IMG/VR virus record: IMGVR_UViG_3300018080_008436
Span: 186,001 to 250,000 of that record
Length of the DNA: 64,000 nt
Reading direction: 5' to 3' (one strand)
A model generated the notes under the pieces. That model made no database searches, was not told the origin of the DNA, and saw only the letters and a list, made by a program, of their open reading frames with translations. This document shows positions 1 through 64,000 of the stretch, in pieces (positions within the stretch are counted from its first letter, which is position 1; every line of letters starts with the position of its first letter). A program made the position numbers and the translations under genes.

Positions 1-1397
1 TCCTGGAATTTCTTCCAGTCTCTTCCAATGTCCAAAGCTTTTGAACAACGCCTCACAACCTCTTTCGATTGAAGGGAATTGTAGGTTCCAATCTTACAAC
101 AGTGATCCTGACCATACTTCCTGTAAATATAGTCATAGATCTCATTTCTTCGGTAATAATCAAAATCAACGTCAACATCAGGAGGACTAATACGTTCAGG
201 ATTTAAAAACCTCTCAAACAGCAAATCATATTTGAGTGGATCAATCTTTGTAATGCCAAGAATATAGAGAACCAAACTTCCAACAGCGCTACCTCGACCA
301 ATTCCAACTCTAATATCAGAATGCTTTGCAAAATTAATGATATCCCAGAGGATTAAGAAATACTTGACATAACCACAATTTGCAATAACGCCCATCTCAA
401 ACTTAATTCGTTCTCTGTATTCAGGCTTATTTATAAAACCATACGCCGTCATGCCTTCCTTGACCAAAGTCTTTAGATAGTGAAGCTCATCCCTATACCC
501 TTCAGGTACTTTGAATTCAGGGAGCAGATCAGGAACAAAAGTCAATAAATCTTCATCAGCAATCTTCTCAGAGATCTCTACGGTATTCTGAAGCATTTCT
601 GGAGCGCTGGAATACAACTTTAACATCTCATCAAATGATTTAAGATAAAAATCATCACTTCCAAAAGTAAAGCGGTCTGGATTATGGATATTGGCCTTGG
701 TTTGGACGCAAAGCAATGTGTCATGATGTTTGGCATCTTTTTGAGAAGCATAATGAACGTCATTAGTGCAAATGGGTTTGATGCCCATCTTTTTACTCAA
801 ACCATAAGTCGCCTTGGCTATTCTTTTTTCAGTTTCGCAGAAGCTCTGCTTCTTCGGGTTAGTGTAGGAGTGAGTCATCACCTCCAGGTAATAATCATCT
901 CCAAACAGTTCTTTGTAACGACCGACAACATCCTTAACCCTTGAAACATCTTTGTCCTGTATAGCTCTAGAGAGTTCTCCTCCTGGACAACCAGAACTAC
1001 ATATGATGCCCTCACCATACTGAGACAGCAATTCGAAATCAATCCTTGGCTTCCGATACTTCCCTCTGGTCTCAGCCATTGTGCTGAGATGCATGATATT
1101 TCTTAACCCCTGAAGGTCTTTCGCCAGTAACGTTAAATGGTATGTTGGAGATTTAGGGTCTCTCTCCTTCATCTTATCAGTTACATAAACCTCACAACCC
1201 ATTATGGGTTTAATCTCCCCCTTCCTACAAGCTCTCTGGAAATTCAACCATCCTCCACAAGTACCATGATCAGTAATTGCAAGTGATTTAAATCCCTTCA
1301 GTTTTGCCTCGGCAACCATCTCATCTGGAGATGAAAGGCCGTCGAGAATCGAATAATACGTATGATTGTGCAAATGCACAAATTTCTCATCAGTCAT
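1..1397 (-). CDS. dnaE: DNA polymerase III alpha subunit, N-terminal part (runs off the window edge)
   Basis: Manual translation from ATG 1397: MTDEKFVHLHNHTYYSILDG...LAITDHG...KPIMGCEVY (PHP domain)...GRGSAVGSLVLYILGIT...FERFLNPERISPPDVDVDF. Absent from the ORF track because it has no stop in the window. Confidence 0.95.
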   Translation of the reverse strand, partial: MTDEKFVHLHNHTYYSILDGLSSPDEMVAEAKLKGFKSLAITDHGTCGGWLNFQRACRKGEIKPIMGCEVYVTDKMKERDPKSPTYHLTLLAKDLQGLRNIMHLSTMAETRGKYRKPRIDFELLSQYGEGIICSSGCPGGELSRAIQDKDVSRVKDVVGRYKELFGDDYYLEVMTHSYTNPKKQSFCETEKRIAKATYGLSKKMGIKPICTNDVHYASQKDAKHHDTLLCVQTKANIHNPDRFTFGSDDFYLKSFDEMLKLYSSAPEMLQNTVEISEKIADEDLLTFVPDLLPEFKVPEGYRDELHYLKTLVKEGMTAYGFINKPEYRERIKFEMGVIANCGYVKYFLILWDIINFAKHSDIRVGIGRGSAVGSLVLYILGITKIDPLKYDLLFERFLNPERISPPDVDVDFDYYRRNEIYDYIYRKYGQDHCCKIGTYNSLQSKEVVRRCSKALDIGRDWKKFQ

Positions 1398-1878
1398 CTG
1401 TTCCTCTCATAAAAGCGTCGAAGTTGATTTCTTCGGCTTGCTGAGATCGATACATGTTCATATGTATAAAATCTAAAATCTTGTCAAGAAACTCTTCCCA
1501 GTTCCACCCATTCTCTTCTGGACGAACCCACTCAATAACTGATGCGGAAAAGTTAGCTAACATGCCATTTGCTGAAGTCAACTTGATCAACGTTCCATTC
1601 GTTGAAATTATAATCCTAAAATCCAACCCATTTTTCGAAAGCTCGATCTCGTTATATTCCCCTAAATTCACTACCTCAAAATGATCGATAACCTCTTGGT
1701 CTCTCAAAAGGGTTGCTATGAGAGTTAGTTTTGTGGTAGTATCTGTTAAGAGCCATGCATAATCAGCAGAGACTTTATAGGGGATATCTCCTACAATCTT
1801 AAGAAAGCTCTTGTGTTTTTTTTCAATGGTTTTTGACAACTTTGCTATCAGCTTGTTATCCATTCTTCCTTTCCTCAA
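1390..1878 (-). CDS. hypothetical protein
   Basis: 162-aa ORF overlapping tmk upstream and dnaE downstream. Confidence 0.7.
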   Translation of the reverse strand: MRKGRMDNKLIAKLSKTIEKKHKSFLKIVGDIPYKVSADYAWLLTDTTTKLTLIATLLRDQEVIDHFEVVNLGEYNEIELSKNGLDFRIIISTNGTLIKLTSANGMLANFSASVIEWVRPEENGWNWEEFLDKILDFIHMNMYRSQQAEEINFDAFMRGTDD

Positions 1879-2467
1879 TTAATTGGTAAGCAGTCTCCGC
1901 AACTTCATCTGCCGTTTTGTCCGTTGTATCAATTACAACGCACTCTGTATCTCTCAATTCAAGATAAGCAGGTAAGTCCTCCCGATAAATCTTCATGAGT
2001 CTGCGAACTGTCTCTTGTTTTTTGGTCCAAGTACACTTCCCATGATCTGGGTTTTTTGCCCGTTCCCCCTCAACTCGTTCAAGTAAAATATTGTCCTCTC
2101 CATCAAGAAGAATAACAAGATCTATAACCTCATCATCATGAATTGTATGCTCCATGAACTCAACACTTATACCTTGTAACATACATTGATAAACGTAAGT
2201 AGAAGTCCACCATCTGTCGGCAACAACAACTTCGTCTTTGTTGGCTACGCATTCAATATATTCATCAAGTCTTGCGGCACTAAATAAAAGGAATTGGACT
2301 TTTTTATGAATCCCTTCCCATGGTTCAACGCCTCGGCATGCAGGTCTCAGAAGTTTGGCCAAATCTGTTCCATTAGGACTACTAAGAGTCTCATATCCTT
2401 TGGCCTTCAGATTTTTGATCAGTGTGGTTTTCCCTGCTCCATTTGGTCCCTCAACTACTACAAACAT
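1856..2467 (-). CDS. tmk: thymidylate (dTMP) kinase
   Basis: VVVEGPNGAGKTT P-loop; LLFSAARLD; VVADRW motif. Confidence 0.9.
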   Translation of the reverse strand: MFVVVEGPNGAGKTTLIKNLKAKGYETLSSPNGTDLAKLLRPACRGVEPWEGIHKKVQFLLFSAARLDEYIECVANKDEVVVADRWWTSTYVYQCMLQGISVEFMEHTIHDDEVIDLVILLDGEDNILLERVEGERAKNPDHGKCTWTKKQETVRRLMKIYREDLPAYLELRDTECVVIDTTDKTADEVAETAYQLIEERKNG

Positions 2468-2476
2468 ACCATTCTC

Positions 2477-2662
2477 CTATTTTTTTGCGATAATTATTTG
2501 AAAATTACCTGATTTTATTACTGGGTTCATCCGATTCTTGACCACGATGCCATCAATCATAACTATGTTCGCCTTTACCATCTCCTGACGAACTTCAGCT
2601 TTTATTTCTCCCTCAGTAGTATAGTCACTTGGCTCAACGATCAAAACATCTGTAACATACAT
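2477..2662 (-). CDS. hypothetical protein
   Basis: 61-aa ORF packed between clpP and tmk. Confidence 0.6.
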   Translation of the reverse strand: MYVTDVLIVEPSDYTTEGEIKAEVRQEMVKANIVMIDGIVVKNRMNPVIKSGNFQIIIAKK

Positions 2663-2664
2663 CT

Positions 2665-3264
2665 TTATTTCCCAATAATTTCGTCAACAATCCCATACTC
2701 CAAGGCATCCTTGGCGCTCATGTAATTATCCCTTTCCATATCCTCTTCTATCGTCTTAACCTTCTGTCCCGTATGTCGGGCCATATGGCTGTTGAGGATC
2801 TTCTTCAAACGCTGAATCTCATTGGCATGGATCTGAATATCAGTCGCTTGCCCCCCATAACCTCCAGATGGTTGATGAATCATAATAGTGGCATTGGGCA
2901 AAGCATATCTTTTCCCTTTAGCTCCTGCGGACAACAGAAATGCACCCATTGATGCCGCTTGTCCTACAACAGTGGTTGCTATATCGCATTTTACCAGATT
3001 CATGGCATCGTATATTCCAAGACCAGCAGTAACGACTCCACCTGGAGAGTTAATGTAGATCTGTATATCATCTTTGTCACTTTCTGACTGAAGAAAAAGA
3101 AGTTGAGCGATTACCAAACTCGCCATCTCTTTATTCACTTCTCCACTCAACATGATAATACGATCTTTGAGAAGTCTGGAATAAATGTCATATGCTCTTT
3201 CACCATTTACAGACTTTTCAATAACAGTAGGAATAAGATAATTAGTTGGCTCCATATGACCCAC
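2665..3264 (-). CDS. clpP: ATP-dependent Clp protease proteolytic subunit
   Basis: [29 protein letters not shown] (catalytic Ser), MIHQPSGG (His), [18 protein letters not shown]. Confidence 0.97.
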
Positions 3265-3348
3265 TCCTTTTTTTTCAAAATACTATTCAGCTATAGTTTA
3301 TGGTAGACAAGGGAATTCCAGAAAACAAGTAAAGACCCAAATTTTCTA

Positions 3349-3861
3349 CTACAAAACCATCTCCATCAATCTCTCAGGCGAGATATTGTATGGGATTTCG
3401 GTGAAAGAAACATTATGACCCTTAAGGAAATCTTTAATTTCTTGATCAATTTCCTTAGCCCTTTCATAAGTTTCATTCCGACCTTCTTGAACATAATCAT
3501 TCGGATCTTCAGATCTGTTGATGAAATACACGTCATTGTCATAACTATTAAAAACCTCGACCATCAATGATACAAAGTTCTCGTAGTATTTTTTTGGCAT
3601 GTATATCTCACCAAGGAGCAGACATGAATCGAAAACCACATAATCAACCTTACCCTTCAGTCTTCTCAACATGTTGTTCTGGACCCCTAAAATAGTAAGC
3701 TGATCAGATAAACAATAATATCTCCGATCCCAAGTCAAGTCTTTTGCATATTCATGCACTAACTCGACATTAACTCCAGATCTCTTCATTTCATAAAAAA
3801 GACCTGAACAAACCGTTGACTTACCTGCCCCCGCCCCTGCAATGAAATTAATCACCTTCAT
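3349..3861 (-). CDS. P-loop nucleotide kinase-like / NadR-type AAA protein
   Basis: VINFIAGAGAGKST Walker A; ELVHEYAKDL; VVFDS. Confidence 0.65.
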   Translation of the reverse strand: MKVINFIAGAGAGKSTVCSGLFYEMKRSGVNVELVHEYAKDLTWDRRYYCLSDQLTILGVQNNMLRRLKGKVDYVVFDSCLLLGEIYMPKKYYENFVSLMVEVFNSYDNDVYFINRSEDPNDYVQEGRNETYERAKEIDQEIKDFLKGHNVSFTEIPYNISPERLMEMVL

Positions 3862-4174
3862 TTACACAATACCTCTCTATTCCACCCTTGTAAAACGGAT
3901 CATCATCTTCAAAATCACTTTCTTCTGGAAATGAAGTAAAAGTCCCAGACCAATTATGAAAATCCAAATACCCACATTCAGTATGTTTTACTAACACATC
4001 AACTTCATCTTTTTCATACGTTTCTGTTGAAAGTTCATACGTTTCCGACAGATCCAGGTTTCGCAACAATTCGTCTAACTTAACCTTTAGCTCTTCTTCA
4101 ATATACATGTAGAAGTGCCAACTCTCACCTTCCCAATCGTTATATTCTGTAAAACGATAAATATTCATAATCAA
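3848..4174 (-). CDS. hypothetical protein
   Basis: 108-aa ORF coupled to both neighbours. Confidence 0.65.
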   Translation of the reverse strand: MIMNIYRFTEYNDWEGESWHFYMYIEEELKVKLDELLRNLDLSETYELSTETYEKDEVDVLVKHTECGYLDFHNWSGTFTSFPEESDFEDDDPFYKGGIERYCVNEGD

Positions 4175-4572
4175 TTACCCTCGTTAGCCTCAATATAATC
4201 TCTAATATACTCTATTGCTTCATCTAACGTAATCATAATTACGTCTGCCCTGTTTCTCAACCATGGAGAAGGATTTCCCGATGAATGAATGACAACTGTA
4301 TGTTTGTGCATCGCCCAGGCCATCTGCAAACCCATTGCCGTTCCCCATGAAGGTCTCTCAGCCAGAACCAAAACAATATCGCATGATGCGATACCAGCAG
4401 TGTCATAATCTACTAATGCTTGCTCTAGTTCAAACTCTCTTCCTCGACAATCAAAATCCATAGGATTGTGGAAAGTTGCGATATCTTCCAACTCTTGGAT
4501 TACTTTATCTCTCCAGTCGTTGCAGACACTGTCACTACATTTGTTGATTGCGCCTTCTAATGCAATTTTCAT
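4171..4572 (-). CDS. nucleoside 2-deoxyribosyltransferase-like protein
   Basis: D..I..CDIVLV...PSWGTAM pattern. The usual catalytic Glu (GT..E) is Gly here. Confidence 0.55.
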   Translation of the reverse strand: MKIALEGAINKCSDSVCNDWRDKVIQELEDIATFHNPMDFDCRGREFELEQALVDYDTAGIASCDIVLVLAERPSWGTAMGLQMAWAMHKHTVVIHSSGNPSPWLRNRADVIMITLDEAIEYIRDYIEANEGN

Positions 4573-4574
4573 TT

Positions 4575-5210
4575 CTATTCTCCCAATTCAAATACTAATG
4601 GTGGTTTTTTGTCTACATCGCTGATTGAGAACCCTGCCAACGATGCGTTGTAGAAAGTTGTGATCAAATCAAAATACTTTCCATATGAATAATGGACATG
4701 TCCAAATACATGTAACTTCGGTTTTACCCTCTCAACAGCTTTTAACAATGCTTTAGAGCCTATTGATTCTCCATACGCAGTCATGTCCAGAATACCCTTC
4801 GGAGGACCATGCGTAATCATTACGTCTACATTATCATAGATTCTATCGTAGACTTTTTCAACATCTTTTTCAGATTTTCCAAAAGCGCCGAAAAATGGAG
4901 GTGTCCAAGGTGAACCAAAAAACTTTACCCCCTCATATTCATAATGTTCATCGATTAGGATAACTGCATTGTGTAATCTTCTGAGATGCCCCATCTCAAT
5001 TGCTTTATCATGATTACCAGGAACGCAGATAATTTTCTTAAAGTCTTGTTTCTCAAACCACCTGTCAAGACTCTTAATTTGCTCTGCGGTTGTAGTTGGA
5101 GTACCACAAACAAGATCGCACATATCCCCTGAATGAATAAGGACATCACCCTTGGGCAGTGCGATCTTGTCATGATAACCATGAGTGTCGCTAATCGCAA
5201 CTATTCTCAC
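4575..5210 (-). CDS. calcineurin-like metallophosphoesterase
   Basis: ISDTHG, HSGD, VPGNHD, ITHGPP, VFGHVH motifs. Confidence 0.92.
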   Translation of the reverse strand: MRIVAISDTHGYHDKIALPKGDVLIHSGDMCDLVCGTPTTTAEQIKSLDRWFEKQDFKKIICVPGNHDKAIEMGHLRRLHNAVILIDEHYEYEGVKFFGSPWTPPFFGAFGKSEKDVEKVYDRIYDNVDVMITHGPPKGILDMTAYGESIGSKALLKAVERVKPKLHVFGHVHYSYGKYFDLITTFYNASLAGFSISDVDKKPPLVFELGE

Positions 5211-5639
5211 TTATACTCCCAGAAGAGCCTTGTACTTCTCGATCTCCATTGAAGTCTTGCCTTCGCTACTGATGAGCGAATCGAGTTTCTTCTGAGTTGC
5301 GTCAAGGCTTTTCTTGTCTTCGTTCCACTGGATGAAATCAATTCTTGCCTGGAAATCTTCTTCCCAGTCTTCCAGTGTATAACCATACCATTTGAAATCA
5401 ATACTGACTCCAAGTCTACGACAGGCTTCTTCGTACTTGTCCTTTCTGGTAAGAAGGTAAGCCAAAGCATTCACCAGCGTATCAATATTGGAAATAGTGT
5501 TAATATTGAAGAAGTTGTCATCGTCATACTTGAAAAGACCGTTGGTAACCAACGAGGATCTTTTCTTCTTTCCGAGCTTTGCTTTCTTCTCTTCAACGAC
5601 TTTGATCAGTTCTTCGATTTGTTTGTCATTAGCGTTCAT
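5211..5639 (-). CDS. hypothetical protein
   Basis: Likely start MNANDK at 5639 behind AAGGAG; the ORF-track start at 5726 overlaps the upstream gene. Confidence 0.65.
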   Translation of the reverse strand: MNANDKQIEELIKVVEEKKAKLGKKKRSSLVTNGLFKYDDDNFFNINTISNIDTLVNALAYLLTRKDKYEEACRRLGVSIDFKWYGYTLEDWEEDFQARIDFIQWNEDKKSLDATQKKLDSLISSEGKTSMEIEKYKALLGV

Positions 5640-5664
5640 TTTTTTACACTCCTTTTTTAGTGGT

Positions 5665-6786
5665 TTAGTATTTACGGCTGATGTTTTCTCTTTTCCCATT
5701 CTCCATCTCAACAAAGAGAACGCCAATCTCTTCTCTTTTTAGTGAAACTGGCTTGTCGTCATAACTCTCATAGCCTCCCCAGCGGGAAGTGGATTTTACT
5801 TGATATTTGGATCGGATGCTTGTTTCTACATACTCCCCATCTTTGATCTCAATCCGCCTGATTGGGTAAAACTTCTCTTCATCTGCGTTATAACGTCCAA
5901 GCTCATATTCCCCATTATTATTCCTGCACAAATCATAGTAGTAGTGATGGTACGTTCTACCTTTACTATATGGATCGTTGTACTTCTTTGGGGGTACTTT
6001 TCTAAAGACAAGTTTCTTGGGAACAGAAGTGTATTTACTATTTTTGAGCTTCTCATACTCTTCTGCATAGTTGTCAAGCGGAGTTTCGCTGGTTCTGGTT
6101 GCAAGCTTTGTGAATCCAGACTCAACGTGATAACGATATCTTCCTTTCTCTTTTGTCTCCAAAAGAAGGAAGATGTGTTTCTTTTTCCCACCGAAAGATC
6201 TTGTATGATATTGACTTCCCCAATACTTGAGTTCATACCAAGCATGACGACCAAGATACATCACCTCTTCATTCTGCTTGGTCATATAGGAACAACCTTC
6301 GACCATATCTTTCCTGGTGACTTTCTTGGTTTGGAGGGAAGTAAATTCAACGGATTTCTTGTACTCTTTGGATTCAATAGGGAGAAGAACGATTTGGCTA
6401 CCGCTCCATCCATAGACGAATTCGCCTTCTAACCCTTTACCCTTAATAGAAGAGCATTCCTGAAGGATGAACAGGAGATTGTCAACGGTAATCTCAATTT
6501 CGAAACCTCTTGGGTCAAACACTCGAACTTTCTCTCTACGAGCGTTCCAACTCCATGATCTTTGGGTTCCACCAACATCTCTGTTCAAAACAAAACCCTG
6601 GATAGGTTCGTTATCATATTCTTCAACGGGGATTTTGTCGTCTTTCCATCTGTTCCAGGATTTTGTTGAAGAGACATCTCCATTCTTCTTCACATAGACG
6701 ACAAAGGCGAGTTTTTTGGTGTAGGTGTCGTTTCGTTTGTTGAATCCGACTTTGAGTTTGGCAGGGACATTCAGTTTCTCTTGCAT
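5665..6786 (-). CDS. hypothetical phage protein
   Basis: 373-aa ORF with GAGG upstream; no recognised motif. Confidence 0.75.
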   Translation of the reverse strand: MQEKLNVPAKLKVGFNKRNDTYTKKLAFVVYVKKNGDVSSTKSWNRWKDDKIPVEEYDNEPIQGFVLNRDVGGTQRSWSWNARREKVRVFDPRGFEIEITVDNLLFILQECSSIKGKGLEGEFVYGWSGSQIVLLPIESKEYKKSVEFTSLQTKKVTRKDMVEGCSYMTKQNEEVMYLGRHAWYELKYWGSQYHTRSFGGKKKHIFLLLETKEKGRYRYHVESGFTKLATRTSETPLDNYAEEYEKLKNSKYTSVPKKLVFRKVPPKKYNDPYSKGRTYHHYYYDLCRNNNGEYELGRYNADEEKFYPIRRIEIKDGEYVETSIRSKYQVKSTSRWGGYESYDDKPVSLKREEIGVLFVEMENGKRENISRKY

Positions 6787-6972
6787 TTCAGTACCTCTTG
6801 TTTGTAGTTTTTAGAAATTCAGTAAAGTACTATTATACATATTTTTCAACGTATTTTCCTACTATAATTCAAAAAAAAAATAAGAAAGCAAGTCGAAAGA
6901 CTAAAAAAGGGAGATCTTTTTTATCATATCTCCCTCTCAGAGTCATAAGTTGTTGAAAATTAATGACTTTTG

Positions 6973-7352
6973 TGGAGATGGCGAGAGTCGAACTCGCGTC
7001 CAGTATATCGATCCAAAAAGGTCTCTACATGCATAGTTGAGTGATTGTTTTTCAGGCTCATCCCAACAAGCCCTTAATCGTCTTACCGATTGTAGCAGTC
7101 TTTCCTATTGTCAGCGATCTTTCTCGTCGTAGCGTCCTATTCCACCAACGTGATCTTTTCTTCTGTCTGCTCAGTTAAAAACAGGCAACCCTGAGTAAGA
7201 CATCCGCTTGATTAAGCGGCTACTGCCGAAGCAGTAGGGAATTCAATTACTTTTTTAGCAATTATATTTTTGACCGATGATTAACGAGGCCAACGATCAT
7301 CCTCGACATGCAACCTAGATTTCATGACACCTGTCGATACCATTTCATCCCC
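6973..7352 (-). ncRNA. ssrA: tmRNA
   Basis: 5' GGGGATGAAATGGTATCGAC; 3' GCGAG-TTCGACT-CTCGC-CATCTCC-A; G3.U70 acceptor pair; tag frame 7259-7212 after ATAATT encodes AKKVIEFPTASAVAA-stop; CCA not encoded. Confidence 0.96.
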
Positions 7353-7364
7353 AATTACAACCTT

Positions 7365-7392
7365 ATTATAGCATATCTTAAAACAAAGTCAA
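7365..7392 (-). promoter_or_regulatory. sigma70-type promoter of tmRNA
   Basis: TTGACT-16 nt-TATAAT ending 13 nt before the tmRNA 5' end. Confidence 0.8.
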
Positions 7393-7414
7393 GTCGTTCT
7401 GGTATAATATTTTC

Positions 7415-7600
7415 ATGAAAGCGAAAATTATATATCCTGTTTGCGAACCAGAGATTGAAGTTAAAGTCTCAATCACTAAACTAAATCCAGATGGTTCGAG
7501 TGAATCATCAGATACAATGTGGAAGGAAAGTGAGGAATACACCCTCAAAATATACAACAAGCCAATTATCGACGCAGTAGGCGAACAATGTTCAGAATAA
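7415..7600 (+). CDS. hypothetical protein
   Basis: 61-aa ORF, first of the plus-strand block. Confidence 0.55.
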   Translation: MKAKIIYPVCEPEIEVKVSITKLNPDGSSESSDTMWKESEEYTLKIYNKPIIDAVGEQCSE

Positions 7601-8001
7601 GAATCCCGTTTATGTCGAAGATATTGTCATTCTTCGCTCAAAAAATAGTGCAGTTATTTTTTGGTAATGCAAAAATTCAAAGAATTGAAAGACCACAACT
7701 CGAAACAAGACAGGCTCTAATAGCTCAAGCATTAGAAACGCCCGAAGGAAGGCAGGCATTAGCAAATTCTATACCTCTAAGAAGAAGTTTGGATTATCAA
7801 GGAGTCAACAGAAGACTTCTGATGGTTGAAGAACTCCCACCAGGAGCATATGTTCGATATGAACGTGACATTAGGCAAACTGCCAACATAATACAAAAAG
7901 CGACTCCAGCCGACATGATTGCATTTACACCTGAGAATTCGTTCCGTCCCTTCGTTTATAAAGAAACTGATGATGACATCTCGATCATTGGAATTAAGTA
8001 G
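7588..8001 (+). CDS. hypothetical protein resembling the N-terminal part of a large-phage major capsid protein
   Basis: LIAQALETPEGRQALA..PLRRSLDYQGVNRRLLMVEELPPGAYVRYERDI. The resemblance is recalled, not searched. Confidence 0.45.
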   Translation: MFRIRIPFMSKILSFFAQKIVQLFFGNAKIQRIERPQLETRQALIAQALETPEGRQALANSIPLRRSLDYQGVNRRLLMVEELPPGAYVRYERDIRQTANIIQKATPADMIAFTPENSFRPFVYKETDDDISIIGIK

Positions 8002-8061
8002 GATTCTTCCTTATAAATAAAGAAAAATGTGTTCTAATCAACTGTAACTTACAGGGAACAT

Positions 8062-8523
8062 ATGGAAAACTATTGGACAGACACCACTCACTCTGTAAAA
8101 ATGGCAACCCCCAGACTTATCCAAGGATACGGTTACCTTTATATTTTTGATTGTGAGGCAGATGGAAGGAACTTCGTTCAAATGTCTCAGATCTTTGTTC
8201 CAAAAGAATTGAGATATGATCCTATTGGGATCTACAAACACTTCAAAAATTTAGACAGTCAATTCCCCATTTCTACGATAACTTCACTGCATAGAGGTCA
8301 AGGTCGGGATGAAAAGTGGGCTATTGAAAAAGCTAAAGACTTTGCAAAAAAGCAAGAAGAGAACCGAATGAAGGCTGAGAAAAGAGTTGAAGATAAAGAG
8401 AAAGAAAGGGGCGAACCTGCAAGCGAAGAGTTCAAAGAAGAATTCTTTGAGATGATGAAGAAGAAACACCCACCAAAAGAAGCAAGTAGTTGGTATAATA
8501 AGTATAAAGAATCTAGGAAATAG
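8062..8523 (+). CDS. hypothetical protein
   Basis: 153-aa ORF with AGGGA upstream. Confidence 0.7.
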   Translation: MENYWTDTTHSVKMATPRLIQGYGYLYIFDCEADGRNFVQMSQIFVPKELRYDPIGIYKHFKNLDSQFPISTITSLHRGQGRDEKWAIEKAKDFAKKQEENRMKAEKRVEDKEKERGEPASEEFKEEFFEMMKKKHPPKEASSWYNKYKESRK

Positions 8524-8584
8524 GTTTCTTGCACTATTTTTTTGAACAAATATAGATACCAAAACAAATTTGGAGTTATAAAAG

Positions 8585-8947
8585 ATGGACATTAAAACAC
8601 AAGTTACAACTAATGAGCTTGGACAAACTGTTATTCAACTTTCTAAAGAAGACTGGGAAACATATGGTAAGCAGGCTGGTTATTGGCCAGAGATGACCAA
8701 ACAAGCTGAAACAGAAGAGACTGATGAGGAAGCAGTGGAAGAAGTCACTGAAGATGATCCTCAAGATACGGTTACTGAAGCTTCTGAAGAAGTAGAAGTT
8801 AAAGAAACTGCTGTTGATCCTAATGGTGGAGTAGGCTCTCCTATTCTTATAAAAGAAGATAGCGGCTTCAATGCAGAAAACTATCCAAATCTCATTGCAG
8901 AGCAAGAAAAAGATGGCTTAATTGGTCCTTTTGCACCTAGGAAATAA
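8585..8947 (+). CDS. acidic hypothetical protein
   Basis: 120 aa; carries LSKEDWETYGKQAGYW, similar to a motif in the next ORF. Confidence 0.7.
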   Translation: MDIKTQVTTNELGQTVIQLSKEDWETYGKQAGYWPEMTKQAETEETDEEAVEEVTEDDPQDTVTEASEEVEVKETAVDPNGGVGSPILIKEDSGFNAENYPNLIAEQEKDGLIGPFAPRK

Positions 8948-8952
8948 GGAGT

Positions 8953-9252
8953 TTGGAAATGAAATTAGTAAAGTCATTTAGTGGGAAAACAAAAATAAAA
9001 ATGTCCCAAAAAGAATGGGTAGAGATGGGCAAAAGGGCTGGTTGGCTAAAAGAATCCGCCTACCCAAGTTTTCCAGGATATGATAATTGGAAAACTCTTC
9101 CAGACGATTATTATGGTGAAGAGCCAGAAGAGAAACCAGATCCAAGATGTCCTAAGTGTGACAAAGAAATGTATGGAGATGGTATGGGAGAATGGAGATG
9201 TGACGACAAAGAATGCGATGGTATAGTACATATCGATCCGCATGGGGAATAA
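8953..9252 (+). CDS. hypothetical protein with C-terminal Zn-ribbon
   Basis: MSQKEWVEMGKRAGWL motif; CPKC...C....C; AAGGAG SD. Confidence 0.7.
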   Translation: MEMKLVKSFSGKTKIKMSQKEWVEMGKRAGWLKESAYPSFPGYDNWKTLPDDYYGEEPEEKPDPRCPKCDKEMYGDGMGEWRCDDKECDGIVHIDPHGE

Positions 9253-9307
9253 GTTTACTTTCCATTTCGACTGAACGGAGAAAATTGAGAATTTTCTTTA
9301 TTCCAAC

Positions 9308-9335
9308 TTGAAAAGCCCAAAAGACAGCTTATAAT
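9308..9335 (+). promoter_or_regulatory. promoter of the Gln/Asn tRNA operon
   Basis: TTGAAA-AGCCCAAAAGACAGCT-TATAAT, near-identical to the promoters at 38088-38115 and 53401-53428. Confidence 0.85.
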
Positions 9336-9375
9336 GGTAGCAACGATCAATTAAGATCAATAAGGAATTAATAAA

Positions 9376-9450
9376 ATGTCAGTACAAGTTCAGCAGAATA
9401 ATCAAAATAACCAAGCCCTTGAGGGTTTTGGGAGGTTGTTCTCTGCTTGA
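9376..9450 (+). CDS. putative attenuator leader peptide MSVQVQQNNQNNQALEGFGRLFSA
   Basis: TAAGGA SD; 9 of codons 4-13 are Gln/Asn; followed by a terminator and then Gln/Asn tRNAs. Confidence 0.88.
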   Translation: MSVQVQQNNQNNQALEGFGRLFSA

Positions 9451-9467
9451 ACATAATCCGATTTACC

Positions 9468-9500
9468 AAAGCCCTCAGGTTTCGACCTGGGGGCTTTTTT
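9468..9500 (+). terminator. attenuator terminator A
   Basis: AAAGCCCTCAGG-TTTCGA-CCTGGGGGCTTTTTT. Confidence 0.9.
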
Positions 9501-9502
9501 AT

Positions 9503-9579
9503 TGTCCGATAGCATAACTGGCTAATGCAACTGGTTCTGATCCAGTAGATTCTAGGTTCAAATCCTAGTCGGACAACCA
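9503..9579 (+). tRNA. tRNA-Gln(CTG)
   Basis: TGTCCGA/TCGGACA acceptor; ACTGG-TTCTGAT-CCAGT; encoded CCA. Confidence 0.93.
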
Positions 9580-9581
9580 AT

Positions 9582-9655
9582 GGCTCTGTAGCTCAGTGGC
9601 GAGCATTTGGCTGTTAACCAAAAGGAAGCGAGTTCGATTCTCGTCGGGGCCTCCA
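9582..9655 (+). tRNA. tRNA-Asn(GTT), short D-loop
   Basis: TTTGG-CTGTTAA-CCAAA; T arm GCGAG-TTCGATT-CTCGT; CCA. The 6-nt D loop and U73 are atypical. Confidence 0.8.
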
Positions 9656-9677
9656 GAAGTTCTTTGATAATTTATGT

Positions 9678-9768
9678 TGGTAGGTGACCCGAATGGTAAG
9701 GGCCTCGGCTGTTAACCGAGTATGGGCAGGGATGTCCTTTGCGAGTTCAAGTCTCGCCCTACCAGCCA
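9678..9768 (+). tRNA. tRNA-Asn(GTT) with long variable arm (type II)
   Basis: CTCGG-CTGTTAA-CCGAG, then V-arm GGGCA-GGGA-TGTCC; G73; CCA. Confidence 0.88.
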
Positions 9769-9771
9769 AAC

Positions 9772-9896
9772 TGTGGCGTAGCTTAATGGTTAAAGCTCTA
9801 AAAGAAAGGAGTCTGATAATAAGACTCGTTACTGCAATAATTATTCTAAATTCGTCTATTAAACGAGAGATCTTGGTTCGAATCCAAGCGCCACAG
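9772..9896 (+). tRNA. tRNA-Asn(ATT) with a 53-nt insert (9800-9852) in the anticodon stem
   Basis: TGTGGCG/CGCCACA acceptor. Removing 9800-9852 gives a perfect CTCGT-CTATTAA-ACGAG arm and a 72-nt cloverleaf. No encoded CCA. Confidence 0.7.
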
Positions 9897-9904
9897 CTAA
9901 TGAT

Positions 9905-9981
9905 TGCCTCGTAGCATAATTGGTATTGCACCAGATTTTGATTCTGGGAATTTCTGGGTTCGAGTCCCAGCGAGGCATCCA
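9905..9981 (+). tRNA. tRNA-Gln(TTG)
   Basis: TGCCTCG/CGAGGCA; CCAGA-TTTTGAT-TCTGG; CCA. Confidence 0.92.
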
Positions 9982-10032
9982 TTTTTTACCACAAATCGTT
10001 CTATTGGTAACATTAATTTGTATAATAAAACT

Positions 10033-10776
10033 ATGTTCCCAAAAGTGGAGTCGGTTGTGAAAGAAAGGGAAAAAAGAAGTTTACTTTGGCACAAATATAA
10101 TGATGAAGAATTTAGAGAACTAGTAAAAAAGTCTCAAACATATTCTGACATACTTAGAGATCATGGCATGTCAAACAAAGGGGGGAATTGCAACACGCTA
10201 AAAAAGAGAATTGCTAAACTTGGGGTTAATGACGATCATATTGCAAAGGGGCATTCTTCTAATAAAGGTAAAAAGTTCATCTCTAAAAAGATTCCACTTA
10301 ATAAGATACTTGTAGAAAATTCTACCTACAATAGGGGGCATCTAAAAAATAGAATTATAGAAGAGAAACTAATAGATTACAAATGTCAAAAATGCGGAAT
10401 AACAAATAAATGGGAAGGCAGTGAACTTGTTTTAGTACTTGATCACATAAATGGTGTCAGTAATGATCATCGACTAAAAAACCTTCGTTTTCTATGCCCC
10501 AACTGCAACAGCCAGACAAAAACTTTTGCTGGAAGAAGTAAACGCAAAAGATATTACTGTGAACAATGCGGAAAAGAAAAATCGTATAAGCATTCTAAAA
10601 AATGCAAAAGTTGTGCCGCAAAAGATCTAGAAAAACGTAAAGTCCAAAACCGCCCTTCCAAAGAAGAACTTGCCGAAATGATTGATACAATGTCTTGGCT
10701 GGCAATCGGAAAAAAATATGGAGTTTCTGATAATGCAATCAGAAAATGGGCAAGATCTTACGGTATAATATCCTAA
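10033..10776 (+). CDS. HNH homing endonuclease with C-terminal HTH
   Basis: CQKC...LDHINGVSNDHRLKNLRFLCPNCNSQT. Start is ATG 10033 or GTG 10057 (GGAG upstream), not 9904, which lies at the tRNA. Confidence 0.9.
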   Translation: MFPKVESVVKEREKRSLLWHKYNDEEFRELVKKSQTYSDILRDHGMSNKGGNCNTLKKRIAKLGVNDDHIAKGHSSNKGKKFISKKIPLNKILVENSTYNRGHLKNRIIEEKLIDYKCQKCGITNKWEGSELVLVLDHINGVSNDHRLKNLRFLCPNCNSQTKTFAGRSKRKRYYCEQCGKEKSYKHSKKCKSCAAKDLEKRKVQNRPSKEELAEMIDTMSWLAIGKKYGVSDNAIRKWARSYGIIS

Positions 10777-10794
10777 CCTTAATGGAGAAGAGCA

Positions 10795-11028
10795 ATGAAA
10801 TTCCGCATCAAATACAAAAAAGGATTGGGCTTTTACGCTCAAGTCAAAAGATCATTCTGGGAAAACTGGATGAAAATTGGCAAACACACTGTTGGTTTTG
10901 GTCACTACCGCGAGGATTGCCTAAGCCATCCAATGGAAACCATTGAAGAAGCCAAGAAACGTGTTGAAAAGTACAAGGAGTGGGTAAGACTAACCAATCA
11001 AAAAGCAGAATATTACGAACTTCCATAA
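10795..11028 (+). CDS. hypothetical protein
   Basis: 77 aa with GGAG upstream. Confidence 0.6.
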   Translation: MKFRIKYKKGLGFYAQVKRSFWENWMKIGKHTVGFGHYREDCLSHPMETIEEAKKRVEKYKEWVRLTNQKAEYYELP

Positions 11029-11076
11029 TGGACAACAGACCGAAAGTCATAAAAGAAGCTGTTGACAAGATAACTG

Positions 11077-11116
11077 AATCAGAAGGTTGCGAGTTCGATC
11101 CTCGCTGGGACATCCA
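11077..11116 (+). pseudogene. 3' half of a tRNA (T arm, 3' acceptor strand, CCA)
   Basis: AATCAGAAGGTT-GCGAG-TTCGATC-CTCGC-TGGGACA-T-CCA; no 5' TGTCCCA strand upstream. Confidence 0.7.
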
Positions 11117-11138
11117 AATTTTGTATAATAGGAATAAT

Positions 11139-11212
11139 TACCCTATAGTGTAATGGTAGCACAAAAGTTTTTGGCACTTTTGGTCGGGGTTCAAATCCCT
11201 GTAGGGTAGCCA
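11139..11212 (+). tRNA. tRNA-Gln(TTG)
   Basis: TACCCTA/TAGGGTA; AAAGT-TTTTGGC-ACTTT; U1-A72, G73; CCA. Confidence 0.9.
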
Positions 11213-11263
11213 ACTATCTCCCCTCCTGTATAATATCTCTAAACCTTATAGGAGAAACCATTC

Positions 11264-11437
11264 ATGTCTAAAGAATTCGCCATCAATTCAAAAGAAATTA
11301 ACGAGAATAAGAGATATTCACTTTTAGCTTATGTCATAAACGAAAGATTACGTTTAGAAGGGATTAGCACAAACATTAACATACGTGAAACTGCTGATAA
11401 AATCATAGTTGACGTAAACAAGAAAGATACCACTTAA
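11264..11437 (+). CDS. small hypothetical protein (57 aa)
   Basis: AGGAGA SD, MSKEFAINSKEINE...; below the ORF-track cutoff. Confidence 0.55.
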   Translation: MSKEFAINSKEINENKRYSLLAYVINERLRLEGISTNINIRETADKIIVDVNKKDTT

Positions 11438-11679
11438 CACTTGGCTTTCATAAAAACATAGCAAATACTTGAGAGTAATGAAGTGAACGATCTAGAAAGA
11501 CATAAACAAAGACTAGCCCAAATCCATTCAGATAGCAAAAAGATAAGAGAAGATGTGGAAAACACTCTGAACATATTCAAAATATTATGGTGTCTCTTCA
11601 AAGCTTGGAGATTAAAATCAGAAGTAATTTATATAATCAAAGAGCTTGAAAAATCCTCATAACTTGCTATACTACCTGT

Positions 11680-11844
11680 ATGGCTAAAAAGAAGAAAAAG
11701 AAATACAAGAACTTCCTGGAATTCCTTGAAACCCGTCTGAATAGCGAGAATTTTAAGAAAAACGCTAGTGAAGAAGAATACCAGAAGACTCTTGAAAAAT
11801 ACAAGAAAGAGAAACTCATCCAACGATTCGGGAACAAAAAATGA
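11680..11844 (+). CDS. small basic hypothetical protein (54 aa)
   Basis: MAKKKKKKYKNFLEFLE...; ATGA overlap with the next ORF; promoter TTGAAA-16-TATACT at 11646-11673. Confidence 0.55.
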   Translation: MAKKKKKKYKNFLEFLETRLNSENFKKNASEEEYQKTLEKYKKEKLIQRFGNKK

Positions 11845-12200
11845 AACCATTTGAAGAAGTCTTTAAGATGTATCACGACATGGCAGGAGAGTGGAGAATG
11901 AATCTCGACAATCTGGCTTCTCTTCATCCTGACAGTCATATTGTTTTCGGAGCCGAAGAACCTGAATATGTATCAAAAGACTCTGTTATTGAAATGGATG
12001 TTTATCTCGCTGGAGAGAAAATCGGAGTCACAAGAGCCTGCGGAGAATTAGACAATGATGTCATTCGCAGAAATATGATTGGAATGAAAAGAGTCGGAGT
12101 AAAAAATGAGAGTGGTCATCACAATGCTTACTCCACAGGATTTGAGTTAACAGTTGATAAGGATAATAAAAGGATAGATTTAACTCCAAAAAAGTTTTAG
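11841..12200 (+). CDS. hypothetical protein
   Basis: 119-aa ORF whose stop overlaps the first base of tRNA-Cys. Confidence 0.65.
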   Translation: MKPFEEVFKMYHDMAGEWRMNLDNLASLHPDSHIVFGAEEPEYVSKDSVIEMDVYLAGEKIGVTRACGELDNDVIRRNMIGMKRVGVKNESGHHNAYSTGFELTVDKDNKRIDLTPKKF

Positions 12201-12319
12201 GTCGCGTAGTGTAATGGCAAGCATCTTATAAAATGAACCTGACATAAGGTTCTCTTCAGCAATAGTTAAAATCGTCTGCAAAACGAAGGGTCTGGGTTCG
12301 AATCCCAGCGCGACCTCCA
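12200..12319 (+). tRNA. tRNA-Cys(GCA) with a 45-nt insert (12228-12272) in the anticodon stem
   Basis: GGTCGCG/CGCGACC, U73, CCA. Removing 12228-12272 gives a perfect TTCGT-CTGCAAA-ACGAA arm. Confidence 0.8.
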
Positions 12320-12339
12320 ATTTAACATGTCAATTTAGT

Positions 12340-12367
12340 TTGACAAATTCAAAGCTGATGCTATATT
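12340..12367 (+). promoter_or_regulatory. sigma70-type promoter of rtcB
   Basis: TTGACA-16 nt-TATATT. Confidence 0.7.
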
Positions 12368-12411
12368 TATAGTATCGGCTTTTTTATGCAACAAAAAAAA
12401 CAGGTAGAAAG

Positions 12412-13680
12412 ATGATAATTTTGAAAGGCAAATACAACGAAGCGAAGATTTTCACAGATAACGTTGAATCTTCTGCTCAGGGCCAGATCATTACCTTCTT
12501 AAATGACAAAACATTTGAGAACGGAAATATCAGGATCATGCCAGATGTTCATGCAGGTGCAGGAGCCGTTATCGGGTTTACCGCTCCAGTTGGAGATAGG
12601 ATCATTCCAAACGTCATTGGAGTTGATATTGGCTGTGGAGTCTGCGCGTTCAAACTTGGACACAGAAAAGACATTGGTGAGAAGTTTGACAAACTCGACA
12701 AATTCATTGAAAAAACCATTCCTCATGGAATGAACGTTAATGGGGACTACAGAGATCTAGCCAAAAGCGGATATTGTGGAACCAAGGATGAGTTTGACGC
12801 ATTTACCGCAGAAGTAAAAGAAGTCTGCAATAGAACTGAACAGAACTTTACCAGAGTTATGTGCTCTTTGGGTTCTTTAGGTGGTGGAAACCATTTCATT
12901 GAAATTGACAAAGATGACGAAGGTAACCTCTGGTTAGTTGTTCATTCTGGTTCCAGGAATTTCGGTTTACAGATCGCCAAGTATCACCAGAACAAAGCAA
13001 AAGAATACTTGGACTTCATGAAATCGTCTGAGAACGCTAAGTTAGTGGCAGAAGTCAAAAAGACTGCGAACAAAAAAGAGATATCTGGGAAGATCAAAAA
13101 AGCCAAAGATGAGGCTAAAGAGAAGTATGGTGTACATACTGGTCTTGAGTATCTTGAAGGTGGAGGTGCTGACCAATATAAAAAGGATATGGACGTAGCT
13201 CAAAGGTTCGCAAGTTTTAACCGATTGGTTATGGTTGGTCGAATCGTTGAAGGTTTTTATGGACTGAAGTATTCAGAGATGGAAGTTTATCACTCAATCC
13301 ATAACTATATCAACTTCGAAGATGGAATCGTTCGAAAAGGAGCAATCTCTGCTCATTGTGGTGAGAAAGTTGTCATTCCTTTAAATATGGCTGATGGAAC
13401 AATCATTGGCATCGGAAAAGGAAATGAGGACTGGAATAACAGTGCGCCTCATGGAGCAGGACGTAAAATGTCCCGTTCAAAAGCCAAGAAGTCTTTGGAT
13501 GTGGATTATTTCAGGAAAAGAATGAAACAAGCTGGAGTCTGGTCTAGTTGTGTTGGAAAAAGTACATTGGATGAAGCACCAATGGCTTACAAAAAGGCCC
13601 AAGAGATTATTGACTATTTGGAGCCAACTGTTGAGATCCAATGTCACATGAAACCAGTTTATAACTTCAAGGCGCATTAA
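12412..13680 (+). CDS. rtcB: RtcB-family RNA 2',3'-cyclic/3'-phosphate ligase
   Basis: MPDVHAG, GVDIGCG, GSLGGGNHFIE, VHSGSRNFG, HNY, RKGA, SAPHGAGR, DEAPMAYK. Confidence 0.97.
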   Translation: MIILKGKYNEAKIFTDNVESSAQGQIITFLNDKTFENGNIRIMPDVHAGAGAVIGFTAPVGDRIIPNVIGVDIGCGVCAFKLGHRKDIGEKFDKLDKFIEKTIPHGMNVNGDYRDLAKSGYCGTKDEFDAFTAEVKEVCNRTEQNFTRVMCSLGSLGGGNHFIEIDKDDEGNLWLVVHSGSRNFGLQIAKYHQNKAKEYLDFMKSSENAKLVAEVKKTANKKEISGKIKKAKDEAKEKYGVHTGLEYLEGGGADQYKKDMDVAQRFASFNRLVMVGRIVEGFYGLKYSEMEVYHSIHNYINFEDGIVRKGAISAHCGEKVVIPLNMADGTIIGIGKGNEDWNNSAPHGAGRKMSRSKAKKSLDVDYFRKRMKQAGVWSSCVGKSTLDEAPMAYKKAQEIIDYLEPTVEIQCHMKPVYNFKAH

Positions 13681-13682
13681 GC

Positions 13683-13988
13683 ATGACTAAAGAAGAGATT
13701 AGAGAATGGATGAGATCCGCAGAATGTGTCGCAACTCATAGATATGAAGATTATGGTAACATATACCAATCCAGAATCTATGAGAAAGATGGGAAGCTCT
13801 ACTTAATAGAACTTTGCAATGGTGGAGTCTCAGAGAAATTTGGAAAGAAAGGATACATACGTGGAGAGTATGAACTTGTCGAAGTTCAGAAAAGAGAATA
13901 TACCGTTCAGATGGATGTTACTGAATACTCTGTTGATGGGCAAGGCGTTGTTTATGAAAAAGACGAGTGGATAGAGGTGGAACAATGA
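13683..13988 (+). CDS. hypothetical protein
   Basis: 101-aa ORF in the rtcB run. Confidence 0.65.
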   Translation: MTKEEIREWMRSAECVATHRYEDYGNIYQSRIYEKDGKLYLIELCNGGVSEKFGKKGYIRGEYELVEVQKREYTVQMDVTEYSVDGQGVVYEKDEWIEVEQ

Positions 13989-15031
13989 GAGTTCTAGTTA
14001 CTGGAATGATTGCAGGTCTTGGTGAAGAACAGTATATCAAGAAAGTCATCAACCTCGGAAAGGATGATGGAGTTTGCATCCAATACTACAACCTTCTTAA
14101 ATGCCTTCAATCGACTTCTGGGACCAATCGACTCATGGGGGCAACCAACTACCTGTTTGAGGTTCTAAGAGAGCGAGAATACGCTAAAATCGGTTGTGCG
14201 CTTGCAGATGATGACTGCGAGAACGCAATTATAAGAGTTCCTGCAACAATTGCCTGGAATCATGTCAACCACAAGCTCAAAGACCACAAAATCATCAAAG
14301 AGATTATTAAACCTGATGTGGTCGTTACTTTGATTGATGCGGAGTGGACAATTCGGAAAAGATTGGGGCAGGGGCATTTCAACGATCCATTTCGCAAACA
14401 AATCAATGAAGAGAACCCATCTATTCAACATGTGTTACGTTGGATGAATGAAGAGGTTAGTTTGTCTGAAGATTGGGCAAAATATTTTGGTGTTCCTCAT
14501 TATGTCATTCCCATGGCTCAACATCCTTGGTCTTTGTATAAATTAATCAAACATCCAAATATCCCATCCTTTTACGTTTCGTACTCGATGACTCATGCAG
14601 ATGATGAAGCTCGTAAAAAAATTAATGAGGTTGTTTTAAAACTTTGTGATTATGGACTGGTAATTGATCCTCAAGCAATTGAAATTGGTCATCAGAAGAT
14701 GAGTTCTTTGGACAAAGAATTCACTTACTCCTTTACTGTTCATAGAGACTTACACTGGTTTGTTGGTAAAGTTGATTCTGTTGTTGCGATCCATCCATAT
14801 GATACAAAACCTCCTTTGTCCACTGGTATGATGGATGAGTTAGGTCATGCCAGGGATTATATGAAGAATAGATATATGATTTTCCCACCTGAGCATTTGA
14901 GTCCATTCACTACCAACAGTTATGTTGACAAAGGATGTGTATTTAAAGATGCTAAGTCATTCTTCATCGCTCTTGAAGAAGAAGGGTATGAACAACTGGA
15001 AGATTTGTCAAATTTGGAGTTAGAAAAATGA
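13985..15031 (+). CDS. putative kinase-like protein fused to a nucleoside-deoxyribosyltransferase-like domain
   Basis: MRVLVTG start; PDVVVTLID; C-terminal FYVSYSMT...RDLHWFV..VD.VVA...LSTG...E..HA. The P-loop is degenerate. Confidence 0.45.
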   Translation: MRVLVTGMIAGLGEEQYIKKVINLGKDDGVCIQYYNLLKCLQSTSGTNRLMGATNYLFEVLREREYAKIGCALADDDCENAIIRVPATIAWNHVNHKLKDHKIIKEIIKPDVVVTLIDAEWTIRKRLGQGHFNDPFRKQINEENPSIQHVLRWMNEEVSLSEDWAKYFGVPHYVIPMAQHPWSLYKLIKHPNIPSFYVSYSMTHADDEARKKINEVVLKLCDYGLVIDPQAIEIGHQKMSSLDKEFTYSFTVHRDLHWFVGKVDSVVAIHPYDTKPPLSTGMMDELGHARDYMKNRYMIFPPEHLSPFTTNSYVDKGCVFKDAKSFFIALEEEGYEQLEDLSNLELEK

Positions 15032-15342
15032 TCATTGATGCAAACACTGAATTCGAAGTTCATCTTCTGGAAGACGATGAAAGGACTGGGATGAAAAAAG
15101 GTGACATCCTTTATCCCAAAGGAGTGTATTGGAACAAAGGTAACCTCATTGTCGTTGGTAGCACTGTTGTTGACAATACCACCAGATTGTCTTTCCCAAA
15201 AGAAAATGTAGAAGTCAGAATATCAAATGGTTTACACCATGTCTGGACTGTTGGAAAACATTTGAAGTTATATGCTGATCGGGATGAAAAATTGTGTTCT
15301 TGTAATGGAAGTATTCATATATTAAATTTTGGATGTCATTAA
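15028..15342 (+). CDS. hypothetical protein
   Basis: 104-aa ORF with ATGA coupling. Confidence 0.6.
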   Translation: MIIDANTEFEVHLLEDDERTGMKKGDILYPKGVYWNKGNLIVVGSTVVDNTTRLSFPKENVEVRISNGLHHVWTVGKHLKLYADRDEKLCSCNGSIHILNFGCH

Positions 15343-15353
15343 AGGAGTGAATC

Positions 15354-16334
15354 ATGAAGAGAATTATTTTTTTTTGTTTGGCGGTAATTTGTGTAACAGT
15401 ATTTGCGAAAGATGAGAACAAATACAGATCGATCTCTTTGTATGAAGAGAATGACATTGTTGCAGGCACTGACCTTGACTATACAAATGGTTTCAGGTTA
15501 CAGTACATCAGTAGTGATATTGAGACCTGGGACTTGCCAGACTGGGCCATCAAAATTGGCAAGAATCTTCCGTTATTCAATCATGAAGGTTACAAAAACA
15601 ATATTGGGATCGGATTTGGTCAGGATATGTACACTCCTACCGATATTGAAGATTTCAATTTAAGAGAAGATGACAGGCCATACGCAGGATGGCTGTATTT
15701 AGCCTTTAGTCTACATCATAAAGACGAAAATGATTTACATAAGTTGGAGTTGACGTTGGGAGTTGTTGGTCCTTACTCATTAGCTTGTGATACCCAAAAA
15801 ACAATTCATGAGTGGATTGATTCAAGAAACCCAAATGGTTGGGATCATCAGTTGGGTAATGAGTTCGGCTTGAACCTATCTTATGAATTCCGCAAGAAGT
15901 ATCTTTTCTTAGATAATTGGGTTGATGTTATCCCTAGTGCTAAGGTTAGTATTGGTAACGTTTCAACATATTTAGCAACTGGAACTACTGTTCGTTGTGG
16001 ATATAACTTGCCGAATGATTTTCATAGCAACAGGATTAGTTCTTCTGGGTTTGCTTTGCCAACCAATTACAGCAACAAAGGGGATTGGAGTGTTTATATT
16101 TTTGGCAATGTAACTGGATATGCAGTTGCTAGAGACATCTTCTTGGATGGAAATACCTTTGAGGACAGTCATAGCGTCGATAAGAAGCATTTTAAGGCCG
16201 AATTCGAGCTAGGAGTCGGGATGAGCTACAAACGCTTTTTTATGACCTATACAAGGGTTTATAAGACGAAAGAGTATGATACTCAGGAAAAGAATCATAC
16301 TTATGGATCTGTAAACCTTGGATTCAGGTTCTAA
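15354..16334 (+). CDS. lpxR: LpxR-family (lipid A deacylase-like) outer-membrane beta-barrel
   Basis: Signal peptide; ENDIVAGTDLDYTNG, GQDMYTP, DRPYAGWLY, GWDHQL, RDIFLDGNTF; C-terminal Phe. Confidence 0.85.
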   Translation: MKRIIFFCLAVICVTVFAKDENKYRSISLYEENDIVAGTDLDYTNGFRLQYISSDIETWDLPDWAIKIGKNLPLFNHEGYKNNIGIGFGQDMYTPTDIEDFNLREDDRPYAGWLYLAFSLHHKDENDLHKLELTLGVVGPYSLACDTQKTIHEWIDSRNPNGWDHQLGNEFGLNLSYEFRKKYLFLDNWVDVIPSAKVSIGNVSTYLATGTTVRCGYNLPNDFHSNRISSSGFALPTNYSNKGDWSVYIFGNVTGYAVARDIFLDGNTFEDSHSVDKKHFKAEFELGVGMSYKRFFMTYTRVYKTKEYDTQEKNHTYGSVNLGFRF

Positions 16335-16354
16335 CTTGAACTACTAGATTCTAA

Positions 16355-16418
16355 TTCATCTAAATCAATGCTGATCGTTATTCTCTTTCATCTAAATCAG
16401 TGCTGATCGTTATTCTCT
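16355..16418. repeat. 32-bp tandem duplication
   Basis: TTCATCTAAATCARTGCTGATCGTTATTCTCT x2 with one mismatch. Confidence 0.9.
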
Positions 16419-17916
16419 CGATATCGGCAGTTAGTCCACCTCCACCATTTAGGCGAACTCCAAATCGAGGTGCGAGGGTTTGTTTTGTTGTTGATATTGT
16501 TTCTGAATACCTTACTACGTCATCAACTATATATTGGATATGAAATCCATCCTTTATTATTTTCAGTGAATACGTTGTTTTAGCGGTTTCAAATGATGAT
16601 ACGACCTGTGTTCCAGAAGAGTTGACAACTCTAATCCAATGATTTCCCCCAGTATTAGCCAAAATGCTAATAATCATATTGCTAGTATTAACGAGGTAAA
16701 GATTTATCTGATCATAGTTTCCACTTGCATTAGGAAGAGAGACGTTAGAGTAGTCAACCTCGAATGAATAATCGTTGAAGTCAAATGCTGGATTTGCATT
16801 TTTCAATTGGAAACTTGTATATCTAGAAGAAAGCCCCGTATCATTAATTACTATTTTCCCTCCAGAAACATTCCACAATGTTACTTCGTCATTTGGTTCA
16901 TTGTACTTTTGGTCAGTAAGTGATGTACCTGGGAATTCATCAGATAAATCATCTAAAAGATATCTACTTGCCTGATCTACAGCAATTGCGTCGAAATCTG
17001 CACTTTTATCTTCTGCCCAACCAATAACAGTTTGTACCCATGCAGGTCCAGATGTACCTCCTTGATGTCTTCCCATGCTACTTCCAGCGGTAGTGCTAGT
17101 TGAAGCAAGAGATATATTTTCAGTATCAATTCCAAACATTTGTATTTTACTACTAGATCCATTAAATAATCCCATACAAAGTGCCGATCCTTCACTAAGT
17201 GCCCTTGCAGTTCCAATACCACCTGCGCCACCATCATACAAATTCCAACTCCAAGAGCCAAAACTGTTGCTCTGCACATTACAATAATTACCTGTTGAAG
17301 GGGCATTATCAATAATATAATTAGCTTGACTTCCATTTTGCCTAATTGCTCTTGTCGCATAGGTATAGGTTGTTCCAACTACTGTCGTATCAGTATTAAC
17401 TAAAGCACTAGTACTAGCATTAACCTTGATAAAAGCATAACCCCAAGGGTCTTTGTTGACAACTCCACTTTCACAAATTGTACTGGCGGTTCCACTTCCA
17501 TTCCTAGTCAAATCTTTTCCATTAACAGACTGATCATACCAAGTTATAACAACACCATTTGTTCCAGAACAAAATGTTTCTATAGCGTCAATATCTACAT
17601 GTCCAGTTCCGTCAGCATAAAAATCTTGAGAGGAAGTATCGCTAGTTCTTTCGACTTCAATTAATGGACCTGAATAACTTGGGTTTTCTTGCCAAAGTGA
17701 GTATATTTTATCTCCATCTGATAAAATTGGAGTGGGTCCATCAGAAGAAGAACTAGATGAACTCTCCAAAGCACACTCCAAGCAAAAATCATAAGTTCCG
17801 CCAATTTCAGATGGTTCTGCATTTTTGGAGCTTGTTGTCTCACCAATATACTTATAGCAAACTCCATTTATTTTAATAGATGGTCCATGATAATCATCAA
17901 ATATCTTATCTGCCAT
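16378..17916 (-). CDS. Ser-linker protein, shared N-terminal module plus lectin/jelly-roll-like domains (putative virion adhesin)
   Basis: Start MADKIFDDYHGPSIKINGVCYKYIGET...CLECALESSSS. Confidence 0.75.
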   Translation of the reverse strand: MADKIFDDYHGPSIKINGVCYKYIGETTSSKNAEPSEIGGTYDFCLECALESSSSSSSDGPTPILSDGDKIYSLWQENPSYSGPLIEVERTSDTSSQDFYADGTGHVDIDAIETFCSGTNGVVITWYDQSVNGKDLTRNGSGTASTICESGVVNKDPWGYAFIKVNASTSALVNTDTTVVGTTYTYATRAIRQNGSQANYIIDNAPSTGNYCNVQSNSFGSWSWNLYDGGAGGIGTARALSEGSALCMGLFNGSSSKIQMFGIDTENISLASTSTTAGSSMGRHQGGTSGPAWVQTVIGWAEDKSADFDAIAVDQASRYLLDDLSDEFPGTSLTDQKYNEPNDEVTLWNVSGGKIVINDTGLSSRYTSFQLKNANPAFDFNDYSFEVDYSNVSLPNASGNYDQINLYLVNTSNMIISILANTGGNHWIRVVNSSGTQVVSSFETAKTTYSLKIIKDGFHIQYIVDDVVRYSETISTTKQTLAPRFGVRLNGGGGLTADIERITISTDLDERE

Positions 17917-17920
17917 AATT

Positions 17921-19453
17921 TTACCAATTATCTCCTCTTTCCCAAGTGTAAGTAATGTTCCCAGGAGTAGTAAATGAACCAAATTGATTGTCGTTTATGC
18001 GATAGTCACTTTTACTTCCAAGTGGAGCATCCAAACCAACAGTAAAACTTCTGGTTGTAAATGTTTGAGTTGTTGCAGGTCCGAATCTCTGAGCAGAATA
18101 AATGTTCCCATCTCTTAGTTTAACAAGATTGAAGTATTGTTTAAACGTAAATGTCCCATTGTCATAAAGATTATATGATCTTTGAATCTCAAGATAACGT
18201 GGGGGATGATCTGAAACATTTCTCCATTCTTCTTTATATATAAAAGTAGAGAAAGGTGATGCAGGTGGAGTATATAAACTATATCCGCCTGAACTTGCAC
18301 AAACTCTTTTCTTAACACCATTGTCTGTAGGTAAATTCCAAGTCTCCCCACACCAATCTATCGTTTCTGTTGCGCCTGCATTTGAAACAGTAAGTATCAT
18401 ATCAGGTTCACTATTTGGGCAACTAACTGGCCCAGGAAGATCTCCTCCAGATTCACTTGAAGAACTCTCAGATGCAGAACTCTCAGATGCAGAACTCTCA
18501 GATTGGCTAGATGAACTTGAACTACGCGCTCCACATTCAAAACATGCAAAGCCAATAACATTTCTATAGCTTGCATTAGGGTTATTTTTATATCCTGTCC
18601 TATCTACAGAAACAACATTTGAGCTAATTCTTGATCCCCCAGTATCATTACATTTTTGATTTATGTATTCATCTATACTGTTCTCAACTGCGGCGATAGC
18701 TTCTTCTTCAGTTTCATATGTATTAGGACCAGCAGTAAATGGTCCCCATGAAGTTTGATATGTTGGAGTTTGATATGGAGCATCATTTTGATCACAAACA
18801 GTACATTCTGGAGTCATTGCCTCATAGAACTCTCTTGACTCTAATTGAGGTGCTCCTTGGCTACAAGGATTAATATAGAATATATTGTGCTGATCGACAA
18901 TATTATCAAATCCGCCAGTTCCAGTCCAGTTATCTAATATCCAAGTTTCAAGTGCCCAATCTTCTCCGACAGTCCCTCCCCTAAACAACTCTCCAATCTG
19001 CCAATAACATTCTTCTCCGTCTGCCAAAACAGGCCATGTCGCTGATGAATCTGAGAAATCGCAAGTATTCACGTCAAATCCAACAAACCAAATGCTGTAC
19101 GCTTCTTGTGAACTTTCTGACACTTCACTTTGTTGATCTCCATCTCCTGACTCAGATGACTCTGAAACTTCTGATTCTGATCCTGTTGAAAGAGAATTTG
19201 ACCATGAACTCATGGAGACGCTACTTCTGGATACACTAGATAATGAAGAAGAAACATTTCCTTCTGATTCTGAACTAGCTGAACTAGTTGAAGATGAACT
19301 TTCAATATCACATGCAAGACATGAATCAAATGTTCCTTCTATTTCAAATGGATATGTATTAACGGCTTCAGTCACTTCGCCTATGTAATTATAACAGATA
19401 CCATCTATTTTGACGGATACTCCTTGATATTCTTTAAAAACTTTCATCGCCAT
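17921..19453 (-). CDS. Ser-linker protein with shared N-terminal module
   Basis: MKVFKEYQGVSVKIDGICYNYIGE...SCLACDIESSSS; Cys-rich modules between Ser tracts. Confidence 0.8.
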   Translation of the reverse strand: MAMKVFKEYQGVSVKIDGICYNYIGEVTEAVNTYPFEIEGTFDSCLACDIESSSSTSSASSESEGNVSSSLSSVSRSSVSMSSWSNSLSTGSESEVSESSESGDGDQQSEVSESSQEAYSIWFVGFDVNTCDFSDSSATWPVLADGEECYWQIGELFRGGTVGEDWALETWILDNWTGTGGFDNIVDQHNIFYINPCSQGAPQLESREFYEAMTPECTVCDQNDAPYQTPTYQTSWGPFTAGPNTYETEEEAIAAVENSIDEYINQKCNDTGGSRISSNVVSVDRTGYKNNPNASYRNVIGFACFECGARSSSSSSQSESSASESSASESSSSESGGDLPGPVSCPNSEPDMILTVSNAGATETIDWCGETWNLPTDNGVKKRVCASSGGYSLYTPPASPFSTFIYKEEWRNVSDHPPRYLEIQRSYNLYDNGTFTFKQYFNLVKLRDGNIYSAQRFGPATTQTFTTRSFTVGLDAPLGSKSDYRINDNQFGSFTTPGNITYTWERGDNW

Positions 19454-19463
19454 AATTTACTCC

Positions 19464-22058
19464 TTAGCATCCCCATCCTGAGGTTCCGCCATCGCCTCTT
19501 GCCCAAGATATAGTTATTCCATCATTAGTCGTCACTTTCCCTCCAAACATGTTGTTGCCAATTGCTCCATCCAAAGTAAATAAAGAAGCTCTCCCAGAGT
19601 GAGTTGACATATTATTAGTATGATTTGTTGTTGTCTGAGTAGAAGTTCCCCCAGTAGTCTTAATTCTTCTAAACTCTGCTGTATGTCCATTGTATGAGTC
19701 GATGTATTTGGATACAAAAACACGTTGATATGCTTGTGTCGGATGATATTGTGTAGTTGAGCCATACCTACCCTGCAATTGGAGAGAGTCTTTACTATTT
19801 GACAAAGAGAATCCAGCCCACGACTCCTCAGAAATAATCGTTCCAGTTCCTCCTGTGGTACAATTATAGGAACCACAAATCTCTTTAGTTTCTCCATTTG
19901 TCCATTCGCATCCCATGAAAGTTTTAGTGCCTCCACCAGAGAATGTCAGGGTAACATTAACTTTGGGGTTATCTTCATTTGTTACATCACATGCTTCATC
20001 ACATCTTTCTAGTGCGGCTTGTGACTCTGAAGAGCTTGATGAACTTACATTACCTTCAGATTCGGATGACTCTGAAGATGATGATTCACTAACTGAACTA
20101 TCTGAGTATCCATCAGATGATTCTGAACTACTTGATGAGTTATCGTCTTGTTTCCAAATATAAGTGTCACCAGCGCCTCCCTTCTCCCAAGAAATAACAG
20201 TTCCATCATCAAGAGTGACAGACGCTTTCATAGCAGGCCATTGGACTTGGGGCAACAGCCTCATAAGAGTGGAGCTTGGAAAATCTGGTTGATTTTCCGT
20301 CATTCCATTATAGCCTTTACTTATCTGATACGAGTTTCTGACTACAGTTGGGTTGTCTGAAGGGAAGTGATTAATATGACTCAAATCAACATTATAGTTG
20401 CTGTCATAGAAAAACTTAATTCTTCCATCAAATCTATAGGTTGATGGAGAATTAATATACAAATCTCCCTTGAAATAGAAATCCTTACTGGCAGTATTCC
20501 AATATTCACCATTCGCATTAACACTATAAGAATCTGGGCAAATTGCTTTAGTTTCGCCGCTAGACCAGTCACAACCTAAGAATGTCTTTGTCCCGCCACC
20601 AGAGAATGTCATCGTTACGTTGATTCTTGGATAGTCAGAATTATTACTAACATCACAACGGCATTCTTCAACTTCTGAAGATGAAGATGAACTCACATTG
20701 CCTTCAGATTCAGATGACTCTGAAGAGCTATTAGAACTATCTGAATAACCTTCCGAACTGGAAGATTCTGAATAACCTTCAGAACTGGAGGAACTCGAAC
20801 TTTGTGGGTTGTCGTAAAAATATCCAGGAGTTGTTCCAGTACCAGCATTCCAGACATTTCCACTATTCAATGGATATACCTCATTTGCATCTCCATAAAA
20901 GGTCCATGAAGCAAGAGTATCAACTATTGATGTATGTATTGCCCAGTAATTATTACCACTATCTTCACCATAGAATAAATAAACCCCAGTACCATTTTGA
21001 TAAACTGGATATCCATTATGAGTTTGATCTGTCTTATTATATGCTCCATTGAAATTAGGAGGACGACCTTCCATTGCGCCGATATCCCATGCAGAACCTT
21101 GAGGTCTAGAAGTTCCAATAGCATCAGTACTAAATGATCCAATAGTTGTGCCAGCGTCCCTGATATCTCCTCCTATTTTAGGGACAACATTAGTTCCAGG
21201 ATTTTCAAAACAATTAGCCGCTGTCTTTTGGATAATATTGCCTGATCCCAACCAATCATCCGCTGTATCATCTGAAGAACAACAATAGGTTTGAGTGATG
21301 GTTTGGGTAACTGTCCCTGAAGTGAACGCACTAAAATCAAAAGATGGACCTATAGACACGTTGTTTGTGGAAGTAACCGTTGATGTGACTGTTCCCGTCC
21401 CGTAATTCAGGCACTGAAAATAAAAACCATAATTACAATCACCTGTATTATATATGGTGTTATTAAACAAGTTTGCTGTCAACGATGAATCATTTGTACT
21501 GGACCCAAAAGACTGAAGCCCGACACCTGCACCGTTTGCTGAACTTGATTCGTGGTATACAATACAATTCCTTATTGTAGCCGAAGTTGTGCTGTTAACA
21601 GAAGCCATGAAGAAGAAATTGTTGATATTAGTTATCGAATTTGATATTCTAGTCACACAACCATCTATAATGGCTCCAGTCAATGTGCTTCCAGTTTGGT
21701 GCTGAACCTGCACAAGGGTAGATACAGAACCCGAAAAATCCGCATTAATCCTAATCCCTTCCACTCTGGTATAACTTGTTCGAACACCTATACCCACTGA
21801 TGAGTTAACCACACTAATATAAGCCCCATTCAAAGATGTCGTACCATCATGCCGATGACCAGATGCCGCATAAATGCGAGGATAGAGGGAAACCGTTGGG
21901 GTCGCCGTCCAACTCTGCATGTCAATAATACCCATATCAAATCCAGAATAGCATTCAGCCCACTGATCAGCACTTGCTTGATCATCAGCCCAGTTTTCCC
22001 AAGCTTGCAAGGTACTAAAATCACCACCGCTACTTTTAATTGTTTTTACTGTTGCCAT
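19464..22058 (-). CDS. beta-helix-like protein with Ser linkers (putative tailspike/fibre)
   Basis: TIKSSGGDFSTLQAWE, RVEGIRI, IRNCIVY, LFNNTIYN, SRPQGSAWDIGAME; duplicated C-terminal module. Confidence 0.75.
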   Translation of the reverse strand: MATVKTIKSSGGDFSTLQAWENWADDQASADQWAECYSGFDMGIIDMQSWTATPTVSLYPRIYAASGHRHDGTTSLNGAYISVVNSSVGIGVRTSYTRVEGIRINADFSGSVSTLVQVQHQTGSTLTGAIIDGCVTRISNSITNINNFFFMASVNSTTSATIRNCIVYHESSSANGAGVGLQSFGSSTNDSSLTANLFNNTIYNTGDCNYGFYFQCLNYGTGTVTSTVTSTNNVSIGPSFDFSAFTSGTVTQTITQTYCCSSDDTADDWLGSGNIIQKTAANCFENPGTNVVPKIGGDIRDAGTTIGSFSTDAIGTSRPQGSAWDIGAMEGRPPNFNGAYNKTDQTHNGYPVYQNGTGVYLFYGEDSGNNYWAIHTSIVDTLASWTFYGDANEVYPLNSGNVWNAGTGTTPGYFYDNPQSSSSSSSEGYSESSSSEGYSDSSNSSSESSESEGNVSSSSSSEVEECRCDVSNNSDYPRINVTMTFSGGGTKTFLGCDWSSGETKAICPDSYSVNANGEYWNTASKDFYFKGDLYINSPSTYRFDGRIKFFYDSNYNVDLSHINHFPSDNPTVVRNSYQISKGYNGMTENQPDFPSSTLMRLLPQVQWPAMKASVTLDDGTVISWEKGGAGDTYIWKQDDNSSSSSESSDGYSDSSVSESSSSESSESEGNVSSSSSSESQAALERCDEACDVTNEDNPKVNVTLTFSGGGTKTFMGCEWTNGETKEICGSYNCTTGGTGTIISEESWAGFSLSNSKDSLQLQGRYGSTTQYHPTQAYQRVFVSKYIDSYNGHTAEFRRIKTTGGTSTQTTTNHTNNMSTHSGRASLFTLDGAIGNNMFGGKVTTNDGITISWARGDGGTSGWGC

Positions 22059-22070
22059 AAATTATCTCTT

Positions 22071-22553
22071 TTAACTAGATGAGCTACTTTCATCCTCCGT
22101 CATATCTGTCAAATTAAATGGATTTCCTGGTTGCTCTGCTGTTTTCTTCTTCCTCAAAACGGGAGTCTCTGTTTCTCTGTCATTCATAGCGCTCTCAGTC
22201 GTTCCTAGTAATCCTAGTGTGGCCACTGACATTAGGTCTCTTCTAAATCTATATTTAGAACGAGTTGTCATTACTGGACTTGACAATCCGTCAGATGATT
22301 CGGATTCTGAACCAGAATTTAAAACTTCATCATATTGGGCATATGGATAAACAGCAACTGGATGAGGTTCTCCTGCATCATATTTCGCTTGCAATTCGGC
22401 TTCCAAAACTTCATCCTCTATTGCTATTCTTAGAAAATATGCTTTTTCTAGATCACTCCAATCGCTATGATCTAATTTCACACAAATTATATCGTTCTGT
22501 TTTTTAATATTTTTATCTGTTGGTCTATTGTCAACTAATGCTATGAGTCCCAT
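22071..22553 (-). CDS. hypothetical protein, paralog of 47274-47675
   Basis: Shared M.LIALV.N...VKLD.S.W...E...F.RI...D..LE..L......GE.HP..VYPYA. Confidence 0.75.
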   Translation of the reverse strand: MGLIALVDNRPTDKNIKKQNDIICVKLDHSDWSDLEKAYFLRIAIEDEVLEAELQAKYDAGEPHPVAVYPYAQYDEVLNSGSESESSDGLSSPVMTTRSKYRFRRDLMSVATLGLLGTTESAMNDRETETPVLRKKKTAEQPGNPFNLTDMTEDESSSSS

Positions 22554-22567
22554 AATTTTACCTCTTT

Positions 22568-25500
22568 TTATTCCTCAAAACCATCTCCAAAATACTGCTC
22601 TGGGAATGCCTCTGAGCTACTTGATTCTGAATATTCTTCGGAACTACTACTTGATTCTGAATATTCTTCGGAACTACTACTTGATTCAGATTCTGAACTT
22701 GAACTTTCGCTTTCTGAACTACTTGATTCGCTTTCTGAACTACTTGATTCTGAATATTCTTCGGAACTACTACTTGATTCAGATTCTGAACTTGAACTTT
22801 CGCTTTCTGAACTGCTTGATTCGCTTTCTGAACTGCTTGATTCGCTTTCTGAACTTTCACTCTGGGATGAGGACGATTCAGACTGAGAACTACTGGACTC
22901 TGACTGAGATGATTCACTCTGGGAACTACTGGATTCTGATTTGGAACTACTGGATTCACTTTGAGATGATTCACTCTGGGAACTACTAGATTCTGACTGA
23001 GAACTATCACTCTGGGATGAGGACGATTCAGATTTGGAACTACTAGATTCTGACTGAGAACTATCACTCTGAGAACTACTAGATTCTGATTTGGAACTAC
23101 TAGATTCTGACTGAGAACTATCACTCTGAGAACTACTAGAACTTTCTGAATAACCTTCTGAACTAGTTGAAGAACTTTCTGAATATTGTTCAGAACTAGA
23201 ACTTGATTCATTTGGACAATCATATGGAGCAGTTGGAACATCAAAATTATCAGTCCAAACAGCTAAACCTTTAACAATTCTAACTTCATCTATATGACCA
23301 CCAAAATATGTTCCACCTCTGGTATAATATCCTATGTAAGATTGTTGGGTAAAATTAGTAAATGTACCTGAGTATGAGCCAGTTGATGTTTGAGCTACAC
23401 CATCAATATACAAGGTCTGCGTATTATTATCTGCATTATGAACAAACGCAATATGCGTCCATGTACTGGAAGAAATCGCACTATTACTCATAATTTCAAA
23501 ATCCCAAGATCCTCCAGTAAGATGACCAGCATACACAACTCCGTTCAATGCTACATAAACTGTGAATAAGTTGTTTGTATCTGTACGAAATTCTATAAGT
23601 CCTCCGCCAGCAGTATATCGTGCCCAACAATCAAACGTAAGGCTCCCAGATCCGATGTTCCAATCATCGCTGTCAGGAATTGATAGGTAATCAGAATTAC
23701 CATCTAACAAGAGACTTGCTCCACCAAATTTACTTTGAGCAGTATCAACTTGAGCAGTGCCATTTGCCGTAACAACATGTTTACTGTCAGATTCATCTGG
23801 GAAGTTAGTTGATCCATCCTCTCCGTCGCAGTGAAGAAGAAGTTTTGTATTCAAGCAAACTTGTTCAGTTGACTCAGATGAACTTTCTGAGTAACCTAAC
23901 GAAGACGAACTAGAACTCTCTGAATAACCTTCTGAACTACTACTTGATTCTGAACTTGAACTTTCGCTTTCTGAACTGCTTGATTCGCTTTCTGAACTGC
24001 TTGATTCGCTTTCTGAACTGCTTGATTCGCTTTGTGAACTGCTTGATTCGCTTTGTGAACTATTTGACTGAGAGCTACTTGACTCTGATTGAGATGACTC
24101 ACTCTGAGAACTAATACTTTCAGTAAAAAGATCACAAGGAAGATAGATGTGATTTATATTCTCAGTTGAACTACTTGAGCTTTCTGATTTGGAACTACTT
24201 GATTCAGAGTAATTTTCTGAAGAACTTGAACTTCCTGAGCTTTCAGATTGAGAACTTTCAGATTGGGACGACTCTGATTGAGAACTTGAACTTTCAGATG
24301 AACTACTGGATTGTGACGACTCAGATTGCGAAGAAGAACTTTCAGATTGCGAAGAAGAACTCTCTGAGAATCCTTCAGATGAACTACTGGATTGTGACGA
24401 CTCAGACTGCGAAGAGGAACTTTCAGATTGCGAAGAAGAACTCTCTGAGAATCCTTCAGATGAACTACTGGATTGTGACGACTCAGACTGCGAAGAGGAA
24501 CTTTCAGACTGCGAAGAAGACGATTCTGATTGACTACTTTCTGAATACCCACCTGAACTACTAGACTCTGATTGTGATGACTCTGATTGTGATGACTCTG
24601 AGCTAATACTCTCAGTAAACAAGTCACACTCTCTATACCTATGTCGAACATTCTCGGTTGAACTACTGGATGAGTTACTACTAGAGGATTCACTACTAGA
24701 GGATTCACTACTTATGCTTTCAGTAAACAATTCGCAAGGAAGATAGCCGAAGTGAACATTCTCAGTTGAGCTACTTGAAGACTCACTTGATTCGGATTGA
24801 GATGATTCACTTTGAGATGAAGACGACTCAGATTCAGATTTTGATGATTCACTCTGAGAACTGTCTGATTGTGATGAACTGGATTCAGATTTTGATGATT
24901 CACTCTGACTACTTGAGCTTTCTGACTTACTGGATTCTGATTGACTACTGTCAGACTGCGAACTGTCTGATTGACTACTGTCAGACTGCGAACTTGAGGA
25001 CTCAGATTTTGACGATTCACTTTGAGATGATTCAGAATAAGAACTTATACTTTCAGTAAACAAATCACATGGAGCGTACTCATGATTTACATTCTCAGTG
25101 GAAGAACTGCTTGAACTCTCTGATTGAGAACTCTCACTTTGACTAGAAGATGATTCTGATTGAGAGGAGCTTGATTCTGAATAATTCTCAGAACTTGTGC
25201 TTGAACTCTCAGAATAACCTTCACTTGAAGTCGATGAACTTGAATCCTTGGAAGAACTTGAACTTGAATCCTTGGAAGAACTTGAAGAACTTACAGGACA
25301 AACTCCAGGCTCTAACGTTGGCGCAGGAGATGTTCCTGTATTTACAAACCATTCCAATGAACTTGGTGATACCCATGGTGCTGTTACGGCTGTATCGTAT
25401 ACAGATACTCCATCTAAGATATCAGACATCGTCCATTTACTTGAATCTGAAAAATATAAAAACCTAGATCCGTTGTAATAATATGTTGTATCATTATGTA

Positions 25501-28500
25501 CTCCAGCACTCAAATAATTCCCATTATAGCTCCCATCTCCCGCCAATTCTGCACAATATCTAATTGCCAAATCTTCGCTAGATATTGAGCTTGTACTGGA
25601 TGACTCAGAATAATTCTCTGATGAACTTGACTCAGATTGAGAGGAACTTGATTCTGATTGAGATGATTCAGATTGAGAACTACTTGATTCACTTTGAGAC
25701 GAAGAGCTTTCGGATTGACTACTTGATGATTCAGACTGAGATGATTCAGACTGAGATGAAGATGATTCAGACTGAGAAGAACTTGACTCACTTTGTGATG
25801 ACTCAGATTGAGAACTTTCAGATTGACTACTATCTGATTGTGATGAGCTTGACTCAGATTGAGATGAAGAACTCTCAGACTGAGAGCTTATACTCTCTGT
25901 AAATAAATCACATTCTGCATACTCAAAATTGACATTCTCAGTTGAAGAACTGCTTGAATCACTTTGAGAGCTACTGGATTCAGAATAATTTTCAGAAGAG
26001 CTACTGGATTCGCTTTTTGAGCTTGAAGATTCTGACTGAGATGAAGAACTTTCAGAATAATTTTCAGAAGAACTACTGGATTCGCTTTGCGAACTTTCTG
26101 ATTGAGATGACTCACTCTGAGATGATTCTGATTGAGAACTACTTGACTCAGAATAATTTTCTGATGAACTCGAACTTCTTGAGCTTTCGCTTTGCGAACT
26201 ATCTGATTGTGATGAACTTGACTCAGATTGAGATGAAGAACTCTCAGACTGAGAACTTATACTCTCTGTAAATAAATCACATTCTGCATACTCAAAATTG
26301 ACATTCTCAGTTGAAGAACTGCTTGAATCACTTTGAGAGCTACTGGATTCAGAATAATTTTCAGAAGAACTACTGGATTCGCTTTGTGAGCTTGAAGATT
26401 CTGACTGAGATGAAGAACTTTCAGAATAATTTTCAGAAGAACTACTGGATTCGCTTTGCGAACTTTCTGATTGAGACGACTCACTCTGAGATGATTCTGA
26501 TTGAGAACTACTTGACTCAGAATAATTTTCTGATGAACTCGAACTTCTTGAGCTTTCGCTTTGCGAACTATCTGATTGTGATGAGCTTGACTCAGATTGA
26601 GATGAAGAACTCTCAGACTGAGAACTTATACTCTCTGTAAAAAGCGCACACTCTTCATATACATAATTAATGTTCTCAGTTGAACTACTAGACGATTCTG
26701 ATTGACTACTACTTGACTCCGATTGAGAACTACTCGACTCCGATTGAGAACTACTTGATTCTGATTGAGATGAAGAACTCTCAGAATAGTTTTCTGAAGA
26801 ACTTGACGATTCAGATTGGCTACTGCTTGATTCACTCTGAGATGAAGACGATTCAGATTGAGACGATTCACTCTGAGATGAGGATGATTCAGATTTGGAA
26901 CTACTTGATTCTGATTGAGATGATTCACTCTGAGATGACTCTGATTTACTGCTACTTGATTCACTTTCAGATTGAGAACTCTCGGACAAAGATGAACTTG
27001 ACTCGCTTTGAGAACTTTCACTCTGAGAGCTACTGGACTCGCTTTGAGATGAGCTTGATTCAGACTGAGAACTTTCAGATTGAGAACTAGAGCTTTCTGA
27101 TTGGCTACTGGAACTTTCAGATTGAGATGAACTCGATTCAGATTGAGATGATTCACTTTGGCTACTTTCGCTTTGTGAACTGCTTGATTCTGATTGACTA
27201 CTTGAACTCTCTGATTGAGATGACTCACTCTGAGAACTAATACTCTCGGTAAATAAATCACAAAGTGCGTACTCAAAATTAACATTCTCAGTTGAACTAC
27301 TTGAACTTTCACTTTTTGAACTAGAGCTTTCGGAGACTGAGCTTTCGGAGACTGAGCTTTCAGAATAATTCTCAGAACTTGTACTTGACGATTCTGAATA
27401 ATTTTCACTTGAAGTCGATGAACTTTCAGAACTCGCAGAATAAACTTCGCTTGAAGTCGATGAACTTGAATCCTTGGAAGAACTTGAACTTGAATCCTTG
27501 GAAGAACTTGAAGAACTTACAGGACAAACTCCAGGTTCTAGTGTTGGAGCAGGAGGAGTCCCAGAAATTACAAACCATTCCAATGAACTCGGTGACACCC
27601 ATGGTTCTGTTGAGGCCGTATTATATGCAGAAGTACCTCCTAGAACATCAGACATTACCCATTTACTTGAATCTGAGAAATATAAGAACCTAGATCCGTT
27701 GTAATAATATGTTGTATCATTATGTACTCCAGCTATCTGGTAATTTCCATTAAATGATATGTCTCCAGCAAGCTCAACACAAATAGTTCCTGGCAGATTC
27801 CCACTAGAAATTGAAGAACTTGAAGAAAACTGCTCTGAACTACTTGAACTTCCTGATGACTCAGAACTATTTGAATATTGTTCTGATGAACTACTTGATT
27901 CAGATTTGGAACTAGACGATTCTGATTGAGATGAGGAACTTTCTGACTGGGATGATTCTGACTGTGAAGACTCGCTCTGAGAACTGCTGGATTCACTTTG
28001 GCTACTAGAACTTTCACTCTGGGAACTGCTAGATTCTGATTGGCTACTGTCAGACTGGGAGCTTTCGCTTTGAGAACTTTCAGATTGCGAACTAGAAGAT
28101 TCACTGTCACTCTGGGACGAATCGCTCTTTGAACTACTAGATTCGCTTTGAGATGATTCGCTTTGAGATGATTCGCTTTGAGATGATTCAGATTGGGAAC
28201 TCTCACTTTGACTAGATGATGATTCAGATTTACTACTGCTTGATTCAGACTGGGAACTTTCTGACTGACTGCTACTCGATTCACTCTGAGAGGAGGAACT
28301 TTCTGACTGAGAACTCTCGGATTGAGACGACTGAGAAGATTCTGATTGAGAGCTTGAGCTTTCTGACTGGGAGCTATCACTTTGGCTACTGCTACTCTCT
28401 GACTGAGAAGATTCAGATTGTGAACTACTTGATTCAGATTGTGAACTACTTGATTCAGATTGTGAACTGCTACTCTCTGACTGAGATGATGAGCTTTCTG

Positions 28501-30151
28501 ATTGAGAACTTTCAGATTTACTACTGCTCGATTCACTTTGGGAAGACTCAGATTTGGATGATTCAGATTGGGATGATGAACTCTCTGATTTTGAACTACT
28601 GGATTCGGATTGAGACGATTCACTCTTACTACTACTGGACTCGCTTTGAGAGCTTTCGGATTGAGACGAAGAACTTTCAGACTGCGATGATGAACTCTCG
28701 GATTGAGATGACTCAGATTGGGAACTCTCAGATTGTGAGCTAGAAGACTCGCTATCACTCTGGGACGACTCAGATTGGGAACTGCTAGACTCAGACTTAC
28801 TACTCTCAGATTGAGACGATTCTGACTGTGAACTTTCACTTTGAGAACTACTTGATTCACTTTGAGAGGATGAACTCTCGGACTGACTACTCTCACTCTT
28901 TGAACTACTTGACTCTGATTGGGACGACTCACTCTTTGAACTACTTGACTCTGATTGGGACGACTCACTCTGAGACGATTCCGACTGTGAACTTTCACTT
29001 TGAGAACTGCTTGATTCTGATTGAGAACTTTCGGACTGACTACTTTCACTCTTTGAACTACTTGATTCACTCTGAGATGATTCACTCTGAGATGATTCAC
29101 TCTGAGATGATTCACTCTGAGAGCTACTTGATTCCGATTGAGAACTCTCACTTTGAGAACTTTCAGAATGCGCCAAACTTGAAGTTGATGAACTTGAATC
29201 CTTGGAAGAACTTGAACTTGAATCCTTGGAAGAACTCGAAGAGCTTACAGGACAAATTCCGTTCTCTGTTACTGGGGCTGGAGGAGTTCCATTATCAACA
29301 AACCAAGACAAATACCCAGGACCAATCCAAGGGGGAACTAAGTTTGTACTATACGCAGATACCCCTCCAAGAGTCGTTGACAATGTCCATCTACTAAGAT
29401 TCGAATAAAATAGAAATCTTGATCCACTGGAATAATAAACTGTCTCATTGTAAATGCCAACAGCACTGTAAGTAGCATTATAAGAAGTATCTCCAGCATG
29501 TTCCACACAAACATCATCTATCAAACCGCCACTAGAAATTGAAGAACTTGAAGAAAACTGCTCTGAACTACTTGATTCAGATTGAGATGAGGAGCTTTCA
29601 CTATATAGTTGAGATGAGGAGCTACTTTCACTTGACTCACTTGAGATACTTCTGGAACTATCGGAATAATTCTCTGATGAACTTGACTCGCTTGAGATAC
29701 TACTTGAACTCTCAGATGATCCAGAGCTAACACTATATTGTTCTGAACTACTTGAGCTACTTTCACTAGAGCTACTATCACATAAAGTTGGGAGACGAAC
29801 AATAGTTATTGAAGGCCAAACGCCTGTTGTAGTTTGAGCATCAATAAATGTTTGAACCTGTGGTATTGTTGGGTCAGGAGTTATGATATCTGTGAACACC
29901 CAAGCATATTCACAACGAACATCATTAATTGATCTGTCAACATTGCCATCAAAATCAGCATCAGGTATCTCAGGAAGTCTAGCAACAGTTATCGATGGCC
30001 AAACGCCTGTTGCTGTTTGAGCATCAACAAAATCTTGAACCTGAGCTATACTTGGGTTAGGAGTAAATTGATCTACAAAAACCCAAGCATAATAAATACG
30101 AACATCATTTATAGTGATGTCTTTGTCATTGTCGAAATCTGCACAACCCAT
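22568..30151 (-). CDS. 2527-aa serine-rich repeat protein: dockerin-like N-terminus, three repeated domains, LamG-like domain
   Basis: Uninterrupted 7.6-kb frame; DFDNDKDITIND / DFDGNVDRSIND loops; (SQSESSS)n tracts; LLLHCDG...SLLLDGNSDYLSIPDSDDW LamG-type segment. Confidence 0.9.
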   Translation of the reverse strand: MGCADFDNDKDITINDVRIYYAWVFVDQFTPNPSIAQVQDFVDAQTATGVWPSITVARLPEIPDADFDGNVDRSINDVRCEYAWVFTDIITPDPTIPQVQTFIDAQTTTGVWPSITIVRLPTLCDSSSSESSSSSSEQYSVSSGSSESSSSISSESSSSENYSDSSRSISSESSESSSSSQLYSESSSSQSESSSSEQFSSSSSISSGGLIDDVCVEHAGDTSYNATYSAVGIYNETVYYSSGSRFLFYSNLSRWTLSTTLGGVSAYSTNLVPPWIGPGYLSWFVDNGTPPAPVTENGICPVSSSSSSKDSSSSSSKDSSSSTSSLAHSESSQSESSQSESSSSQSESSQSESSQSESSQSESSSSKSESSQSESSQSESSSSQSESSQSESSQSESSQSESSSSKSESSQSESSSSKSESSQSESSSSQSESSSSQSESSQSESSQSESSKSESSSSQSESSQSDSESSSSQSESSQSESSQSESSSSQSESSSSQSESSQSESSSSKSESSQSESSSSKSESSSSQSESSKSESSQSESSSSKSESSQSESSSSQSESSSSQSESSSSQSESSSSQSESSQSESSSSQSDSSQSESSSSQSESSQSSQSESSQSESSSSQSESSSSQSESSQSESSSSKSESSSSQSESSQSESSQSESSQSESSQSESSSSKSDSSQSDSESSSSQSESSQSESSQSDSSQSESSSSQSESSSSQSESSSSQSESSQSESSQSESSSSQSESSSSKSESSSSSEQYSNSSESSGSSSSSEQFSSSSSISSGNLPGTICVELAGDISFNGNYQIAGVHNDTTYYYNGSRFLYFSDSSKWVMSDVLGGTSAYNTASTEPWVSPSSLEWFVISGTPPAPTLEPGVCPVSSSSSSKDSSSSSSKDSSSSTSSEVYSASSESSSTSSENYSESSSTSSENYSESSVSESSVSESSSSKSESSSSSTENVNFEYALCDLFTESISSQSESSQSESSSSQSESSSSQSESSQSESSQSESSSSQSESSSSQSESSSSQSESSQSESSSSQSESSSSQSESSQSESSSSLSESSQSESESSSSKSESSQSESSQSESSSSKSESSSSQSESSQSESSSSQSESSSSQSESSSSSENYSESSSSQSESSSSQSESSSSQSESSSSQSESSSSSTENINYVYEECALFTESISSQSESSSSQSESSSSQSDSSQSESSRSSSSSENYSESSSSQSESSQSESSQSESSQSESSSSSENYSESSSSQSESSSSQSESSSSSENYSESSSSQSDSSSSSTENVNFEYAECDLFTESISSQSESSSSQSESSSSQSDSSQSESSRSSSSSENYSESSSSQSESSQSESSQSESSQSESSSSSENYSESSSSQSESSSSKSESSSSSENYSESSSSQSDSSSSSTENVNFEYAECDLFTESISSQSESSSSQSESSSSQSDSSQSESSQSESSQSESSSSQSESSSSQSESSQSESSSSQSESSSSQSESSSSQSESSQSESSSSQSESSSSENYSESSSTSSISSEDLAIRYCAELAGDGSYNGNYLSAGVHNDTTYYYNGSRFLYFSDSSKWTMSDILDGVSVYDTAVTAPWVSPSSLEWFVNTGTSPAPTLEPGVCPVSSSSSSKDSSSSSSKDSSSSTSSEGYSESSSTSSENYSESSSSQSESSSSQSESSQSESSSSSSTENVNHEYAPCDLFTESISSYSESSQSESSKSESSSSQSDSSQSDSSQSDSSQSESSKSESSSSQSESSKSESSSSQSDSSQSESSKSESESSSSQSESSQSESSESSSSSTENVHFGYLPCELFTESISSESSSSESSSSNSSSSSTENVRHRYRECDLFTESISSESSQSESSQSESSSSGGYSESSQSESSSSQSESSSSQSESSQSSSSSEGFSESSSSQSESSSSQSESSQSSSSSEGFSESSSSQSESSSSQSESSQSSSSSESSSSQSESSQSESSQSESSGSSSSSENYSESSSSKSESSSSSTENINHIYLPCDLFTESISSQSESSQSESSSSQSNSSQSESSSSQSESSSSESESSSSESESSSSESESSSSESSSSSEGYSESSSSSSLGYSESSSESTEQVCLNTKLLLHCDGEDGSTNFPDESDSKHVVTANGTAQVDTAQSKFGGASLLLDGNSDYLSIPDSDDWNIGSGSLTFDCWARYTAGGGLIEFRTDTNNLFTVYVALNGVVYAGHLTGGSWDFEIMSNSAISSSTWTHIAFVHNADNNTQTLYIDGVAQTSTGSYSGTFTNFTQQSYIGYYTRGGTYFGGHIDEVRIVKGLAVWTDNFDVPTAPYDCPNESSSSSEQYSESSSTSSEGYSESSSSSQSDSSQSESSSSKSESSSSQSDSSQSESSSSKSESSSSQSDSSQSESSSSQSESSQSESSSSKSESSSSQSESSQSESSSSQSESSSSQSESSESESSSSESESSSSESESSSSESESSSSSEEYSESSSSESESSSSESESSSSESESSSSSEEYSESSSSSEEYSESSSSEAFPEQYFGDGFEE
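25830..26640. repeat. 369-bp tandem repeat, about 2.2 copies
   Basis: The same sequence recurs at 25838, 26207 and 26576; antisense ORFs are duplicated at the same offset. Confidence 0.85.
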
Positions 30152-30162
30152 TTTATTTTCCT

Positions 30163-33100
30163 TTAACTACTCGAACTTGATGAAAACAAGTTCGAACTTG
30201 ATGACGACACATTATTGAATGACTCTGAGCTAGAACTCTTAACCATCGCGTTTGTGCAATCAAACTCAATATCTTCAAAACTTTCAATCTGGAAGAAATT
30301 AATAATCGTATAAGTATGATATCCTGGGACCGTCCCTCCCAAATAAGAACCTGTAAAATTCGTTGGACCACCTTGATTAACAAGTGTCATTCTTGCTGTG
30401 ATACTAGGATTCTCTACAGGGTCTATCCTATTAATTGGTATATGCACTGCCGCTACCGTCTTGACAGGACTTATATCATAATTATAATTGTATGTGAAAC
30501 TATCTCCCCCATTAAATGACACGCTATCAGAAGCTATCTCCTCAGTTTCAGATCCTGGCTCCAAATAAGTAAGAAGAACGGATAGTTGTTTCAAACATTG
30601 TGCGTCAAGTGAACTCGATGAACTATCATCAGAATATCCCTCGGACGAACTCTCTGAATAACTCGATGAACTCTCTGAATATTGCTCAGATGAAGAACTA
30701 GAGCTACTTGAATCACTTGAATTGCTCTGAGACGATTCAGATTGAGAACTCTCTGATTGTGATGACTCAGATTGAGAACTGCTGGACTCACTTTGGGAAC
30801 TTTCAGATTGAGAACTATCACTCTGAGAACTGCTGGATTCAGATTGAGAACTCTCAGATTGAGAACTGGAAGACTCAGACTTAGAGGAAGAAGACTCACT
30901 CTCGGAACTTGAACTTTCTGAATATTGTTCAGAACTTGAACTTGACTCAGAACTAACGGAACTAACAGAATATCCTCCAGATGACGATGAACTAGATGAG
31001 TCAATACTTGAGCTACTTGAGCTACTTGAACTACTGCTGTAATTAGCATTCGCACATTCTTCACAATTGTTATAAATACTGTCAATGTTATGAGTAATTG
31101 GCTTGTCTACCAAACCAACTCTTTGGTAACAGACTCCATTTACGCTGATAAATTCTGCTTCGGTATATGGAACAACTATATTTCCGTTCCATTCATCGAT
31201 ATCGAGTGCCGTAACAACGTCTTCTATTGGACATCCAAGACCATACAATCCACTAGATGGTCCTGCAAAATTCAATCCTACAATCTTTAATTCTCCACCG
31301 ACTTCAATCAATACAGTAGAACCTGAATCTCCTCCCTGCCCCATTCTTGTATCAGCACTATATAATATTTGGTCAGTAAAATATGCCTGTAAATTGGTTC
31401 CAGACCCATCTCCATAATTGACTGTTGCCGCAGTAAACTTCTGGGTCAATGTTGCAAAAGGAGGTGGAGTAATTCCTGTTGTTCTGCCACTCTTGTAAAC
31501 TTGGTCCCCAATATTGTATTCAGATTTATTGGAAAATGCGAAAGGACCATGTCCAACTTCAAGGATATTAGTAGCCGCATCGTCAACATCAACTGAGAAA
31601 ATCGCACAGTCTACTGAATTACTAGCAACTCCGCTTCCTCCGAACTTCATAGCTACGGCTCTTTTCACCTGACCCGCTCTATCAGTAGGAGAGACACCTC
31701 CATCATTTGGAGATGGCTGTAACATCCACAAACCAGTTGTATCGGTACTACCCTCTTCTCCAAGGAAGGCTTCCTCATAAACATGAGGGTCACTGTGGTT
31801 ACTTGATATGTTCGAAAAGCTAAACTCTCCTCCACTGTAAATGACTGTAACACTATGAGTATGAGGATTCGTAGTATCTGGATCGCCACCTGACAACAAC
31901 GATCCTCCAGATGAAACAACAACACTAGAAGATATCCCATCTATCAAATTCCCAGCCTGTTGCCCAGTTATTGTAACTAAATGATAATGGCTATATCCCC
32001 AAGATTCCCCTGTACTGAAATCAAGGAAAAAATAAGTTGTTGAATAAGGAGTTCTATAATCAGGATCATATTTCAGGCCAGCACAGTGATTATTAGTAAG
32101 TGCGACCAATGAATCGTCTGTAGTATCTTTTACAATAGCTCCAAGAGTACATGCTGTTCCACTTTCCTCTATGGCACTAATTCCTCCTTGAAGTGGTCTG
32201 TACTTTTCATCATGAGGAGGACATCCGCCACCAGCACCATCTTTACAACTTCCATGAGCGAACAGTTTCTCAACTACAATAATATCTGTTTTGGTGTTAG
32301 TTGACAAACGCTCTGGAATAAGATCATTTTCGTCTAGCTCAGAAATATCAACTTTTCTCTCTACACCGACAACTACGCATGGTTCTCCAGTATCTACACC
32401 ATCAACAATCTTAGTTCCTGCCATGGCCATAACAACATTAGCTTTTGGCGCTATTTCAGCAACATACAATTCATTGGCATCTCTTTCTTCCTGACTATCA
32501 TATTCAGGAGATCTTGGGACGGCTCTTGCCGTAGCTTGACTGAAACTCCTTGGATTAGAGCACATTGTAAATTCAATATTACCATAGCTTGAAGAACTTG
32601 AAGAACTTGAAGAGTCTATCGATGAACTAGAACTGGAAGATTCTGAACTTTCAGATTGTGAACTTTCGGAATAACCTTCAGAAGAAGAACTAGAAGATTC
32701 TGAACTCAAACTCTGAGATGATTCAGAATATTGTTCAGAAGAAGAACTAGACTTACTTGAATCAGATTGTGAACTGTCAGAATAATTTTCGGAACTTGAG
32801 CTAGATTCGCTTGAAACGCTTTGTGAACTGTTAGATTGTGAACTGTCAGAGTAGCCTTGGCTAGACTTACTTGAATCAGACAATGAACTGTCAGATTGTG
32901 AACTGTCAGAATACTCTTCAGACGAACTTGACGAACTTGGAGAACTATCCGAACTGACAGAACTTACAGAGTACTCTTCAGAAGAAGAACTTGAACTACT
33001 GTGACTAGAACTACTTTCACACAGAGTTGGAAGACGAACAATAGTTATTGAAGGCCAAACACCTGTTGCTGTCTGAGCATCAATAAACGCCTGAACTTGC

Positions 33101-33390
33101 GGTATTGTTGGATCAGGAAATGTAAGGTCTGTGAACACCCATGCAAAATAACAACGGACATCATTGATTGTCCTACTTCCATTACCATCAAAATCAGCAT
33201 CAGGGATTTCAGGAAGTATATCTGCGGTTATTGATGGCCAAACACCTGAAGCTGTTTGAGCGTCAATGAAATCTTGAACTTGGGATAATGTTGGATTTGG
33301 AAAATATCTATCCATGAAAACCCAAGCATAATAAACGCGAACGTCATTTATATTCAAGTCAAAATTATGTTCGAAATCTGCACAACCCAT
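30163..33390 (-). CDS. Ser-rich protein with dockerin-like N-terminus and trypsin-like (S1) serine protease domain
   Basis: CTLG...LTNNHCA (His), VDCAIF (Asp), VYKSGRTTG, GGDSGST (Ser). Confidence 0.88.
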   Translation of the reverse strand: MGCADFEHNFDLNINDVRVYYAWVFMDRYFPNPTLSQVQDFIDAQTASGVWPSITADILPEIPDADFDGNGSRTINDVRCYFAWVFTDLTFPDPTIPQVQAFIDAQTATGVWPSITIVRLPTLCESSSSHSSSSSSSEEYSVSSVSSDSSPSSSSSSEEYSDSSQSDSSLSDSSKSSQGYSDSSQSNSSQSVSSESSSSSENYSDSSQSDSSKSSSSSEQYSESSQSLSSESSSSSSEGYSESSQSESSESSSSSSSIDSSSSSSSSSYGNIEFTMCSNPRSFSQATARAVPRSPEYDSQEERDANELYVAEIAPKANVVMAMAGTKIVDGVDTGEPCVVVGVERKVDISELDENDLIPERLSTNTKTDIIVVEKLFAHGSCKDGAGGGCPPHDEKYRPLQGGISAIEESGTACTLGAIVKDTTDDSLVALTNNHCAGLKYDPDYRTPYSTTYFFLDFSTGESWGYSHYHLVTITGQQAGNLIDGISSSVVVSSGGSLLSGGDPDTTNPHTHSVTVIYSGGEFSFSNISSNHSDPHVYEEAFLGEEGSTDTTGLWMLQPSPNDGGVSPTDRAGQVKRAVAMKFGGSGVASNSVDCAIFSVDVDDAATNILEVGHGPFAFSNKSEYNIGDQVYKSGRTTGITPPPFATLTQKFTAATVNYGDGSGTNLQAYFTDQILYSADTRMGQGGDSGSTVLIEVGGELKIVGLNFAGPSSGLYGLGCPIEDVVTALDIDEWNGNIVVPYTEAEFISVNGVCYQRVGLVDKPITHNIDSIYNNCEECANANYSSSSSSSSSSSIDSSSSSSSGGYSVSSVSSESSSSSEQYSESSSSESESSSSKSESSSSQSESSQSESSSSQSDSSQSESSQSESSSSQSESSQSESSQSESSQSNSSDSSSSSSSSEQYSESSSSYSESSSEGYSDDSSSSSLDAQCLKQLSVLLTYLEPGSETEEIASDSVSFNGGDSFTYNYNYDISPVKTVAAVHIPINRIDPVENPSITARMTLVNQGGPTNFTGSYLGGTVPGYHTYTIINFFQIESFEDIEFDCTNAMVKSSSSESFNNVSSSSSNLFSSSSSS

Positions 33391-33404
33391 TTTGTATTTT
33401 CCCT

Positions 33405-34931
33405 TTAGTTACTTGAAGTCGATGATGAAGACTCATTATTAAACGATTCTGAGCTAGAACTCTTTACCATAGCATTTGTGCAATAGAACCTAACTGAATT
33501 GAATTCCTCTATAAAATCAAAATTAACAAGCGAATACCTAGCATCATCCCCCGATGATAAGAAATCAAGATATGAAGCAACATATGTTGTTTCAAACGTA
33601 CTGTTCCTTCTAGTCATTCTAGTTGTTATTCCTAAATTCTGAGATGTATCTAACCTGTTCTTATTAATAACAAATGATACAACTGTTTGTGTTGATGGGA
33701 TGACTGCGGAATCAAAATTATAAGTAAAATAGCCATTCCCATTATAATCTACACTATTAGATGTGAATGTATCTGAACCACCCTCAATATATTCTACTTC
33801 AATAGTTAATGGCTTGAGACATTCTGTGTCATCCAAAGAACTTGAACTACTTGATGACTCACTGTAGTTCTCTGAGCTAGTTGAAGAACTAGACTCTGAA
33901 TCTAAAATAACAGCAGAACTGGACGAACTATTAGACTGGGAACTTTCGCTTGCAGAAGATTCGCTTTGAGAAGAACTTGATTCGGACTTAGACGAACTTG
34001 ACTCAGATTCCGAACTACTTGACTCAGATTCCGAACTACTAGATTCACTCTCTGAACTACTTGACTCTGAACTCTCCGACTGAGAGCTTGAACTTTGCGA
34101 ACTTTCAGACTGTGATGATTCAGACTTGGAACTTTCAGACTGTGATGATTCAGACTGTGATGACTCTGACTGTGAACTTTCAGATTGACTACTTGAACTC
34201 TCTGATTGTGAACTTTCGCTTTGAGAACTCTCACTTGCAGAACTTTCAGACTCAGAACTTTCAGACTCACTTGCAGAACTTTCAGACTCAGAACTTGAGG
34301 ATTCAGAATAGTCTTCAGAAGAGGATGAAGATTCGCTTTCTGAACTACTTGATTCTGAGGCCGAAGATTCGCTTTCTGAACTACTTGATTCGCTATTGCC
34401 CTCAGATGATGTACTTGAACTTGAGTCTAAAGAGGAGCTTGAACTTGATGTAGTTGAAGAACTTGATGAAGATACGTTATTAAAACTCTCTGAAGAACTA
34501 GACTCATCTGATATCAACTCTTCACTCGAACTTGAAGAACTTGAATCATAAACAACAATATAACCAGTTTCTTGTTCCCCAGAAGTAGGATCTCTTAACG
34601 GAATCCATTCGTTGTCAAATAAATTCGTTGTTACAGTTCTATATTTGGGTACATACCTTTTGATTGGTGGGTTGGGCTTTGTGATGAAAGGATCAGCATC
34701 TCCAACCTGAATTCTCACGATTTCTATGATATACCAAGCAGGAGAAAAACAATATCCACCATACTCATAATGGAATATCAAAATGTAAACTTTAGGAGTA
34801 ACTTCGCCCGTAACGATGTCTGTGTCTTTCTTGATGTAGAACGGCTGGCCATCATGAGTTCCTCTTAACTCATAAATACCATTAGCGTTTTCATCGCCAA
34901 AATCAATAGCGATTAGCTGGGGGAAAGACAT
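33405..34931 (-). CDS. Ser-rich protein
   Basis: 508 aa; C-terminal CLK.L......Y.E.G...CTNAMVKSSSSESFNN domain shared with the 30163 ORF. Confidence 0.8.
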   Translation of the reverse strand: MSFPQLIAIDFGDENANGIYELRGTHDGQPFYIKKDTDIVTGEVTPKVYILIFHYEYGGYCFSPAWYIIEIVRIQVGDADPFITKPNPPIKRYVPKYRTVTTNLFDNEWIPLRDPTSGEQETGYIVVYDSSSSSSSEELISDESSSSESFNNVSSSSSSTTSSSSSSLDSSSSTSSEGNSESSSSESESSASESSSSESESSSSSEDYSESSSSESESSASESESSESESSASESSQSESSQSESSSSQSESSQSESSQSESSQSESSKSESSQSESSQSSSSQSESSESSSSESESSSSESESSSSESESSSSKSESSSSQSESSASESSQSNSSSSSAVILDSESSSSTSSENYSESSSSSSSLDDTECLKPLTIEVEYIEGGSDTFTSNSVDYNGNGYFTYNFDSAVIPSTQTVVSFVINKNRLDTSQNLGITTRMTRRNSTFETTYVASYLDFLSSGDDARYSLVNFDFIEEFNSVRFYCTNAMVKSSSSESFNNESSSSTSSN

Positions 34932-35084
34932 GTTATTATCTCCAAAATCATATGCAACAATTATTTAACAGATTAATTTTTAGAATGTTTTTTACAATCC
35001 TCTGACTATAATTGATATTCACGTTCTTAATAAATTCGCGTTTTGTCAACAAGAAACCTTTTCCAAAAGCAAAAAACTACTAAA

Positions 35085-35888
35085 TTACTCCTCATTAAAG
35101 AAGTCTGACTTAATAACTTTCATAATCCCTGTGTAACGAGACATGTTTTCGCGATAATTATATGTTGATCGATTACTTAAAATTGCCCAGTTCTGAACCG
35201 TATCTATACTCCACTTATTTAAACAAGGAATAATAGGACCAGTGGCAATCGCAATAACATACTTGACTTTCGTGGAGATATTACCAATTTGCATTAAATT
35301 TAAACCGTAATCCAAAGTACATGGGGCGGCACCACTATCAAGATGTCTTGTTACTATGATCTTATAACGATCTTTTAGTCTATCTACAAAAGTATCAAAA
35401 GTACTGGCTGGTTTCTTGTATTGACCACTACATGCCCTTGAGTTGACCAACAATATGTCGAAATCTTCTGGGATATCTTTATGCGCTCTTTCTAAAATCG
35501 ATGGGTTGTTCATCAATATATCATCAACCTTAGTAAAAGGACAGTGAACTCCAATTTCCTTTGACAACAATTGAAAATAGTCAAGGTAAATTTCATTCAA
35601 ACAAAAAGCACCCTTATATCTCTTTCGTTTGAATGGTATACTCGCATACCAGGTGTTAACAGTTTTGTTCCCTGTTGATTTTTCATACCGTCTTCTTGCT
35701 TGCATTGTCCCCAGTTTAATGCGATCTTCCAAACCAACAATATGTGACTGAAGTTCTTTCTTGTACTTTTTCATTACATAGAAAATACAATTTACATCAT
35801 CATTCTGAATGCAAAGGTTTCTCATGTAATGAATCTGATAGACACAATCTCCTAAATGACGACCATTATGGAAATAAATCTCTCTCAT
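35085..35888 (-). CDS. putative glycosyltransferase-like protein
   Basis: HLGDCVY N-terminus and VIAIATGPI resemble GT-B heptosyltransferase-like motifs; weak. Confidence 0.4.
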   Translation of the reverse strand: MREIYFHNGRHLGDCVYQIHYMRNLCIQNDDVNCIFYVMKKYKKELQSHIVGLEDRIKLGTMQARRRYEKSTGNKTVNTWYASIPFKRKRYKGAFCLNEIYLDYFQLLSKEIGVHCPFTKVDDILMNNPSILERAHKDIPEDFDILLVNSRACSGQYKKPASTFDTFVDRLKDRYKIIVTRHLDSGAAPCTLDYGLNLMQIGNISTKVKYVIAIATGPIIPCLNKWSIDTVQNWAILSNRSTYNYRENMSRYTGIMKVIKSDFFNEE

Positions 35889-35890
35889 TT

Positions 35891-36211
35891 TTAATAAGGC
35901 TCTTCAGGTGGAGCAGGAAAATCGTCTGTGTCTAATTCTTCAATTGATGGGTTAAATGCATTAAGAAATGCTTGTCTTTGCTCCAATGGAACATTTAAAA
36001 AATCCATACGTTCATCTGGAATCTTTAAAACAGCCCAACGGCCATCAATCATTTCTTTTGGGGCATCAGCCCATTTAGTTGTTGCCTGCGATTCTGGAGC
36101 AGGCTTTCCATTCTTATTTCCTATTACTGGGAATTGTGGAGAATTATTCAAAGCGTTTAAAGCCGCAATTGCAACATTCTCATCATCCCATACATAATAA
36201 AGCATTCCCAT
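35891..36211 (-). CDS. hypothetical protein
   Basis: 106 aa, AAAGGAG upstream. Confidence 0.7.
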   Translation of the reverse strand: MGMLYYVWDDENVAIAALNALNNSPQFPVIGNKNGKPAPESQATTKWADAPKEMIDGRWAVLKIPDERMDFLNVPLEQRQAFLNAFNPSIEELDTDDFPAPPEEPY

Positions 36212-36267
36212 TTTTTCTCTCCTTTAGAGTTTTGTTATTAATTCAAAAATCAGGAAGGGAATACCTA

Positions 36268-36295
36268 CAAAAAAGCCCCCAAAAAATGGGGGCTT
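36268..36295 (-). terminator. intrinsic terminator closing the Thr/Lys tRNA operon
   Basis: AAGCCCCC-loop-GGGGGCTT followed by a U tract on the minus strand. Confidence 0.75.
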
Positions 36296-36349
36296 GAATT
36301 GCTATATGGGATATATTTTTAATTGGAAATATTACCCACATAGCAATAT

Positions 36350-36437
36350 TGGTGGAGCCGACAGGATTCGAACCTGCGCGGAGCTTGCGCTCTCTTGATT
36401 AAAAGTCAAGTACCTTCAGCCACTCGGTTACGACTCC
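36350..36437 (-). tRNA. tRNA-Lys(TTT) with long variable arm (type II)
   Basis: CTTGA-CTTTTAA-TCAAG; V-arm GAGC-GCAA-GCTC; type II-like D arm; A73; CCA. Confidence 0.9.
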
Positions 36438-36439
36438 AA

Positions 36440-37315
36440 TTAAATTATTCCATAACTTCTCGCCCATTTACGAATTGTATTACATGTTACCCCATATTTT
36501 TTACCAATAGCAACCCAAGTCATCTTATCTATCATGTCTTTTAGCTCTTCTTTAGATGGGCGATTCTGAACCTTACGACGACTTGGCAACTTACCATTAC
36601 ATGAAGTACATCTGGTGCTTCTATGCTCAATTGCTTTGTTGCAATCTACACATCTATTTGTTTTTTCTTCCTCTAGCTTTTTAACATATTCCTCTATGGT
36701 TGTTTCAATTTTACAGTTTGCACATTTGTCCTTAATGACATTTTTGATCTGGGCAACAACCATTTTTCTATGCTTTTTGTCAAGCTTATTGTATTTAGAC
36801 CACCTGATTCTATATACGAACCATCCATTGTCTTCCAAATATTTATTTCTACGCTTATCACTTTTTATTATTTTTTCATCGCAATAATGTTGCTCTCCAT
36901 CGATTTCTATGTCTATTTTTCTTATTGGATCAGAGAAATCGAGTTGATATGTGCCAACTCTGTGATGGTATATTAACTCTATATTCTCATTTCTAAATAA
37001 CTTCTCAAAATATTTTTCTGGGTACGACATTCCTTTGCTATGATGGTTAAGTAAATACGGGACTTTATCTGGATTTTCTTTAAGAAACTTTCTTCTTGCC
37101 TTACTAATCTTTTCTTTTGTTTTCTCTGACAGTTTTCTGGGTTTTAGTTTACAACTTAATTTCATGGCACTCGATCTTTCTCTTGATACAAAATCTCCTC
37201 GTTTTCTGGCAGACGTAATTGCCGCCATACTAACTCCAAATTCCTCAATAACTTCTCTCCATGTATGTCCTTCGTCATAAAACTTCTGAATTTCAATCCA
37301 ATTGTATCTAGGCAT
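36440..37315 (-). CDS. Vsr/DUF559-like endonuclease (putative homing endonuclease) with C-terminal HTH
   Basis: YQLDFS...IDIEIDGEQHY...DKRRNKYLEDNGWFVYRIRW; C-terminus nearly identical to that of the HNH ORF. Confidence 0.88.
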   Translation of the reverse strand: MPRYNWIEIQKFYDEGHTWREVIEEFGVSMAAITSARKRGDFVSRERSSAMKLSCKLKPRKLSEKTKEKISKARRKFLKENPDKVPYLLNHHSKGMSYPEKYFEKLFRNENIELIYHHRVGTYQLDFSDPIRKIDIEIDGEQHYCDEKIIKSDKRRNKYLEDNGWFVYRIRWSKYNKLDKKHRKMVVAQIKNVIKDKCANCKIETTIEEYVKKLEEEKTNRCVDCNKAIEHRSTRCTSCNGKLPSRRKVQNRPSKEELKDMIDKMTWVAIGKKYGVTCNTIRKWARSYGII

Positions 37316-37404
37316 AACAACACTCCTTTTTAGTTGTATTGTTATGTATTTCTAGATAAGTATAGCAACATCCTTTGAGAAATTGGACTTTTATGGTTCA
37401 AATT

Positions 37405-37481
37405 TGGTGGGCTGGGTGGGACTTGAACCCACGACCAACGGAGTAAGAATCCGCGACTCTATCCAACTGAGTTACCAACCC
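37405..37481 (-). tRNA. tRNA-Lys(CTT)
   Basis: GCGGA-TTCTTAC-TCCGT; CCA. Confidence 0.92.
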
Positions 37482-37486
37482 ATTTT

Positions 37487-37561
37487 TGGTGGACCTGGAG
37501 AATTTTGAAATCTCGACCAACGGATTAAAAGTCCGCGACTCTGCCTCTGAGTTACAGGTCC
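37487..37561 (-). tRNA. tRNA-Lys(TTT)
   Basis: GCGGA-CTTTTAA-TCCGT; CCA. Confidence 0.9.
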
Positions 37562-37616
37562 AAAGTGAGAGAGCATATCTACTTCGAAGACTTAACAATA
37601 TGCTTTTAAACTCTCT

Positions 37617-37692
37617 TGGAGCCGCCTGACGGAATTGAACCGACATCCTCTGAGTACAAAACAGAGATAATAATCCTTTATACTAAGGCGGC
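37617..37692 (-). tRNA. tRNA-Thr(TGT)
   Basis: GCCGCCT/AGGCGGC; loop TTTGTAC with a U31-U39 mismatch; CCA. Confidence 0.85.
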
Positions 37693-37698
37693 GTCATA

Positions 37699-37770
37699 AG
37701 CCCTTGCCCAGCAACGATCTGGGACTAATCCCTTACGAGGGGATAGTTCTGCCAATTAAACTACAAGGGC
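37699..37770 (-). tRNA. tRNA-Thr(CGT)
   Basis: ATCCC-CTCGTAA-GGGAT; atypical T loop ATCGTTG; no encoded CCA. Confidence 0.8.
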
Positions 37771-37798
37771 ATCTTACTTAAATTTTCAAAGATCATTC

Positions 37799-37873
37799 TG
37801 GAGCATCCAATCGGACTCGAACCGATAACCCCCTCCTTACCATGGAGGAATTCTACCATTGAACTATGGATGC
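37799..37873 (-). tRNA. tRNA-Thr(GGT)
   Basis: CCTCC-ATGGTAA-GGAGG; CCA. Confidence 0.9.
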
Positions 37874-37881
37874 ATAGGCAC

Positions 37882-37915
37882 AAAAAAACCCGAAGTCTTT
37901 ATCGGACTTCGGGTT
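37882..37915 (-). terminator. attenuator terminator B
   Basis: AACCCGAAGTC-CGATAAA-GACTTCGGGTT-TTTTT. Confidence 0.9.
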
Positions 37916-37937
37916 GGTCAGTATCTTTACGTTCAGG

Positions 37938-38015
37938 TCAAGACAACAAACCTCCCGAAGCCACGCGTTTCTTCGTGGTTTTGGTTGTTTTAGTTGTCTT
38001 GGTTGTAGCGTACAT
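37938..38015 (-). CDS. putative attenuator leader peptide MYATTKTTKTTKTTKKRVASGGLLS
   Basis: TAAGGA SD; codons 4-16 are all Thr (8) or Lys (5); precedes the terminator and the Thr/Lys tRNAs. Confidence 0.9.
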   Translation of the reverse strand: MYATTKTTKTTKTTKKRVASGGLLS

Positions 38016-38087
38016 TTTTAAAATTCCTTATCTTCATTTAATTGAAGTTTATGAGCATTGTTCATTAAACTCGCTCAAGTTACCCCT

Positions 38088-38115
38088 ATTATAAGCTATG
38101 TTTGGAGCTTTTCAA
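38088..38115 (-). promoter_or_regulatory. promoter of the Thr/Lys tRNA operon
   Basis: TTGAAA-AGCTCCAAACATAGCT-TATAAT. Confidence 0.85.
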
Positions 38116-38139
38116 GCGCAACTGAGATTTTTTTTGAAA

Positions 38140-39348
38140 TTATGGACAAGTCTCGTTTCCAACAGTAGGAACGTATGATGGCGCACCTTTCCATCCTGCC
38201 CAAGTATCAGTTCCAACACCATTAGCTTGGAGTGCATCCCACTTAATGGTCAAATTACCATATGACCCCAAACTAGAAGCATCAAATGTAACGAATGTAA
38301 AACTGCTATTGGGAATAACTGTGGTTGAAGTTAGTGTACCTACATAAACTCCAGCAGAAATCCTGTTGTTATATTGAGAGTTTGTTCCCAAATTGATCCA
38401 TACATGATGGTAAATATTGCTTCTTAAATAACAAGCAACTTTTTGAAATGTGGAATAAGATCCGCCAATTCTTAATTGCATTGATCCATTATAAGTGTTA
38501 TTCCAAGATTCTGCTGGACTATTGCTATACGTACCTGGACATATTATTTTTGATTCTCCATTGTACCATGAGACGAATCCTGTCCCATCATGCAACCAGT
38601 TAATGCTGTTTGCCGTTCCAGTCCAACAAAGAGTAACTTTCATTCTAGGATCTGAATTCCCCCCACACATAATTTTGGGCAATGGAGGTCCATCACTTTC
38701 TGAAGAACTTGAGGAACTATCTGGAGGTAAACCAGAACTGGAAGATTCAGAGTATGAACTCTCAGAGTATGAACTGGAAGATTCAGAGTATGAAGATTCA
38801 GAATATGAACTGGATGATTCAGAATATGAACTTTCGGAGTATGAACTGCTAGACTCTGAAGAATTGCACCCTCCTTCACATACTTCTATTACTTCTCCCT
38901 CTGTGTAATTTAGATATGCTCCTGGAGTTGCTAAGACAATTGCATCCTCACTACCCCAATTTGTATAAGTCCCTTCATCAAATCCATTAATACAGACAGT
39001 TCCCTCTGAGATATTGCCAAAAAGAGTTGGTGGAGAAAACCAAAGGGTATTTTTAACTTCTGATATCCCACCAATTGTTACGTTAACACATTCAATAGAG
39101 CTTGAAGAAGATGGTGCGGCCAAAGATTCTGAAGAAGATGATCCTCCACCAAAAGACTCTGAAGATTCAGACAAAAGGCTCTCGGAGGAAGAGCTTGCGA
39201 GTTCACAAGCCAAACAGGAATCAAAAGTACCCTCAATCTCAAATGGGAAAGCATTTCTTGGTTTTGTTGTTTCACCAGAGAATTTGTAACATTGACCATC
39301 TATCTTTATAGATGATCCTTGATAATCATCAAATACTTTGCTTGACAT
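38140..39348 (-). CDS. Ser-linker protein with shared N-terminal module
   Basis: MSSKVFDDYQGSSIKIDGQCYKFSGET...SCLACELASSSS. Confidence 0.8.
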   Translation of the reverse strand: MSSKVFDDYQGSSIKIDGQCYKFSGETTKPRNAFPFEIEGTFDSCLACELASSSSESLLSESSESFGGGSSSSESLAAPSSSSSIECVNVTIGGISEVKNTLWFSPPTLFGNISEGTVCINGFDEGTYTNWGSEDAIVLATPGAYLNYTEGEVIEVCEGGCNSSESSSSYSESSYSESSSSYSESSYSESSSSYSESSYSESSSSGLPPDSSSSSSESDGPPLPKIMCGGNSDPRMKVTLCWTGTANSINWLHDGTGFVSWYNGESKIICPGTYSNSPAESWNNTYNGSMQLRIGGSYSTFQKVACYLRSNIYHHVWINLGTNSQYNNRISAGVYVGTLTSTTVIPNSSFTFVTFDASSLGSYGNLTIKWDALQANGVGTDTWAGWKGAPSYVPTVGNETCP

Positions 39349-39413
39349 AATTGGGATTCCAGCACATTTTGTTTCGAAATATTTTTCTTTGTGCTATACC
39401 CAAATACCTGCAA

Positions 39414-39605
39414 TTATTTTTTGGATCGTTCCCTATTTAACGACTCTCTAAGGGAATAAGTGTCGAAGGCCATGACCGAAATCATTTCAAGCATTACTTG
39501 ATCCAAAGGCTTATAGCCACCTTTATACAATTTTAGTAAACTCTCTACGTGATAATTATGTTTGGCGATTCTCTCCAATTCCCCTAACAGCTTCCTCTTC
39601 CTCAT
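39414..39605 (-). CDS. hypothetical protein
   Basis: 63 aa, overlaps the upstream ORF. Confidence 0.5.
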   Translation of the reverse strand: MRKRKLLGELERIAKHNYHVESLLKLYKGGYKPLDQVMLEMISVMAFDTYSLRESLNRERSKK

Positions 39606-40005
39606 TTGTACCAGCCATTAGTTTAATCCTTTTCTTTGTTTTCTCGATAACGTCAGCAAACTTTGAACCCCCAAAAGGGCAATAGTGACATTCCATGTCT
39701 TTATTCCTCATTTCCCTCATCATAACCTTTGCTCCACGCAAATTTAATGAGTGAACAATGATAGATAATTTCTTATTTGGAGTCTCATGAAGTCGTCTTG
39801 CAACAGTAGCCCCAGTATTAAATTCATCACTATCTACATACTGTCTTCCCTCAAGATCATGATCTAGGAAAATATAGTCATACTTATTGGTATTTAGCCA
39901 CTCCATTGCAAGGTCAACTTGGTCAGTAATGTCTAACTGACATGGTAAATGCTCTCTAAAAATTGCGATTCTTCTTGGGTCATCTTCCAGGATAAAAACT
40001 CTCAT
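39556..40005 (-). CDS. stand-alone receiver-like domain (cyclic-phosphate-processing receiver type)
   Basis: MRVFILEDDPRR...YIFLDHDLEG...IIVHSLN..G..M pattern. Confidence 0.65.
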   Translation of the reverse strand: MRVFILEDDPRRIAIFREHLPCQLDITDQVDLAMEWLNTNKYDYIFLDHDLEGRQYVDSDEFNTGATVARRLHETPNKKLSIIVHSLNLRGAKVMMREMRNKDMECHYCPFGGSKFADVIEKTKKRIKLMAGTNEEEEAVRGIGENRQT

Positions 40006-40400
40006 TGTATCTCCTTTATGAATTCTTCATCTTCCATTAATTCATCCATTGCTTTTTCGACCTTATCTGCCGTTTTCTCCAACAGAAACTCTCTAAGCAA
40101 AGGTATGGCCATTATAAAATATAAAACGCCATACTTTCCAAATTGCCATTTATGATGCAATTCATGGGCGACAACACTCACGAGCATCTCTGGAGCATCT
40201 TTCCCATAATGAATTAGGTTTATCTCTGATGGTTTCTTCCAATCAAAACTGCCTAATATACCATTATTAGCATCATATTTCTCATTCCAATATATCTTCA
40301 CACCTGAAGGGTCAGCAATTGGGTAAGGCAACCTGTCTTTGGCCTTAGAAATAATTTTTACGAAATATTCTTGTTCCTTTTGAGTTAGTTCTTGTTTCAT
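40002..40400 (-). CDS. putative zinc metallopeptidase
   Basis: VVAHELHH (HExxH) motif. Confidence 0.55.
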   Translation of the reverse strand: MKQELTQKEQEYFVKIISKAKDRLPYPIADPSGVKIYWNEKYDANNGILGSFDWKKPSEINLIHYGKDAPEMLVSVVAHELHHKWQFGKYGVLYFIMAIPLLREFLLEKTADKVEKAMDELMEDEEFIKEIQ

Positions 40401-40536
40401 TCCCCGAACCCCCTATAAATTCTCTAATACTATTATAACTTCAAAAATACATATTCCAAGAGCCACAACAAAAAAGACCATAGATACCTATGGTCTTTAA
40501 ATTAGTGTTTTATTGATAGAGTTTAGAGTTTAGAGT

Positions 40537-40803
40537 TTAGAGTTTAGAATCTCTAAGGGCTGTAAGGGCATCAATCCTACCTTGCATTAAAGTGATTCTG
40601 TCATTTAACTGTTCAACCGTCAATTGACTTAATTGAGCCTGTCTAATAATTGGTCTGATGACTTGAGCAGTATATTTGGCGATCAAATCTCTTCTTACTC
40701 TACCAGGCTTTTCATCAGGATAATCGTTTGTAACGATGTCCTGTAAAGTTCTTCCGCCTTCAAGTTTAGTTTTTACATCTTCAAGTTGAGTATCATTTAA
40801 CAT
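40537..40803 (-). CDS. hypothetical protein
   Basis: 88 aa with coiled-coil C-terminus, followed by an (AGAGTTT)4 repeat near 40517-40545. Confidence 0.6.
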   Translation of the reverse strand: MLNDTQLEDVKTKLEGGRTLQDIVTNDYPDEKPGRVRRDLIAKYTAQVIRPIIRQAQLSQLTVEQLNDRITLMQGRIDALTALRDSKL

Positions 40804-40876
40804 TTTTAATCCTCTAATTTTGAATTTTGATTAATATTTTTGTTTCTAATTATACAAAGAAAATCCTTTATGAATT

Positions 40877-41863
40877 TTATGGTGGACTACTCTTATATGG
40901 ATGTCCAGTTGGTAAACTTCCTTCTTGGCCCCACTTCCAAGCGAGATATCCCTCAACCTCTTGACGCTCTGTGTTTGTTAGTGCCTTTCTATAAACAAGA
41001 ACCTCTGCATAATCTGCTTGCATGAAGTTACTATATCCCTCATTCAGTGCGCCCAAGGTAAGTGTAGAGCTATAGTTCGGAATAGATGTGCTAGTTTCTG
41101 TACTTGTTTTACTTAAGCTACCGTCCACATACAATTTTGATCTTTGAGAAGCGATCAAAGATCCGTCAAATACTGTTTCCATCATATAAACCGTTCCACT
41201 ACTGAAAGTTTGAGGATCGGAATCCCACCTATCCCCAATACCGTTAATATCGATATATACATAACTATCATTCCAATAGAACATGCCATAAGCGTATTCC
41301 CCGAATTCGCCAAAACCAGTGCGCTTAGCGATAATGCCATCTGGATCTCCACTTAAAGTTGGTTTTAGCATTACCAATATTGTTAATCCTGAAGTTCCGT
41401 CTAAAGTGTCATCGTCTGGAACAACCAATATGTCTGAAACTCCATCAAATCTAACGACATATTTTCCATCTAAGGCATTTGAGACATATGTGGGTTGATC
41501 AGTACCCGTACCTTGAGCCGCATGGTTTTCATTCCCTGATTTATCGTCCCATTGACTAACGAATCCTCCTGATTCAGTAATCGTATCAGAGTCGTCTGCA
41601 TCAAGCCACAGAACTAAATTTGATATATCGGACGGCATAAATCCATCTGAACTCGAAGAACTACTTGAAGATACGTTGTTGAAACTTTCAGAGCTTTCTG
41701 AAGAACTTGATTCTAGAGCACACTCTAGACAAGAATCAAAAGTTCCACCTACTTCAGATGGATCAGTATCAACTGGGGCCAAGGTTTCTCCTACAAAAAG
41801 ATAACATTCTCCATTTATTTTAATTGAAAGCCCTTGGTAATCTTGTAAAATCTTATCTGCCAT
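40877..41863 (-). CDS. shared N-module + LamG/concanavalin-like protein (paralog 6 of 6)
   Basis: LWLDADD...SQWDDKSGN...EVLVYRKAL...VEGYLAWKWG; 1-nt stop/start overlap. Confidence 0.82.
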   Translation of the reverse strand: MADKILQDYQGLSIKINGECYLFVGETLAPVDTDPSEVGGTFDSCLECALESSSSESSESFNNVSSSSSSSSDGFMPSDISNLVLWLDADDSDTITESGGFVSQWDDKSGNENHAAQGTGTDQPTYVSNALDGKYVVRFDGVSDILVVPDDDTLDGTSGLTILVMLKPTLSGDPDGIIAKRTGFGEFGEYAYGMFYWNDSYVYIDINGIGDRWDSDPQTFSSGTVYMMETVFDGSLIASQRSKLYVDGSLSKTSTETSTSIPNYSSTLTLGALNEGYSNFMQADYAEVLVYRKALTNTERQEVEGYLAWKWGQEGSLPTGHPYKSSPP

Positions 41864-42822
41864 TATGGTGCCGCTCCTTTGTATGGATGTGTTAACGGTA
41901 AATTATCTTCTAGCCCCCATTTCCAAGCAAGATAGCCTTCTAATTTTTGTCTGGTGTCAGTTGTTATATCGTTCTCAATAACGATTATCTCGCAAATGTA
42001 TCCATCCAAACGTTCGGTTGCTCTGTCAGCGACTCCCATTCCTTGAGAAGCGGTATTTGAAGTATTTCCTGCGGTTTGAAATGCTGTTGGCCCAGAAAGC
42101 GTTCCGTCATAAGTCGAATATACTTGTGCATTAGCCCAATCTGCAATAGAAACAAACATATGTGGGTCTGTATCGGTTGTTTGCCAAAAAATTTCTAAAT
42201 AGGAATCACTATCTAATCTTCTACCAGCAGTACCCAGGTCTCCAGCTTCAACCTGATGCTTTAATCTTGTGGAACCACTATTCTGATAAACCTCAAATAG
42301 AATATTTGTCCCAGTAATAACATCCTTCTTGTGAACAGTTAAAATCATAGCAGAAGGAACGTTTTGTAGATAAGCACCCGACCCGATAGCAATACTGTCA
42401 TCTCCATCAAAGTCTATTACATTTAAGCCATTTTGCGTTGTGGCACCAGTAGTTGGCTGTTCGGCACCAGTTCCTTGAGTTAAATGATAATCATTTCCTG
42501 ATTTATCATCCCATTGACTAACACTCCCTCCAGAATCAGTAATGGTATCTGTATCAGCCGCATCATACCAACCTAGCAATGTCAATTCTGCTGGGGTGAA
42601 ACCTCTACTTGATGAGCTACTTGATGAAGATACATTGTTAAAACTTTCAGAACTTTCTGAAGAGCTAGATTCTAAAGCACACTCTAAACAAGAATCGTAA
42701 GTTCCACCTATCTCTGAAGGGTCAGTGTCAACTGGAGCAGTCGTTTCCCCTACAAAAAGATAACATTCTCCATTTATCTTTATTGAAGGTCCCTGATATT
42801 GTTGTAAAATTTTATCTTCCAT
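41863..42822 (-). CDS. shared N-module + LamG-like protein (5 of 6)
   Basis: GWYDAADTDTITDSGGSVSQWDDKSGN. Confidence 0.82.
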   Translation of the reverse strand: MEDKILQQYQGPSIKINGECYLFVGETTAPVDTDPSEIGGTYDSCLECALESSSSESSESFNNVSSSSSSSSRGFTPAELTLLGWYDAADTDTITDSGGSVSQWDDKSGNDYHLTQGTGAEQPTTGATTQNGLNVIDFDGDDSIAIGSGAYLQNVPSAMILTVHKKDVITGTNILFEVYQNSGSTRLKHQVEAGDLGTAGRRLDSDSYLEIFWQTTDTDPHMFVSIADWANAQVYSTYDGTLSGPTAFQTAGNTSNTASQGMGVADRATERLDGYICEIIVIENDITTDTRQKLEGYLAWKWGLEDNLPLTHPYKGAAP

Positions 42823-43787
42823 TATGGTGGCGCTCCTTTATATGGATGATCTGATGGTAAATTATCTTCTAGACTCCATTTCCAGGCCAAATAACCTTCG
42901 AGTTTTTGTCTTGTATCCAAAGTCTCGTCTTCAACAACTATTAACTCCCCAATAGCTCCATCAAAACGTTTATTTCCTCCCCCAACATCTCCATCCCCGA
43001 TCTCAAATAACTGAGTTGTATCATTGGGAATAGAAGTTGGGTTCGTTTGAACAGACTCAGCTTGCTCAACCCCATTCACAAAACATCTAGCATCTCCATA
43101 TGTCCCACCCTGAGGTCTTGTCATTACAGTTATGGTAGGGGTACTAAGAGTTACTGGTGTATATTTGTCATTACCATTATTATATCTCCAAGCCCATCCA
43201 TCAGAACCAACAGACACCTTAATTGAATTTGTGACATTTCCACTAAAACCACACCAACGATCATCTGAAGTTACACTACTATCAACCACTATGACTACGG
43301 CAATCATAACATCAGGGTTAGCTCCAAGACCAAGTCTTGAATTTATAGATAATTCTTTTTGTGGGAAATCTAGAATATTTAACCCATTTATATTTCTTGT
43401 TCCTGTAATTGGTTGATCTGATCCGCTTCCTTGAGTTACATCATAATTATTCCCAGACTTGTCGTCCCATTGACTTACATTTCCACCTGAATCCGTTATG
43501 GTGTCAGAATCTGTTGCGTCCCACCAACCAACAGGACTGACATCTAATGGATTAAACCCTCTACTTGATGAAGAACTGCTAGAAGAAACATTATTAAAAC
43601 TCTCCGAACTGTCTGAGGAACTAGAAGTACTTGATTCCAATGTACACTCAAGACAAGAGTCAAAAACCCCACCTATTTCAGATGGATCTGCATTAATTGC
43701 TTCAGTTGTCTCTTCAACAAATAAATAGCATTGTCCATCTATCTTAACTGAAGCCCCCTGATAATCTTGAAATATCTTAACTGACAT
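42822..43787 (-). CDS. shared N-module + LamG-like protein (4 of 6)
   Basis: Start MSVKIFQDYQG at 43787 (TAATG overlap). Confidence 0.82.
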   Translation of the reverse strand: MSVKIFQDYQGASVKIDGQCYLFVEETTEAINADPSEIGGVFDSCLECTLESSTSSSSDSSESFNNVSSSSSSSSRGFNPLDVSPVGWWDATDSDTITDSGGNVSQWDDKSGNNYDVTQGSGSDQPITGTRNINGLNILDFPQKELSINSRLGLGANPDVMIAVVIVVDSSVTSDDRWCGFSGNVTNSIKVSVGSDGWAWRYNNGNDKYTPVTLSTPTITVMTRPQGGTYGDARCFVNGVEQAESVQTNPTSIPNDTTQLFEIGDGDVGGGNKRFDGAIGELIVVEDETLDTRQKLEGYLAWKWSLEDNLPSDHPYKGAPP

Positions 43788-44668
43788 TATGGAACCCACT
43801 TATTATTCAAATAATTAATCACAGTATCTTGCTCAGAACTTGTCAAATCTTCGTTATAGAAAATCAATTCGCAAAGAGCCATTTTTAAATACCTAACATT
43901 CCCTGAGATAGGATCACCACCTATACGGATGTTGTTATAAACTGATCCTGCAATTGTTGAACCTCTCTGAAACTTAGAAACTTGTATCTGATCAAAAGTA
44001 AAACTAGCTGATGCAACTCCATTAACTTCAAAATCACCATCTGTATAACAAAAATCATTGGCATCATTTGTTGGTCTCCAAGCCGCAACAGTTCCACTAG
44101 CTAGTCGAATGTTACCTCTATCGCCTGCATTTGAGACCAAACCACTACAACATCCAGTATTTGGCTGACCAGACTTTACAATGACTGCCGCAAAGACCCA
44201 CTCCATATCTGTAACATTAATAGAATTCCTTTGCAGAAAATCATTTGAACCATCAAAAGTTAAAGTGTTAAGATTATTTTGAGTTTCCAATTCTGTTTGA
44301 GGCTGATTCGACCCAGTTCCCTGAGTTACATGGAAATTGTTTCCTGATTTATCATCCCATTGACTAACAAATCCACCTGAATCGGTTATAGTGTCCGTAT
44401 CAGATGCGTCATACCACAAAGACAAGCCTGGGATATCATATGGGAAGAAGCCACTTGATGACGAACTGGAAGAAGAAGTATTTCCTATGCTTTCAGAACT
44501 GTCTGAAGAACTTGATTCTAGAGCACACTCTAAACACGAACTAAAAGTCCCACCTACCTCTGATGGATCGGTATCTACTGGAGCAGTTGTTTCTCCTACA
44601 AAAAGATAACACTCTCCGTTTATCTTAATTGAAGGACCTTGATATTCTTGTAAGATTTTATCATCCAT
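43787..44668 (-). CDS. shared N-module + LamG-like protein (3 of 6)
   Basis: Start MDDKILQEYQG at 44668 (TAATG overlap). Confidence 0.82.
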   Translation of the reverse strand: MDDKILQEYQGPSIKINGECYLFVGETTAPVDTDPSEVGGTFSSCLECALESSSSDSSESIGNTSSSSSSSSGFFPYDIPGLSLWYDASDTDTITDSGGFVSQWDDKSGNNFHVTQGTGSNQPQTELETQNNLNTLTFDGSNDFLQRNSINVTDMEWVFAAVIVKSGQPNTGCCSGLVSNAGDRGNIRLASGTVAAWRPTNDANDFCYTDGDFEVNGVASASFTFDQIQVSKFQRGSTIAGSVYNNIRIGGDPISGNVRYLKMALCELIFYNEDLTSSEQDTVINYLNNKWVP

Positions 44669-45534
44669 TATATGCCCCACTTATCAGACAAATAATCTTC
44701 CACTTGTAATCTCTCACTAGTCGTTAAAGCTCTATTGTATATTATTATTTCTCCAATATCACCATTAAAAGTCTCCCCAATACGCAAACTATAATTAGAT
44801 GGGTTGGCAAAATCATTTGTTGTTAAGTCGCTGAACTGGGAGGTTCCATTCATCCAAACATTCTGGCCAACACCATCTTCATTCCTCATGGTAAAATAAT
44901 TCCAGTTATTACCTCCAGTCCAAGACCACTGACACCTTCCTCCAGCACTCCATTCTCCAAAATCGAAATACCCATCACCAGTACTCCACGTCAAGTGACA
45001 TCCAATTCTATTTACTTCTCTTGGATTTGAAAAAATTGGATAGCTTGCTGTAGTTACGCTTCTTTTCTGAACGATGAACATTGTTATATCATCTTGAGGC
45101 CATGTATATGGATCTTTATCCATGTAATCTCCCCCATCCCATCTAATAATATTATTGCCATTTTGAACATTTGTTTGATAGGTTGGTTGTAACGAACCAG
45201 TCCCTTGAGTAACATCATTGTCATTACCTGATTTGTCATCCCATTGACTAACACTGCCAGAGGATTCTGTTATGGTATTAGAATCAGCCGCGTCAAGCCA
45301 CAATTGAATGTCTGCAATATCATATGGGAAGAAACCACTCGAACTGGAAGAAGAACTTGAATCCAACGAACTTGATGAACTTTCTAGAGTACACTCCAAA
45401 CAAGAATCATAGGTCCCTCCAATCTCAGATGGGTCAGCATTAATACTTTCAGTTGTTTCCTCAACAAATATATAACACTGCCCATCGATTTTAACAGAAA
45501 AGCCTTGATAATTTTGAAATATCTTAACTGACAT
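44668..45534 (-). CDS. shared N-module + LamG-like protein (2 of 6)
   Basis: Start MSVKIFQNYQG at 45534 (TGATG overlap). Confidence 0.82.
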   Translation of the reverse strand: MSVKIFQNYQGFSVKIDGQCYIFVEETTESINADPSEIGGTYDSCLECTLESSSSSLDSSSSSSSSGFFPYDIADIQLWLDAADSNTITESSGSVSQWDDKSGNDNDVTQGTGSLQPTYQTNVQNGNNIIRWDGGDYMDKDPYTWPQDDITMFIVQKRSVTTASYPIFSNPREVNRIGCHLTWSTGDGYFDFGEWSAGGRCQWSWTGGNNWNYFTMRNEDGVGQNVWMNGTSQFSDLTTNDFANPSNYSLRIGETFNGDIGEIIIYNRALTTSERLQVEDYLSDKWGI

Positions 45535-46457
45535 CAGATTCCCCACTTATCCATTAAATAATTTTCAACAGTAATTCTTTCACCATCTGTTAAATCTCTA
45601 TCATAAATAACAACTTCTCCACAATAGAACCTGGCATAAGCATTGTTCCCTCGATTAACTCCTAATCTAATTCTACTTGAAAAAAGACTAAAAGTATCAT
45701 TTCTAGTTGAGCCTGTTTGACTACCGTTTAAAAAGGCTTTTTGTTGAGATCCTGTATTCCAAGCTGTAAAAAGATATCTAGTATTATTAACTGGACTTCC
45801 ATATGTTATCTGCCTTTGAGTTGTGGTAGCATCATGATATCTATAGTCCATATTAGCTGACCCTGCAAAACTTAACTGTAATGCTCCAGCAAAATTAAAT
45901 ACATTATGACTACTATATATACCATCATTAGTGTCAAATGGAGAGAACGCAGTAACAGCCATAAAAATTGTAAATGCTCCTGATGGACTTGCAGATAAGT
46001 TTTCCATATCATCATCAACTCCATCAAAAAACATACAGCCAAGGCCATTAAAACCAGAAGAAAGATATTGAGGTTGTTTGGTTCCAGTCCCTTGAGTTAA
46101 ATCCCACCCTCCAGTCCATTTGTCATCAATTTGGGAAATAGATCCTGCTGACTCTGTAATCGTATTAGAATCTGATGCATCATACCAAGCATAAAGGTTG
46201 TTGATGTCATATGGGTAGAAACCACTTGAGGAAGAGCTACTGGAAGAAACATTATTGAAACTCTCAGAACTTTCCGAAGAACTAGAAGTACTTGAAGAAC
46301 TAGACTCTAATTCACATTGAAGACAAGAGTCGTAAATTCCACCAATCTCAGATGGGTCAGCATTAATTGCTTCGGTAGTTTCCTCAACGAATATATAACA
46401 CTGCCCATCGATTTTAACAGAAGAGCCTTGGTAATCTTGAAATATCTTGACTGACAT
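45534..46457 (-). CDS. shared N-module + LamG-like protein (1 of 6)
   Basis: AWYDASD...EVVIYDRDLT...VENYLMDKWG. Confidence 0.82.
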   Translation of the reverse strand: MSVKIFQDYQGSSVKIDGQCYIFVEETTEAINADPSEIGGIYDSCLQCELESSSSSTSSSSESSESFNNVSSSSSSSSGFYPYDINNLYAWYDASDSNTITESAGSISQIDDKWTGGWDLTQGTGTKQPQYLSSGFNGLGCMFFDGVDDDMENLSASPSGAFTIFMAVTAFSPFDTNDGIYSSHNVFNFAGALQLSFAGSANMDYRYHDATTTQRQITYGSPVNNTRYLFTAWNTGSQQKAFLNGSQTGSTRNDTFSLFSSRIRLGVNRGNNAYARFYCGEVVIYDRDLTDGERITVENYLMDKWGI

Positions 46458-46499
46458 TAGTATAAAAAGTTTTGATTGTCTCGATATTTATTTCAAGAT

Positions 46500-47217
46500 T
46501 TACCCTCTTAACCCCTTGCTGATTTTGGAATACTCATCATAGATCAGGTTCAATTTCCCTTTCATAATATCTTGGGGTCTGAACTTTTTCTTTATTCTTT
46601 CGTCCTTAACTCTACTCTCAATGAAATTATAGGTTCTAACCCTGGTCCCTCTGCCCATGTCTCCTATTTGCTCTCTACGTTTATTATTATGATCGTTATG
46701 GTCCTTTGCGCCTTGCATGGCGTTAATACGGCTAGTAACGACTGAGAGAGCTATTTGACGGTTTCTGTGCTGATTCTTGGTATTGGCGCAAGCAGATATG
46801 CCAGTAGGCTTATGAGTTATCTTGACATTAGAGGCAGTTCTATTCCTATGTTGACCACCAGGACCTCCACCACAGAAACATTCAATTTCGAAATCAGCCA
46901 TATTTAACTGATATTCGTAACATTCTGTGTATGGAAGAACTGCAACAGCAATAGTAGAGGTATGTCGTCTACCTTTTGACTCTGTGGGGGGACACCTCTG
47001 AACGCGATGTATGCCGCTTTCTAAAGAGAACTTATTGGTGAGATTTTTGCCTGACAACAGGAATGAATATGAAGAAACAGAATGGCTAAAGACAATCCAT
47101 GGAGATGTCTTCTGCCTTACAATACCCTTGGTACATTTTTACCATGTCTACTAAGAAAAGTTTGGAGTCTTCTCCACCTTCTCCAGCTTTGAGTTCGAGT
47201 ACAATTTGTTCTTTCAT
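46500..47217 (-). CDS. RF1-type peptide chain release factor homolog lacking domain 1, joined by a +1 frameshift at CTT-TAG-C (47091-47085)
   Basis: Frame 0 from ATG 47217 (AGGAGG SD): MKEQIVLELKAGEGGEDSKLF...DCL-stop. The +1 frame continues ...ESGIHRVQRCPPTESKGRRHTST (PxT)...GGPGGQHRN (GGQ)...RTYNF. About 238 aa in total. Confidence 0.85.
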
Positions 47218-47244
47218 AATAAACCTCCTGAGGTTACAACGATC

Positions 47245-47272
47245 ATTATACCATTTATTATAGGAAAATCAA
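47245..47272 (-). promoter_or_regulatory. promoter of the release-factor gene
   Basis: TTGATT-16 nt-TATAAT. Confidence 0.7.
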
Positions 47273-47273
47273 G

Positions 47274-47675
47274 TTATTCTGTTAGATCTGTTAATTTGAA
47301 CTGAGGGCTGTTTACACTTGCTTGTAAAGGCTCGACTGGAGTTATATTATCTTCTAATTCTTCTTTTGTTGCACCAATTATTTGAAGAACCTCTCCATCA
47401 ATATTGTCTACATCAAACTTTCTATAGCTAATTTTGGTCATTTCATCTCCATCAAAAACAGCGTATGGATAGACAATTTGTGGGTGATCCTCTCCATTTA
47501 GTCTCATATTCATTAATTGAGATTCCAAATCAGGATCATCTAAATGAATTCGAATAAATTCTTTATCTTCTTGAATTCCCCAAGGTGAATCATCAAGTTT
47601 AACTATAATAATATCTCCTTTCTCGTGAACCCCATGTAGACTAAATCCATTATTTACAAGTGCTATTAATGCCAT
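47274..47675 (-). CDS. hypothetical protein, paralog of 22071-22553
   Basis: See the 22071 feature for the shared motif. Confidence 0.75.
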   Translation of the reverse strand: MALIALVNNGFSLHGVHEKGDIIIVKLDDSPWGIQEDKEFIRIHLDDPDLESQLMNMRLNGEDHPQIVYPYAVFDGDEMTKISYRKFDVDNIDGEVLQIIGATKEELEDNITPVEPLQASVNSPQFKLTDLTE

Positions 47676-47685
47676 ATTATTTCTC

Positions 47686-48846
47686 CTATGTGTTTAATTC
47701 AAATGCTCCAATATCTGGAGGATCTTTTCTAGTTGTTCCAAGTATATCTGTCTCTACTCCAGAAATAGCTATCCCAGCCGCATAGATGTCAGCACTAGAA
47801 TTTTTAACACTATGATCAGACCCAACTGTCGTCCATTGATCGGAGCTGGATTTACTTATTAAATTACCACTTCCCAACCAAGAATTCGCTGTGGTATCAG
47901 AAGAACAACAATAGTCAACATTTTCTGTAATAATTCCAAGTGTGTAAAAATCATCCCCACCATTATCCATACTAATGTTGTTCTGGCAATTCCAATCAAC
48001 AGTGACATCATTTAAGGTGCGGATGTAAAAACCTCTTGTTCCATAGTTGTAAATAGAATTATTATATGTATTAAGAGTGTAGTTATATGTGCCATCATTC
48101 TCATAAAGTTGAAATGCTACTGCACCATCTCTTGTTTCACTTCCCGAACAATAGAATGAATTATTGATAATATTAAATACACCATCTACGTTATAGACAT
48201 TAATAAATATACAAAATGCGCTATTAGCTCCCTGTAATTGGAATACGCAGTTCTTAACTGTCAAATGATTCGCATGACCTTCACCTTGAGCAAACAATGT
48301 GGTAGCAAATGTATTTGTCCCGATTACTCTCATTCCATCAATTTCTACATATGGGTCAACAATTGTAAATACACTACCACTTGAAGAACAATACGCCCCA
48401 TTGAGGGCAGTTGTTCCATCATGTTTGTGGCCATCTGCTGGAGCTATTTTTAGATGATTATTCTCATCTTGATTAGTGCCTCCACTAATTACACATGTTC
48501 CTGCGTTAAACCCTGAATCAACTAAGCCGAGAACGACACCTCTGTCCGTAAAGTCTGTATTTCTAGCCGCTTCAAATGCGGCTAATGAAGAATAATCTCC
48601 ATCGATGTTTTTTATTGTATAAACTTCTGGATCTCCAAATGATGAAGTAGAGCTAGATTCCGAATAAGCTTCAGATGATGATGAAGAACTGGATTCTAAT
48701 TTACATTCCAAACAAGAGTCGTAAGTTCCACCTATAACACTTGGGTCTGTATTAAATGGTTGAGTCGTTTCTCCAATAAATTTATAACAAACATCATTTA
48801 TTTTAATAGATGCTCCTTGATAATCATCAAATATTTTATTTGCCAT
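47686..48846 (-). CDS. shared N-module + beta-helix-like domain
   Basis: TIKNIDGDYSSLAAFE...VEIDGMRV...NNSIYN...PPDIGAFE, homologous to the N-terminal domain of the 19464 ORF. Confidence 0.8.
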   Translation of the reverse strand: MANKIFDDYQGASIKINDVCYKFIGETTQPFNTDPSVIGGTYDSCLECKLESSSSSSSEAYSESSSTSSFGDPEVYTIKNIDGDYSSLAAFEAARNTDFTDRGVVLGLVDSGFNAGTCVISGGTNQDENNHLKIAPADGHKHDGTTALNGAYCSSSGSVFTIVDPYVEIDGMRVIGTNTFATTLFAQGEGHANHLTVKNCVFQLQGANSAFCIFINVYNVDGVFNIINNSFYCSGSETRDGAVAFQLYENDGTYNYTLNTYNNSIYNYGTRGFYIRTLNDVTVDWNCQNNISMDNGGDDFYTLGIITENVDYCCSSDTTANSWLGSGNLISKSSSDQWTTVGSDHSVKNSSADIYAAGIAISGVETDILGTTRKDPPDIGAFELNT

Positions 48847-48861
48847 AATTTACTCTTTTCT

Positions 48862-49365
48862 TTATGGATAATTGGTAGGCAATAAATTCCCATAAAAAGT
48901 TACTGTTGGAGCATAAGCAACTTCTACCAAATCACCTACTTCCACATCAAAAGGTACAGATTGAGTTTTTGATCGTACTCCTCCACCTCTATACTCTTCA
49001 ACATTATTGATTTTAATGCTACAAGTGTAACCAAGGTTACCAGTATGCCAAACTCTCAAAACTCCATCTCTTGGGACAGAATCTATTAATGTTGAATATG
49101 TCCCACCAACTCCAGTTTTATAGAAATAATTCTCGCTAAGATAATATGCGACTGCATGTTCTATTGCAGTTAATGTAGTTCTACCTTGACTGTCTGCTGT
49201 TATATATGCAGAATAACCTGATATATTGTCATAGATCACAGAACTTAAACTAGCATCTTTAGGAGTTCCATCTGTTTTAGTTCCAACATACTCAAAAGCT
49301 TTTTGAGTTCCTTGGTCATTTATGACAATAGCAGAGCCAACATAAGAATAATAATGTTTACTCAT
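48862..49365 (-). CDS. hypothetical protein, paralog of 49380-49862
   Basis: Shared R.WHTGN.GYT...VEVAYAPTVTFYG..LP.NYP. Confidence 0.72.
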   Translation of the reverse strand: MSKHYYSYVGSAIVINDQGTQKAFEYVGTKTDGTPKDASLSSVIYDNISGYSAYITADSQGRTTLTAIEHAVAYYLSENYFYKTGVGGTYSTLIDSVPRDGVLRVWHTGNLGYTCSIKINNVEEYRGGGVRSKTQSVPFDVEVGDLVEVAYAPTVTFYGNLLPTNYP

Positions 49366-49379
49366 AATTCACCTCATTG

Positions 49380-49862
49380 TTATGGATAATTAAATGGCAA
49401 TATAACGCCATAAAAAGTTACTGTTGGAGCATAAGCAACTTCTACTGAAGCGCCTTCCGCAACATTAAAGCCTCTCGACAAAGTAAAAGATTTTGCATGT
49501 GATGATGCATATATTTGCGATCCGTTAACAACTACTCGCATTGTATATCCAGCGTTACCAGTATGCCAAATCCTCATAACTCCCTCTGCGGGAGCACTAG
49601 ACCATAAAGTACTTAAACTGCCAGTAACACCACTGACAGAAGCGTAATTGGTAAACGCCAACAAATACTCTGCCCCATCATAGTCTGATTTCCCCTGTGG
49701 ATCTGCATATGTAAATATAGACCCATTAGATGTTCCTGTCACTCCTGATGGGTATGCACTAGGCACTCCTGTTGTTTGACCAATACGTTCAAGGTATACA
49801 ACCTCATCCCCAATATCATACGAGACTCCATCTCCTTGATCTGATGTAAAATAATAACTCAT
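49380..49862 (-). CDS. hypothetical protein, paralog of 48862-49365
   Basis: Same shared C-terminal motif. Confidence 0.72.
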   Translation of the reverse strand: MSYYFTSDQGDGVSYDIGDEVVYLERIGQTTGVPSAYPSGVTGTSNGSIFTYADPQGKSDYDGAEYLLAFTNYASVSGVTGSLSTLWSSAPAEGVMRIWHTGNAGYTMRVVVNGSQIYASSHAKSFTLSRGFNVAEGASVEVAYAPTVTFYGVILPFNYP

Positions 49863-49873
49863 AACTTTACTCC

Positions 49874-50440
49874 TTAAAAAGATCCTTGTTGATATTCATA
49901 AACTGTTGGGGTTACATCAATAGATTTTTGGTTATATTCCCAAACATTTTGTGGGAAGCAAGCCTCTTCACAAACATCAACAACTTGGTCTTCTGAGAAA
50001 TTCTGATAAGCAAGTGGAGCGTCAAGAGTGATGATGTCTTCTGCTCCATAGTTTCTGTAATGACCACTGTAAATCGCATCTATACAAACAGGTCCTTCGT
50101 TAATGACCCCTAAAAATGGGGGTGGTGAGAACTGCAATCCATTTATGTTTTCAAGTACATGTTGAATAGTACCATTAGTACACTCATAAGAACTTGAAGA
50201 CGATTCATTACCAACAGATTCTGAAGATGAACTTTCTGCTCCAATAGATTCAGATGATTCTGACAATGAACTTTCAGATGAAGAACTATCTAAAGCACAT
50301 TCCAAACATGAATCAAAAACTTCTTCGATTTCAATTGGATAAGAATTAATAGGTTTTACGGTTTCACCGATCCATTTATAACAAACACCATTAATCTTAA
50401 TGGATGCTCCTTGATAATCGTCAAATATTTTATTCGCCAT
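49874..50440 (-). CDS. shared N-module protein
   Basis: MANKIFDDYQGASIKINGVCYKWIGET. Confidence 0.78.
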   Translation of the reverse strand: MANKIFDDYQGASIKINGVCYKWIGETVKPINSYPIEIEEVFDSCLECALDSSSSESSLSESSESIGAESSSSESVGNESSSSSYECTNGTIQHVLENINGLQFSPPPFLGVINEGPVCIDAIYSGHYRNYGAEDIITLDAPLAYQNFSEDQVVDVCEEACFPQNVWEYNQKSIDVTPTVYEYQQGSF

Positions 50441-50450
50441 AATTTACTCC

Positions 50451-51869
50451 TTAAACTGCTCCACCATCATAAACTGCTCCCCATTCTGATCCAATTGCAG
50501 TTCTCCCTGCTTCAGCGGCACCTCCCGCAGTGTATTTACTGTTGCCGAACGTTGGGATTCCTGCGGCAGGTTTTAACGATTGACCTCCCCATGAAATCAG
50601 AAGTGCATCATAGTTAGCAGTAGACAGGGCATCGTAAGGAGTGCCACGAGCTATTTCTGCCATGAACTCATGTATTACTGTGACGTTAGAAACATCCCAG
50701 TTGCTGAGGTCTTGGTCAAAATTAGGTTGGAACCTAATGGCTTGTTGAATATCAGTAACGCTTGATGTATCCCACACCCCTATCGGCTGATTGAATACGC
50801 CTCTACTGGCTAAAGTTGCACCTAGCATATTTGCCAGTGTTGTCACGTTACCCATGTTTGTAAAGTTTTGGATCGCGCCATTGAATAAAGGACAAGTATT
50901 AAACATACCTGAGCAGTCAGTGACACTATTCATGTCCCAGTTCCAATTTGCGCTTGCGCCTGTCATTCCAGTACATCCTGCGAACATCCATGAACAATCC
51001 GAACACGCCGACAAATCAGGCACATCAGATGCGGTGATTTCAAGGCCACTACAACTCGAAAATGCGTTAGCCATCTGAGGCCACTGATACGTTCCCCACT
51101 GTCGAATTTCTTTGAGCTTTGATGCATATCCCCATCCTGAAATCCAACCAGAAGAAGAAGAGAAGTCAACAGACATTTCATACTCGGTATCTGCGTCAGG
51201 ATAGATATGTTCGATTATAAATCCACCAGTAACCGTTTGTTGGTTTCCATCACCCCAATCAATATATGTTGTGTTAGGGTTACCTATGTAAATTTGAACT
51301 GTTTTATTCTCTCCTGAATCCCACAATGCTTTAAAAAGATCACCCTCAGGGTAAGAACTGCTTGACGAACTTGAAGTTGAACATGGATCATCACAAACCT
51401 CTACAACTTGTCCAACCGAATACTTACTTGCCGCACCTGGCTCAACTAAAGAAATACCAATCCAAAGACCAACATTTATCTCTCCAATATCATTTCCATT
51501 TACACAAACAAAACCTGAAAAAGTATTTAATGGAGAAGTTGATTCAAAGCCTAATACATTTCCTACAATGGTTAATATTGAAACAGTGGCACAACCTTCT
51601 GAACTTGATGAAGAAACATTTTCTTCACTTTCTGAAGAATTGGAACTAGAAGAACTGCTAACATTACCAATTGATTCAGAAGATGATGATTGAGTACTTT
51701 CTGATGAACTTGATTCAATAGCACATTCGAGACAATTATCAAAAACTTCTTCTATTTCGCTTGGGCTTGAATTAACAGAACTAGTTGTTTCACCGATCCA
51801 TTTATAACAAACCCCACCTATTTTAATTGATGCTCCTTGATAATCGTCAAATATTTTTTCTCTACCCAT
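50451..51869 (-). CDS. shared N-module + BspA/DUF285-type repeat protein
   Basis: WDMNSVTDCSGMF, WDTSSVT, NFDQDLSNWDVSNVT repeats. Confidence 0.85.
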   Translation of the reverse strand: MGREKIFDDYQGASIKIGGVCYKWIGETTSSVNSSPSEIEEVFDNCLECAIESSSSESTQSSSSESIGNVSSSSSSNSSESEENVSSSSSEGCATVSILTIVGNVLGFESTSPLNTFSGFVCVNGNDIGEINVGLWIGISLVEPGAASKYSVGQVVEVCDDPCSTSSSSSSSYPEGDLFKALWDSGENKTVQIYIGNPNTTYIDWGDGNQQTVTGGFIIEHIYPDADTEYEMSVDFSSSSGWISGWGYASKLKEIRQWGTYQWPQMANAFSSCSGLEITASDVPDLSACSDCSWMFAGCTGMTGASANWNWDMNSVTDCSGMFNTCPLFNGAIQNFTNMGNVTTLANMLGATLASRGVFNQPIGVWDTSSVTDIQQAIRFQPNFDQDLSNWDVSNVTVIHEFMAEIARGTPYDALSTANYDALLISWGGQSLKPAAGIPTFGNSKYTAGGAAEAGRTAIGSEWGAVYDGGAV

Positions 51870-51944
51870 AAAAAATCTCTCTAGATAATATTGATAAATA
51901 GTTCAATATATATATCTGAGAAACCTTTGGAAAAATAGAGAGTT

Positions 51945-52026
51945 TGGTATGGGGGGTGGGACTTGAACCCACAGAAATTCACTTGTTTATAAGACAAGCC
52001 GCTTAACCAAATTTGCGTACCCCCAC
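51945..52026 (-). tRNA. tRNA-Ile(TAT)
   Basis: CTTGT-CTTATAA-ACAAG; 9-nt variable region; A73; CCA. Confidence 0.85.
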
Positions 52027-52042
52027 ACAGGTAAGAAGTTTT

Positions 52043-52149
52043 GGGGAGGTGGGGAGGCTCACTGGGGTAAGTGGCTTCTTATTATATTGCCGTCCATTGT
52101 GTCAGCCCGTTCTCCTTCTAACGGGTGTTTCCGATGACATGGCATCCCC
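52043..52149 (-). ncRNA. unidentified structured RNA between tRNA-Val and tRNA-Ile
   Basis: Closing GGGGA/TCCCC helix; nested CCAT-TGTCA..TGACA-ATGG and CCCGTT/AACGGG stems; second hairpin GAAGCCACT/AGTGAGCCTC. GC-rich within an AT-rich context. Confidence 0.5.
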
Positions 52150-52151
52150 TT

Positions 52152-52228
52152 TGGTGGGCAGTACAGGACTCGAACCTGTCACGACCTCGGTGTAAACGAG
52201 GCATTCTAGCCAAATGAATTAACTGCCC
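52152..52228 (-). tRNA. tRNA-Val(TAC)
   Basis: CCTCG-TTTACAC-CGAGG; CCA. Confidence 0.93.
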
Positions 52229-52259
52229 AGTAAAATCATATTCGAAATACTTCTTTCAT

Positions 52260-52287
52260 ATTATAACCTAAATTTCCTTTAGTTCAA
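52260..52287 (-). promoter_or_regulatory. internal promoter upstream of tRNA-Val/ncRNA/tRNA-Ile
   Basis: TTGAAC-16 nt-TATAAT. Confidence 0.65.
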
Positions 52288-52292
52288 CAAAC

Positions 52293-52373
52293 AAGCTGAT
52301 TTATTTTTTGAAGGGTTTGAACCTTCTAGATGGTGTAAGCATCGTTAACCTGTTTTTTGCTGTAATCAGCCTT
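52293..52373 (-). ncRNA. small RNA with end-pairing stem, ACAGCAA motif and a T-arm
   Basis: AGGCTGATT/AATCAGCTT stem; internal GAAGG-TTCAAAC-CCTTC. Confidence 0.55.
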
Positions 52374-52379
52374 TATTTT

Positions 52380-52456
52380 TGGTGGACCTACACGGATTCG
52401 AACCGAGATTTCCTCCCTGCCAGAGAGGTGTGTTAGCCATTAGTCACTATAAGCCC
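52380..52456 (-). tRNA. tRNA-Ala(GGC)
   Basis: CCTCT-CTGGCAG-GGAGG; G3.U70; CCA. Confidence 0.88.
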
Positions 52457-52490
52457 TTTTTGTTTCATAACTCGTTGATAATTAACGACT

Positions 52491-52569
52491 TGGTGGAGAC
52501 GGTCGGAATCGAACCGACCACATGCTGGTTGCAAACCAGTATCGCCAAAGCCTTGGTACATGCGCCCCC
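52491..52569 (-). tRNA. tRNA-Ala(TGC), atypical D arm
   Basis: CTGG-TTTGCAA-CCAG; G3.U70; CCA. Confidence 0.82.
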
Positions 52570-52574
52570 AAGTT

Positions 52575-52820
52575 TTAAACGCCTAATTCGTTATCCTCAA
52601 AAAACACAACATCCGAAATCGGTTCTAGTCTTTCGTATGTCTCATTCCATATTTCAATTTCTTCATCCGTCAATGCAACCTTGTCATTTTTACAGTTCCA
52701 TCGATCTTTGTCTGGACACCAACAACTGCCTTCTGCATGTATCCATTGTGCCATGCATTTCTCAAACATTTTCTTGTAATCTACGTTGTCTTCCATCGTC
52801 TGTCTCCAGTATCTGGTCAT
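52575..52820 (-). CDS. hypothetical protein within the tRNA cluster
   Basis: 81 aa; may start at MEDNVDY. Confidence 0.5.
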   Translation of the reverse strand: MTRYWRQTMEDNVDYKKMFEKCMAQWIHAEGSCWCPDKDRWNCKNDKVALTDEEIEIWNETYERLEPISDVVFFEDNELGV

Positions 52821-52861
52821 TTATACGGACATCATGGCCACATAAATGGCCACATAAGTCT

Positions 52862-52938
52862 TGGTGGAGCATAAGAGACTCGAACTCTTGACATCCTGCT
52901 TGCAAAGCAGGTGCTCTAGCCATCTGAGCTAATGCCCC
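52862..52938 (-). tRNA. tRNA-Ala(TGC)
   Basis: Canonical GGGGCATTAGCTCAG...CCTGC-TTTGCAA-GCAGG; G3.U70; CCA. Confidence 0.95.
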
Positions 52939-52999
52939 AAAATACGGGATACCTAAGCATTGCCCGTTTTTGAATGGATGTCGAAACATTGCCATTCTT

Positions 53000-53092
53000 T
53001 GGTGGAGAAGATTGGAGTCGAACCAATTAAAATTGTTTGCCGAAGAGAGCCTTATAACAAGCTCAGTTTGCCCTCCGCAGGGCATCTTCTCC
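53000..53092 (-). ncRNA. tRNA-like RNA lacking a canonical anticodon arm
   Basis: GGAGAAG/CTTCTCC acceptor, GCCCT-GCGG-AGGGC arm, ATTGG-TTCGACT-CCAAT T arm, ACCA; the centre is the hairpin+TCTTCGGCAA element. Confidence 0.65.
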
Positions 53093-53129
53093 AGTTGTTT
53101 TAGAACTCTGTTCGTTAAAACATCGTTCT

Positions 53130-53206
53130 TGGTAGTTGGGACAGGACTCGAACCTGCATCCTCCGATATGTAAAAACGGTGCTCCGCGCAATTAAGCTAC
53201 CCAACC
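53130..53206 (-). tRNA. tRNA-Val(TAC)
   Basis: Loop TTTACAT, one stem mismatch; CCA. Confidence 0.8.
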
Positions 53207-53232
53207 AACAATAATAAATTGTAAAAGATCAC

Positions 53233-53263
53233 AAAAAAAGCCCTGTCATTTCTGACAGGGCTT
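53233..53263 (-). terminator. attenuator terminator C
   Basis: AAGCCCTGTCA-GAAA-TGACAGGGCTT-TTTTT. Confidence 0.92.
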
Positions 53264-53285
53264 AAACCGACTTCTGGAAACTACA

Positions 53286-53372
53286 TCATCCAGAAAGAGC
53301 AGAAAAGCCCTGCCCGTCTGCGACTACCGCGACGGCTACTACTGCTATGGCTATTTCTACTCTCTTTTTCAT
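53286..53372 (-). CDS. putative attenuator leader peptide MKKRVEIAIAVVAVAVVADGQGFSALSG
   Basis: GGAG SD 9 nt upstream; 13 of codons 5-18 are Val/Ala/Ile; both Ile codons are ATA. Confidence 0.88.
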   Translation of the reverse strand: MKKRVEIAIAVVAVAVVADGQGFSALSG

Positions 53373-53400
53373 AAAACATATCTCCAGTTACGTTGCCCCT

Positions 53401-53428
53401 ATTATAAGGCATCTATTTGGCTTTTCAA
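53401..53428 (-). promoter_or_regulatory. promoter of the Val/Ala/Ile tRNA operon
   Basis: TTGAAA-AGCCAAATAGATGCCT-TATAAT. Confidence 0.85.
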
Positions 53429-53453
53429 GCTCGAATCGAAAATAAATTCGTCT

Positions 53454-54014
53454 TTATTGAAGAAAAATCAAAAAAAACTCTCTGTGCCTGTTGCAAGCAG
53501 ATGAAGCGAACTCTTTTATGTTCTCCATATCTTCATTTGAAAGGTGCGAAGCACAATCAACAAAGACATATGTTGGCTCCAAACCCAGACCCCAACAGGA
53601 CCGAGAAGATAAGAGAAAGTGGATATTGAAGCCATCTGCTTCAGTCATTTGAGGCCACTCAATGTGGTCAATACTATGGTCTCTTAATGTAGCATTGCAC
53701 ATGTTCCTATGAAATTCAAGTTGTCGTGCGTTATGCGAGAACACAGCAGAATCTACTCTATTTCTAGCAATAAACTCCATAAGTGCAGTTGAATGACCAC
53801 TTCTTCTTGTTGCCCTAGCATGTACTGTACACCATGAATCAATCCAATTGGGATAAGAACTACCACTATCCCAAAATCGCGCTTGGTTTTGACATGTTCT
53901 TGAAATGGAAACAAGGGTCTCCAAAGCCCCCAATACCGTATCCTCACAATTTGAGACGATATTAACGGCTCTGGTTTGCATAGAGTCTAGCTTTACGACT
54001 CCGCAATTAGACAT
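53454..54014 (-). CDS. hypothetical protein with P-loop-like motif
   Basis: TRRSGHSTAL and YVFVDCAS are weakly Walker A/B-like. Confidence 0.5.
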   Translation of the reverse strand: MSNCGVVKLDSMQTRAVNIVSNCEDTVLGALETLVSISRTCQNQARFWDSGSSYPNWIDSWCTVHARATRRSGHSTALMEFIARNRVDSAVFSHNARQLEFHRNMCNATLRDHSIDHIEWPQMTEADGFNIHFLLSSRSCWGLGLEPTYVFVDCASHLSNEDMENIKEFASSACNRHREFFLIFLQ

Positions 54015-54346
54015 TATTCTTCTGCTTCTTCTGGACCTTGTTCGTCGCCATCAGCTTCATCAGGATCATCCACCTCAGGCTCAATAATGCGCATCTGAGG
54101 CATTACGGTAGAATTCATCTTTCTTCTGTTCTGAGCTTCTCTTCTTTCATCATTGATGACTTCAAAATAGTATTGAAGAGTGCCCATCAAATAACGGTAT
54201 GAACCAGTCCACTCATGGAACTCATTGTAATTACCTTCATCAGAAACGTTATTCCCCATAATGAAGAACTCTCTTACGTTTTTGATTTCGACTTCCGAAG
54301 ATCTCTGTTTTTCCTGTTCAGTTTCTGGGATCAGTTTGATAATCAT
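54014..54346 (-). CDS. hypothetical protein
   Basis: 110 aa with acidic tail. Confidence 0.65.
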   Translation of the reverse strand: MIIKLIPETEQEKQRSSEVEIKNVREFFIMGNNVSDEGNYNEFHEWTGSYRYLMGTLQYYFEVINDERREAQNRRKMNSTVMPQMRIIEPEVDDPDEADGDEQGPEEAEE

Positions 54347-54361
54347 GCTTTTCTCCTGTGA

Positions 54362-55279
54362 TTATATGTTGAGTTTTTCCTTAAGAATTTTCCTAAATGT
54401 CTTGGCCGCACCTTCTGGGGTAGCATTTTCCAAGTACCATTGATAGCCGTTTTCGGCAATTTCCTTGATATTATACCGATTTTCTAAGTCTTTGAGATCA
54501 GTATCCTCATCAATATAGATATAATGTTTACCTTCAACCAGTGGATTATAGTAATAGGGCTTGTAATTAAGCAGTAAAGGCTTCTTCATCATCATGTAAT
54601 CGATTTCTCTCCGATTCTTCTTGTCAGTAACGACAGTTGACCTTCCACCAAGAACGATACCATATTTACTTCTAGCCATATAATCTCGATATTCATCATC
54701 ATTCAGTGGTCTTCCGGTTTTCTTCAAACCTTGATCGCTTCTGATGACCTCAATTCCTTGTTTTTCTAACTCTGGAAGAAGCTTATGTCTGGCTTTCCAG
54801 TTCTTGCCACAGAAGAAACCAAGTCTATCAATTTCAACTTCTTGTTGAAGTTCTTCTTCTCTGCCAACAAACTTGGTGAACAAACGACTTGGAAAAAATG
54901 TCCAAGGACAGAACTTATCTCTGAACACTTGAAGTTCCTCAAGAGATTTTGGGATCATCTTCTTTCTATTCATATATCTATGAACTCGTTTAGTAGAAAC
55001 ATGACAATCTTGGACTTTGATAATCAAATCAAAATCATAATTGTAAACTCCCAGAGAATAACATGGACTTGGATATTCCCACAAATCAAGATAGATCTTC
55101 TTACCTGCACACTGCAATATAGTAGCTCGATACCATCTTGTTACTTTTAATGCTTCCTCATGATAAAACATGTCGTAAAGATCACTGTTTTTGAGAGCAT
55201 TCAAAAGGTATGGCATCCCTAGAGTACCACCATATCCGTCCAACTGCTTTTTATTAATACCTAACTTGATTTTTTCCAC
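54362..55279 (-). CDS. putative GT-B glycosyltransferase
   Basis: GFFCG...R.KL...YRDYMARSKYGIVLGG...REIDYMMM...LVEGKHYI...IAENG, a CgeB/GT1-like C-terminus. Confidence 0.6.
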   Translation of the reverse strand: MEKIKLGINKKQLDGYGGTLGMPYLLNALKNSDLYDMFYHEEALKVTRWYRATILQCAGKKIYLDLWEYPSPCYSLGVYNYDFDLIIKVQDCHVSTKRVHRYMNRKKMIPKSLEELQVFRDKFCPWTFFPSRLFTKFVGREEELQQEVEIDRLGFFCGKNWKARHKLLPELEKQGIEVIRSDQGLKKTGRPLNDDEYRDYMARSKYGIVLGGRSTVVTDKKNRREIDYMMMKKPLLLNYKPYYYNPLVEGKHYIYIDEDTDLKDLENRYNIKEIAENGYQWYLENATPEGAAKTFRKILKEKLNI

Positions 55280-55289
55280 TTTACTTCTC

Positions 55290-56600
55290 CTATGATCTAA
55301 ATGGCAAATGTTTAATTAATTTCCTCTCGCCTTTTGTCTTTTGAGAAACTGGTTTTGGAGTCGGAGGAACTTCTTCAATCTTCTCTATCTTTGGTTCAAC
55401 AGTAACAGTCTTAATATCAGTGTTGACCCTTTGGATATTCTGGTTACTGGACCCAACAGAAACGTCATCTCCCGTATTATCAACAGAAACTACACGATAA
55501 GATTTCTTAACTTCTGGGACTTCTTCAATCTCTGTAGTTCTAACAACAGGTTCTTGCGATTTCTTAACCTTAGCGGCAGTAGTCATTTCTCTTGATGCGG
55601 ATATAAGTTCATCTCTTTTCTCAAGATTCTTTAAATAAGGTTTCTGAGCGTCTTCTGGCTCATCTTTCGTCTTATCCTTATCTCCTGGCTTACAATACAT
55701 GCCCCAAGTTCTTTCATCCTCAACTTTTCCTAACTTTCCTGTCACTTCTTCCATAGCCTCTGAGAATGGCATGTGAGGGAAACAAGTAAGACCAGAATCA
55801 GGATTACAGTTGTAAACCTCAAGTCCTTCTTCCTTGAAATATGGCTGAAGTTTGGGATAATATTCAGTATTCATTATCTTGTATGTCTTCTTATTGCAGT
55901 TAACAGCACCTTTCTCTCGTCTTTCATCAAAATGATAAGTGTAGTCTTCAGACATTGTGAAATCTGCACCCAAAAGATAAATTCTTCTAAAACCAAGCAA
56001 GAAAAGGATTCTGACAGCAGGAAGCATAACGCTTCTACCTCCACCATACTGTCCACTATTTCCCCAGTTAATTTTATCTTCGAAAAGCCAACGGCTTGCC
56101 TCAAATTTCTCATTCCTATGAAAGAAAACGCAATTAGGGCACTCGCCAACAAGAACTTTCTTGCCCTCTTTCTTCATTTCTGACCAAGTATCATTATCAA
56201 AAATTGGCTTCTCAGCATGAGCATGTGGAACAAACTTAGTAATTGCTGGATCAAGCCAAATTGATTTAAGAAATCTCTGAGGATCATCTACGCATGACCA
56301 AAAAGTTGGTCGAAAAGTCGCAGGTCCATTGTTTACCCCATAAGTGATGACCCCTGGTTTTTTTAACGCCGCAAGATCATACATCCCACTTACTAAACTT
56401 GGCCCATTAAGAATCAAAAAAGCAGAAGCTCCTTTGTATTGACCAACCAAATTTAACTGAGCGCACTCTCTGGTAAAGAAGAATGGAGTCTGCTGATAAT
56501 ATTCATTCGACACGCAATGTCCAAGGTGTCTATCTCGATGATGCCTGAATGTCTTAATATCATTGCCGTCTTTAAGTAAGCTTCTACGTCTGGTTCCCAT
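55290..56600 (-). CDS. Maf/DUF115 (MptE-like) family protein, putative sugar transferase
   Basis: AFLILNGPSL, ITYGVNN, GGRSV...LFLLGFRRIYLLGADF, VYNCNPDS. Confidence 0.7.
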   Translation of the reverse strand: MGTRRRSLLKDGNDIKTFRHHRDRHLGHCVSNEYYQQTPFFFTRECAQLNLVGQYKGASAFLILNGPSLVSGMYDLAALKKPGVITYGVNNGPATFRPTFWSCVDDPQRFLKSIWLDPAITKFVPHAHAEKPIFDNDTWSEMKKEGKKVLVGECPNCVFFHRNEKFEASRWLFEDKINWGNSGQYGGGRSVMLPAVRILFLLGFRRIYLLGADFTMSEDYTYHFDERREKGAVNCNKKTYKIMNTEYYPKLQPYFKEEGLEVYNCNPDSGLTCFPHMPFSEAMEEVTGKLGKVEDERTWGMYCKPGDKDKTKDEPEDAQKPYLKNLEKRDELISASREMTTAAKVKKSQEPVVRTTEIEEVPEVKKSYRVVSVDNTGDDVSVGSSNQNIQRVNTDIKTVTVEPKIEKIEEVPPTPKPVSQKTKGERKLIKHLPFRS

Positions 56601-56629
56601 ATATATTCTCCATTAAGAACTTTTTTTCA

Positions 56630-56977
56630 TTATACAATAACCTCTTCACCAAACTCAACATCGAACCCAGTTACTAGAAAGGTTTTTTCTTTTGTTTCGC
56701 CATTAAATGGTTTTACATAATATTCTACTACAATTTTAGTGAATTCATCAGCCGAGGCATCGAGTCGGATAGATTTAACCGCTCCATTGCTGATTTCTTC
56801 ATTTTTTACATTACACTTTATATCCATTCCATGGATGTAGAACTGAGAATAGTGTTGTCTACCAAATATTCTTCCATCAGAAATGCAAATGGGGGATGGA
56901 AATGAAGAATCAAGTCTCCCTCCATGGAAATTACTATGTTCGGACATCCTTATACCTCTATTACGTGCTCGTCCCAT
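56630..56977 (-). CDS. hypothetical protein
   Basis: 115-aa ORF in an operon-like run. Confidence 0.55.
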   Translation of the reverse strand: MGRARNRGIRMSEHSNFHGGRLDSSFPSPICISDGRIFGRQHYSQFYIHGMDIKCNVKNEEISNGAVKSIRLDASADEFTKIVVEYYVKPFNGETKEKTFLVTGFDVEFGEEVIV

Positions 56978-57297
56978 AGCTTTTGCGCTTCTTCTCTATC
57001 ATTTGCTAAAAAATCAACATCTAAACGAGATATGGGGAATCTTGCAACCTTACCTTTTTCCCCATTTGTCCCGTAAGTTTCAATTATTAAGTAACAGACA
57101 TCTCCAGCAACAACCTCAATTGTGGCACGTTTAAGAGTATACTCATCTGGTAGTTCCCATGTATCTTTTGCGTCTATTTCAATCTTATCCCATGTTAACT
57201 TTTCAAAATCTGGACCATGTTCTCCGCTCATGTTACACATTTTTTTTGGACGACCAAAAAGACAACAAAGACAAGTATCTGATCTTAATTTTTTCAT
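56950..57297 (-). CDS. hypothetical protein
   Basis: 115-aa ORF. Confidence 0.55.
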   Translation of the reverse strand: MKKLRSDTCLCCLFGRPKKMCNMSGEHGPDFEKLTWDKIEIDAKDTWELPDEYTLKRATIEVVAGDVCYLIIETYGTNGEKGKVARFPISRLDVDFLANDREEAQKLWDEHVIEV

Positions 57298-57300
57298 GAT

Positions 57301-58041
57301 TTACCTTTGGATATTTGGCCCACCCCTATCATGATTGAGATGATATTGAGGAAGAACATTTAACGGTCTTCTGCCACCCATATGAACTCTAAACTGTCGG
57401 TCAGATTTCGTTCTTCTCCAAACATCTCTAAGTCTGTGGCAGTATCTCCCTACTTTCGTTCCATCTTCCTGAACATCACCCTTCTCTTTGATTGCCTCAA
57501 CTCTTGCCAATTGAAAATATCCAGCACAGGTTTTTCTTCCGCTAATCCATTTCTTTGGCCAATCTTTGGGAATTTGAGCCACATCCTCGATTACACAAGG
57601 ATAAACTCTCTCGTCATTTTCGAAATATTCTATGCAAAAGGGAATATCTAAAGAATGACGATCAGCCCCAAGAACTTTTGTTTCGTCTTTATAATCATCA
57701 CTCTCTAGCTTCTTCTTAATATCATCAAAAAACATTGGATCATACACCATATCAGAATCGGCAAACAAAATCCAATCAGCTTCTGTTGCTCCTGCCCTCA
57801 TATTTCGAGGAATAGCCCTATTAGGAGCCTGTTTAGGGGTCAATTCGACATCAAGTATGTTCAAACCCTTTTCTTTAAAAAAATCAATAACCTGAGGAGT
57901 TGTTGGATCTCCATTTTCAGGGGTATAAGAAATGCTAACCAGTATGTCTGGTATATCTCCTTTCTGTTGCAATATCGAACTGAGCATCCAACACAATCTT
58001 CGTTGATATGAATGACAATGTATACAAATTTCTAATTTCAT
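57301..58041 (-). CDS. GT-A (family 2-like) glycosyltransferase
   Basis: RN..A......DWILFADSDMVY (DxD); GYFQL. Confidence 0.75.
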   Translation of the reverse strand: MKLEICIHCHSYQRRLCWMLSSILQQKGDIPDILVSISYTPENGDPTTPQVIDFFKEKGLNILDVELTPKQAPNRAIPRNMRAGATEADWILFADSDMVYDPMFFDDIKKKLESDDYKDETKVLGADRHSLDIPFCIEYFENDERVYPCVIEDVAQIPKDWPKKWISGRKTCAGYFQLARVEAIKEKGDVQEDGTKVGRYCHRLRDVWRRTKSDRQFRVHMGGRRPLNVLPQYHLNHDRGGPNIQR

Positions 58042-58050
58042 AAAAACTCC

Positions 58051-58719
58051 TTAAGCTTTAACAAACCACCAAGATCTGATTACACCTCCAACAGCATGGA
58101 TCTTATAACCATATCTCGCTCCATAATAATCTACTACCGTTTTGACATGATAATCCAAACCTCTCCCCCAATAATCTTTCATGCCAGAATTCTCACCATC
58201 TTTATAATCATGACCTGCTACCACTCCACCCGTTCTAACTTTAGGAGTCCATGCATAGATATCATTAAATATTCCTTCCAAACTGTGGTCGCCATCGATG
58301 TATACAAAATCAAGAAGGCCATCTGGGATTTCCTGATAAACCTCAATACTAAATGCCTTGACTAATTCAACCCTTCCAGCATCAATAAATTCTTTCAGAT
58401 GATTCTCACAATCTTTTTGTCGATTACTTCCATCCTTGTCATACTTTTCTTTCCCATAACCAGATCCAAAATCATCAATCCATGGATCAATACAATAGTA
58501 TTTCTGCAAATCTGATTTAGAAACCATGTGGTGAGAAAACGTCCCCTTGTCAACCCCTATTTCTGCTCCGAATTGATATTTCATATCTTTGCAAAGCTTA
58601 GGAAAAAAGTGATCTCGGTACTTATTTTTTCCTTTCTCTTTAAGGATCTTACTCGCGACTTCTTCAACTTGATTGATTATTTGTTCATTCCTGTACTTCA
58701 CCATAGAAAACTCCAGCAT
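58051..58719 (-). CDS. class I SAM methyltransferase (Methyltransf_24-like)
   Basis: GAEIGVDKG, YCIDPW, DFVYIDGDHS, GGVVAGHDY; start uncertain (58719 or 58704). Confidence 0.88.
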   Translation of the reverse strand: MLEFSMVKYRNEQIINQVEEVASKILKEKGKNKYRDHFFPKLCKDMKYQFGAEIGVDKGTFSHHMVSKSDLQKYYCIDPWIDDFGSGYGKEKYDKDGSNRQKDCENHLKEFIDAGRVELVKAFSIEVYQEIPDGLLDFVYIDGDHSLEGIFNDIYAWTPKVRTGGVVAGHDYKDGENSGMKDYWGRGLDYHVKTVVDYYGARYGYKIHAVGGVIRSWWFVKA

Positions 58720-58736
58720 TATTGTATTCGAATTTA

Positions 58737-59528
58737 TTATACAGTTTCGTCGTAGATCCCACCCCATCCATTTGGGTTGGCCTTATAGGGTCTTGTCCCC
58801 CTCATCGCCTTGGTAAGAATCTTCTTGTTCTTCTCCTGACAAGCCAGATCATTTTTTAAATTTGGCTTAGAATGTGGTTGATGAAAAAGATTTATGCTTT
58901 CCATTGTCTCTCCAAGCCAAATAACCTTGGCTCCTGATCGCCCCATTCTTGTAAAAAGATCAAAATCTTCAGAACCCCACCCTACAAAAGCTTCATCAAA
59001 ACCTCCGACTTTATGCCATTGATCAATGTGAGCACACTGACAGCCGCCAGCAGTAGTTCTTTTTTTGATTCTCCCCCGTCTACATGAAGCTAAATTTTCG
59101 AATGGGTCAAGTCTCCCTTTGTATATCTGATTAGCTATTTTTGGTTTCCAATACATAGTCCTAGACTCAATGAAAACATTTGGAGCAACTCTCTTCAAAA
59201 TCTCATCAACAAAAGTTGGCCCGAAAAAGATATCAACATCAGTGGTCATGATGTATGGAGTTCTAGCATTTCTAATTCCCACATTGTTCATCTTCGCTCT
59301 TTCAAATTCTTCCCCAAGAGGCTCTTGAACAATTCTAATCAATGGTTCGCATTCTCTGGATTCAAAAAACTTCTTAAGTTCATCATAATTCTTACTCCCA
59401 CCATCAGCTATAACCACCTCAAAATCTTTATTGGTTTGCTTTTCTAATGATAATAAGAAAAACTTTGTGATATTCTTTTTAAGGTCTAACCGATCCCTAT
59501 TAGAAGCGGCTATAGTCAAGGTTTTCAT
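58737..59528 (-). CDS. family 2 / galactosyltransferase-type glycosyltransferase
   Basis: FEVVIADGGS, NVGIRNA, TDVD, GGFDEAFVGWGSEDFDL, FHQPH. Confidence 0.9.
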   Translation of the reverse strand: MKTLTIAASNRDRLDLKKNITKFFLLSLEKQTNKDFEVVIADGGSKNYDELKKFFESRECEPLIRIVQEPLGEEFERAKMNNVGIRNARTPYIMTTDVDIFFGPTFVDEILKRVAPNVFIESRTMYWKPKIANQIYKGRLDPFENLASCRRGRIKKRTTAGGCQCAHIDQWHKVGGFDEAFVGWGSEDFDLFTRMGRSGAKVIWLGETMESINLFHQPHSKPNLKNDLACQEKNKKILTKAMRGTRPYKANPNGWGGIYDETV

Positions 59529-60262
59529 TACTTCTCCTTTGGCGGGGCGTATCTATACGATGGAAGTCCCTGATAGTGTATAAAATGAACTCTTTTGGAA
59601 TTAATCTCTTTCTTTGTATATGAAGAATACTTCCATAAATTGCAAAATTCTGGCTCATGCAGTTCCCAGTATTTCTCTTGTCCCATCCATCCTCCAGATC
59701 TACGATCCATCGCCCTTGCAAGTGGAGGCTCCGCTGAATTCCCAGGTTTCTTTTCCCAACATTCTATGATCTCATCTGGGAAGGTCTTATCTCTAATGTA
59801 AAGGAATCCTGCATTAGGAAGCTTTCTGGTATCCTTCTTGCCTCTCCAGAAACATTTCCTGCGCTTATATTGCTGTAAATTAGCTTGACAGTATTCCTTC
59901 TTCCCCATAACTTCCCAGAAATCATTCGGCAATGCTTTTTTTGCGTGACAATCCCAATCAATAAACACAATCTCATCATAATCTTCCATGGCTATCTTTA
60001 AAATATCCAATTTATGTCGATATTGATTAGAAGACAAATCATATGGATGTGGATCTTTGTCCAGAAGAACCAAATTATCCATTGAAAATCTATCCCTGAG
60101 ATGATTATAATTCTCTTCTCCGAATATATAGGTTACAAATGGTGCTGTGAATGGATTCTTCAGAGTTTTATTGATATCATATTCCATCTTATAACGTCTT
60201 TCCACAACCCTATTCTCTCTTGAGAAAATCCCCCACAGTCCTCTTATAAATGCTCTTTTCAT
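59528..60262 (-). CDS. putative GT-A sugar transferase (paralog family, 4 copies)
   Basis: KRAFIRGLWG...YRHKLDIL...DEIVFIDWD...NAGF. Confidence 0.65.
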   Translation of the reverse strand: MKRAFIRGLWGIFSRENRVVERRYKMEYDINKTLKNPFTAPFVTYIFGEENYNHLRDRFSMDNLVLLDKDPHPYDLSSNQYRHKLDILKIAMEDYDEIVFIDWDCHAKKALPNDFWEVMGKKEYCQANLQQYKRRKCFWRGKKDTRKLPNAGFLYIRDKTFPDEIIECWEKKPGNSAEPPLARAMDRRSGGWMGQEKYWELHEPEFCNLWKYSSYTKKEINSKRVHFIHYQGLPSYRYAPPKEK

Positions 60263-60273
60263 AAGTTTCTCCT

Positions 60274-61005
60274 TTACCAACCAACCCTCAATCTTCTGTG
60301 GACCTGTTTTTTATTTAAGTGTTTGAAGCACCTGTTTTTTGATGCATATTGTTCTTTGGAAAATACCTTGCACTCATCTAGATAGAAAAAATCAGGCTCA
60401 AAATTATTCCAATACTCTTCCATACCTTGCCATCCACCGAGAAGATCATCTGTGTATTTTGCAATAACTCTTTCTTCAGACCATGGCCTACCCATATCTT
60501 CCCATAACTGCAATAGATCCTCTGCCACTTTCTTCTCTCTACAATAGACAAAACTAGCACAAGGGATCATCTTCAAATTTTCAGTTCTCCACTTGGCTTT
60601 TCTTCTTTTGTAAGATCGAAGTATAGCTTGTAGAGGTTGCTTTTTGCTAAGGACTTCCCAGAAATCTTCTGGCAATCTTTTGATTGGATATGTGTCCCAA
60701 TCAAGAAATACAACTTCATCAAATTCCTGCATACCTTGATAAAGAACCTCCAACTTATGTCTGAACTGTTCTGTATCTATATCCCAGACAATCGGCCTCT
60801 TATCGACCAGTTTCGCGTTAAAACCCTCATCTACCAGGAACTTATAGTTATCTTCCCCAAATACATAAGCGGTAAAAGGCTCGTTCCATGGATTCGCTTT
60901 CAAAACCTTAATGTCGTTATCTATTTTGGAGCGCCTTTTATATAAACGACGACCTTGATGGTCATGAATGCCCCACAAACCTCTTATAAAGCCTCTTTTC
61001 ATCAA
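60274..61005 (-). CDS. putative GT-A sugar transferase (paralog)
   Basis: RGFIRGLWG...FRHKLE...VFLDWD. Confidence 0.65.
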   Translation of the reverse strand: MMKRGFIRGLWGIHDHQGRRLYKRRSKIDNDIKVLKANPWNEPFTAYVFGEDNYKFLVDEGFNAKLVDKRPIVWDIDTEQFRHKLEVLYQGMQEFDEVVFLDWDTYPIKRLPEDFWEVLSKKQPLQAILRSYKRRKAKWRTENLKMIPCASFVYCREKKVAEDLLQLWEDMGRPWSEERVIAKYTDDLLGGWQGMEEYWNNFEPDFFYLDECKVFSKEQYASKNRCFKHLNKKQVHRRLRVGW

Positions 61006-61006
61006 C

Positions 61007-61567
61007 TTAATCCTTATCTAAATCACTTACTTTGAAAAGCCAACTAGTATCAATGAATTTCTTATGTGGTATCCCTAAAACTTCATGAACAGCCTTCCTA
61101 ACAGAATCTCTCTTAATATCATGGCCAGTAATATATCCAGTTTTCTTGACTTTTGGCAACCACTTTATAATATCATTCTTAACGGCTTCATATTGATGGT
61201 TGCCGTCAATATATACCAAATCTAAGCTCTCATCTTCGAACTTATCAACTGCCTCATCTCCAGGCATTTTGTATTTTTTAAGTTTATCTTTGTGTGGAGC
61301 CATTTTTTGATCGAACATCTTCTCTACAAGCTCCATTGGCCTGCTTTTAGAAGCGCCATCACTATCATCATAACCATTCTGCCAAGGGTCAATGGCATGA
61401 ATCATTTTGATATTATTGTCAGATGCAAAAATTGACGTACTATCTCCTGAATAACAACCAATTTCTACCATAACAATATCTTTCATATCACTAACGTATT
61501 TAATCATATTCTTAAGGCCGTTTATGAGTTTGGCCTTTCTTCGCATTATATTCCTACTCATTTCCAA
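61007..61567 (-). CDS. class I SAM methyltransferase (Methyltransf_24-like)
   Basis: VEIGCYSGDST, AIDPW, DLVYIDGNH, GYITGHD. Confidence 0.88.
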   Translation of the reverse strand: MEMSRNIMRRKAKLINGLKNMIKYVSDMKDIVMVEIGCYSGDSTSIFASDNNIKMIHAIDPWQNGYDDSDGASKSRPMELVEKMFDQKMAPHKDKLKKYKMPGDEAVDKFEDESLDLVYIDGNHQYEAVKNDIIKWLPKVKKTGYITGHDIKRDSVRKAVHEVLGIPHKKFIDTSWLFKVSDLDKD

Positions 61568-62289
61568 CCTCTCTTTAATCTACCAGCAACCTGCTTTTGG
61601 TTTAGGTGCTTGAAACATCTGTTCTTTGTTTTATATTGCTCTCTTGAGAACAAAATACATTCATCTAGATAGAAGAAATCAGGCTCGAAGTTATCCCAAT
61701 AAACATCCATACCCTGCCAACCACCTAAAGCCTCATCCATGTATCGTGCCATAATTATTTCTTCAGACCATGGTCTACCTCTTTGCTCCCACATTTCACA
61801 AAGTCTTTCAGTAACAGCCTTATCTCTACAATAAACAAAGCTTGCGCAAGGAACTTTTCTCTGCTCATCTTTTCGCCATGTAGCTTTCTTTCTGTGGTAA
61901 ATACGTAAAATAGCCTGAAACGATCTTTTCTTGCCAAGAACTTCCCAAAAATCCTTTGGTAATGGTTTCGTTGGTAATGTATCCCAGTCAAGGAATACCA
62001 TCTCATCGAAATCATTCATCCCTTGATCGAATGCTTCAAGTTTATGTCTGAATTGCTCTTTTTCCATATCCCAGACAATTGGTTTCTTATCGACCAATCT
62101 GGAATCAATCCCTTCGTCCAAAAGATACTTATGATTGTCCTCTCCAAAAGTATAACAAACATAAGGCTCGTTCCAGGGATTCATCTTAAGTAGTTTAATG
62201 TCATTATCAATTTTAGAACGTCTTTTATAGAGGCGACGACCCTGATGATCATGAATCCCCCATAGACTTCTTACAAAACCTCTCTTCAT
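61558..62289 (-). CDS. putative GT-A sugar transferase (close paralog of 60274)
   Basis: Identical stretch LWGIHDHQGRRLYKRRSKIDNDIK. Confidence 0.65.
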   Translation of the reverse strand: MKRGFVRSLWGIHDHQGRRLYKRRSKIDNDIKLLKMNPWNEPYVCYTFGEDNHKYLLDEGIDSRLVDKKPIVWDMEKEQFRHKLEAFDQGMNDFDEMVFLDWDTLPTKPLPKDFWEVLGKKRSFQAILRIYHRKKATWRKDEQRKVPCASFVYCRDKAVTERLCEMWEQRGRPWSEEIIMARYMDEALGGWQGMDVYWDNFEPDFFYLDECILFSREQYKTKNRCFKHLNQKQVAGRLKRGWK

Positions 62290-62299
62290 TATTTATACC

Positions 62300-63046
62300 T
62301 CATAGTAAATGTAAAAAACATGATTTCTTTCCATCTAACATGGTTTGTGAATAGACGGATTTTCTTCTTAAATTGCAAACCTCTGGCTCAAACAAATTCC
62401 AGTAGACTTCTGAACCACACCAACCACCACAGAAATCATCAATGTATTTAGACATTGCAGGTTCATCATCAAAAATCAAACTTTTTTCTCGGAACCGAAG
62501 TTCCAATCCTCTTTTCTGTCTTTCCGCCTGCTTTTCGTCAACCCATTTATGAAGGCCATCCCATATATCTATCATCTTTTCTGGGATAGAATCATCTCTA
62601 AAATAGGCGAATCCTCCATTACAAACTTTTCTAAGATCTGTTTCTCTCCAAAGGCACTTTTTAGTCCTATATTGGAATAGGTTAGCCTGGAAGGACTCTT
62701 TTTTACCCAATTCGTCCCAAACATAGTCGAATTTATCAGTTGGCACACAATCCCAATCGAGAAAAGCAATCTCATCAAAATAATTGAATGCGATATGAAA
62801 AATCTCTAGTTTATGACGGTACATCTCCGTTTCAAGATCCCACATGGTTGGGAATGTATTTACGCAGATGGAGTTAAAGCCATTATCTTCCAGCCATTTG
62901 TGGTTCTCATGCCCAAACGTAAATATCGTAAACCAATCTCGTTCTTTGGTTTCAAGAATTTCCTTTTGGATTTTACCGTTACGATGTTTCCAAACATCGC
63001 CCCACAAACCTCTTATGAATGCTCTCCTTACAGTGGACATTCCCAT
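62300..63046 (-). CDS. putative GT-A sugar transferase (paralog)
   Basis: RRAFIRGLWG...YRHKLEI...DEIAFLDWD...NGGF. Confidence 0.65.
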   Translation of the reverse strand: MGMSTVRRAFIRGLWGDVWKHRNGKIQKEILETKERDWFTIFTFGHENHKWLEDNGFNSICVNTFPTMWDLETEMYRHKLEIFHIAFNYFDEIAFLDWDCVPTDKFDYVWDELGKKESFQANLFQYRTKKCLWRETDLRKVCNGGFAYFRDDSIPEKMIDIWDGLHKWVDEKQAERQKRGLELRFREKSLIFDDEPAMSKYIDDFCGGWCGSEVYWNLFEPEVCNLRRKSVYSQTMLDGKKSCFLHLL

Positions 63047-63834
63047 CCAAGCTCCTCAGATAACTCTTTCAGTTCATCATTTTGAGTTAATTTGACGAAA
63101 CGATTGTCGTCTTTGACAGTTTCCCATCTTTTGAGAACATTCATCGACTGGGCATCCTTCTTTTTCTTCATTCCGTCAAAACTACTTCCCCATGATCTCC
63201 CATGACCTATCTTCATGACTGTATTCAATCGACTATCATCTTCTTTGAGGTCAAGAATTGTTTCCAACAACCTTCTGTACTGTGGATCTGAAAACCATTC
63301 ATCATATTTAAGAACAACCTTATGTTCAAAATTCTGAGTCTTGTTCAGACATTCTTTGGCCATTTTTATCCACATTTTTGAGAAACTATTTGGATTTGAC
63401 AAAAGTCTGTTCCTACCCCAGTTTAATACACTAGCATATTGGTTATATGGGTCTCGTATTACAAGGACATTATCTCTTCGTTTACTAAACTCATCCAGTC
63501 CATATTGTTGACAGAAATAATGTTTCTGCTCTCGAATCTCTGGGTTGAGTCCAATATCGAATACTGTAAACTCCGTTCCGAGAATGATCGCACTTGGCTT
63601 GGAATTTCCAACCTCATCATAATGAGTCAGTTCCTTATATCCCAACTCATCTTTAGTAAAAGCCCAAAAAGGGATTTCAAAACCAACCATCTTGCCTTTC
63701 TTTCTGCCAAGCTGAGACATACAGTTCTTATAAACAACTGAATCAAAATGACCTATAAGCCAAGATGTGATTGCATGCTGTCCAGTTCTCTGTACTCCCA
63801 CTACATGAATTTCTCTATCAGTTGCGTAATTCAT
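63028..63834 (-). CDS. sulfotransferase-like protein
   Basis: VVGVQRTGQHAI (5'-PSB-like) and VIRDPYNQYAS (3'-PB-like); LKYDEW. Confidence 0.7.
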   Translation of the reverse strand: MNYATDREIHVVGVQRTGQHAITSWLIGHFDSVVYKNCMSQLGRKKGKMVGFEIPFWAFTKDELGYKELTHYDEVGNSKPSAIILGTEFTVFDIGLNPEIREQKHYFCQQYGLDEFSKRRDNVLVIRDPYNQYASVLNWGRNRLLSNPNSFSKMWIKMAKECLNKTQNFEHKVVLKYDEWFSDPQYRRLLETILDLKEDDSRLNTVMKIGHGRSWGSSFDGMKKKKDAQSMNVLKRWETVKDDNRFVKLTQNDELKELSEELGWECPL

Positions 63835-64000
63835 TTTACCTCACGAATTATGAATATAAAATCTTCCTCTTTGGGTTCAATAACCTCGCACTTAGGGCAT
63901 TCAAAATCATTCTTCTTGTTTATTTTTTCACAAGTATCTGACCCACCATGTTCAAAACATAACATGGGATGAGGTTCTTCCTCAGGCATATTGGCGTTTT
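63831..64000 (-). CDS. C-terminal end of a hypothetical protein (partial)
   Basis: Open frame from the window edge ending ...CPKCEVIEPKEEDFIFIIREVK-TGA, overlapping the next ATG. Confidence 0.5.
   Translation of the reverse strand, partial: NANMPEEEPHPMLCFEHGGSDTCEKINKKNDFECPKCEVIEPKEEDFIFIIREVK

Follow-up and report, generated by a model that had tools for sequence, protein, structure and literature searches.

Candidate codon-sensing attenuators upstream of amino-acid-sorted tRNA operons in a huge bacteriophage

Main finding

A huge bacteriophage (genome of ~524 kb) sorts its tRNA genes into operons by amino acid, and each of these operons is preceded by a short open reading frame (ORF) written in the codons that its tRNAs read, followed by a transcription terminator. 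This layout implies that each tRNA set is made only when ribosomes stall for lack of it, although this function is inferred from sequence. The analysis centered on a 64,000-nucleotide stretch of the IMG/VR record IMGVR_UViG_3300018080_008436 (positions 186,001 to 250,000; hereafter the window), in which a sequence-only reading had noticed three such units. That observation is confirmed and lies far beyond chance, whereas the interpretation attached to it is partly supported. The central idea of leader-peptide attenuator-like units gating amino-acid-sorted tRNA operons holds and is strengthened, but the proposed four-segment 1:2 / 2:3 / 3:4 layout of trp, thr, and ilv is not supported as stated. 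In addition, the proposed trigger (starvation versus host anticodon nucleases) and the negative feedback remain inferences. Full-text literature searches and Rfam provided no description of such control for tRNA genes, and the paper that published a related genome (LR756501) does not contain the word stems "attenuat" or "leader". These results agree with the sequence-only reading, which knew of no described case.

Organization of the three units

ARAGORN and Rfam identified 16 standard tRNAs in three clusters within the window, namely Gln/Asn (unit A), Thr/Lys (unit B), and Val/Ala/Ile (unit C) (Table 1). The three clusters follow the same 28-bp promoter, and the motif TTGAAAAGC-N12-TTATAAT occurs exactly three times in the window, each time just upstream of a cluster, compared to 0 in 100 shuffles. 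Each leader ORF (24–28 codons) has a purine-rich SD-like element (AAGGAA or GGAGA) located 8–11 nt upstream, and the central run of the ORF consists of the amino acids of the downstream cluster. Just after this control run lies a segment complementary to the 5' arm of a U-tailed terminator, with duplex energies of -15.4 to -18.1 kcal/mol and z scores of -3.5 to -4.3 against dinucleotide shuffles. The terminators have stems of 11–13 bp (-17 to -22 kcal/mol) and end 3, 9, and 27 nt before the first tRNA in units A, B, and C, respectively.

Table 1. Positions of the features of the three units in the window.
Unit	Feature	Position	Strand	Description
A	Promoter	9308–9335	+	TTGAAA -35, 16-nt spacer, TATAAT -10, shared extended motif
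A	Leader ORF	9376–9450	+	24 codons plus TGA; control run QVQQNNQNNQ, codons 4–13 (9385–9414), 5 Gln and 4 Asn codons
A	Antiterminator segment	9417–9430	+	ORF codons 14–19; complementary to the terminator 5' arm; -17.9 kcal/mol, z -3.5
A	Intrinsic terminator	9468–9500	+	13-bp stem, UUCG loop, U tract
A	tRNA cluster	9503–11212	+	Gln(CTG), Asn(GTT) x2, Gln(TTG) x2; tRNA-like gene with an insert (9772–9897); HNH endonuclease ORF
B	Promoter	38088–38115	-	
B	Leader ORF	37938–38015	-	25 codons plus TGA; control run TTKTTKTTKTTKK, codons 4–16 (38006–37968), 8 Thr and 5 Lys codons
B	Antiterminator segment	37953–37963	-	Codons 18–21; -15.4 kcal/mol, z -4.3
B	Intrinsic terminator	37882–37915	-	11-bp stem plus U7
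B	tRNA cluster	36350–37873	-	Thr(GGT, CGT, TGT), Lys(TTT, CTT), Vsr/DUF559-like endonuclease ORF (36440–37315), then Lys(TTT); a terminator-like hairpin follows at about 36270–36300
C	Promoter	53401–53428	-	
C	Leader ORF	53286–53372	-	28 codons plus TGA; control run VEIAIAVVAVAVVA, codons 5–18 (53360–53319), 6 Val, 5 Ala, and 2 Ile codons; both Ile codons are AUA, matching tRNA-Ile(TAT)
C	Antiterminator segment	53304–53315	-	Codons 20–23; -18.1 kcal/mol, z -4.3
C	Intrinsic terminator	53233–53263	-	11-bp stem, GAAA loop, U7
C	tRNA cluster	51945–53206	-	Val(TAC) x2, Ala(TGC), Ala(GGC), Ile(TAT); weaker tRNA-like genes at 53000–53092 and 52491–52567

Distribution among phage lineages

The sequence-only reading had predicted that further tRNA clusters in this genome and in relatives would carry cognate leaders, and this prediction was fulfilled. 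A fourth unit (Ser/Leu/Cys/Tyr), with all four parts in the same order, lies elsewhere in the same genome. Moreover, 17 units were found in six other phage lineages, one of which is the published 735-kb genome LR756501. The groupings in these lineages include His/Phe/Trp/Lys(/Ser), Arg/Ser, Lys, Leu, Tyr/Asn/Asp/Cys/Ile, Met/Gln/Ile(/Glu), and Arg/Thr/Val/Ala/Gly/Pro. In the complete LR756501 genome, 53 of 56 tRNAs lie in five such units. The low-GC lineages have no SD-like sequence before the leader.

Correspondence between leader codons and tRNA sets

Control runs match the downstream tRNA identities in the 21 units. In a score matrix of leaders and clusters, the identity assignment is the unique best of 5040 permutations over seven amino acid classes, and is reached by 0 of 100000 permutations over 16 units. 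In comparison, control short ORFs upstream of unrelated tRNAs score no more than 5/12, whereas the four units of this genome score 9–12/12. The leader also follows the tRNA set when the groupings differ between lineages. Trp and Ser codons appear where Trp and Ser tRNAs join the His/Phe/Lys cluster, a separate Lys-only unit carries a Lys-rich leader, and one 16-tRNA cluster of six amino acids has a leader run built from those six. However, some leader residues have no cognate tRNA in the cluster as detected. These are Ser in the His/Phe leaders of L260, L262, and L263, and Ala in the Val/Ile leader of L252 (labels of relatives from the other lineages). At the codon level, all 22 anticodon species of the four clusters in this genome are sampled by a leader codon (joint chance of 0.013, given the peptides). 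The Leu-only leader of LR756501 uses all six Leu codons, and Ile codons are AUA where the tRNA-Ile of the cluster is UAU.

RNA pairings

The antiterminator (2:3) and terminator (3:4) pairings are both supported. Complementarity between the antiterminator segment and the terminator 5' arm has z scores of -2.0 or lower in 17 of 21 units, and each leader prefers its own terminator, which ranks first or second of 21 in 15 units (0 of 20000 permutations do as well). The remaining four units, namely L252 Val/Ile, L252 Gln/Asn, L263 Arg/Ser, and LR756501 Tyr/Asn/Asp/Cys/Ile, show weak complementarity (z scores of 0 to -1.3). Among the His/Phe orthologs, the antiterminator, 5' arm, and 3' arm change together, as judged by eye on the sequences.

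In contrast, no trp-style 1:2 protector hairpin is detectable, as complementarity between the control codons and the antiterminator is no better than chance (mean z of +0.2 over 21 units). An untranslated leader would therefore be predicted to read through, unlike trp. A helix between the control codons and the ORF end is conserved but invariant in the Thr/Lys family, and is weak in general (mean z of -0.9). The antiterminator lies inside the ORF or overlaps its stop codon. In static folds with a masked ribosome footprint, the terminator 5' arm pairs with the ORF segment when the A site is on the control codons, but not when the ribosome is further on. However, in units A and B the antiterminator forms even without a ribosome, and again once the ribosome has reached the stop codon, such that termination in the unstalled state depends on an assumed steric and kinetic block by the ribosome.

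The absence of a protector hairpin and the ribosome-free folds of units A and B may also suggest that the polarity is reversed or that the sensor is general. With read-through of an untranslated leader, the operons would be on by default and shut off only when ribosomes translate efficiently, whichever codon is limiting. This reading is unlikely as a full explanation because a general sensor would not need codon runs that track the tRNA set of each cluster across 12 different groupings, although it is compatible with the main explanation as an additional input.

Proposed mechanism

The most plausible explanation (probability of about 0.8) is that each unit is a ribosome-mediated transcription attenuator, which makes one tRNA operon respond to how fast ribosomes can decode the operon's own codons. 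In this view, a strong sigma-70-type promoter would fire constitutively and a ribosome would start on the leader ORF. If the cognate charged tRNAs (of host or phage origin) are plentiful, the ribosome would run through the control codons and either cover the antiterminator segment or sit at the stop codon, which is located 15–27 nt (38–40 nt in two of the 21 units) before the terminator. In either position it would keep the antiterminator away from the terminator 5' arm, the terminator would fold, and transcription would end just before the first tRNA. If any of the sampled tRNAs is scarce, the ribosome would stall within the control run, and the naked antiterminator would pair with the 5' arm as soon as the latter is transcribed, such that the terminator cannot form and RNA polymerase reads into the tRNA genes. 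The new tRNAs would then relieve the stall and close a negative feedback loop. The sequence analysis itself establishes the parts with their order and spacing, the statistical match between leader codons and downstream tRNAs, the unit-specific complementarity between antiterminator and terminator, and conservation across seven phage lineages. Translation of the leader ORFs, conditional read-through and the direction of the switch, the physiological trigger, and the feedback are all inferred.

Alternatively, the same hardware may respond to aminoacylation or amino acid supply rather than tRNA abundance. The units would then coordinate tRNA output, and in relatives the adjacent aminoacyl-tRNA synthetase genes, with amino acid availability, as the pheST and thr-type attenuators do. 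Stalling cannot distinguish an uncharged tRNA from a missing one. Furthermore, in relatives a class II synthetase gene lies directly downstream of the Thr/Lys cluster and a class Ib synthetase gene lies inside the His/Phe/Trp-Lys region, both of which may be co-transcribed. However, no synthetase gene lies in or after the three operons in the window, and groupings such as Ser/Leu/Cys/Tyr follow the tRNA content rather than any biosynthetic pathway. Extra tRNA does not cure amino acid starvation, so the circuit is only sensible as a sensor of tRNA supply. For these reasons, this alternative is considered doubtful.

Least likely is the possibility that the hairpins are ordinary constitutive terminators or processing signals, and that the short ORFs are either chance occurrences or encode small peptides with functions of their own. 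On present evidence, which comes from sequence alone, the terminated leader RNAs or the peptides could have trans functions, as reported for trpL in Sinorhizobium. However, a strong promoter pointing straight into a constitutive terminator 3–27 nt before the tRNAs would silence them, and chance cannot explain the codon-tRNA match or the unit-specific complementarity to the terminator arm.

A broader reading, which we consider likely but less certain than the mechanism itself, is that a clade of huge phages uses a modular riboregulator. The constant part would be an expression platform (antiterminator, terminator, and a fixed distance from stop codon to terminator), whereas the variable part would be a codon cassette rewritten to match whichever tRNAs sit downstream, giving every tRNA operon its own demand-driven control with negative feedback. 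If so, this would be the first case of tRNA genes governed by ribosome-mediated attenuation, and it could let the phage top up exactly those tRNAs that a given host lacks or that host anticodon nucleases destroy. tRNA genes are generally thought to be controlled at the promoter (growth rate, stringent response), and phage tRNAs are usually discussed only as codon-usage patches or as replacements for cleaved host tRNAs. A sensor that reads decoding speed for a chosen set of codons, and answers by transcribing exactly the tRNAs for those codons, would be a new regulatory logic for the translation machinery. It would also explain why these phages sort tRNA genes by amino acid, and would provide a testable handle on when huge phages deploy their tRNAs (host mismatch, late-gene demand, or defence by anticodon nucleases). 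The units are short (about 150–200 nt) and modular, and their natural diversity covers all 20 amino acids across 12 groupings, so they could serve as ready-made reporters of the supply of individual tRNAs in living cells.

Comparison with known systems

Leader-peptide attenuators of amino acid biosynthetic operons (trp, his, thr, leu, ilv, and pheA) likewise have a short translated ORF with a run of regulatory codons, an intrinsic terminator ahead of the regulated genes, and an upstream segment that can pair with the terminator 5' arm instead, with the position of the ribosome choosing between the two folds. The phage units differ in that the regulated genes are tRNAs rather than enzymes, each leader would sense one to six amino acids matching the tRNA set of the operon, the 1:2 hairpin is not detectable, the antiterminator lies inside the ORF or on its stop codon, and the setting is a phage. 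For Rfam leader families, the only resemblance is below the gathering threshold, with bit scores of 25.2 against 49 for His_leader (RF00514), 18.4 against 55 for Thr_leader (RF00506), and 16.7 against 55 for Phe_leader (RF01859). In the whole window, only tRNA and tmRNA reached the gathering threshold.

The pheST (pheM leader) attenuator of Escherichia coli phenylalanyl-tRNA synthetase also controls a component of the translation machinery through cognate codons by ribosome-mediated attenuation. However, it controls a synthetase protein and senses one amino acid, whereas in the phage units the product sensed and the product made would be the same molecules. T-box riboswitches are cis-acting leader RNAs that switch between terminator and antiterminator according to the state of a specific tRNA and control translation-related genes, but they bind uncharged tRNA directly through a specifier codon and a T-box bulge without translation, whereas here a translated ORF would do the reading. 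No T-box hit was found in the three leaders, even at E ≤ 10. For the tRNA gene clusters of other large phages, including the T4-like KVP40, Vibrio phage 2.275.O, Stenotrophomonas phage CM1, and Xanthomonas phage XacN1, many tRNA genes are also clustered, often with homing endonucleases among them. In those genomes the tRNAs are in mixed amino acid order, and a scan of their tRNA regions found no cognate leader-terminator units.

Additional features of the units

Some details of the window correct the sequence-only reading. Leader C has an earlier ATG (53379) in another frame that opens a Ser/Arg-rich ORF, but its SD spacing of 2 nt is poor and the cognate frame is preferred. In addition to tRNAs, the clusters hold homing-endonuclease genes and several tRNA-like genes with inserts. 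Finally, the last tRNA-Gln of unit A (11139) lies 1.1 kb from the others, behind a -10-like motif of its own.

tRNA clusters and their leaders

Both ARAGORN and Rfam identified one tmRNA and 16 standard tRNAs in the window, with the tRNAs all located in three clusters. The extended promoter TTGAAAAGC-N12-TTATAAT occurs exactly three times in the 64 kb, whereas none was found in 100 shuffled sequences, and each copy is located just upstream of a cluster and on the same strand. Each promoter is followed by a short ORF behind a purine-rich SD-like element, and the central run of each ORF is made of the amino acids of the corresponding cluster. In addition, a stable hairpin with a U tract ends 3, 9, and 27 nt before the first tRNA of clusters A, B, and C, at positions 9500, 37882, and 53233, respectively. 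The sequence-only reading, which had described these promoters, leaders, and terminators, was therefore accurate at the stated coordinates apart from minor corrections. Among these, a second ATG in leader C, located right after the SD, opens an overlapping ORF in another frame, which is probably a by-product of the GUN/GCN codon run. Moreover, extended -10-like TGTATAAT motifs recur inside cluster A, such that some genes in this cluster may escape the attenuator. Further tRNA-like genes inside the clusters were found only with intron or relaxed settings. The identities of these genes are uncertain, and they may be interrupted or decaying tRNAs.

Coordinates of the features in the window, in the same phage genome, and in related phages
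Feature	Sequence	Position	Strand	Description
tmRNA	Window	6970-7352	-	Rfam 143 bits; 2 kb from tRNA cluster A
tmRNA promoter	Window	7392-7365	-	Near-consensus extended -10
Leader ORF A	Window	9376-9450	+	Central run QVQQNNQNNQ
tRNA cluster A	Window	9503-11212	+	Gln and Asn
tRNA-like gene	Window	9772-9897	+	Inside cluster A
HNH endonuclease	Window	9904-10776	+	Inside a tRNA cluster
TGTATAAT motifs	Window	~10022, ~11122, ~11228	+	One just before the distal tRNA-Gln (11139)
tRNA-like gene with insert	Window	12200-12319	+	Insert of about 45 nt; Rfam tRNA, 40 bits
RtcB RNA-ligase gene	Window	12412-13680	+	Directly downstream of the preceding gene
tRNA cluster B	Window	37873-36350	-	Three Thr and three Lys
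Vsr/DUF559-like endonuclease	Window	36440-37315	-	Inside a tRNA cluster
Leader ORF B	Window	38015-37938	-	Central run TTKTTKTTKTTKK
First tandem array	Window	40877-46457	-	Six ORFs of about 300-330 aa, 36-46% identical; PHROG virion structural protein
tRNA cluster C	Window	53206-51945	-	Val, Ala, and Ile
tRNA-like genes	Window	53000-53092, 52491-52567	-	Inside cluster C
Leader ORF C	Window	53372-53286	-	Central run VEIAIAVVAVAVVA
Overlapping ORF in leader C	Window	53379-53281	-	32 codons, rich in Ser and Arg
Second tandem array	Window	59528-63046	-	Four ORFs of about 245 aa, 34-70% identical
Fourth leader-tRNA unit	L034 (locus of the same genome)	10346-10017	-	Leader run SLSLSLCSSYLSL
Aminoacyl-tRNA synthetase genes	L252, L263, L255 (loci of relatives)	11008-12342, 8425-9147, 9847-11187, respectively		Within or just after leader-gated clusters
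His/Phe/Lys leaders with Ser codons	L260, L262, L263 (loci of relatives)	8760-8867, 8805-8909, 7472-7570, respectively		4-7 Ser codons
tRNAs with anticodon CTA	LR756501.1	~690585, ~690663		Outside any leader-gated cluster

Alternative pairing between the leaders and the terminators

In each of the three units, the ORF segment just after the control run (codons 14-19, 18-21, and 20-23 in units A, B, and C, respectively) is complementary to the 5' arm of the terminator. The duplex energies range from -15.4 to -18.1 kcal/mol, and at most 2 of 500-1000 dinucleotide shuffles reach these values. When the transcript was cut before the 3' arm and folded with a 29-nt ribosome footprint masked, the 5' arm paired with this segment if the A site was placed on the control codons, and the pairing was lost once the ribosome had moved onto the segment.

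The sequence-only reading had also claimed a trp-type 1:2 pairing, but this hairpin was tested and rejected. Across 21 units from this genome and its relatives, complementarity between the control codons and the antiterminator equals chance (mean z +0.2). A helix between the control codons and the end of the ORF is conserved but invariant in the Thr/Lys family, and is weak in general. The stop codon lies at a fairly constant distance of 15-27 nt from the terminator arm in 19 of the 21 units and at 38-40 nt in the other two, and in several units the antiterminator overlaps the stop codon. These patterns led to the inference that the ribosome itself, either on the antiterminator or parked at the stop codon, would keep the antiterminator from acting.

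A fourth unit in the same genome

The window is part of a 524,692-bp metagenome contig, of which IMG/VR holds a 476-kb version and an identical 296-kb copy from a second sample. A search of this genome with the strict promoter pattern found one more unit, as the sequence-only reading had predicted, in which the leader is followed by a terminator and then by Cys x2, Tyr x2, Leu x5, and Ser x5. All 22 anticodon species of the four clusters are sampled by at least one leader codon. Given the peptides and the codon usage of this phage, the joint chance of this pattern is 0.013, such that sampling at the isoacceptor level is only modestly significant and is suggestive rather than decisive. In the part of the 524-kb contig that was read, which excludes most of it, tRNAs for the other nine amino acids were not located.

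Megablast and blastn of the unit B region against phage records gave only tRNA-level similarity, and the protein encoded upstream of unit B has almost no relatives. In IMG/VR, a loose promoter pattern returned mostly chance hits, the strict pattern found only this genome and its identical copy, and a conserved Thr/Lys leader DNA pattern returned chance hits only. A metagenome scan with the promoter pattern, partial in its coverage, again found only this genome. Comparisons with PHROG and Pfam as well as tblastn gave no informative lineage for the phage.

Units in related phages

The HNH and Vsr/DUF559-like endonucleases in the tRNA clusters of the window share a C-terminal module of about 120 aa (45% identity). 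Relatives of the latter also lie in tRNA clusters of other huge phages, suggesting that these may be homing endonucleases that target tRNA regions. Homologs of this Vsr-like endonuclease of cluster B led to other phage contigs, which represent six further lineages after the removal of identical copies. Two other endonuclease relatives (loci L258 and L259) led to unrelated or truncated contexts.

Two of these lineages (GC 33-34%) have Thr/Lys, Gln/Asn, and Val/Ile clusters, and their leaders are clearly homologous to those in the window, with many synonymous differences in the control codons. Three lineages (GC 28-29%) have His/Phe/(Trp)/Lys clusters with leaders rich in His, Lys, Phe, and Trp, as well as Arg/Ser clusters with leaders rich in Ser and Arg. 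One of these three also has a separate Lys-only unit with a Lys-rich leader. The His/Phe/Lys leaders of three lineages (loci L260, L262, and L263) carry Ser codons although no Ser tRNA was detected in those clusters, whereas the same cluster in LR756501 contains tRNA-Ser(CGA). The cause is either an undetected tRNA or a relic. In addition, aminoacyl-tRNA synthetase genes in relatives (class II next to the Thr/Lys cluster and class Ib inside the His/Phe/Trp-Lys region) may be co-regulated with the leader-gated clusters.

The sixth lineage is LR756501, the 735-kb genome of Al-Shayeb et al. (2020), which was scanned piece by piece. Among the 56 tRNAs found in this genome, 53 are located in five units: Trp/His/Phe/Lys/Ser; Leu, whose leader uses all six Leu codons; Ile/Cys/Asp/Asn/Tyr, with the run YNDYCIND; Met/Gln/Ile plus Glu; and a 16-tRNA unit for Arg/Thr/Val/Ala/Gly/Pro, whose leader run is built from those six residues. 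Three of these units share nearly the same terminator, and their leader peptides contain or end in the motif LIG, which points to a duplicated constant platform with a rewritten codon cassette. A blastn search with the LR756501 leader against phage records found only itself. Two tRNAs of this genome have the amber-reading anticodon CTA, which may relate to stop-codon recoding.

Statistical support across units

When each leader was scored against the amino-acid set of each cluster, the true assignment was the single best of 5040 permutations over seven classes and was reached by none of 100000 permutations over 16 units. In comparison, short ORFs upstream of tRNAs in 235 unrelated loci scored at most 5 of 12, whereas the four units of this genome scored 9-12. 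When terminators were swapped between units, each leader paired best or second best with its own terminator in 15 of 21 cases, and no permutation of 20000 did as well. However, four units have weak antiterminators. Among the four His/Phe orthologs, the antiterminator, 5' arm, and 3' arm change together, as judged by eye on the sequences. MAFFT placed one of these orthologs out of register, and the swap test was therefore used instead of a formal count of pairs in the alignment.

Comparison with known leaders and phage tRNA regions

No Rfam family reached its threshold on the leaders. The best were His_leader (25 bits against 49) and Thr_leader (18 bits against 55), and no T-box match was found. 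The tRNA regions of KVP40, Vibrio phage 2.275.O, Stenotrophomonas phage CM1, and XacN1 have mixed tRNA order and no such leaders. Full-text literature searches found no description of leader-peptide control of tRNA genes in phages or elsewhere, although most subscription journals fell outside these searches and absence is not proof. The paper that published LR756501 (Al-Shayeb et al., 2020) discusses tRNA counts but contains neither "attenuat" nor "leader".

Proposed mechanism

The most plausible explanation is ribosome-mediated attenuation in which a stall at cognate codons gives read-through into the tRNAs, with a probability of about 0.8. The parts and their co-variation with the tRNA content are directly supported by the sequences, whereas the translation of the leaders, the direction of the switch, the trigger, and the feedback are inferred. 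The interpretation in the sequence-only reading was thus partly supported. Because more tRNA cannot cure amino-acid starvation, the circuit makes most sense as a gauge of tRNA supply, which could reflect host-phage codon mismatch, late-gene demand, or tRNA loss to host nucleases. Given that no protector hairpin was detected, an untranslated leader should read through, and general loss of translation may therefore be a second input. Taken together, these findings indicate a real, conserved, and apparently undescribed use of a known mechanism.

Other features of the window

The RtcB ligase and tmRNA next to cluster A fit a phage that invests in keeping translation running. The tRNA-like gene directly upstream of the RtcB gene has an anticodon stem-loop that, by eye, reads GCA (Cys), and this arrangement hints at an insert removed by cleavage and RtcB ligation. 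Finally, the window contains two tandem arrays of paralogous genes.

Follow-up and report, generated by a model that had tools for sequence, protein, structure and literature searches.

The reason why bacteriophages carry tRNA genes is debated: such genes are thought to offset a mismatch in codon usage or the loss of host tRNAs, and the competing ideas are a match to codon usage, replacement of host tRNAs that decay, and escape from defences that cleave tRNA. How phage tRNA genes are regulated is largely unexplored. The window analysed here (the whole 64,000-nt stretch, taken from record IMGVR_UViG_3300018080_008436) contains at 9308-9500 a locus that raises this question in a specific form, for here a promoter is followed in turn by a short open reading frame (ORF) dense in Gln and Asn codons and by an intrinsic terminator, directly before genes for Gln and Asn tRNAs: does translation of the ORF decide whether the tRNA genes are transcribed? 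A sequence-only reading had proposed this, describing a Gln/Asn leader attenuator whose control codons match the tRNAs downstream. The tests possible in silico support the proposal. The ORF has translation signals and is enriched in the relevant codons, a terminator follows it, the pairing that would form an antiterminator is statistically significant, and a 1:2 hairpin is predicted; folding with a masked ribosome footprint, two paralogous elements in the window and analogous elements in unrelated phages add to this, but no experiment bears on it. It is judged likely (with a probability of roughly 0.8) that the locus, here termed attenuator A, controls tRNA genes by transcription attenuation of the trp/his type, mediated by the ribosome that translates a leader peptide. 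The phage is uncultured and the evidence for attenuation is entirely computational; there are no expression data, and translation, termination efficiency and trigger are all inferred.

All the anatomy of a leader-peptide attenuator that had been listed for 9308-9500 is present there (Table 1), with translation and the efficiency of termination inferred. The promoter is sigma-70-like, matches the consensus at 11 of 12 positions and has the joint top score within 9000-12400. The Shine-Dalgarno (SD) context ATAAGGAATT recurs in a second element (B) described below; the gene starting at 8959 uses the Shine-Dalgarno sequence AAGGAG. Nine of the ten codons in the control run of leader A specify Gln or Asn (CAA three times, CAG twice, AAT three times and AAC once). 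Directly after this run, and still inside the ORF, lies segment 2, a near copy of the 3' arm of the terminator. The terminator hairpin itself has a calculated energy of -19.8 kcal/mol, and the first tRNA gene begins only 2 nt beyond the end of its T-tract at 9500.

Table 1. Positions of the features of elements A, B and C in the window, and of leader ORFs found in the survey of other phages (L numbers; positions in the survey contigs). Assignments are computational; shuffle counts are the number of 2000 shuffles that reach the observed energy of antiterminator pairing.
Feature	Position	Strand	Remarks
Promoter A	9308-9335	+	-35 TTGAAA, 16-nt spacer, -10 TATAAT; inside the thrice-occurring 28-nt box
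Shine-Dalgarno A	9362-9366	+	AAGGA, 9 nt 5' of leader A ATG; read from the sequence
Leader ORF A	9376-9450	+	24 codons plus TGA
Control-codon run A	9385-9414	+	codons 4-13, peptide QVQQNNQNNQ
1:2 hairpin A	9388-9452	+	minimum-free-energy folds; putative anti-antiterminator or pause hairpin
Segment 2 of A	9417-9432	+	antiterminator 5' strand; leader codons 14-19
Segment 3 of A	9466-9479	+	terminator 5' arm; common to antiterminator and terminator
Intrinsic terminator A	9468-9497; T-tract 9495-9500	+	13-bp stem (7 G-C), 4-nt loop
tRNA array A	9503-9981	+	Gln(CUG), Asn(GUU), Asn(GUU), AUU-loop tRNA-like gene, Gln(UUG)
tRNA-Gln(CUG)	9503-9579	+	ARAGORN and Rfam
tRNA-Asn(GUU)	9582-9655	+	ARAGORN and Rfam
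Second tRNA-Asn(GUU)	9678-9768	+	long variable arm; ARAGORN and Rfam
Non-canonical tRNA-like gene, AUU loop	9772-9900	+	insertion of ~53 nt between D arm and anticodon arm
tRNA-Gln(UUG)	9905-9981	+	ARAGORN and Rfam
Putative attenuator B	37882-38115	-	Thr/Lys leader ahead of Thr and Lys tRNAs
Promoter B	38115-38088	-	28-nt box
Leader ORF B	38015-37938	-	25 codons; 13 consecutive Thr/Lys codons at 38006-37968
Segment 2 of B	37963-37953	-	from pairing analysis
Intrinsic terminator B	37915-37887; T-tract to 37882	-	
tRNA array B	36350-37873	-	Thr(GGU), Thr(CGU), Thr(UGU), Lys(UUU), Lys(CUU), endonuclease-like ORF, Lys(UUU)
Terminator closing the array B unit	36295-36273	-	
Putative attenuator C	53233-53428	-	Val/Ala/Ile leader ahead of Val, Ala and Ile tRNAs
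Promoter C	53428-53401	-	28-nt box
Leader ORF C	53372-53286	-	28 codons; 13/14 at 53360-53319 are Val, Ala or Ile
Segment 2 of C	53315-53304	-	from pairing analysis
Intrinsic terminator C	53263-53238 plus T-tract	-	
tRNA array C	51945-53206	-	Val(UAC), Ala(UGC), Ala(GGC), Val(UAC), Ile(UAU)
L298 leader	2163-2243	-	Ile/Lys/Arg/Met/Thr-rich; ahead of CAU, UUU and UCU tRNAs; 73/2000 shuffles
L362 leader	5157-5267	-	array homologous to that of L414
L382 leader	9764-9853	+	Leu/Ser/Thr/Cys/His; ahead of Ser, Thr, Cys, His and Leu tRNAs; 4/2000 shuffles
L397 leader	2943-3032	-	Phe/Ala/Glu/Asp; ahead of Phe, Glu, Asp and Ala tRNAs
L401 leader	8279-8359	+	run CLYWSLFS; ahead of Phe, Tyr, Ser, Trp, Cys and Leu tRNAs; 57/2000 shuffles
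L402 leader	4380-4445	-	Thr/Asn/Ser/Pro; ahead of Thr, Asn, Pro and Ser tRNAs; 5/2000 shuffles
L414 leader	7468-7575	-	array homologous to that of L362; 105/2000 shuffles
L429 leader	4980-5069	-	homologue of L397; Phe/Ala/Glu/Asp; ahead of Phe, Glu, Asp and Ala tRNAs

The control codons CAA, CAG, AAT and AAC had been matched to the anticodons TTG, CTG, ATT and GTT, respectively. Three of these, CTG, GTT and TTG, were confirmed by both ARAGORN and Rfam, and the claim for ATT held only in part, this anticodon being found solely in the insertion-bearing gene at 9772-9900. That gene receives no call from ARAGORN at default settings; when the insertion is removed in silico, the most frequent call is Asn(att) (148 calls). 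An Ile(aat) model returned by the intron mode of ARAGORN is implausible. The presence of an ATT anticodon in array A is accordingly a reasonable possibility that cannot yet be regarded as secure.

The promoter of attenuator A lies within a 28-nt box (CTTGAAAAGC, 11 nt, CTTATAAT) which has exactly three exact matches in the window, as against 0.15 expected. Every copy opens the same series of leader ORF, terminator and tRNA array, giving the sister elements B and C on the opposite strand. In each case the regulated genes are tRNA genes, as judged by ARAGORN and Rfam, and not genes for biosynthesis, transport or aminoacyl-tRNA synthetases. Elements A and B can be aligned over most of their length, the chief differences being the codon run and the two pairing segments; they are clear paralogues, and the pairing segments have therefore co-varied between them. 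The distance from the T-tract to the first tRNA gene is only 2, 8 and 26 nt in A, B and C, respectively, so that there is no promoter for an array in these gaps and polymerase can reach the tRNA genes only by reading through the terminator. In attenuator A there is no room for a promoter between the terminator and the first tRNA gene. It is probable, by inference from the sequence, that B and C act on their own arrays by the same logic as A. Clusters of tRNA genes in phages such as T4, T5, KVP40 and the jumbo phages are often interrupted by homing-endonuclease ORFs, and array B contains an endonuclease-like ORF before its final gene. Array C includes at least two further tRNA-like sequences that the tools did not call. 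It also has an internal promoter-like site (52287-52260) followed by a mini-ORF, which cannot serve as a leader, since its ATG directly adjoins the -10 box and would lie 5' of any transcript start.

To assess the correspondence between leader and array, 3321 small ORFs from the two strands of the window were scored. Leaders A, B and C each rank first for the amino acids of their own array, with binomial p values for the best window of 5.8e-9, 4.8e-11 and 6.2e-9, respectively; since leader A has the highest Gln+Asn score of all these ORFs, a chance origin of its composition is ruled out. The match extends to individual codons. Leader A contains every codon for Gln and for Asn, and in leader B the four Thr codons and the two Lys codons all occur, ahead of an array that holds all three Thr and both Lys isoacceptors (anticodons GGU, CGU, UGU, UUU and CUU). 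In leader C both Ile codons are ATA, and the sole Ile tRNA of array C has the anticodon UAU; GTT is absent from this leader, yet it accounts for 55% of the Val codons in the long ORFs of the phage. Thus each leader mirrors the tRNA content of its own array. It had been suggested that Gln and Asn are co-regulated since both are often made on the tRNA by GatCAB. This rationale is unsupported, and it is also unneeded, because the sister groupings Thr+Lys and Val+Ala+Ile, which cannot be explained by transamidation, follow the same rule.

In all three elements the near copy of the terminator 3' arm lies directly after the codon run, inside the ORF, and the leader can therefore pair with the 5' arm of its own terminator. 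The 14-bp pairing that had been claimed for A was confirmed (9418-9431 with 9466-9479). Its duplex energy of -23.7 kcal/mol was reached by none of 2000 dinucleotide shuffles of the leader ORF, for which the energy was -9.9 +/- 2.3 kcal/mol. The corresponding duplexes in B (-15.4 kcal/mol) and C (-18.5 kcal/mol) were matched in 3 and 1 of 2000 shuffles, respectively, and cross-element combinations of leader and terminator gave only background values (-7.1 to -12.1 kcal/mol), so that pairing is specific for the element's own terminator.

These results also bear on the possibility that the ORFs act through their products, either as micro-peptides or as minigenes that trap peptidyl-tRNA in the manner of the lambda bar minigenes, and not as attenuator leaders. 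In favour of this, leaders A, B and L402 (from an unrelated phage, see below) are alike in their C-terminal parts, with endings of the Gly-Gly/Arg-Leu type. However, the codons that these C-terminal parts have in common lie in the very stretch of RNA that can pair with the terminator, which explains the constraint at the level of RNA; the leaders have 21-36 codons, whereas bar minigenes have two or three; and a function of the peptide cannot explain why the run changes with the set of tRNAs downstream. We consider this alternative very unlikely.

If the locus is an attenuator, its fold should depend on the position of the ribosome. The 1:2 hairpin over the control codons that had been claimed is, together with the terminator, the minimum-free-energy fold of the untranslated leader A, and this hairpin is predicted to tie up segment 2 in the absence of a ribosome. 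A translating ribosome was simulated by masking a 29-nt footprint codon by codon, with the transcript cut at the terminator loop, the moment at which the decision is made. Under these conditions the antiterminator is obtained while the A site is at codons 1-11 of A, 1-16 of B and 1-15 of C, and is blocked once the ribosome has passed the run and covers segment 2; in A it is lost from codon 13. The masked folds thus gave the switch that had been expected, and the model predicts the classical logic of attenuation, in which stalling leads to read-through and fluent translation to termination. When the whole terminator is included, it is the equilibrium minimum for A and C even with a stalled ribosome, and the switch must therefore be kinetic, as it is in classical attenuators. 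The 1:2 hairpin at 9388-9452 is the minimum-free-energy fold before segment 3 has been made, and the later outcome depends on folding kinetics. Once segment 3 is out and no ribosome is present, the antiterminator exceeds the 1:2 hairpin formed earlier in stability, by 5.6 kcal/mol (A) or 2.8 kcal/mol (B), so the default state of an untranslated transcript is not clearly 'off'.

That the terminator wins at equilibrium means that something must hold it open, and this can be taken as a point for a different kind of switch, in which an antitermination protein of phage or host, or T-box-like binding of tRNA, decides on read-through and the ORFs are incidental. Protein antiterminators are often used by phages, and there are weak sub-threshold Rfam matches to a PyrR binding site (27 bits against a cut-off of 54) and to other structured leaders. 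Against this, no leader family reaches its gathering threshold, and a T-box (RF00230) is absent even among the 27 Rfam matches at E <= 10 for 9280-9510; at gathering thresholds, only tRNA and tmRNA match in the whole window. Attenuator families appear only below their cut-offs, with His_leader as the best leader-type match (His_leader, RF00514, 25.2 bits, E = 0.025, cut-off 49; Thr_leader, RF00506, 14.8 against 55; Phe_leader, RF01859, 16.7 against 55), and these matches reflect a generic 'hairpin plus terminator' resemblance. A factor-driven switch would moreover leave unexplained why three ORFs, each with an SD and an ATG, have codon runs that correspond to the tRNAs encoded after them, and gives no account of why segment 2 always lies directly 3' of the run, within the ORF. 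It is therefore regarded as very unlikely.

Ribosome-mediated attenuation accommodates these features, and for A the following sequence of events may be envisaged. Transcription would start about 7 nt past the end of the -10 box at 9335, and the 1:2 hairpin would fold first. A ribosome would then load at the SD/ATG and translate the 24-codon leader. With charged Gln and Asn tRNAs plentiful, it would clear the ten control codons and cover 9417-9432 during synthesis of segments 3 and 4, so that the terminator at 9468-9497 forms and the transcript stops 2 nt short of the first tRNA. Were decoding of CAA, CAG, AAT or AAC slow, a ribosome stalled at 9385-9414 would open the 1:2 hairpin and free segment 2 to capture the terminator 5' arm in the 14-bp antiterminator, and polymerase would enter the Gln/Asn tRNA array. 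Because the molecule sensed is also the product, this would amount to direct negative feedback on decoding capacity, with phage tRNAs made on demand and switched off again when decoding recovers. As candidate triggers one may infer a shortage of host tRNAs, brought about by defence nucleases that cleave them or by host shut-off, or a high codon demand late in infection. Extra tRNA is useless if the stall reflects amino-acid starvation, and any benefit requires that the tRNA and not the amino acid be limiting. In silico, the sequence parts have been shown to be present, the codon runs and the pairing to be significant, and the fold to depend on ribosome position.

The source phage (Ga0180433_10000003 in the same record) has a genome of ~476-525 kb and belongs to an orphan lineage; its LpxR gene is a hint that the host is Gram-negative. 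Its attenuator regions are identical across five assemblies, and no additional tRNA arrays were found in the ~8 kb past each end of the window. No attenuator DNA homologue was found by blastn of elements A, B and C against 50,697 deposited phages, and the protein adjoining element B has no homologue outside the phage itself. Neither the exact promoter pattern, sought in viral contigs and, in part, in metagenome contigs, nor two shorter motif patterns, nor the use of neighbouring proteins as anchors revealed diverged relatives; these searches yielded only the same phage, in its five near-identical assemblies, or matches to tRNA genes alone. Covariation in A, B and C can therefore be judged only by comparing the paralogues within the genome, and a structural survey was run because DNA homologues of this lineage are lacking.

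For this survey, phage contigs with a T-run before a tRNA D-arm were collected by two pattern scans, and the same pattern was applied to bacterial genomes; every gap of at least 150 nt 5' of a tRNA gene was then searched for small ORFs, which were scored by their enrichment in the amino acids of the tRNAs downstream. About 350 phage regions were covered, comprising 260 gaps from a first viral set and other loci and 85 from a second viral set. Among the 260 gaps, four gave p < 1e-6, against a mean of 0.135 with permuted amino-acid sets, and ten gave p < 1e-4, against a mean of 2.1; more cases came from the second set. Of 150 bacterial gaps, none gave p < 1e-5 and none had the ORF-terminator-tRNA layout. 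The scanner depends on ARAGORN and would therefore miss arrays that open with a non-canonical tRNA.

The order leader ORF, strong terminator, tRNA was found in at least six unrelated phage lineages (L298, L382, L397/L429, L401, L402 and L362/L414; Table 1), the terminators of L298 and L382 having been spotted by eye only. None of these contigs resembles the window by tblastx, and apart from L362, L414 and L417 they have no mutual blastn match at E <= 1e-20. When the leaders of L397, L362, L402, L401, L298 and L382 were compared with deposited phages by blastn, only the tRNA parts matched, or nothing at all. Sampled tRNA regions of KVP40, Serratia phage BF, the crAss-like phage cr127_1, Lak-A1 and the 735-kb LR756501 contain no such leaders. 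Support for antiterminator pairing varies among the lineages (Table 1), and in L362, L397 and L429 the pairing is not individually significant in 2000 shuffles. Between the homologues L397 and L429 the control codons show synonymous changes, the terminator stems differ yet remain paired, and the antiterminator shows a compensatory exchange (AGGTCA:TGACCT in one, TGGTCA:TGACCA in the other).

The survey also bears on the simplest alternative, that the terminators are merely leaky or act as insulators, the tRNAs being made by basal read-through and the ORFs being untranslated by-products of composition or duplication. The lack of expression data leaves room for this, as does the fact that the terminator is the thermodynamic ground state. 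It is countered by the enrichment of cognate codons in all three arrays of the window (p from 1e-9 to 1e-11), by an enrichment across phages that exceeds that for permuted amino-acid sets, by the significant and element-specific complementarity of segment 2 to the terminator arm, and by the preservation of the peptide through the synonymous substitutions between L397 and L429; furthermore, a strong promoter placed straight before a constitutive terminator would have no obvious purpose. This alternative too is considered very unlikely.

Attenuation by a leader peptide is familiar from the enterobacterial trp, his, leu, thr, ilvGMEDA/ilvBN and pheA operons, which have the same promoter-proximal short ORF with its run of regulatory codons, the same alternative 1:2, 2:3 and 3:4 hairpins, and an intrinsic terminator directly before the regulated genes; leaders that respond to several amino acids are likewise known from thr (Thr+Ile) and ilv (Ile+Val+Leu). 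The enterobacterial attenuators differ in that they regulate enzymes, whereas the phage element would regulate tRNAs, with no metabolic step in the loop. In the trp leader the stop codon lies between segments 1 and 2, while in the phage leader it lies between segments 2 and 3; in the masked folds a ribosome at this codon of the phage leader leaves segment 2 free again, which is a point against the model. Closest in spirit is the pheM leader of Escherichia coli pheST, where a component of the translation machinery is attenuated according to the supply of its cognate charged tRNA, but there the output is a synthetase and not a tRNA, a single amino acid is involved, and the system is chromosomal. 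T-box riboswitches share with the phage element the competition between terminator and antiterminator, the sensing of the state of a specific tRNA, and the control of translation-related genes; they differ in binding uncharged tRNA directly, without translation, by means of a specifier codon and a conserved T-box sequence, in place of which the phage element has an SD, an ATG and a codon run. A search of the literature, which reached few subscription journals and so is no proof of novelty, found no case in which tRNA genes, whether of phages or not, are controlled by a leader peptide or by attenuation. What is new is, in all likelihood, the use of a known attenuation mechanism with the sensed tRNAs as its output, apparently recurrent in phages.

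If this is correct, the element is a self-contained homeostat for translation capacity, whose sensor and output are one molecule, and attenuation by leader peptides extends beyond amino-acid metabolism. At ~200 nt the elements are small, and they are modular, A and B differing mainly in the run and the co-varied stem, and they should therefore be easy to test and to re-target. Leader sequences may also reveal which tRNAs a phage expects to be short; for uncultured phages this would be a new pointer, obtained by computation, to host defence or to codon conflict. It is tempting to go further and to see here the first recognised members of a widespread, phage-specific class of 'tRNA-demand sensors', by which arrays would stay silent until ribosomes stall on particular codons, whereupon exactly the missing tRNAs would be made. 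In the strongest form of this idea the elements would be an inducible counter to host defences that deplete tRNAs, directed against anticodon nucleases whose targets include the tRNAs for Lys, Thr, Asn and Gln, and would work alongside an RtcB ligase and a tmRNA encoded nearby. The balance of our judgement falls against this bolder reading, which is nevertheless possible. The same window does encode a tmRNA (6972-7352) and an RtcB RNA ligase (12412-13680), which fits a general theme of translation maintenance.

The tRNA-like genes of this region and of several other phages include a set interrupted by an insertion of some 45-55 nt that separates the D arm from the anticodon arm. The form of the insertion is conserved, in that a 6-bp hairpin is followed by a motif resembling ACNGCAAYA, and once it is removed the anticodon loops read AUU (Asn) and GCA (Cys). 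Unrelated jumbo phages, some of them in culture, also have such genes, annotated there as pseudo-tRNAs. It is tempting to suggest that the insertion represents a hitherto unrecognised class of small tRNA intron. An RtcB RNA ligase gene adjoins an insertion-bearing gene in the window, and together with a phage-encoded tmRNA it flanks the Gln/Asn tRNA genes of array A.

Coordinates of features in the window and in other phages
Feature	Position	Strand	Source or evidence
tRNA-like gene with insertion	9772-9900	+	window
tRNA-like gene with insertion	12200-12316	+	window
tRNA-like gene with insertion	5009-5133		Serratia phage BF (L562)
tRNA-like gene with insertion	first tRNA		phage contig L298
tRNA-like gene with insertion			735-kb phage LR756501 (L032)
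Octamer GGGAGGTT, Shine-Dalgarno-like	9430-9437	+	leader A
Octamer GGGAGGTT, Shine-Dalgarno-like	37957-37950	-	leader B
Isolated tRNA 3' fragment (T arm, acceptor strand, CCA)	11083-11116	+	window
tRNA-like sequence in array C	~53090-53000	-	read from sequence
tRNA-like sequence in array C	~52568-52488	-	read from sequence
Promoter-like site TTGAAC-16-TATAAT	52287-52260	-	10/12 matches
HNH endonuclease ORF	10033-10776	+	window
DUF559/restriction-endonuclease-like ORF with HTH domains	36440-37315	-	window
LpxR homologue, full-length (outer-membrane lipid A deacylase)	15354-16334	+	Pfam PF09982, E = 4e-102
tmRNA, phage-encoded	6972-7352	-	Rfam 143.5 bits; tag end ...AVAA
RtcB RNA ligase	12412-13680	+	phrog_1075, E = 9e-131

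Array A also contains a tRNA-Asn(GUU) gene (9678-9768, +) of 91 nt with a long variable arm, a feature that in bacteria is normally confined to the tRNAs for Leu, Ser and Tyr. In phage arrays on two IMG/VR contigs, L414 and L417, ARAGORN called tRNA-Asn genes of canonical form whose anticodon is ATT; an A34 Asn tRNA therefore recurs in phages and is not specific to the window. The isolated 3' fragment, which is similar to Asn tRNA and lies just 5' of a solitary tRNA-Gln(UUG) at 11139, is likely to be the remnant of a duplication.

The short leader ORFs A and B, which belong to putative attenuators upstream of tRNA arrays, have an octamer in common, at or just 3' of segment 2, the stretch able to pair with the terminator 5' arm; the unrelated leader of phage contig L402 has GGGAGGCTT at the equivalent position. 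The octamer might simply belong to the segment that mimics the terminator; alternatively, it might serve as an internal ribosome pause site.

Neither of the two additional tRNA-like sequences in the Val/Ala/Ile array C was called by ARAGORN or Rfam; in the second, a G3:U70 pair and an Ala-like UGC anticodon loop are combined with an aberrant D arm. The promoter-like site within this array lies upstream of the second tRNA-Val and of tRNA-Ile(UAU), so it is conceivable that the distal part of the array is also expressed independently of the attenuator.

Both endonuclease-type ORFs adjoin or interrupt tRNA arrays, and placement beside or within such arrays is typical of homing endonucleases. The presence of an LpxR gene, from which the host is inferred, suggests a Gram-negative bacterium, whose lipid A might be remodelled by the phage homologue.

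Follow-up and report, generated by a model that had tools for sequence, protein, structure and literature searches.

The sediment phage contig IMGVR_UViG_3300018080_008436 comprises 476,248 bp, of which the 64 kb between positions 186,001 and 250,000 were analyzed here and are referred to below as the window. Within the window lie two interrupted tRNA genes, one with the anticodon AUU and one for tRNA-Cys(GCA), each carrying a short insert, together with a gene for an HNH homing endonuclease, a gene for the RNA ligase RtcB, and two further copies of the inserted module on the opposite strand (Table 1). The rtcB gene starts 93 nt past the CCA of the Cys gene, with a promoter-like TTGACA..TATATT between them; an RtcB gene at this distance was given in an earlier note on this DNA, and Pfam and PHROG uphold the identity of the gene, the coordinates its distance. 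RtcB joins a 3'-phosphate or 2',3'-cyclic phosphate to a 5'-OH. Beyond rtcB is encoded a 354-aa protein for which a Pfam search returned no match, and whose residues 7–198 align with AAA_17 kinases at a TM score of 0.46–0.49 by query and ~0.8 by target; this protein is possibly an end-healing kinase, which we offer as a lead only.

Table 1. Positions of the tRNA genes, module copies, and neighboring genes within the window
Feature	Position	Strand	Evidence
Interrupted tRNA gene, anticodon AUU	9772..9896	+	Rfam tRNA 45.5 bits with 66-nt insertion; acceptor, D, anticodon, and T arms parsed
53-nt insert of the AUU gene	9800..9852	+	Sequence; shared-pattern match
HNH homing endonuclease gene, same tRNA cluster	10033-10776		Profile search
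Interrupted tRNA-Cys(GCA) gene	12200..12319	+	Rfam tRNA 40.2 bits; arms parsed
45-nt insert of the Cys gene	12228..12272	+	Sequence; shared-pattern match
RtcB RNA ligase gene	12412..13680	+	Pfam RtcB E 1.1e-66; PHROG tRNA splicing ligase E 9e-131
354-aa protein with N-terminal P-loop (adenylate-kinase-like, AAA_17) fold	13967..15031	+	ESM Atlas structure search
Fourth module copy, open (permuted) form	52292..52372	-	Sequence reading
Third module copy, in tRNA-like minigene	53000..53092	-	Sequence reading

Both tRNA genes exceed the gathering score of the Rfam tRNA model (29) with a big insertion in the anticodon arm, and ARAGORN calls neither of them. The AUU gene has the acceptor UGUGGCG/CGCCACA, a D arm and a T arm, the anticodon loop CUAUUAA, and discriminator G, with CCA not encoded, while the Cys gene has the acceptor GGUCGCG/CGCGACC, U73, and an encoded CCA. 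AUU is an atypical anticodon. Removal of the inserts between nt 28 and 29 (27/28 being equivalent) yields the 5/5 anticodon stems CU-CGU/ACGAG and UU-CGU/ACGAA, the hyphen marking the junction; both 3' exons begin CGUCU, and the joined junctions would read …CAUCUU-CGUCUGCA… and …GCUCU-CGUCUAUU…, respectively. The claim of the earlier note that two tRNAs carry related 53- and 45-nt inserts at the noncanonical site 28/29, with excision restoring a perfect 5-bp anticodon stem and resumption at CGUCU, is thereby borne out for both genes by the sequence, the Rfam model, and the stem parse. Features of functional tRNAs are found in the pair, namely scores above gathering, complete stems at 28/29, and U73 accompanying the GCA anticodon. 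The Cys gene is unchanged in sequence in two further metagenome samples, and the DNA contigs of four runs carry the same sequence, with no allele lacking the insert among them; one low-confidence contig is without the entire AUU gene. When ~1.3 Mb of unrelated loci were scanned for over-long tRNA structures, just the two window genes were recovered.

The two inserts share a common anatomy. That of the AUU gene consists of an A-rich lead (9800-9808), a hairpin in which GAGUCU (9809-9814) and AGACUC (9822-9827) enclose the loop GAUAAUA (9815-9821), the spacer GUUA (9828-9831), CUGCAAU (9832-9838), and an A/U-rich tail (9839-9852), and that of the Cys gene of the lead AUAAAAU, the hairpin strands GAACCU (12235-12240) and AGGUUC (12247-12252) around the loop GACAUA (12241-12246), the spacer UCUU (12253-12256), CAGCAAU (12257-12263), and a tail (12264-12272). 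The earlier note had given both hairpin sequences correctly, but had assigned each to the other gene. A 15-base pattern common to the inserts matches the window twice, at the inserts themselves, with 0 matches expected, and a covariance model of the module only, built from 16 foreign copies, places the Cys insert as top match of the window (16.8 bits, E 0.048) and the AUU insert third (10.8 bits, E 3.2), both E-values being weak because the module is too short. On the minus strand, the third copy runs from the acceptor GGAGAAGA through a hairpin, GAGCUU (53064-53059) paired with AGGCUC (53052-53047), UCUU, CGGCAAA (53042-53036), and the T arm UUGG-UUCGACU-CCAA to UCUUCUCC and ACCA; its minigene is called by neither ARAGORN nor the Rfam tRNA model. 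The fourth copy, read in the same direction, begins with AGGCUG (52372-52367), AUUA, and CAGCAAA (52362-52356), continues into an anticodon-arm-like hairpin (loop CUUACAC), a T arm (GAAGG-UUCAAAC-CCUUC), and an A-rich stretch, and ends with CAGCUU-G (52298-52292).

Outside the window, searches that required GGTTCGAATCC, and so have a T-loop bias, located ~180 module units in the tRNA arrays of the phage loci fetched; the units comprise 44 different helices and have the consensus of a 6-bp helix (NNNCCU-G/AGGNNN), 4 nt, and CAGCAA. In a minority of units, the window AUU copy included, the 5' strand has U as its fifth base; the CAGCAA motif is invariant, its position 2 being A in 170 of 179. A perfect partner was found for the unit's own strand in 189 of 261 cases, as against 63 when strands were borrowed from other units. 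The units occur in three topologies: inside tRNAs, closing circularly permuted complete tRNAs, and closing small non-tRNA RNAs. Among the 20 copies embedded in tRNAs, covariation is seen both in the module helix and, across the insert, in the tRNA stems (pairs 27:43 and 28:42 among them), and site 28/29 fits every one; in permuted units the helix strands lie 60–250 nt apart, and 31 such units re-form complete canonical tRNAs with nothing missing. Recurrence at a conserved position in relatives had been named beforehand as part of the test of decay, and the insert does recur in this way, which, with the covariation of helix and stems, speaks for a genuine, conserved modular RNA element and against decay. 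Exact-motif scans of IMG/VR with the consensus of the first reading yielded this contig and chance matches only, since that consensus was too strict, and among GenBank phages nothing but RtcB matches the window region.

The embedded copies combine signs of tRNA identity with signs of poor decoding. The discriminator is U73 where the anticodon is that of Cys and G73 where it is that of Asp or Asn, CCA is encoded, and U33 and R37 are kept in the anticodon loops, a retention that suggests aminoacylation. From their sequences, many of the same copies would nevertheless appear to be poor decoders, given the AUU anticodon, the 8-nt anticodon loops in 5 of the 20, the Ser, Leu, and Tyr anticodons on bodies with a short variable arm, and the presence, in most sampled arrays, of the same anticodon on a normal tRNA of the same array.

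The module is linked to genes of a very large phage protein family. Among the loci fetched by protein alone, the best 80 of >573, for which the partner is a 470-aa DUF2828/vWA protein, 74 have at least one unit near the gene; unit density in these 80 is 38.8 per 100 kb, whereas 118 unrelated loci have 0.49 and RtcB loci 1.24, and gene and unit are on the same strand for 175 of their 176 units. A minimal unit ends 15–35 nt upstream of the start codon in 25 of the 39 protein-fetched loci with full upstream flank. Of 8,000 candidates scored, >2,800 proteins belong to the DUF2828 Ro60-like family of phages at E <= 1e-5. Pfam finds VWA_2 and DUF7788 on the partner, TROVE being absent, and an AF2 model built from a homologue of the Felixounavirus Ro60-like protein (pLDDT 86.7, pTM 0.86) has as its top Foldseek matches Ro60 (2i91, 1yvr) and the Ro60 of phage phiLo (9l5y), with E 4e-8 and TM 0.65 over ~545 columns; the partner is accordingly modeled as having the Ro60 fold, a HEAT-repeat ring with a vWA domain. 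Inserts of a second class occupy the same site in tRNAs, bear the CGAA motif canonical for Y RNAs, and adjoin a canonical Pfam TROVE+vWA_Ro60 gene in 4/4 loci tested (L160, L184, L180, and L190). In locus L138 a promoter is followed by three units with non-tRNA cargo, the Ro60-like gene, and, 1.3 kb further, RtcB, while in Felixounavirus the unit was located in 212 records and lies ~1 kb downstream of the Ro60-like gene in AYO145A; that gene and the L266 protein share 40% identity. A same-strand Ro60-like neighbor, as a Y RNA would have, is present in the module family, in L138, and in Felixounavirus, and is absent from the 64-kb window. The enzymes encoded most often next to the units are a P-loop kinase, in 20 loci, a metallophosphoesterase, in 24, and a DSP-type phosphatase, in 33; as a constant neighbor of the module, RtcB was rejected, as tblastn gave no match in the regions flanking 122 module loci.

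With the anatomy of the module, the covariation within it, the three topologies of its genes, and its tight, strand-specific genomic linkage to Ro60-like genes as observed, we think it probable that the inserts are a phage handle of the Y-RNA type, for binding Ro60, set within tRNAs in a context of RNA repair or counter-defense with RtcB. The window genes look more like tRNA/Y-RNA hybrids than a proven new kind of spliced intron. The short closing helix followed by single-stranded CAGCAA would serve as the handle for a Ro60-like ring protein of the DUF2828/DUF7788-vWA family, and appears to have been grafted at 28/29, in the 5' strand of the anticodon stem, onto two otherwise complete tRNAs, so that each transcript should adopt the usual L shape of a tRNA body, from which one additional arm projects at a three-way junction. 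The RNAs would most likely act unspliced, the handle recruiting the Ro60-like protein while the tRNA body with its anticodon loop serves, as its counterpart does in bacterial YrlA, as the domain that is effector or bait; the context may be phage RNA repair or counter-defense that also uses the neighboring RtcB ligase. That the module closes stand-alone non-tRNA RNAs just upstream of Ro60-like genes is a signature of Y-RNA protein binding and not of an intron. Several observations count against this reading: the 64-kb window of the 476-kb contig contains no Ro60-like gene, the embedded forms hold more tRNA identity than a scaffold requires, the handle sits inside the anticodon stem whereas in YrlA that stem is replaced, the permuted copies hold a complete tRNA as a cut-and-join pathway would require, and the covariance model of the module alone scores poorly in the window.

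The alternative that survives best, which we regard as possible though doubtful, is that the module is a protein-dependent tRNA intron, the counterpart in a bacterial virus of the bulge-helix-bulge splicing seen in archaea and algae, in which permuted tRNA genes are repaired as well. A putative endonuclease would cut at 28/29 (26/27 in permuted genes), and the resulting 2',3'-cyclic phosphate and 5'-OH ends would be sealed by RtcB, or in other phages by Pnk, a phosphoesterase, and a ligase, with the Ro60-like protein possibly in the role of chaperone or guide. Algae and archaea have both intron-containing and permuted tRNA genes. The fit of one junction to 20/20 embedded copies with 5/5 stems and covarying pairs, the complete tRNAs re-formed by the permuted units, the discriminator bases that agree with the anticodons, the encoded CCA, the RtcB gene next to the Cys gene, and the end-processing enzymes that are the commonest neighbors of the units all favor it. 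Against it, the module also closes RNAs without any tRNA to repair, RtcB is absent from the module flanks searched, the distances from helix and from CAGCAA to the junction vary (7–10 and 8–14 nt), which leaves no obvious ruler, neither a bulge-helix-bulge, a known ribozyme, nor a candidate endonuclease was found, and Ro60 proteins are not known to be nucleases. The more specific version, in which helix and CAGCAA form the recognition signal for a Ro60-assisted cut-and-rejoin reaction (by RtcB, or by Pnk, phosphoesterase, and ligase) that splices interrupted and reorders permuted phage tRNAs, we consider unlikely.

Only 0–3 of the 4 central-helix pairs of a bulge-helix-bulge form at junctions 26/27 to 29/30 in the 20 embedded copies, and the window inserts give 0–2/4 at every junction option, in agreement with the earlier note, which saw no such motif. 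The ORFs scanned near the genes include no splicing endonuclease of the EndA/Sen type. That the inserts are too short for a group I intron also holds, as they are 45/53 nt in length and lie in a stem, and even with E allowed to reach 10 no Rfam intron family matches. With that same limit, the models of the small self-cleaving ribozymes (hammerhead, twister, pistol, hatchet, and HDV/theta) gave no match either, whether across 9400-12500 or in related units. A hammerhead-like three-way junction, pairing of the anticodon with the intron via GCAAUA, and end-to-end pairing of the insert were judged by eye and are not conserved across copies. Of the earlier proposal that the insert is excised and the tRNA ligated by RtcB, the link to RtcB remains plausible in light of Salmonella and L138, but excision and ligation are unsupported, no bulge-helix-bulge, ribozyme, or nuclease having been found and the module also closing non-tRNA RNAs.

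It is very unlikely that the genes are decayed pseudogenes or that the inserts are selfish DNA, such as a MITE-like or IS200/605-type hairpin, with no RNA function: the anticodon AUU is not a normal decoder, ARAGORN is silent, and a homing endonuclease gene lies in the cluster, but compensatory changes keep all four tRNA stems and the module helix across 20 copies, the position 28/29 follows from tRNA structure and is kept although the sequences around it are not the same, independent samples carry an identical sequence, and the units are strand-locked to Ro60-like genes. An IS200/605 or MITE insertion was itself rejected, there being no terminal inverted repeats and no target duplication beyond 1–2 nt. 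A DNA-level signal, for example a phage promoter with TTGACA/CTGACA-like hexamers in the loop or leader and CAGCAAT near -10, is improbable in the extreme, for although the loops are often (C/U)UGACA and permuted units begin UUUGACC ~14–17 nt before CAGCAAU, the reading is rejected because the helix strands covary, which requires single-strand pairing, and those strands are far apart in permuted units, the spacing to -10-like hexamers is inconsistent, and one clear promoter precedes all three L138 units.

Ro60/Y-RNA particles and tRNA-like Y RNAs are already known. What appears to be undescribed in the searched literature is the RNA partners of the very large phage DUF2828 Ro60-like family, their helix-then-CAGCAA motif, and their construction as complete tRNAs that are interrupted at 28/29 or permuted. 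In phage tRNA arrays, tRNA finders skip or mislabel these module-bearing RNAs. An annotation rule is gained for "broken" phage tRNAs, and the Bas63 protein gp130, which counters Ppl, is linked to concrete RNA genes in tractable E. coli/Salmonella phages. This poses a question testable at the bench, namely whether these RNAs are Ro-bound tRNA mimics or the first spliced or permuted tRNAs of the bacterial world; the cut-and-rejoin reading, if true, would give the first tRNA splicing outside archaea and eukaryotes that depends on enzymes and not on a ribozyme.

Among known systems, the closest comparison is with the YrlA-type Y RNAs bound by Ro60/Rsr (Rfam RF02553; Chen et al. 2014, PMC4201824), for which a phage example is phiRo60-Yrl1/2 of Thermus phage phiLo (PMC12135203). 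Both have a closing helix with an adjacent conserved single-stranded motif on a tRNA-like body and, in the module family, same-strand genes adjoining a Ro60-fold gene; RtcB is nearby, as in the Salmonella rsr-yrlBA-rtcBA operon, where Ro60, Y RNA, and RtcB co-occur (PMC4201824, PMC7790460), and the permuted units share the arm order of T arm, closed acceptor, and D arm. They differ in that CAGCAA follows the helix while the GNCGAA/CGAA of YrlA lies within it, in that the partner belongs to the divergent DUF2828/DUF7788 family rather than Pfam TROVE, and in that the window genes have real tRNA topology, with an open acceptor, encoded CCA, a full anticodon arm, and the handle at 28/29. A closing helix and a conserved motif are thus present as in Y RNAs, but CAGCAA differs from both GGUCCGA and GNCGAA. 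Alignment of the Rfam YrlA model with the permuted unit L208:2097-2212 extends from one end to the other (30.8 bits, E 2.5e-5), and at 9715-9833 of the window the model reaches 21.3 bits. Both scores are below its gathering score of 69, and the Felixounavirus and cyanophage units give no match.

The bulge-helix-bulge introns of archaea and eukaryotes, with the permuted and split tRNAs of Cyanidioschyzon, green algae, Thermofilum, and Nanoarchaeum, are likewise short inserts at noncanonical sites, with the same element in continuous and permuted genes and RtcB as the pathway ligase, whereas the phage module lacks a bulge-helix-bulge, resides in a bacterial virus, with no splicing endonuclease among the ORFs scanned near the genes, and has its own conserved sequence that also occurs without a tRNA. 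Group I introns also interrupt bacterial and phage tRNA genes, often with homing endonuclease genes nearby, but they measure at least ~200 nt, occupy the anticodon loop, and possess a P1–P9 core, in contrast to 45–53 nt in the stem at 28/29. Finally, gp130 of the Felixounavirus Bas63 is a Ro60-like protein that counters the Ppl defense system and heads a tRNA array, some of whose "tRNAs" its authors guessed to be Y RNAs, the RNA partner not being identified there (10.1101/2024.10.10.617714). It belongs to the same protein family as the module partner and shares the position of its gene at the head of a tRNA array; the window phage differs in being unrelated and in carrying the module inside true tRNAs, and it is in the present analysis that the motif of the unit is defined and located in Felixounavirus.

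The two interrupted tRNA genes, one with anticodon AUU (the AUU gene) and one a tRNA-Cys(GCA) (the Cys gene), lie in a viral contig of 476,248 bp whose source is a sediment metagenome (IMGVR_UViG_3300018080_008436; its position 186,001 is window position 1), and the window also holds 16 ordinary tRNAs and one tmRNA. ARAGORN, run on the window, called neither gene; the Rfam tRNA model, whose gathering score is 29, picks up both, the AUU gene over 9772-9896 (45.5 bits) and the Cys gene over 12200-12316 (40.2 bits), and places a large insertion in each anticodon arm. Read directly, both show canonical acceptor, D and T arms; in the Cys gene the discriminator is U73 and CCA is encoded. The earlier note's claim that two tRNAs carry related inserts of 45-53 nt at position 28/29 is thus confirmed, as is its reading that excision there restores perfect 5-bp anticodon stems, with loops CUAUUAA (AUU gene) and CUGCAAA (Cys gene). 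The inserts share a layout of A-rich lead, 6-bp hairpin, 4 nt, C(U/A)GCAAU and A/U-rich tail; their hairpins differ by two compensatory base-pair changes and exceed shuffled sequences in stability (z about -3.3 and -2.4), and their common pattern has only these two matches in the window, against 0 expected. The Cys gene, insert included, recurs as an identical copy in contigs of two further metagenome runs, and no insert-free allele was seen among the DNA contigs of four runs. In a low-depth 566-nt contig from the source sample (run X1), 9769 is followed by 11 other letters and then 9893; the contig may represent a relative without the whole AUU gene, or may come from another organism, since only 30 nt flank the joint. 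The window's LpxR homologue points to a Gram-negative host, and homologues of its HNH gene lie near interrupted tRNAs in the database-fetched phage loci L164, L167, L179 and L192.

Features of the window and of comparison phage loci (L-numbers)
Feature	Position	Strand	Remarks
AUU gene	window 9772-9896	+	insert 9800-9852, 53 nt
Cys gene	window 12200-12319	+	insert 12228-12272, 45 nt
tRNA with Asn anticodon (GUU)	window 9678-9768	+	91 nt; long class-II-like variable arm; immediately 5' of AUU gene
tRNA-Lys(UUU)	window 36350-36437	-	88 nt, unusually long for type
tRNA-Ile(UAU)	window 51945-52026	-	82 nt, unusually long for type
tmRNA	window 6970-7352	-	full-length, 143.5 bits, tag AKKVIEFPTASAVAA; phage-encoded
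Free-standing HNH homing endonuclease gene	window 10033-10776	+	within tRNA cluster
LpxR (lipid A 3'-O-deacylase) homologue	window 15354-16334	+	Pfam E 4e-102
2,527-aa ORF	window 22568-30151	-	
Six consecutive ORFs of 290-330 aa	window 40877-46457	-	possibly paralogues
Module unit with tRNA-like parts	window 53092-53000	-	acceptor, hairpin, module, T arm, ACCA
Module unit, open form	window 52372-52292	-	anticodon-like arm and T arm
Permuted unit (example)	L208:2335-2465		
Minimal unit (example)	L321:2416-2471		
Non-tRNA RNAs in module arrays	L276:5070-5488, L269:2699-3162, L302:1476-1864, L218:10790-11187, L218:9381-9527		

Both inserts are copies of a widespread module. A first IMG/VR pattern, agnostic to insert sequence (D loop, 65-95 nt, T loop), yielded 62 loci, many in huge phages, with several insert classes at the same place in the tRNA; the window's class has a third copy elsewhere on the same contig (L171, anticodon GAG) and a further one in L185, a related contig of 296 kb. 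Searching instead with AGG-N7-CAGCAAT-N26-42-T loop gave more than 120 loci among the matches listed. At least 179 units were extracted, counts that are lower bounds because a match had to have a GGTTCGAATCC T loop and, in one pattern, a GTAGNNTAATGG D loop too; the common tRNA backbone is, for the same reason, partly a selection effect. The helix begins NNNCCU, followed by G in 175 of 179 units, and closes with AGGNNN; after a 4-nt spacer comes C-A-G-C-A-A, invariant except at position 2. Helices fall into 44 distinct sequences, with pair 1 in all four Watson-Crick types, and in 189 of 261 motif occurrences the unit's own helix strand has a perfect partner, compared with 63 when strands are borrowed from other units. 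A 46-nt covariance model built from 16 copies on other contigs and run over the whole window has the Cys insert as its best hit (E 0.048) and the AUU insert as its third best (E 3.2), weak support because the model is very short.

Module genes take three topologies. The embedded form seen in the window, with the module inside a tRNA, has 20 non-redundant examples, whose RNAalifold consensus contains the module helix as well as the acceptor, D and T helices, with double-sided changes in 16 of 22 pairs; 28/29 is the only junction permitted in every strictly parsed copy and gives 5/5 anticodon stems in all 20, and pairs 27:43 and 28:42, each of which spans the insert, covary. The commonest topology is a module closing a circularly permuted tRNA, in the order module 3' half, anticodon arm, variable loop, T arm, acceptor 3' strand, short linker (often UUGGUC), acceptor 5' strand, D arm, nt 26, A-rich stretch and module 5' strand; a complete tRNA can be read from 31 such units, which have 17 different acceptor stems that covary, a junction mostly at 26/27 and anticodon GUA 14 times. 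Permuted units such as that of L208 carry a 5' leader UUUGACCAUU complementary to UUGGUC, the conserved linker by which the acceptor stem is closed. In the third topology the module closes small RNAs whose tRNA cargo is incomplete or absent, and both minus-strand units of the window (53092-53000 and 52372-52292) are of this kind. In related phages, the tRNA arrays that bear the module also include GOLLD RNAs, permuted tmRNAs and a Polynucleobacter-1 RNA.

When the ORFs of 122 module loci were clustered, the commonest neighbours were a 170-aa DSP-type phosphatase (33 loci), a metallophosphoesterase (24), a 472-aa DUF2828+DUF7788 protein (24; 33 by tblastn), an AAA_33 P-loop kinase (20), and GIY-YIG and HNH endonucleases. 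The AlphaFold2 model of the 472-aa protein (pLDDT 86.7, pTM 0.86) matches Ro60 structures 2i91 and 1yvr along its own entire length in Foldseek (TM 0.65, E 4e-8), as well as Thermus phage phiLo Ro60 (9l5y/9kop). In the only test independent of the RNA patterns, with loci fetched through this Ro60-like protein alone (the best 80 of more than 573), 74 of 80 held at least one unit (38.8 units per 100 kb), against 3 of 118 unrelated loci (0.49) and 1 of 21 RtcB loci (1.24); units lie on the gene's strand in 175 of 176 cases, and, of the 39 loci whose upstream flank is complete, 25 have a minimal unit (about 55 nt) that stops 15-35 nt 5' of the start codon. This minimal unit (helix, CAGCAAC, small hairpin, A-rich stretch, helix) lies within the 5' UTR, or immediately ahead of it, in most such genes (L319-L398), about 15-90 nt upstream of the start, and could be a basic Y RNA or an autoregulatory binding site. 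At L138, fetched via RtcB, one promoter precedes three units with non-tRNA cargo, the Ro60-like gene and, 1.3 kb downstream, RtcB. In seven loci with embedded copies (L151, L154, L174, L168, L226, L268, L314) the fetched flank includes the Ro60-like gene; in L168 the unit is 340 nt downstream of it.

The best-supported reading sees in the inserts a putative handle of Y-RNA type, set into the anticodon stem of complete tRNAs, to which a Ro60-fold protein would bind. On this reading, inferred as regards binding, processing and function, the RNAs would serve as Y RNAs in the shape of tRNAs within a phage module for RNA repair or counter-defence, alongside RtcB; a neighbouring 354-aa protein whose fold is that of a P-loop kinase is another possible participant. 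A role as mimic or bait is favoured over plain decoding by the AUU anticodon, by 8-nt anticodon loops in 5 of 20 relatives, by Ser, Leu and Tyr anticodons on short-variable-arm bodies, and by a normal tRNA with the same anticodon in most sampled arrays. That the inserts are instead introns, cut out of tRNAs that are then rejoined, seems to us unlikely, but the idea is kept alive by several points against the Y-RNA reading: no Ro60-like gene was found in the 64-kb window, CCA is retained and discriminators fit the anticodons, and the handle sits inside the stem, not in place of it; permuted genes would, moreover, give perfect tRNAs if cut and rejoined, and end-healing enzymes are among the commonest neighbours. 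The signatures of known introns and ribozymes are absent: a bulge-helix-bulge, sought at every junction from 26/27 to 29/30, would need a 4-bp central helix between its two splice-site bulges, of which the window copies form 0-2 pairs and the 20 relatives never 4, and at E up to 10 the inserts match no Rfam family other than tRNA, whether group I/II intron, hammerhead, twister, pistol, hatchet or HDV-like ribozyme. Decay into pseudogene debris, the alternative raised in the earlier note, falls because a structural scan for over-long tRNAs, covering about 1.3 Mb of unrelated loci, returned only the AUU and Cys genes, and because the relatives keep every stem by compensatory change.

A second insert class occupies the same tRNA site (27/28-28/29; 50-56 nt) in other huge phages (L148, L160, L184, L164, L165, L167, L173, L178, L196, L180, L190, L195, L205), with the consensus …ACCGAAYAGGUCGAYMGG.AAAGGUUAUC, reading …CCGAAYAGGUCGA…GGUUAUC; in L160, L184, L180 and L190 a canonical TROVE+vWA_Ro60 gene lies about 0.1-1.7 kb from the insert. 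A class II aminoacyl-tRNA synthetase gene is also near in L160. Further 40-60-nt inserts between D and T arms (L152/L162/L193, L170/L192, L155, L176, L172, L198, L169, L200) belong to neither the CAGCAA nor the CGAA class, some without a clean anticodon stem restored.

The unit also occurs in cultured phages, namely Synechococcus phage BUCT-ZZ01 and 212 Felixounavirus records (95-99% identity), where databases leave it unlabelled or call it hypothetical or "tRNA-Thr". The tRNA array of Escherichia phage AYO145A (L318) is headed by the Ro60-like gene (annotated "RNA-binding protein"; 40% identity to its metagenomic counterpart), with a unit about 1 kb downstream; the array's four annotated tRNA pseudogenes (Pseudo-GTA, -TAG, -GTG, -GCA) may be further tRNA mimics. 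According to a preprint of 2024, the Ro60-like gp130 of phage Bas63 counters the Ppl defence system, and some Bas63 "tRNAs" were guessed to be Y RNAs, which ones not being identified there (10.1101/2024.10.10.617714). Our literature search turned up no account of phage tRNA genes that are interrupted or permuted. In a comparative-genomic study of jumbo phages, TROVE proteins and a tRNA-like partner were noted as a platform for RNA repair (PMC7824862); the Ro60 of phage phiLo binds host PNPase and two Y-like RNAs of CGAA type (PMC12135203); and tRNA-like Y RNAs (YrlA) beside Ro60 are established, as is the Salmonella rsr-yrlBA-rtcBA operon (PMC4201824; PMC7790460). The Rfam YrlA model aligns end-to-end with one permuted unit (30.8 bits, E 2.5e-5; below the gathering score of 69), the UGGUC/UUGACCA of permuted units resembles the Ro-binding helix of animal Y RNAs, and the CGAA motif of classical bacterial Y RNAs is present in the second insert class.
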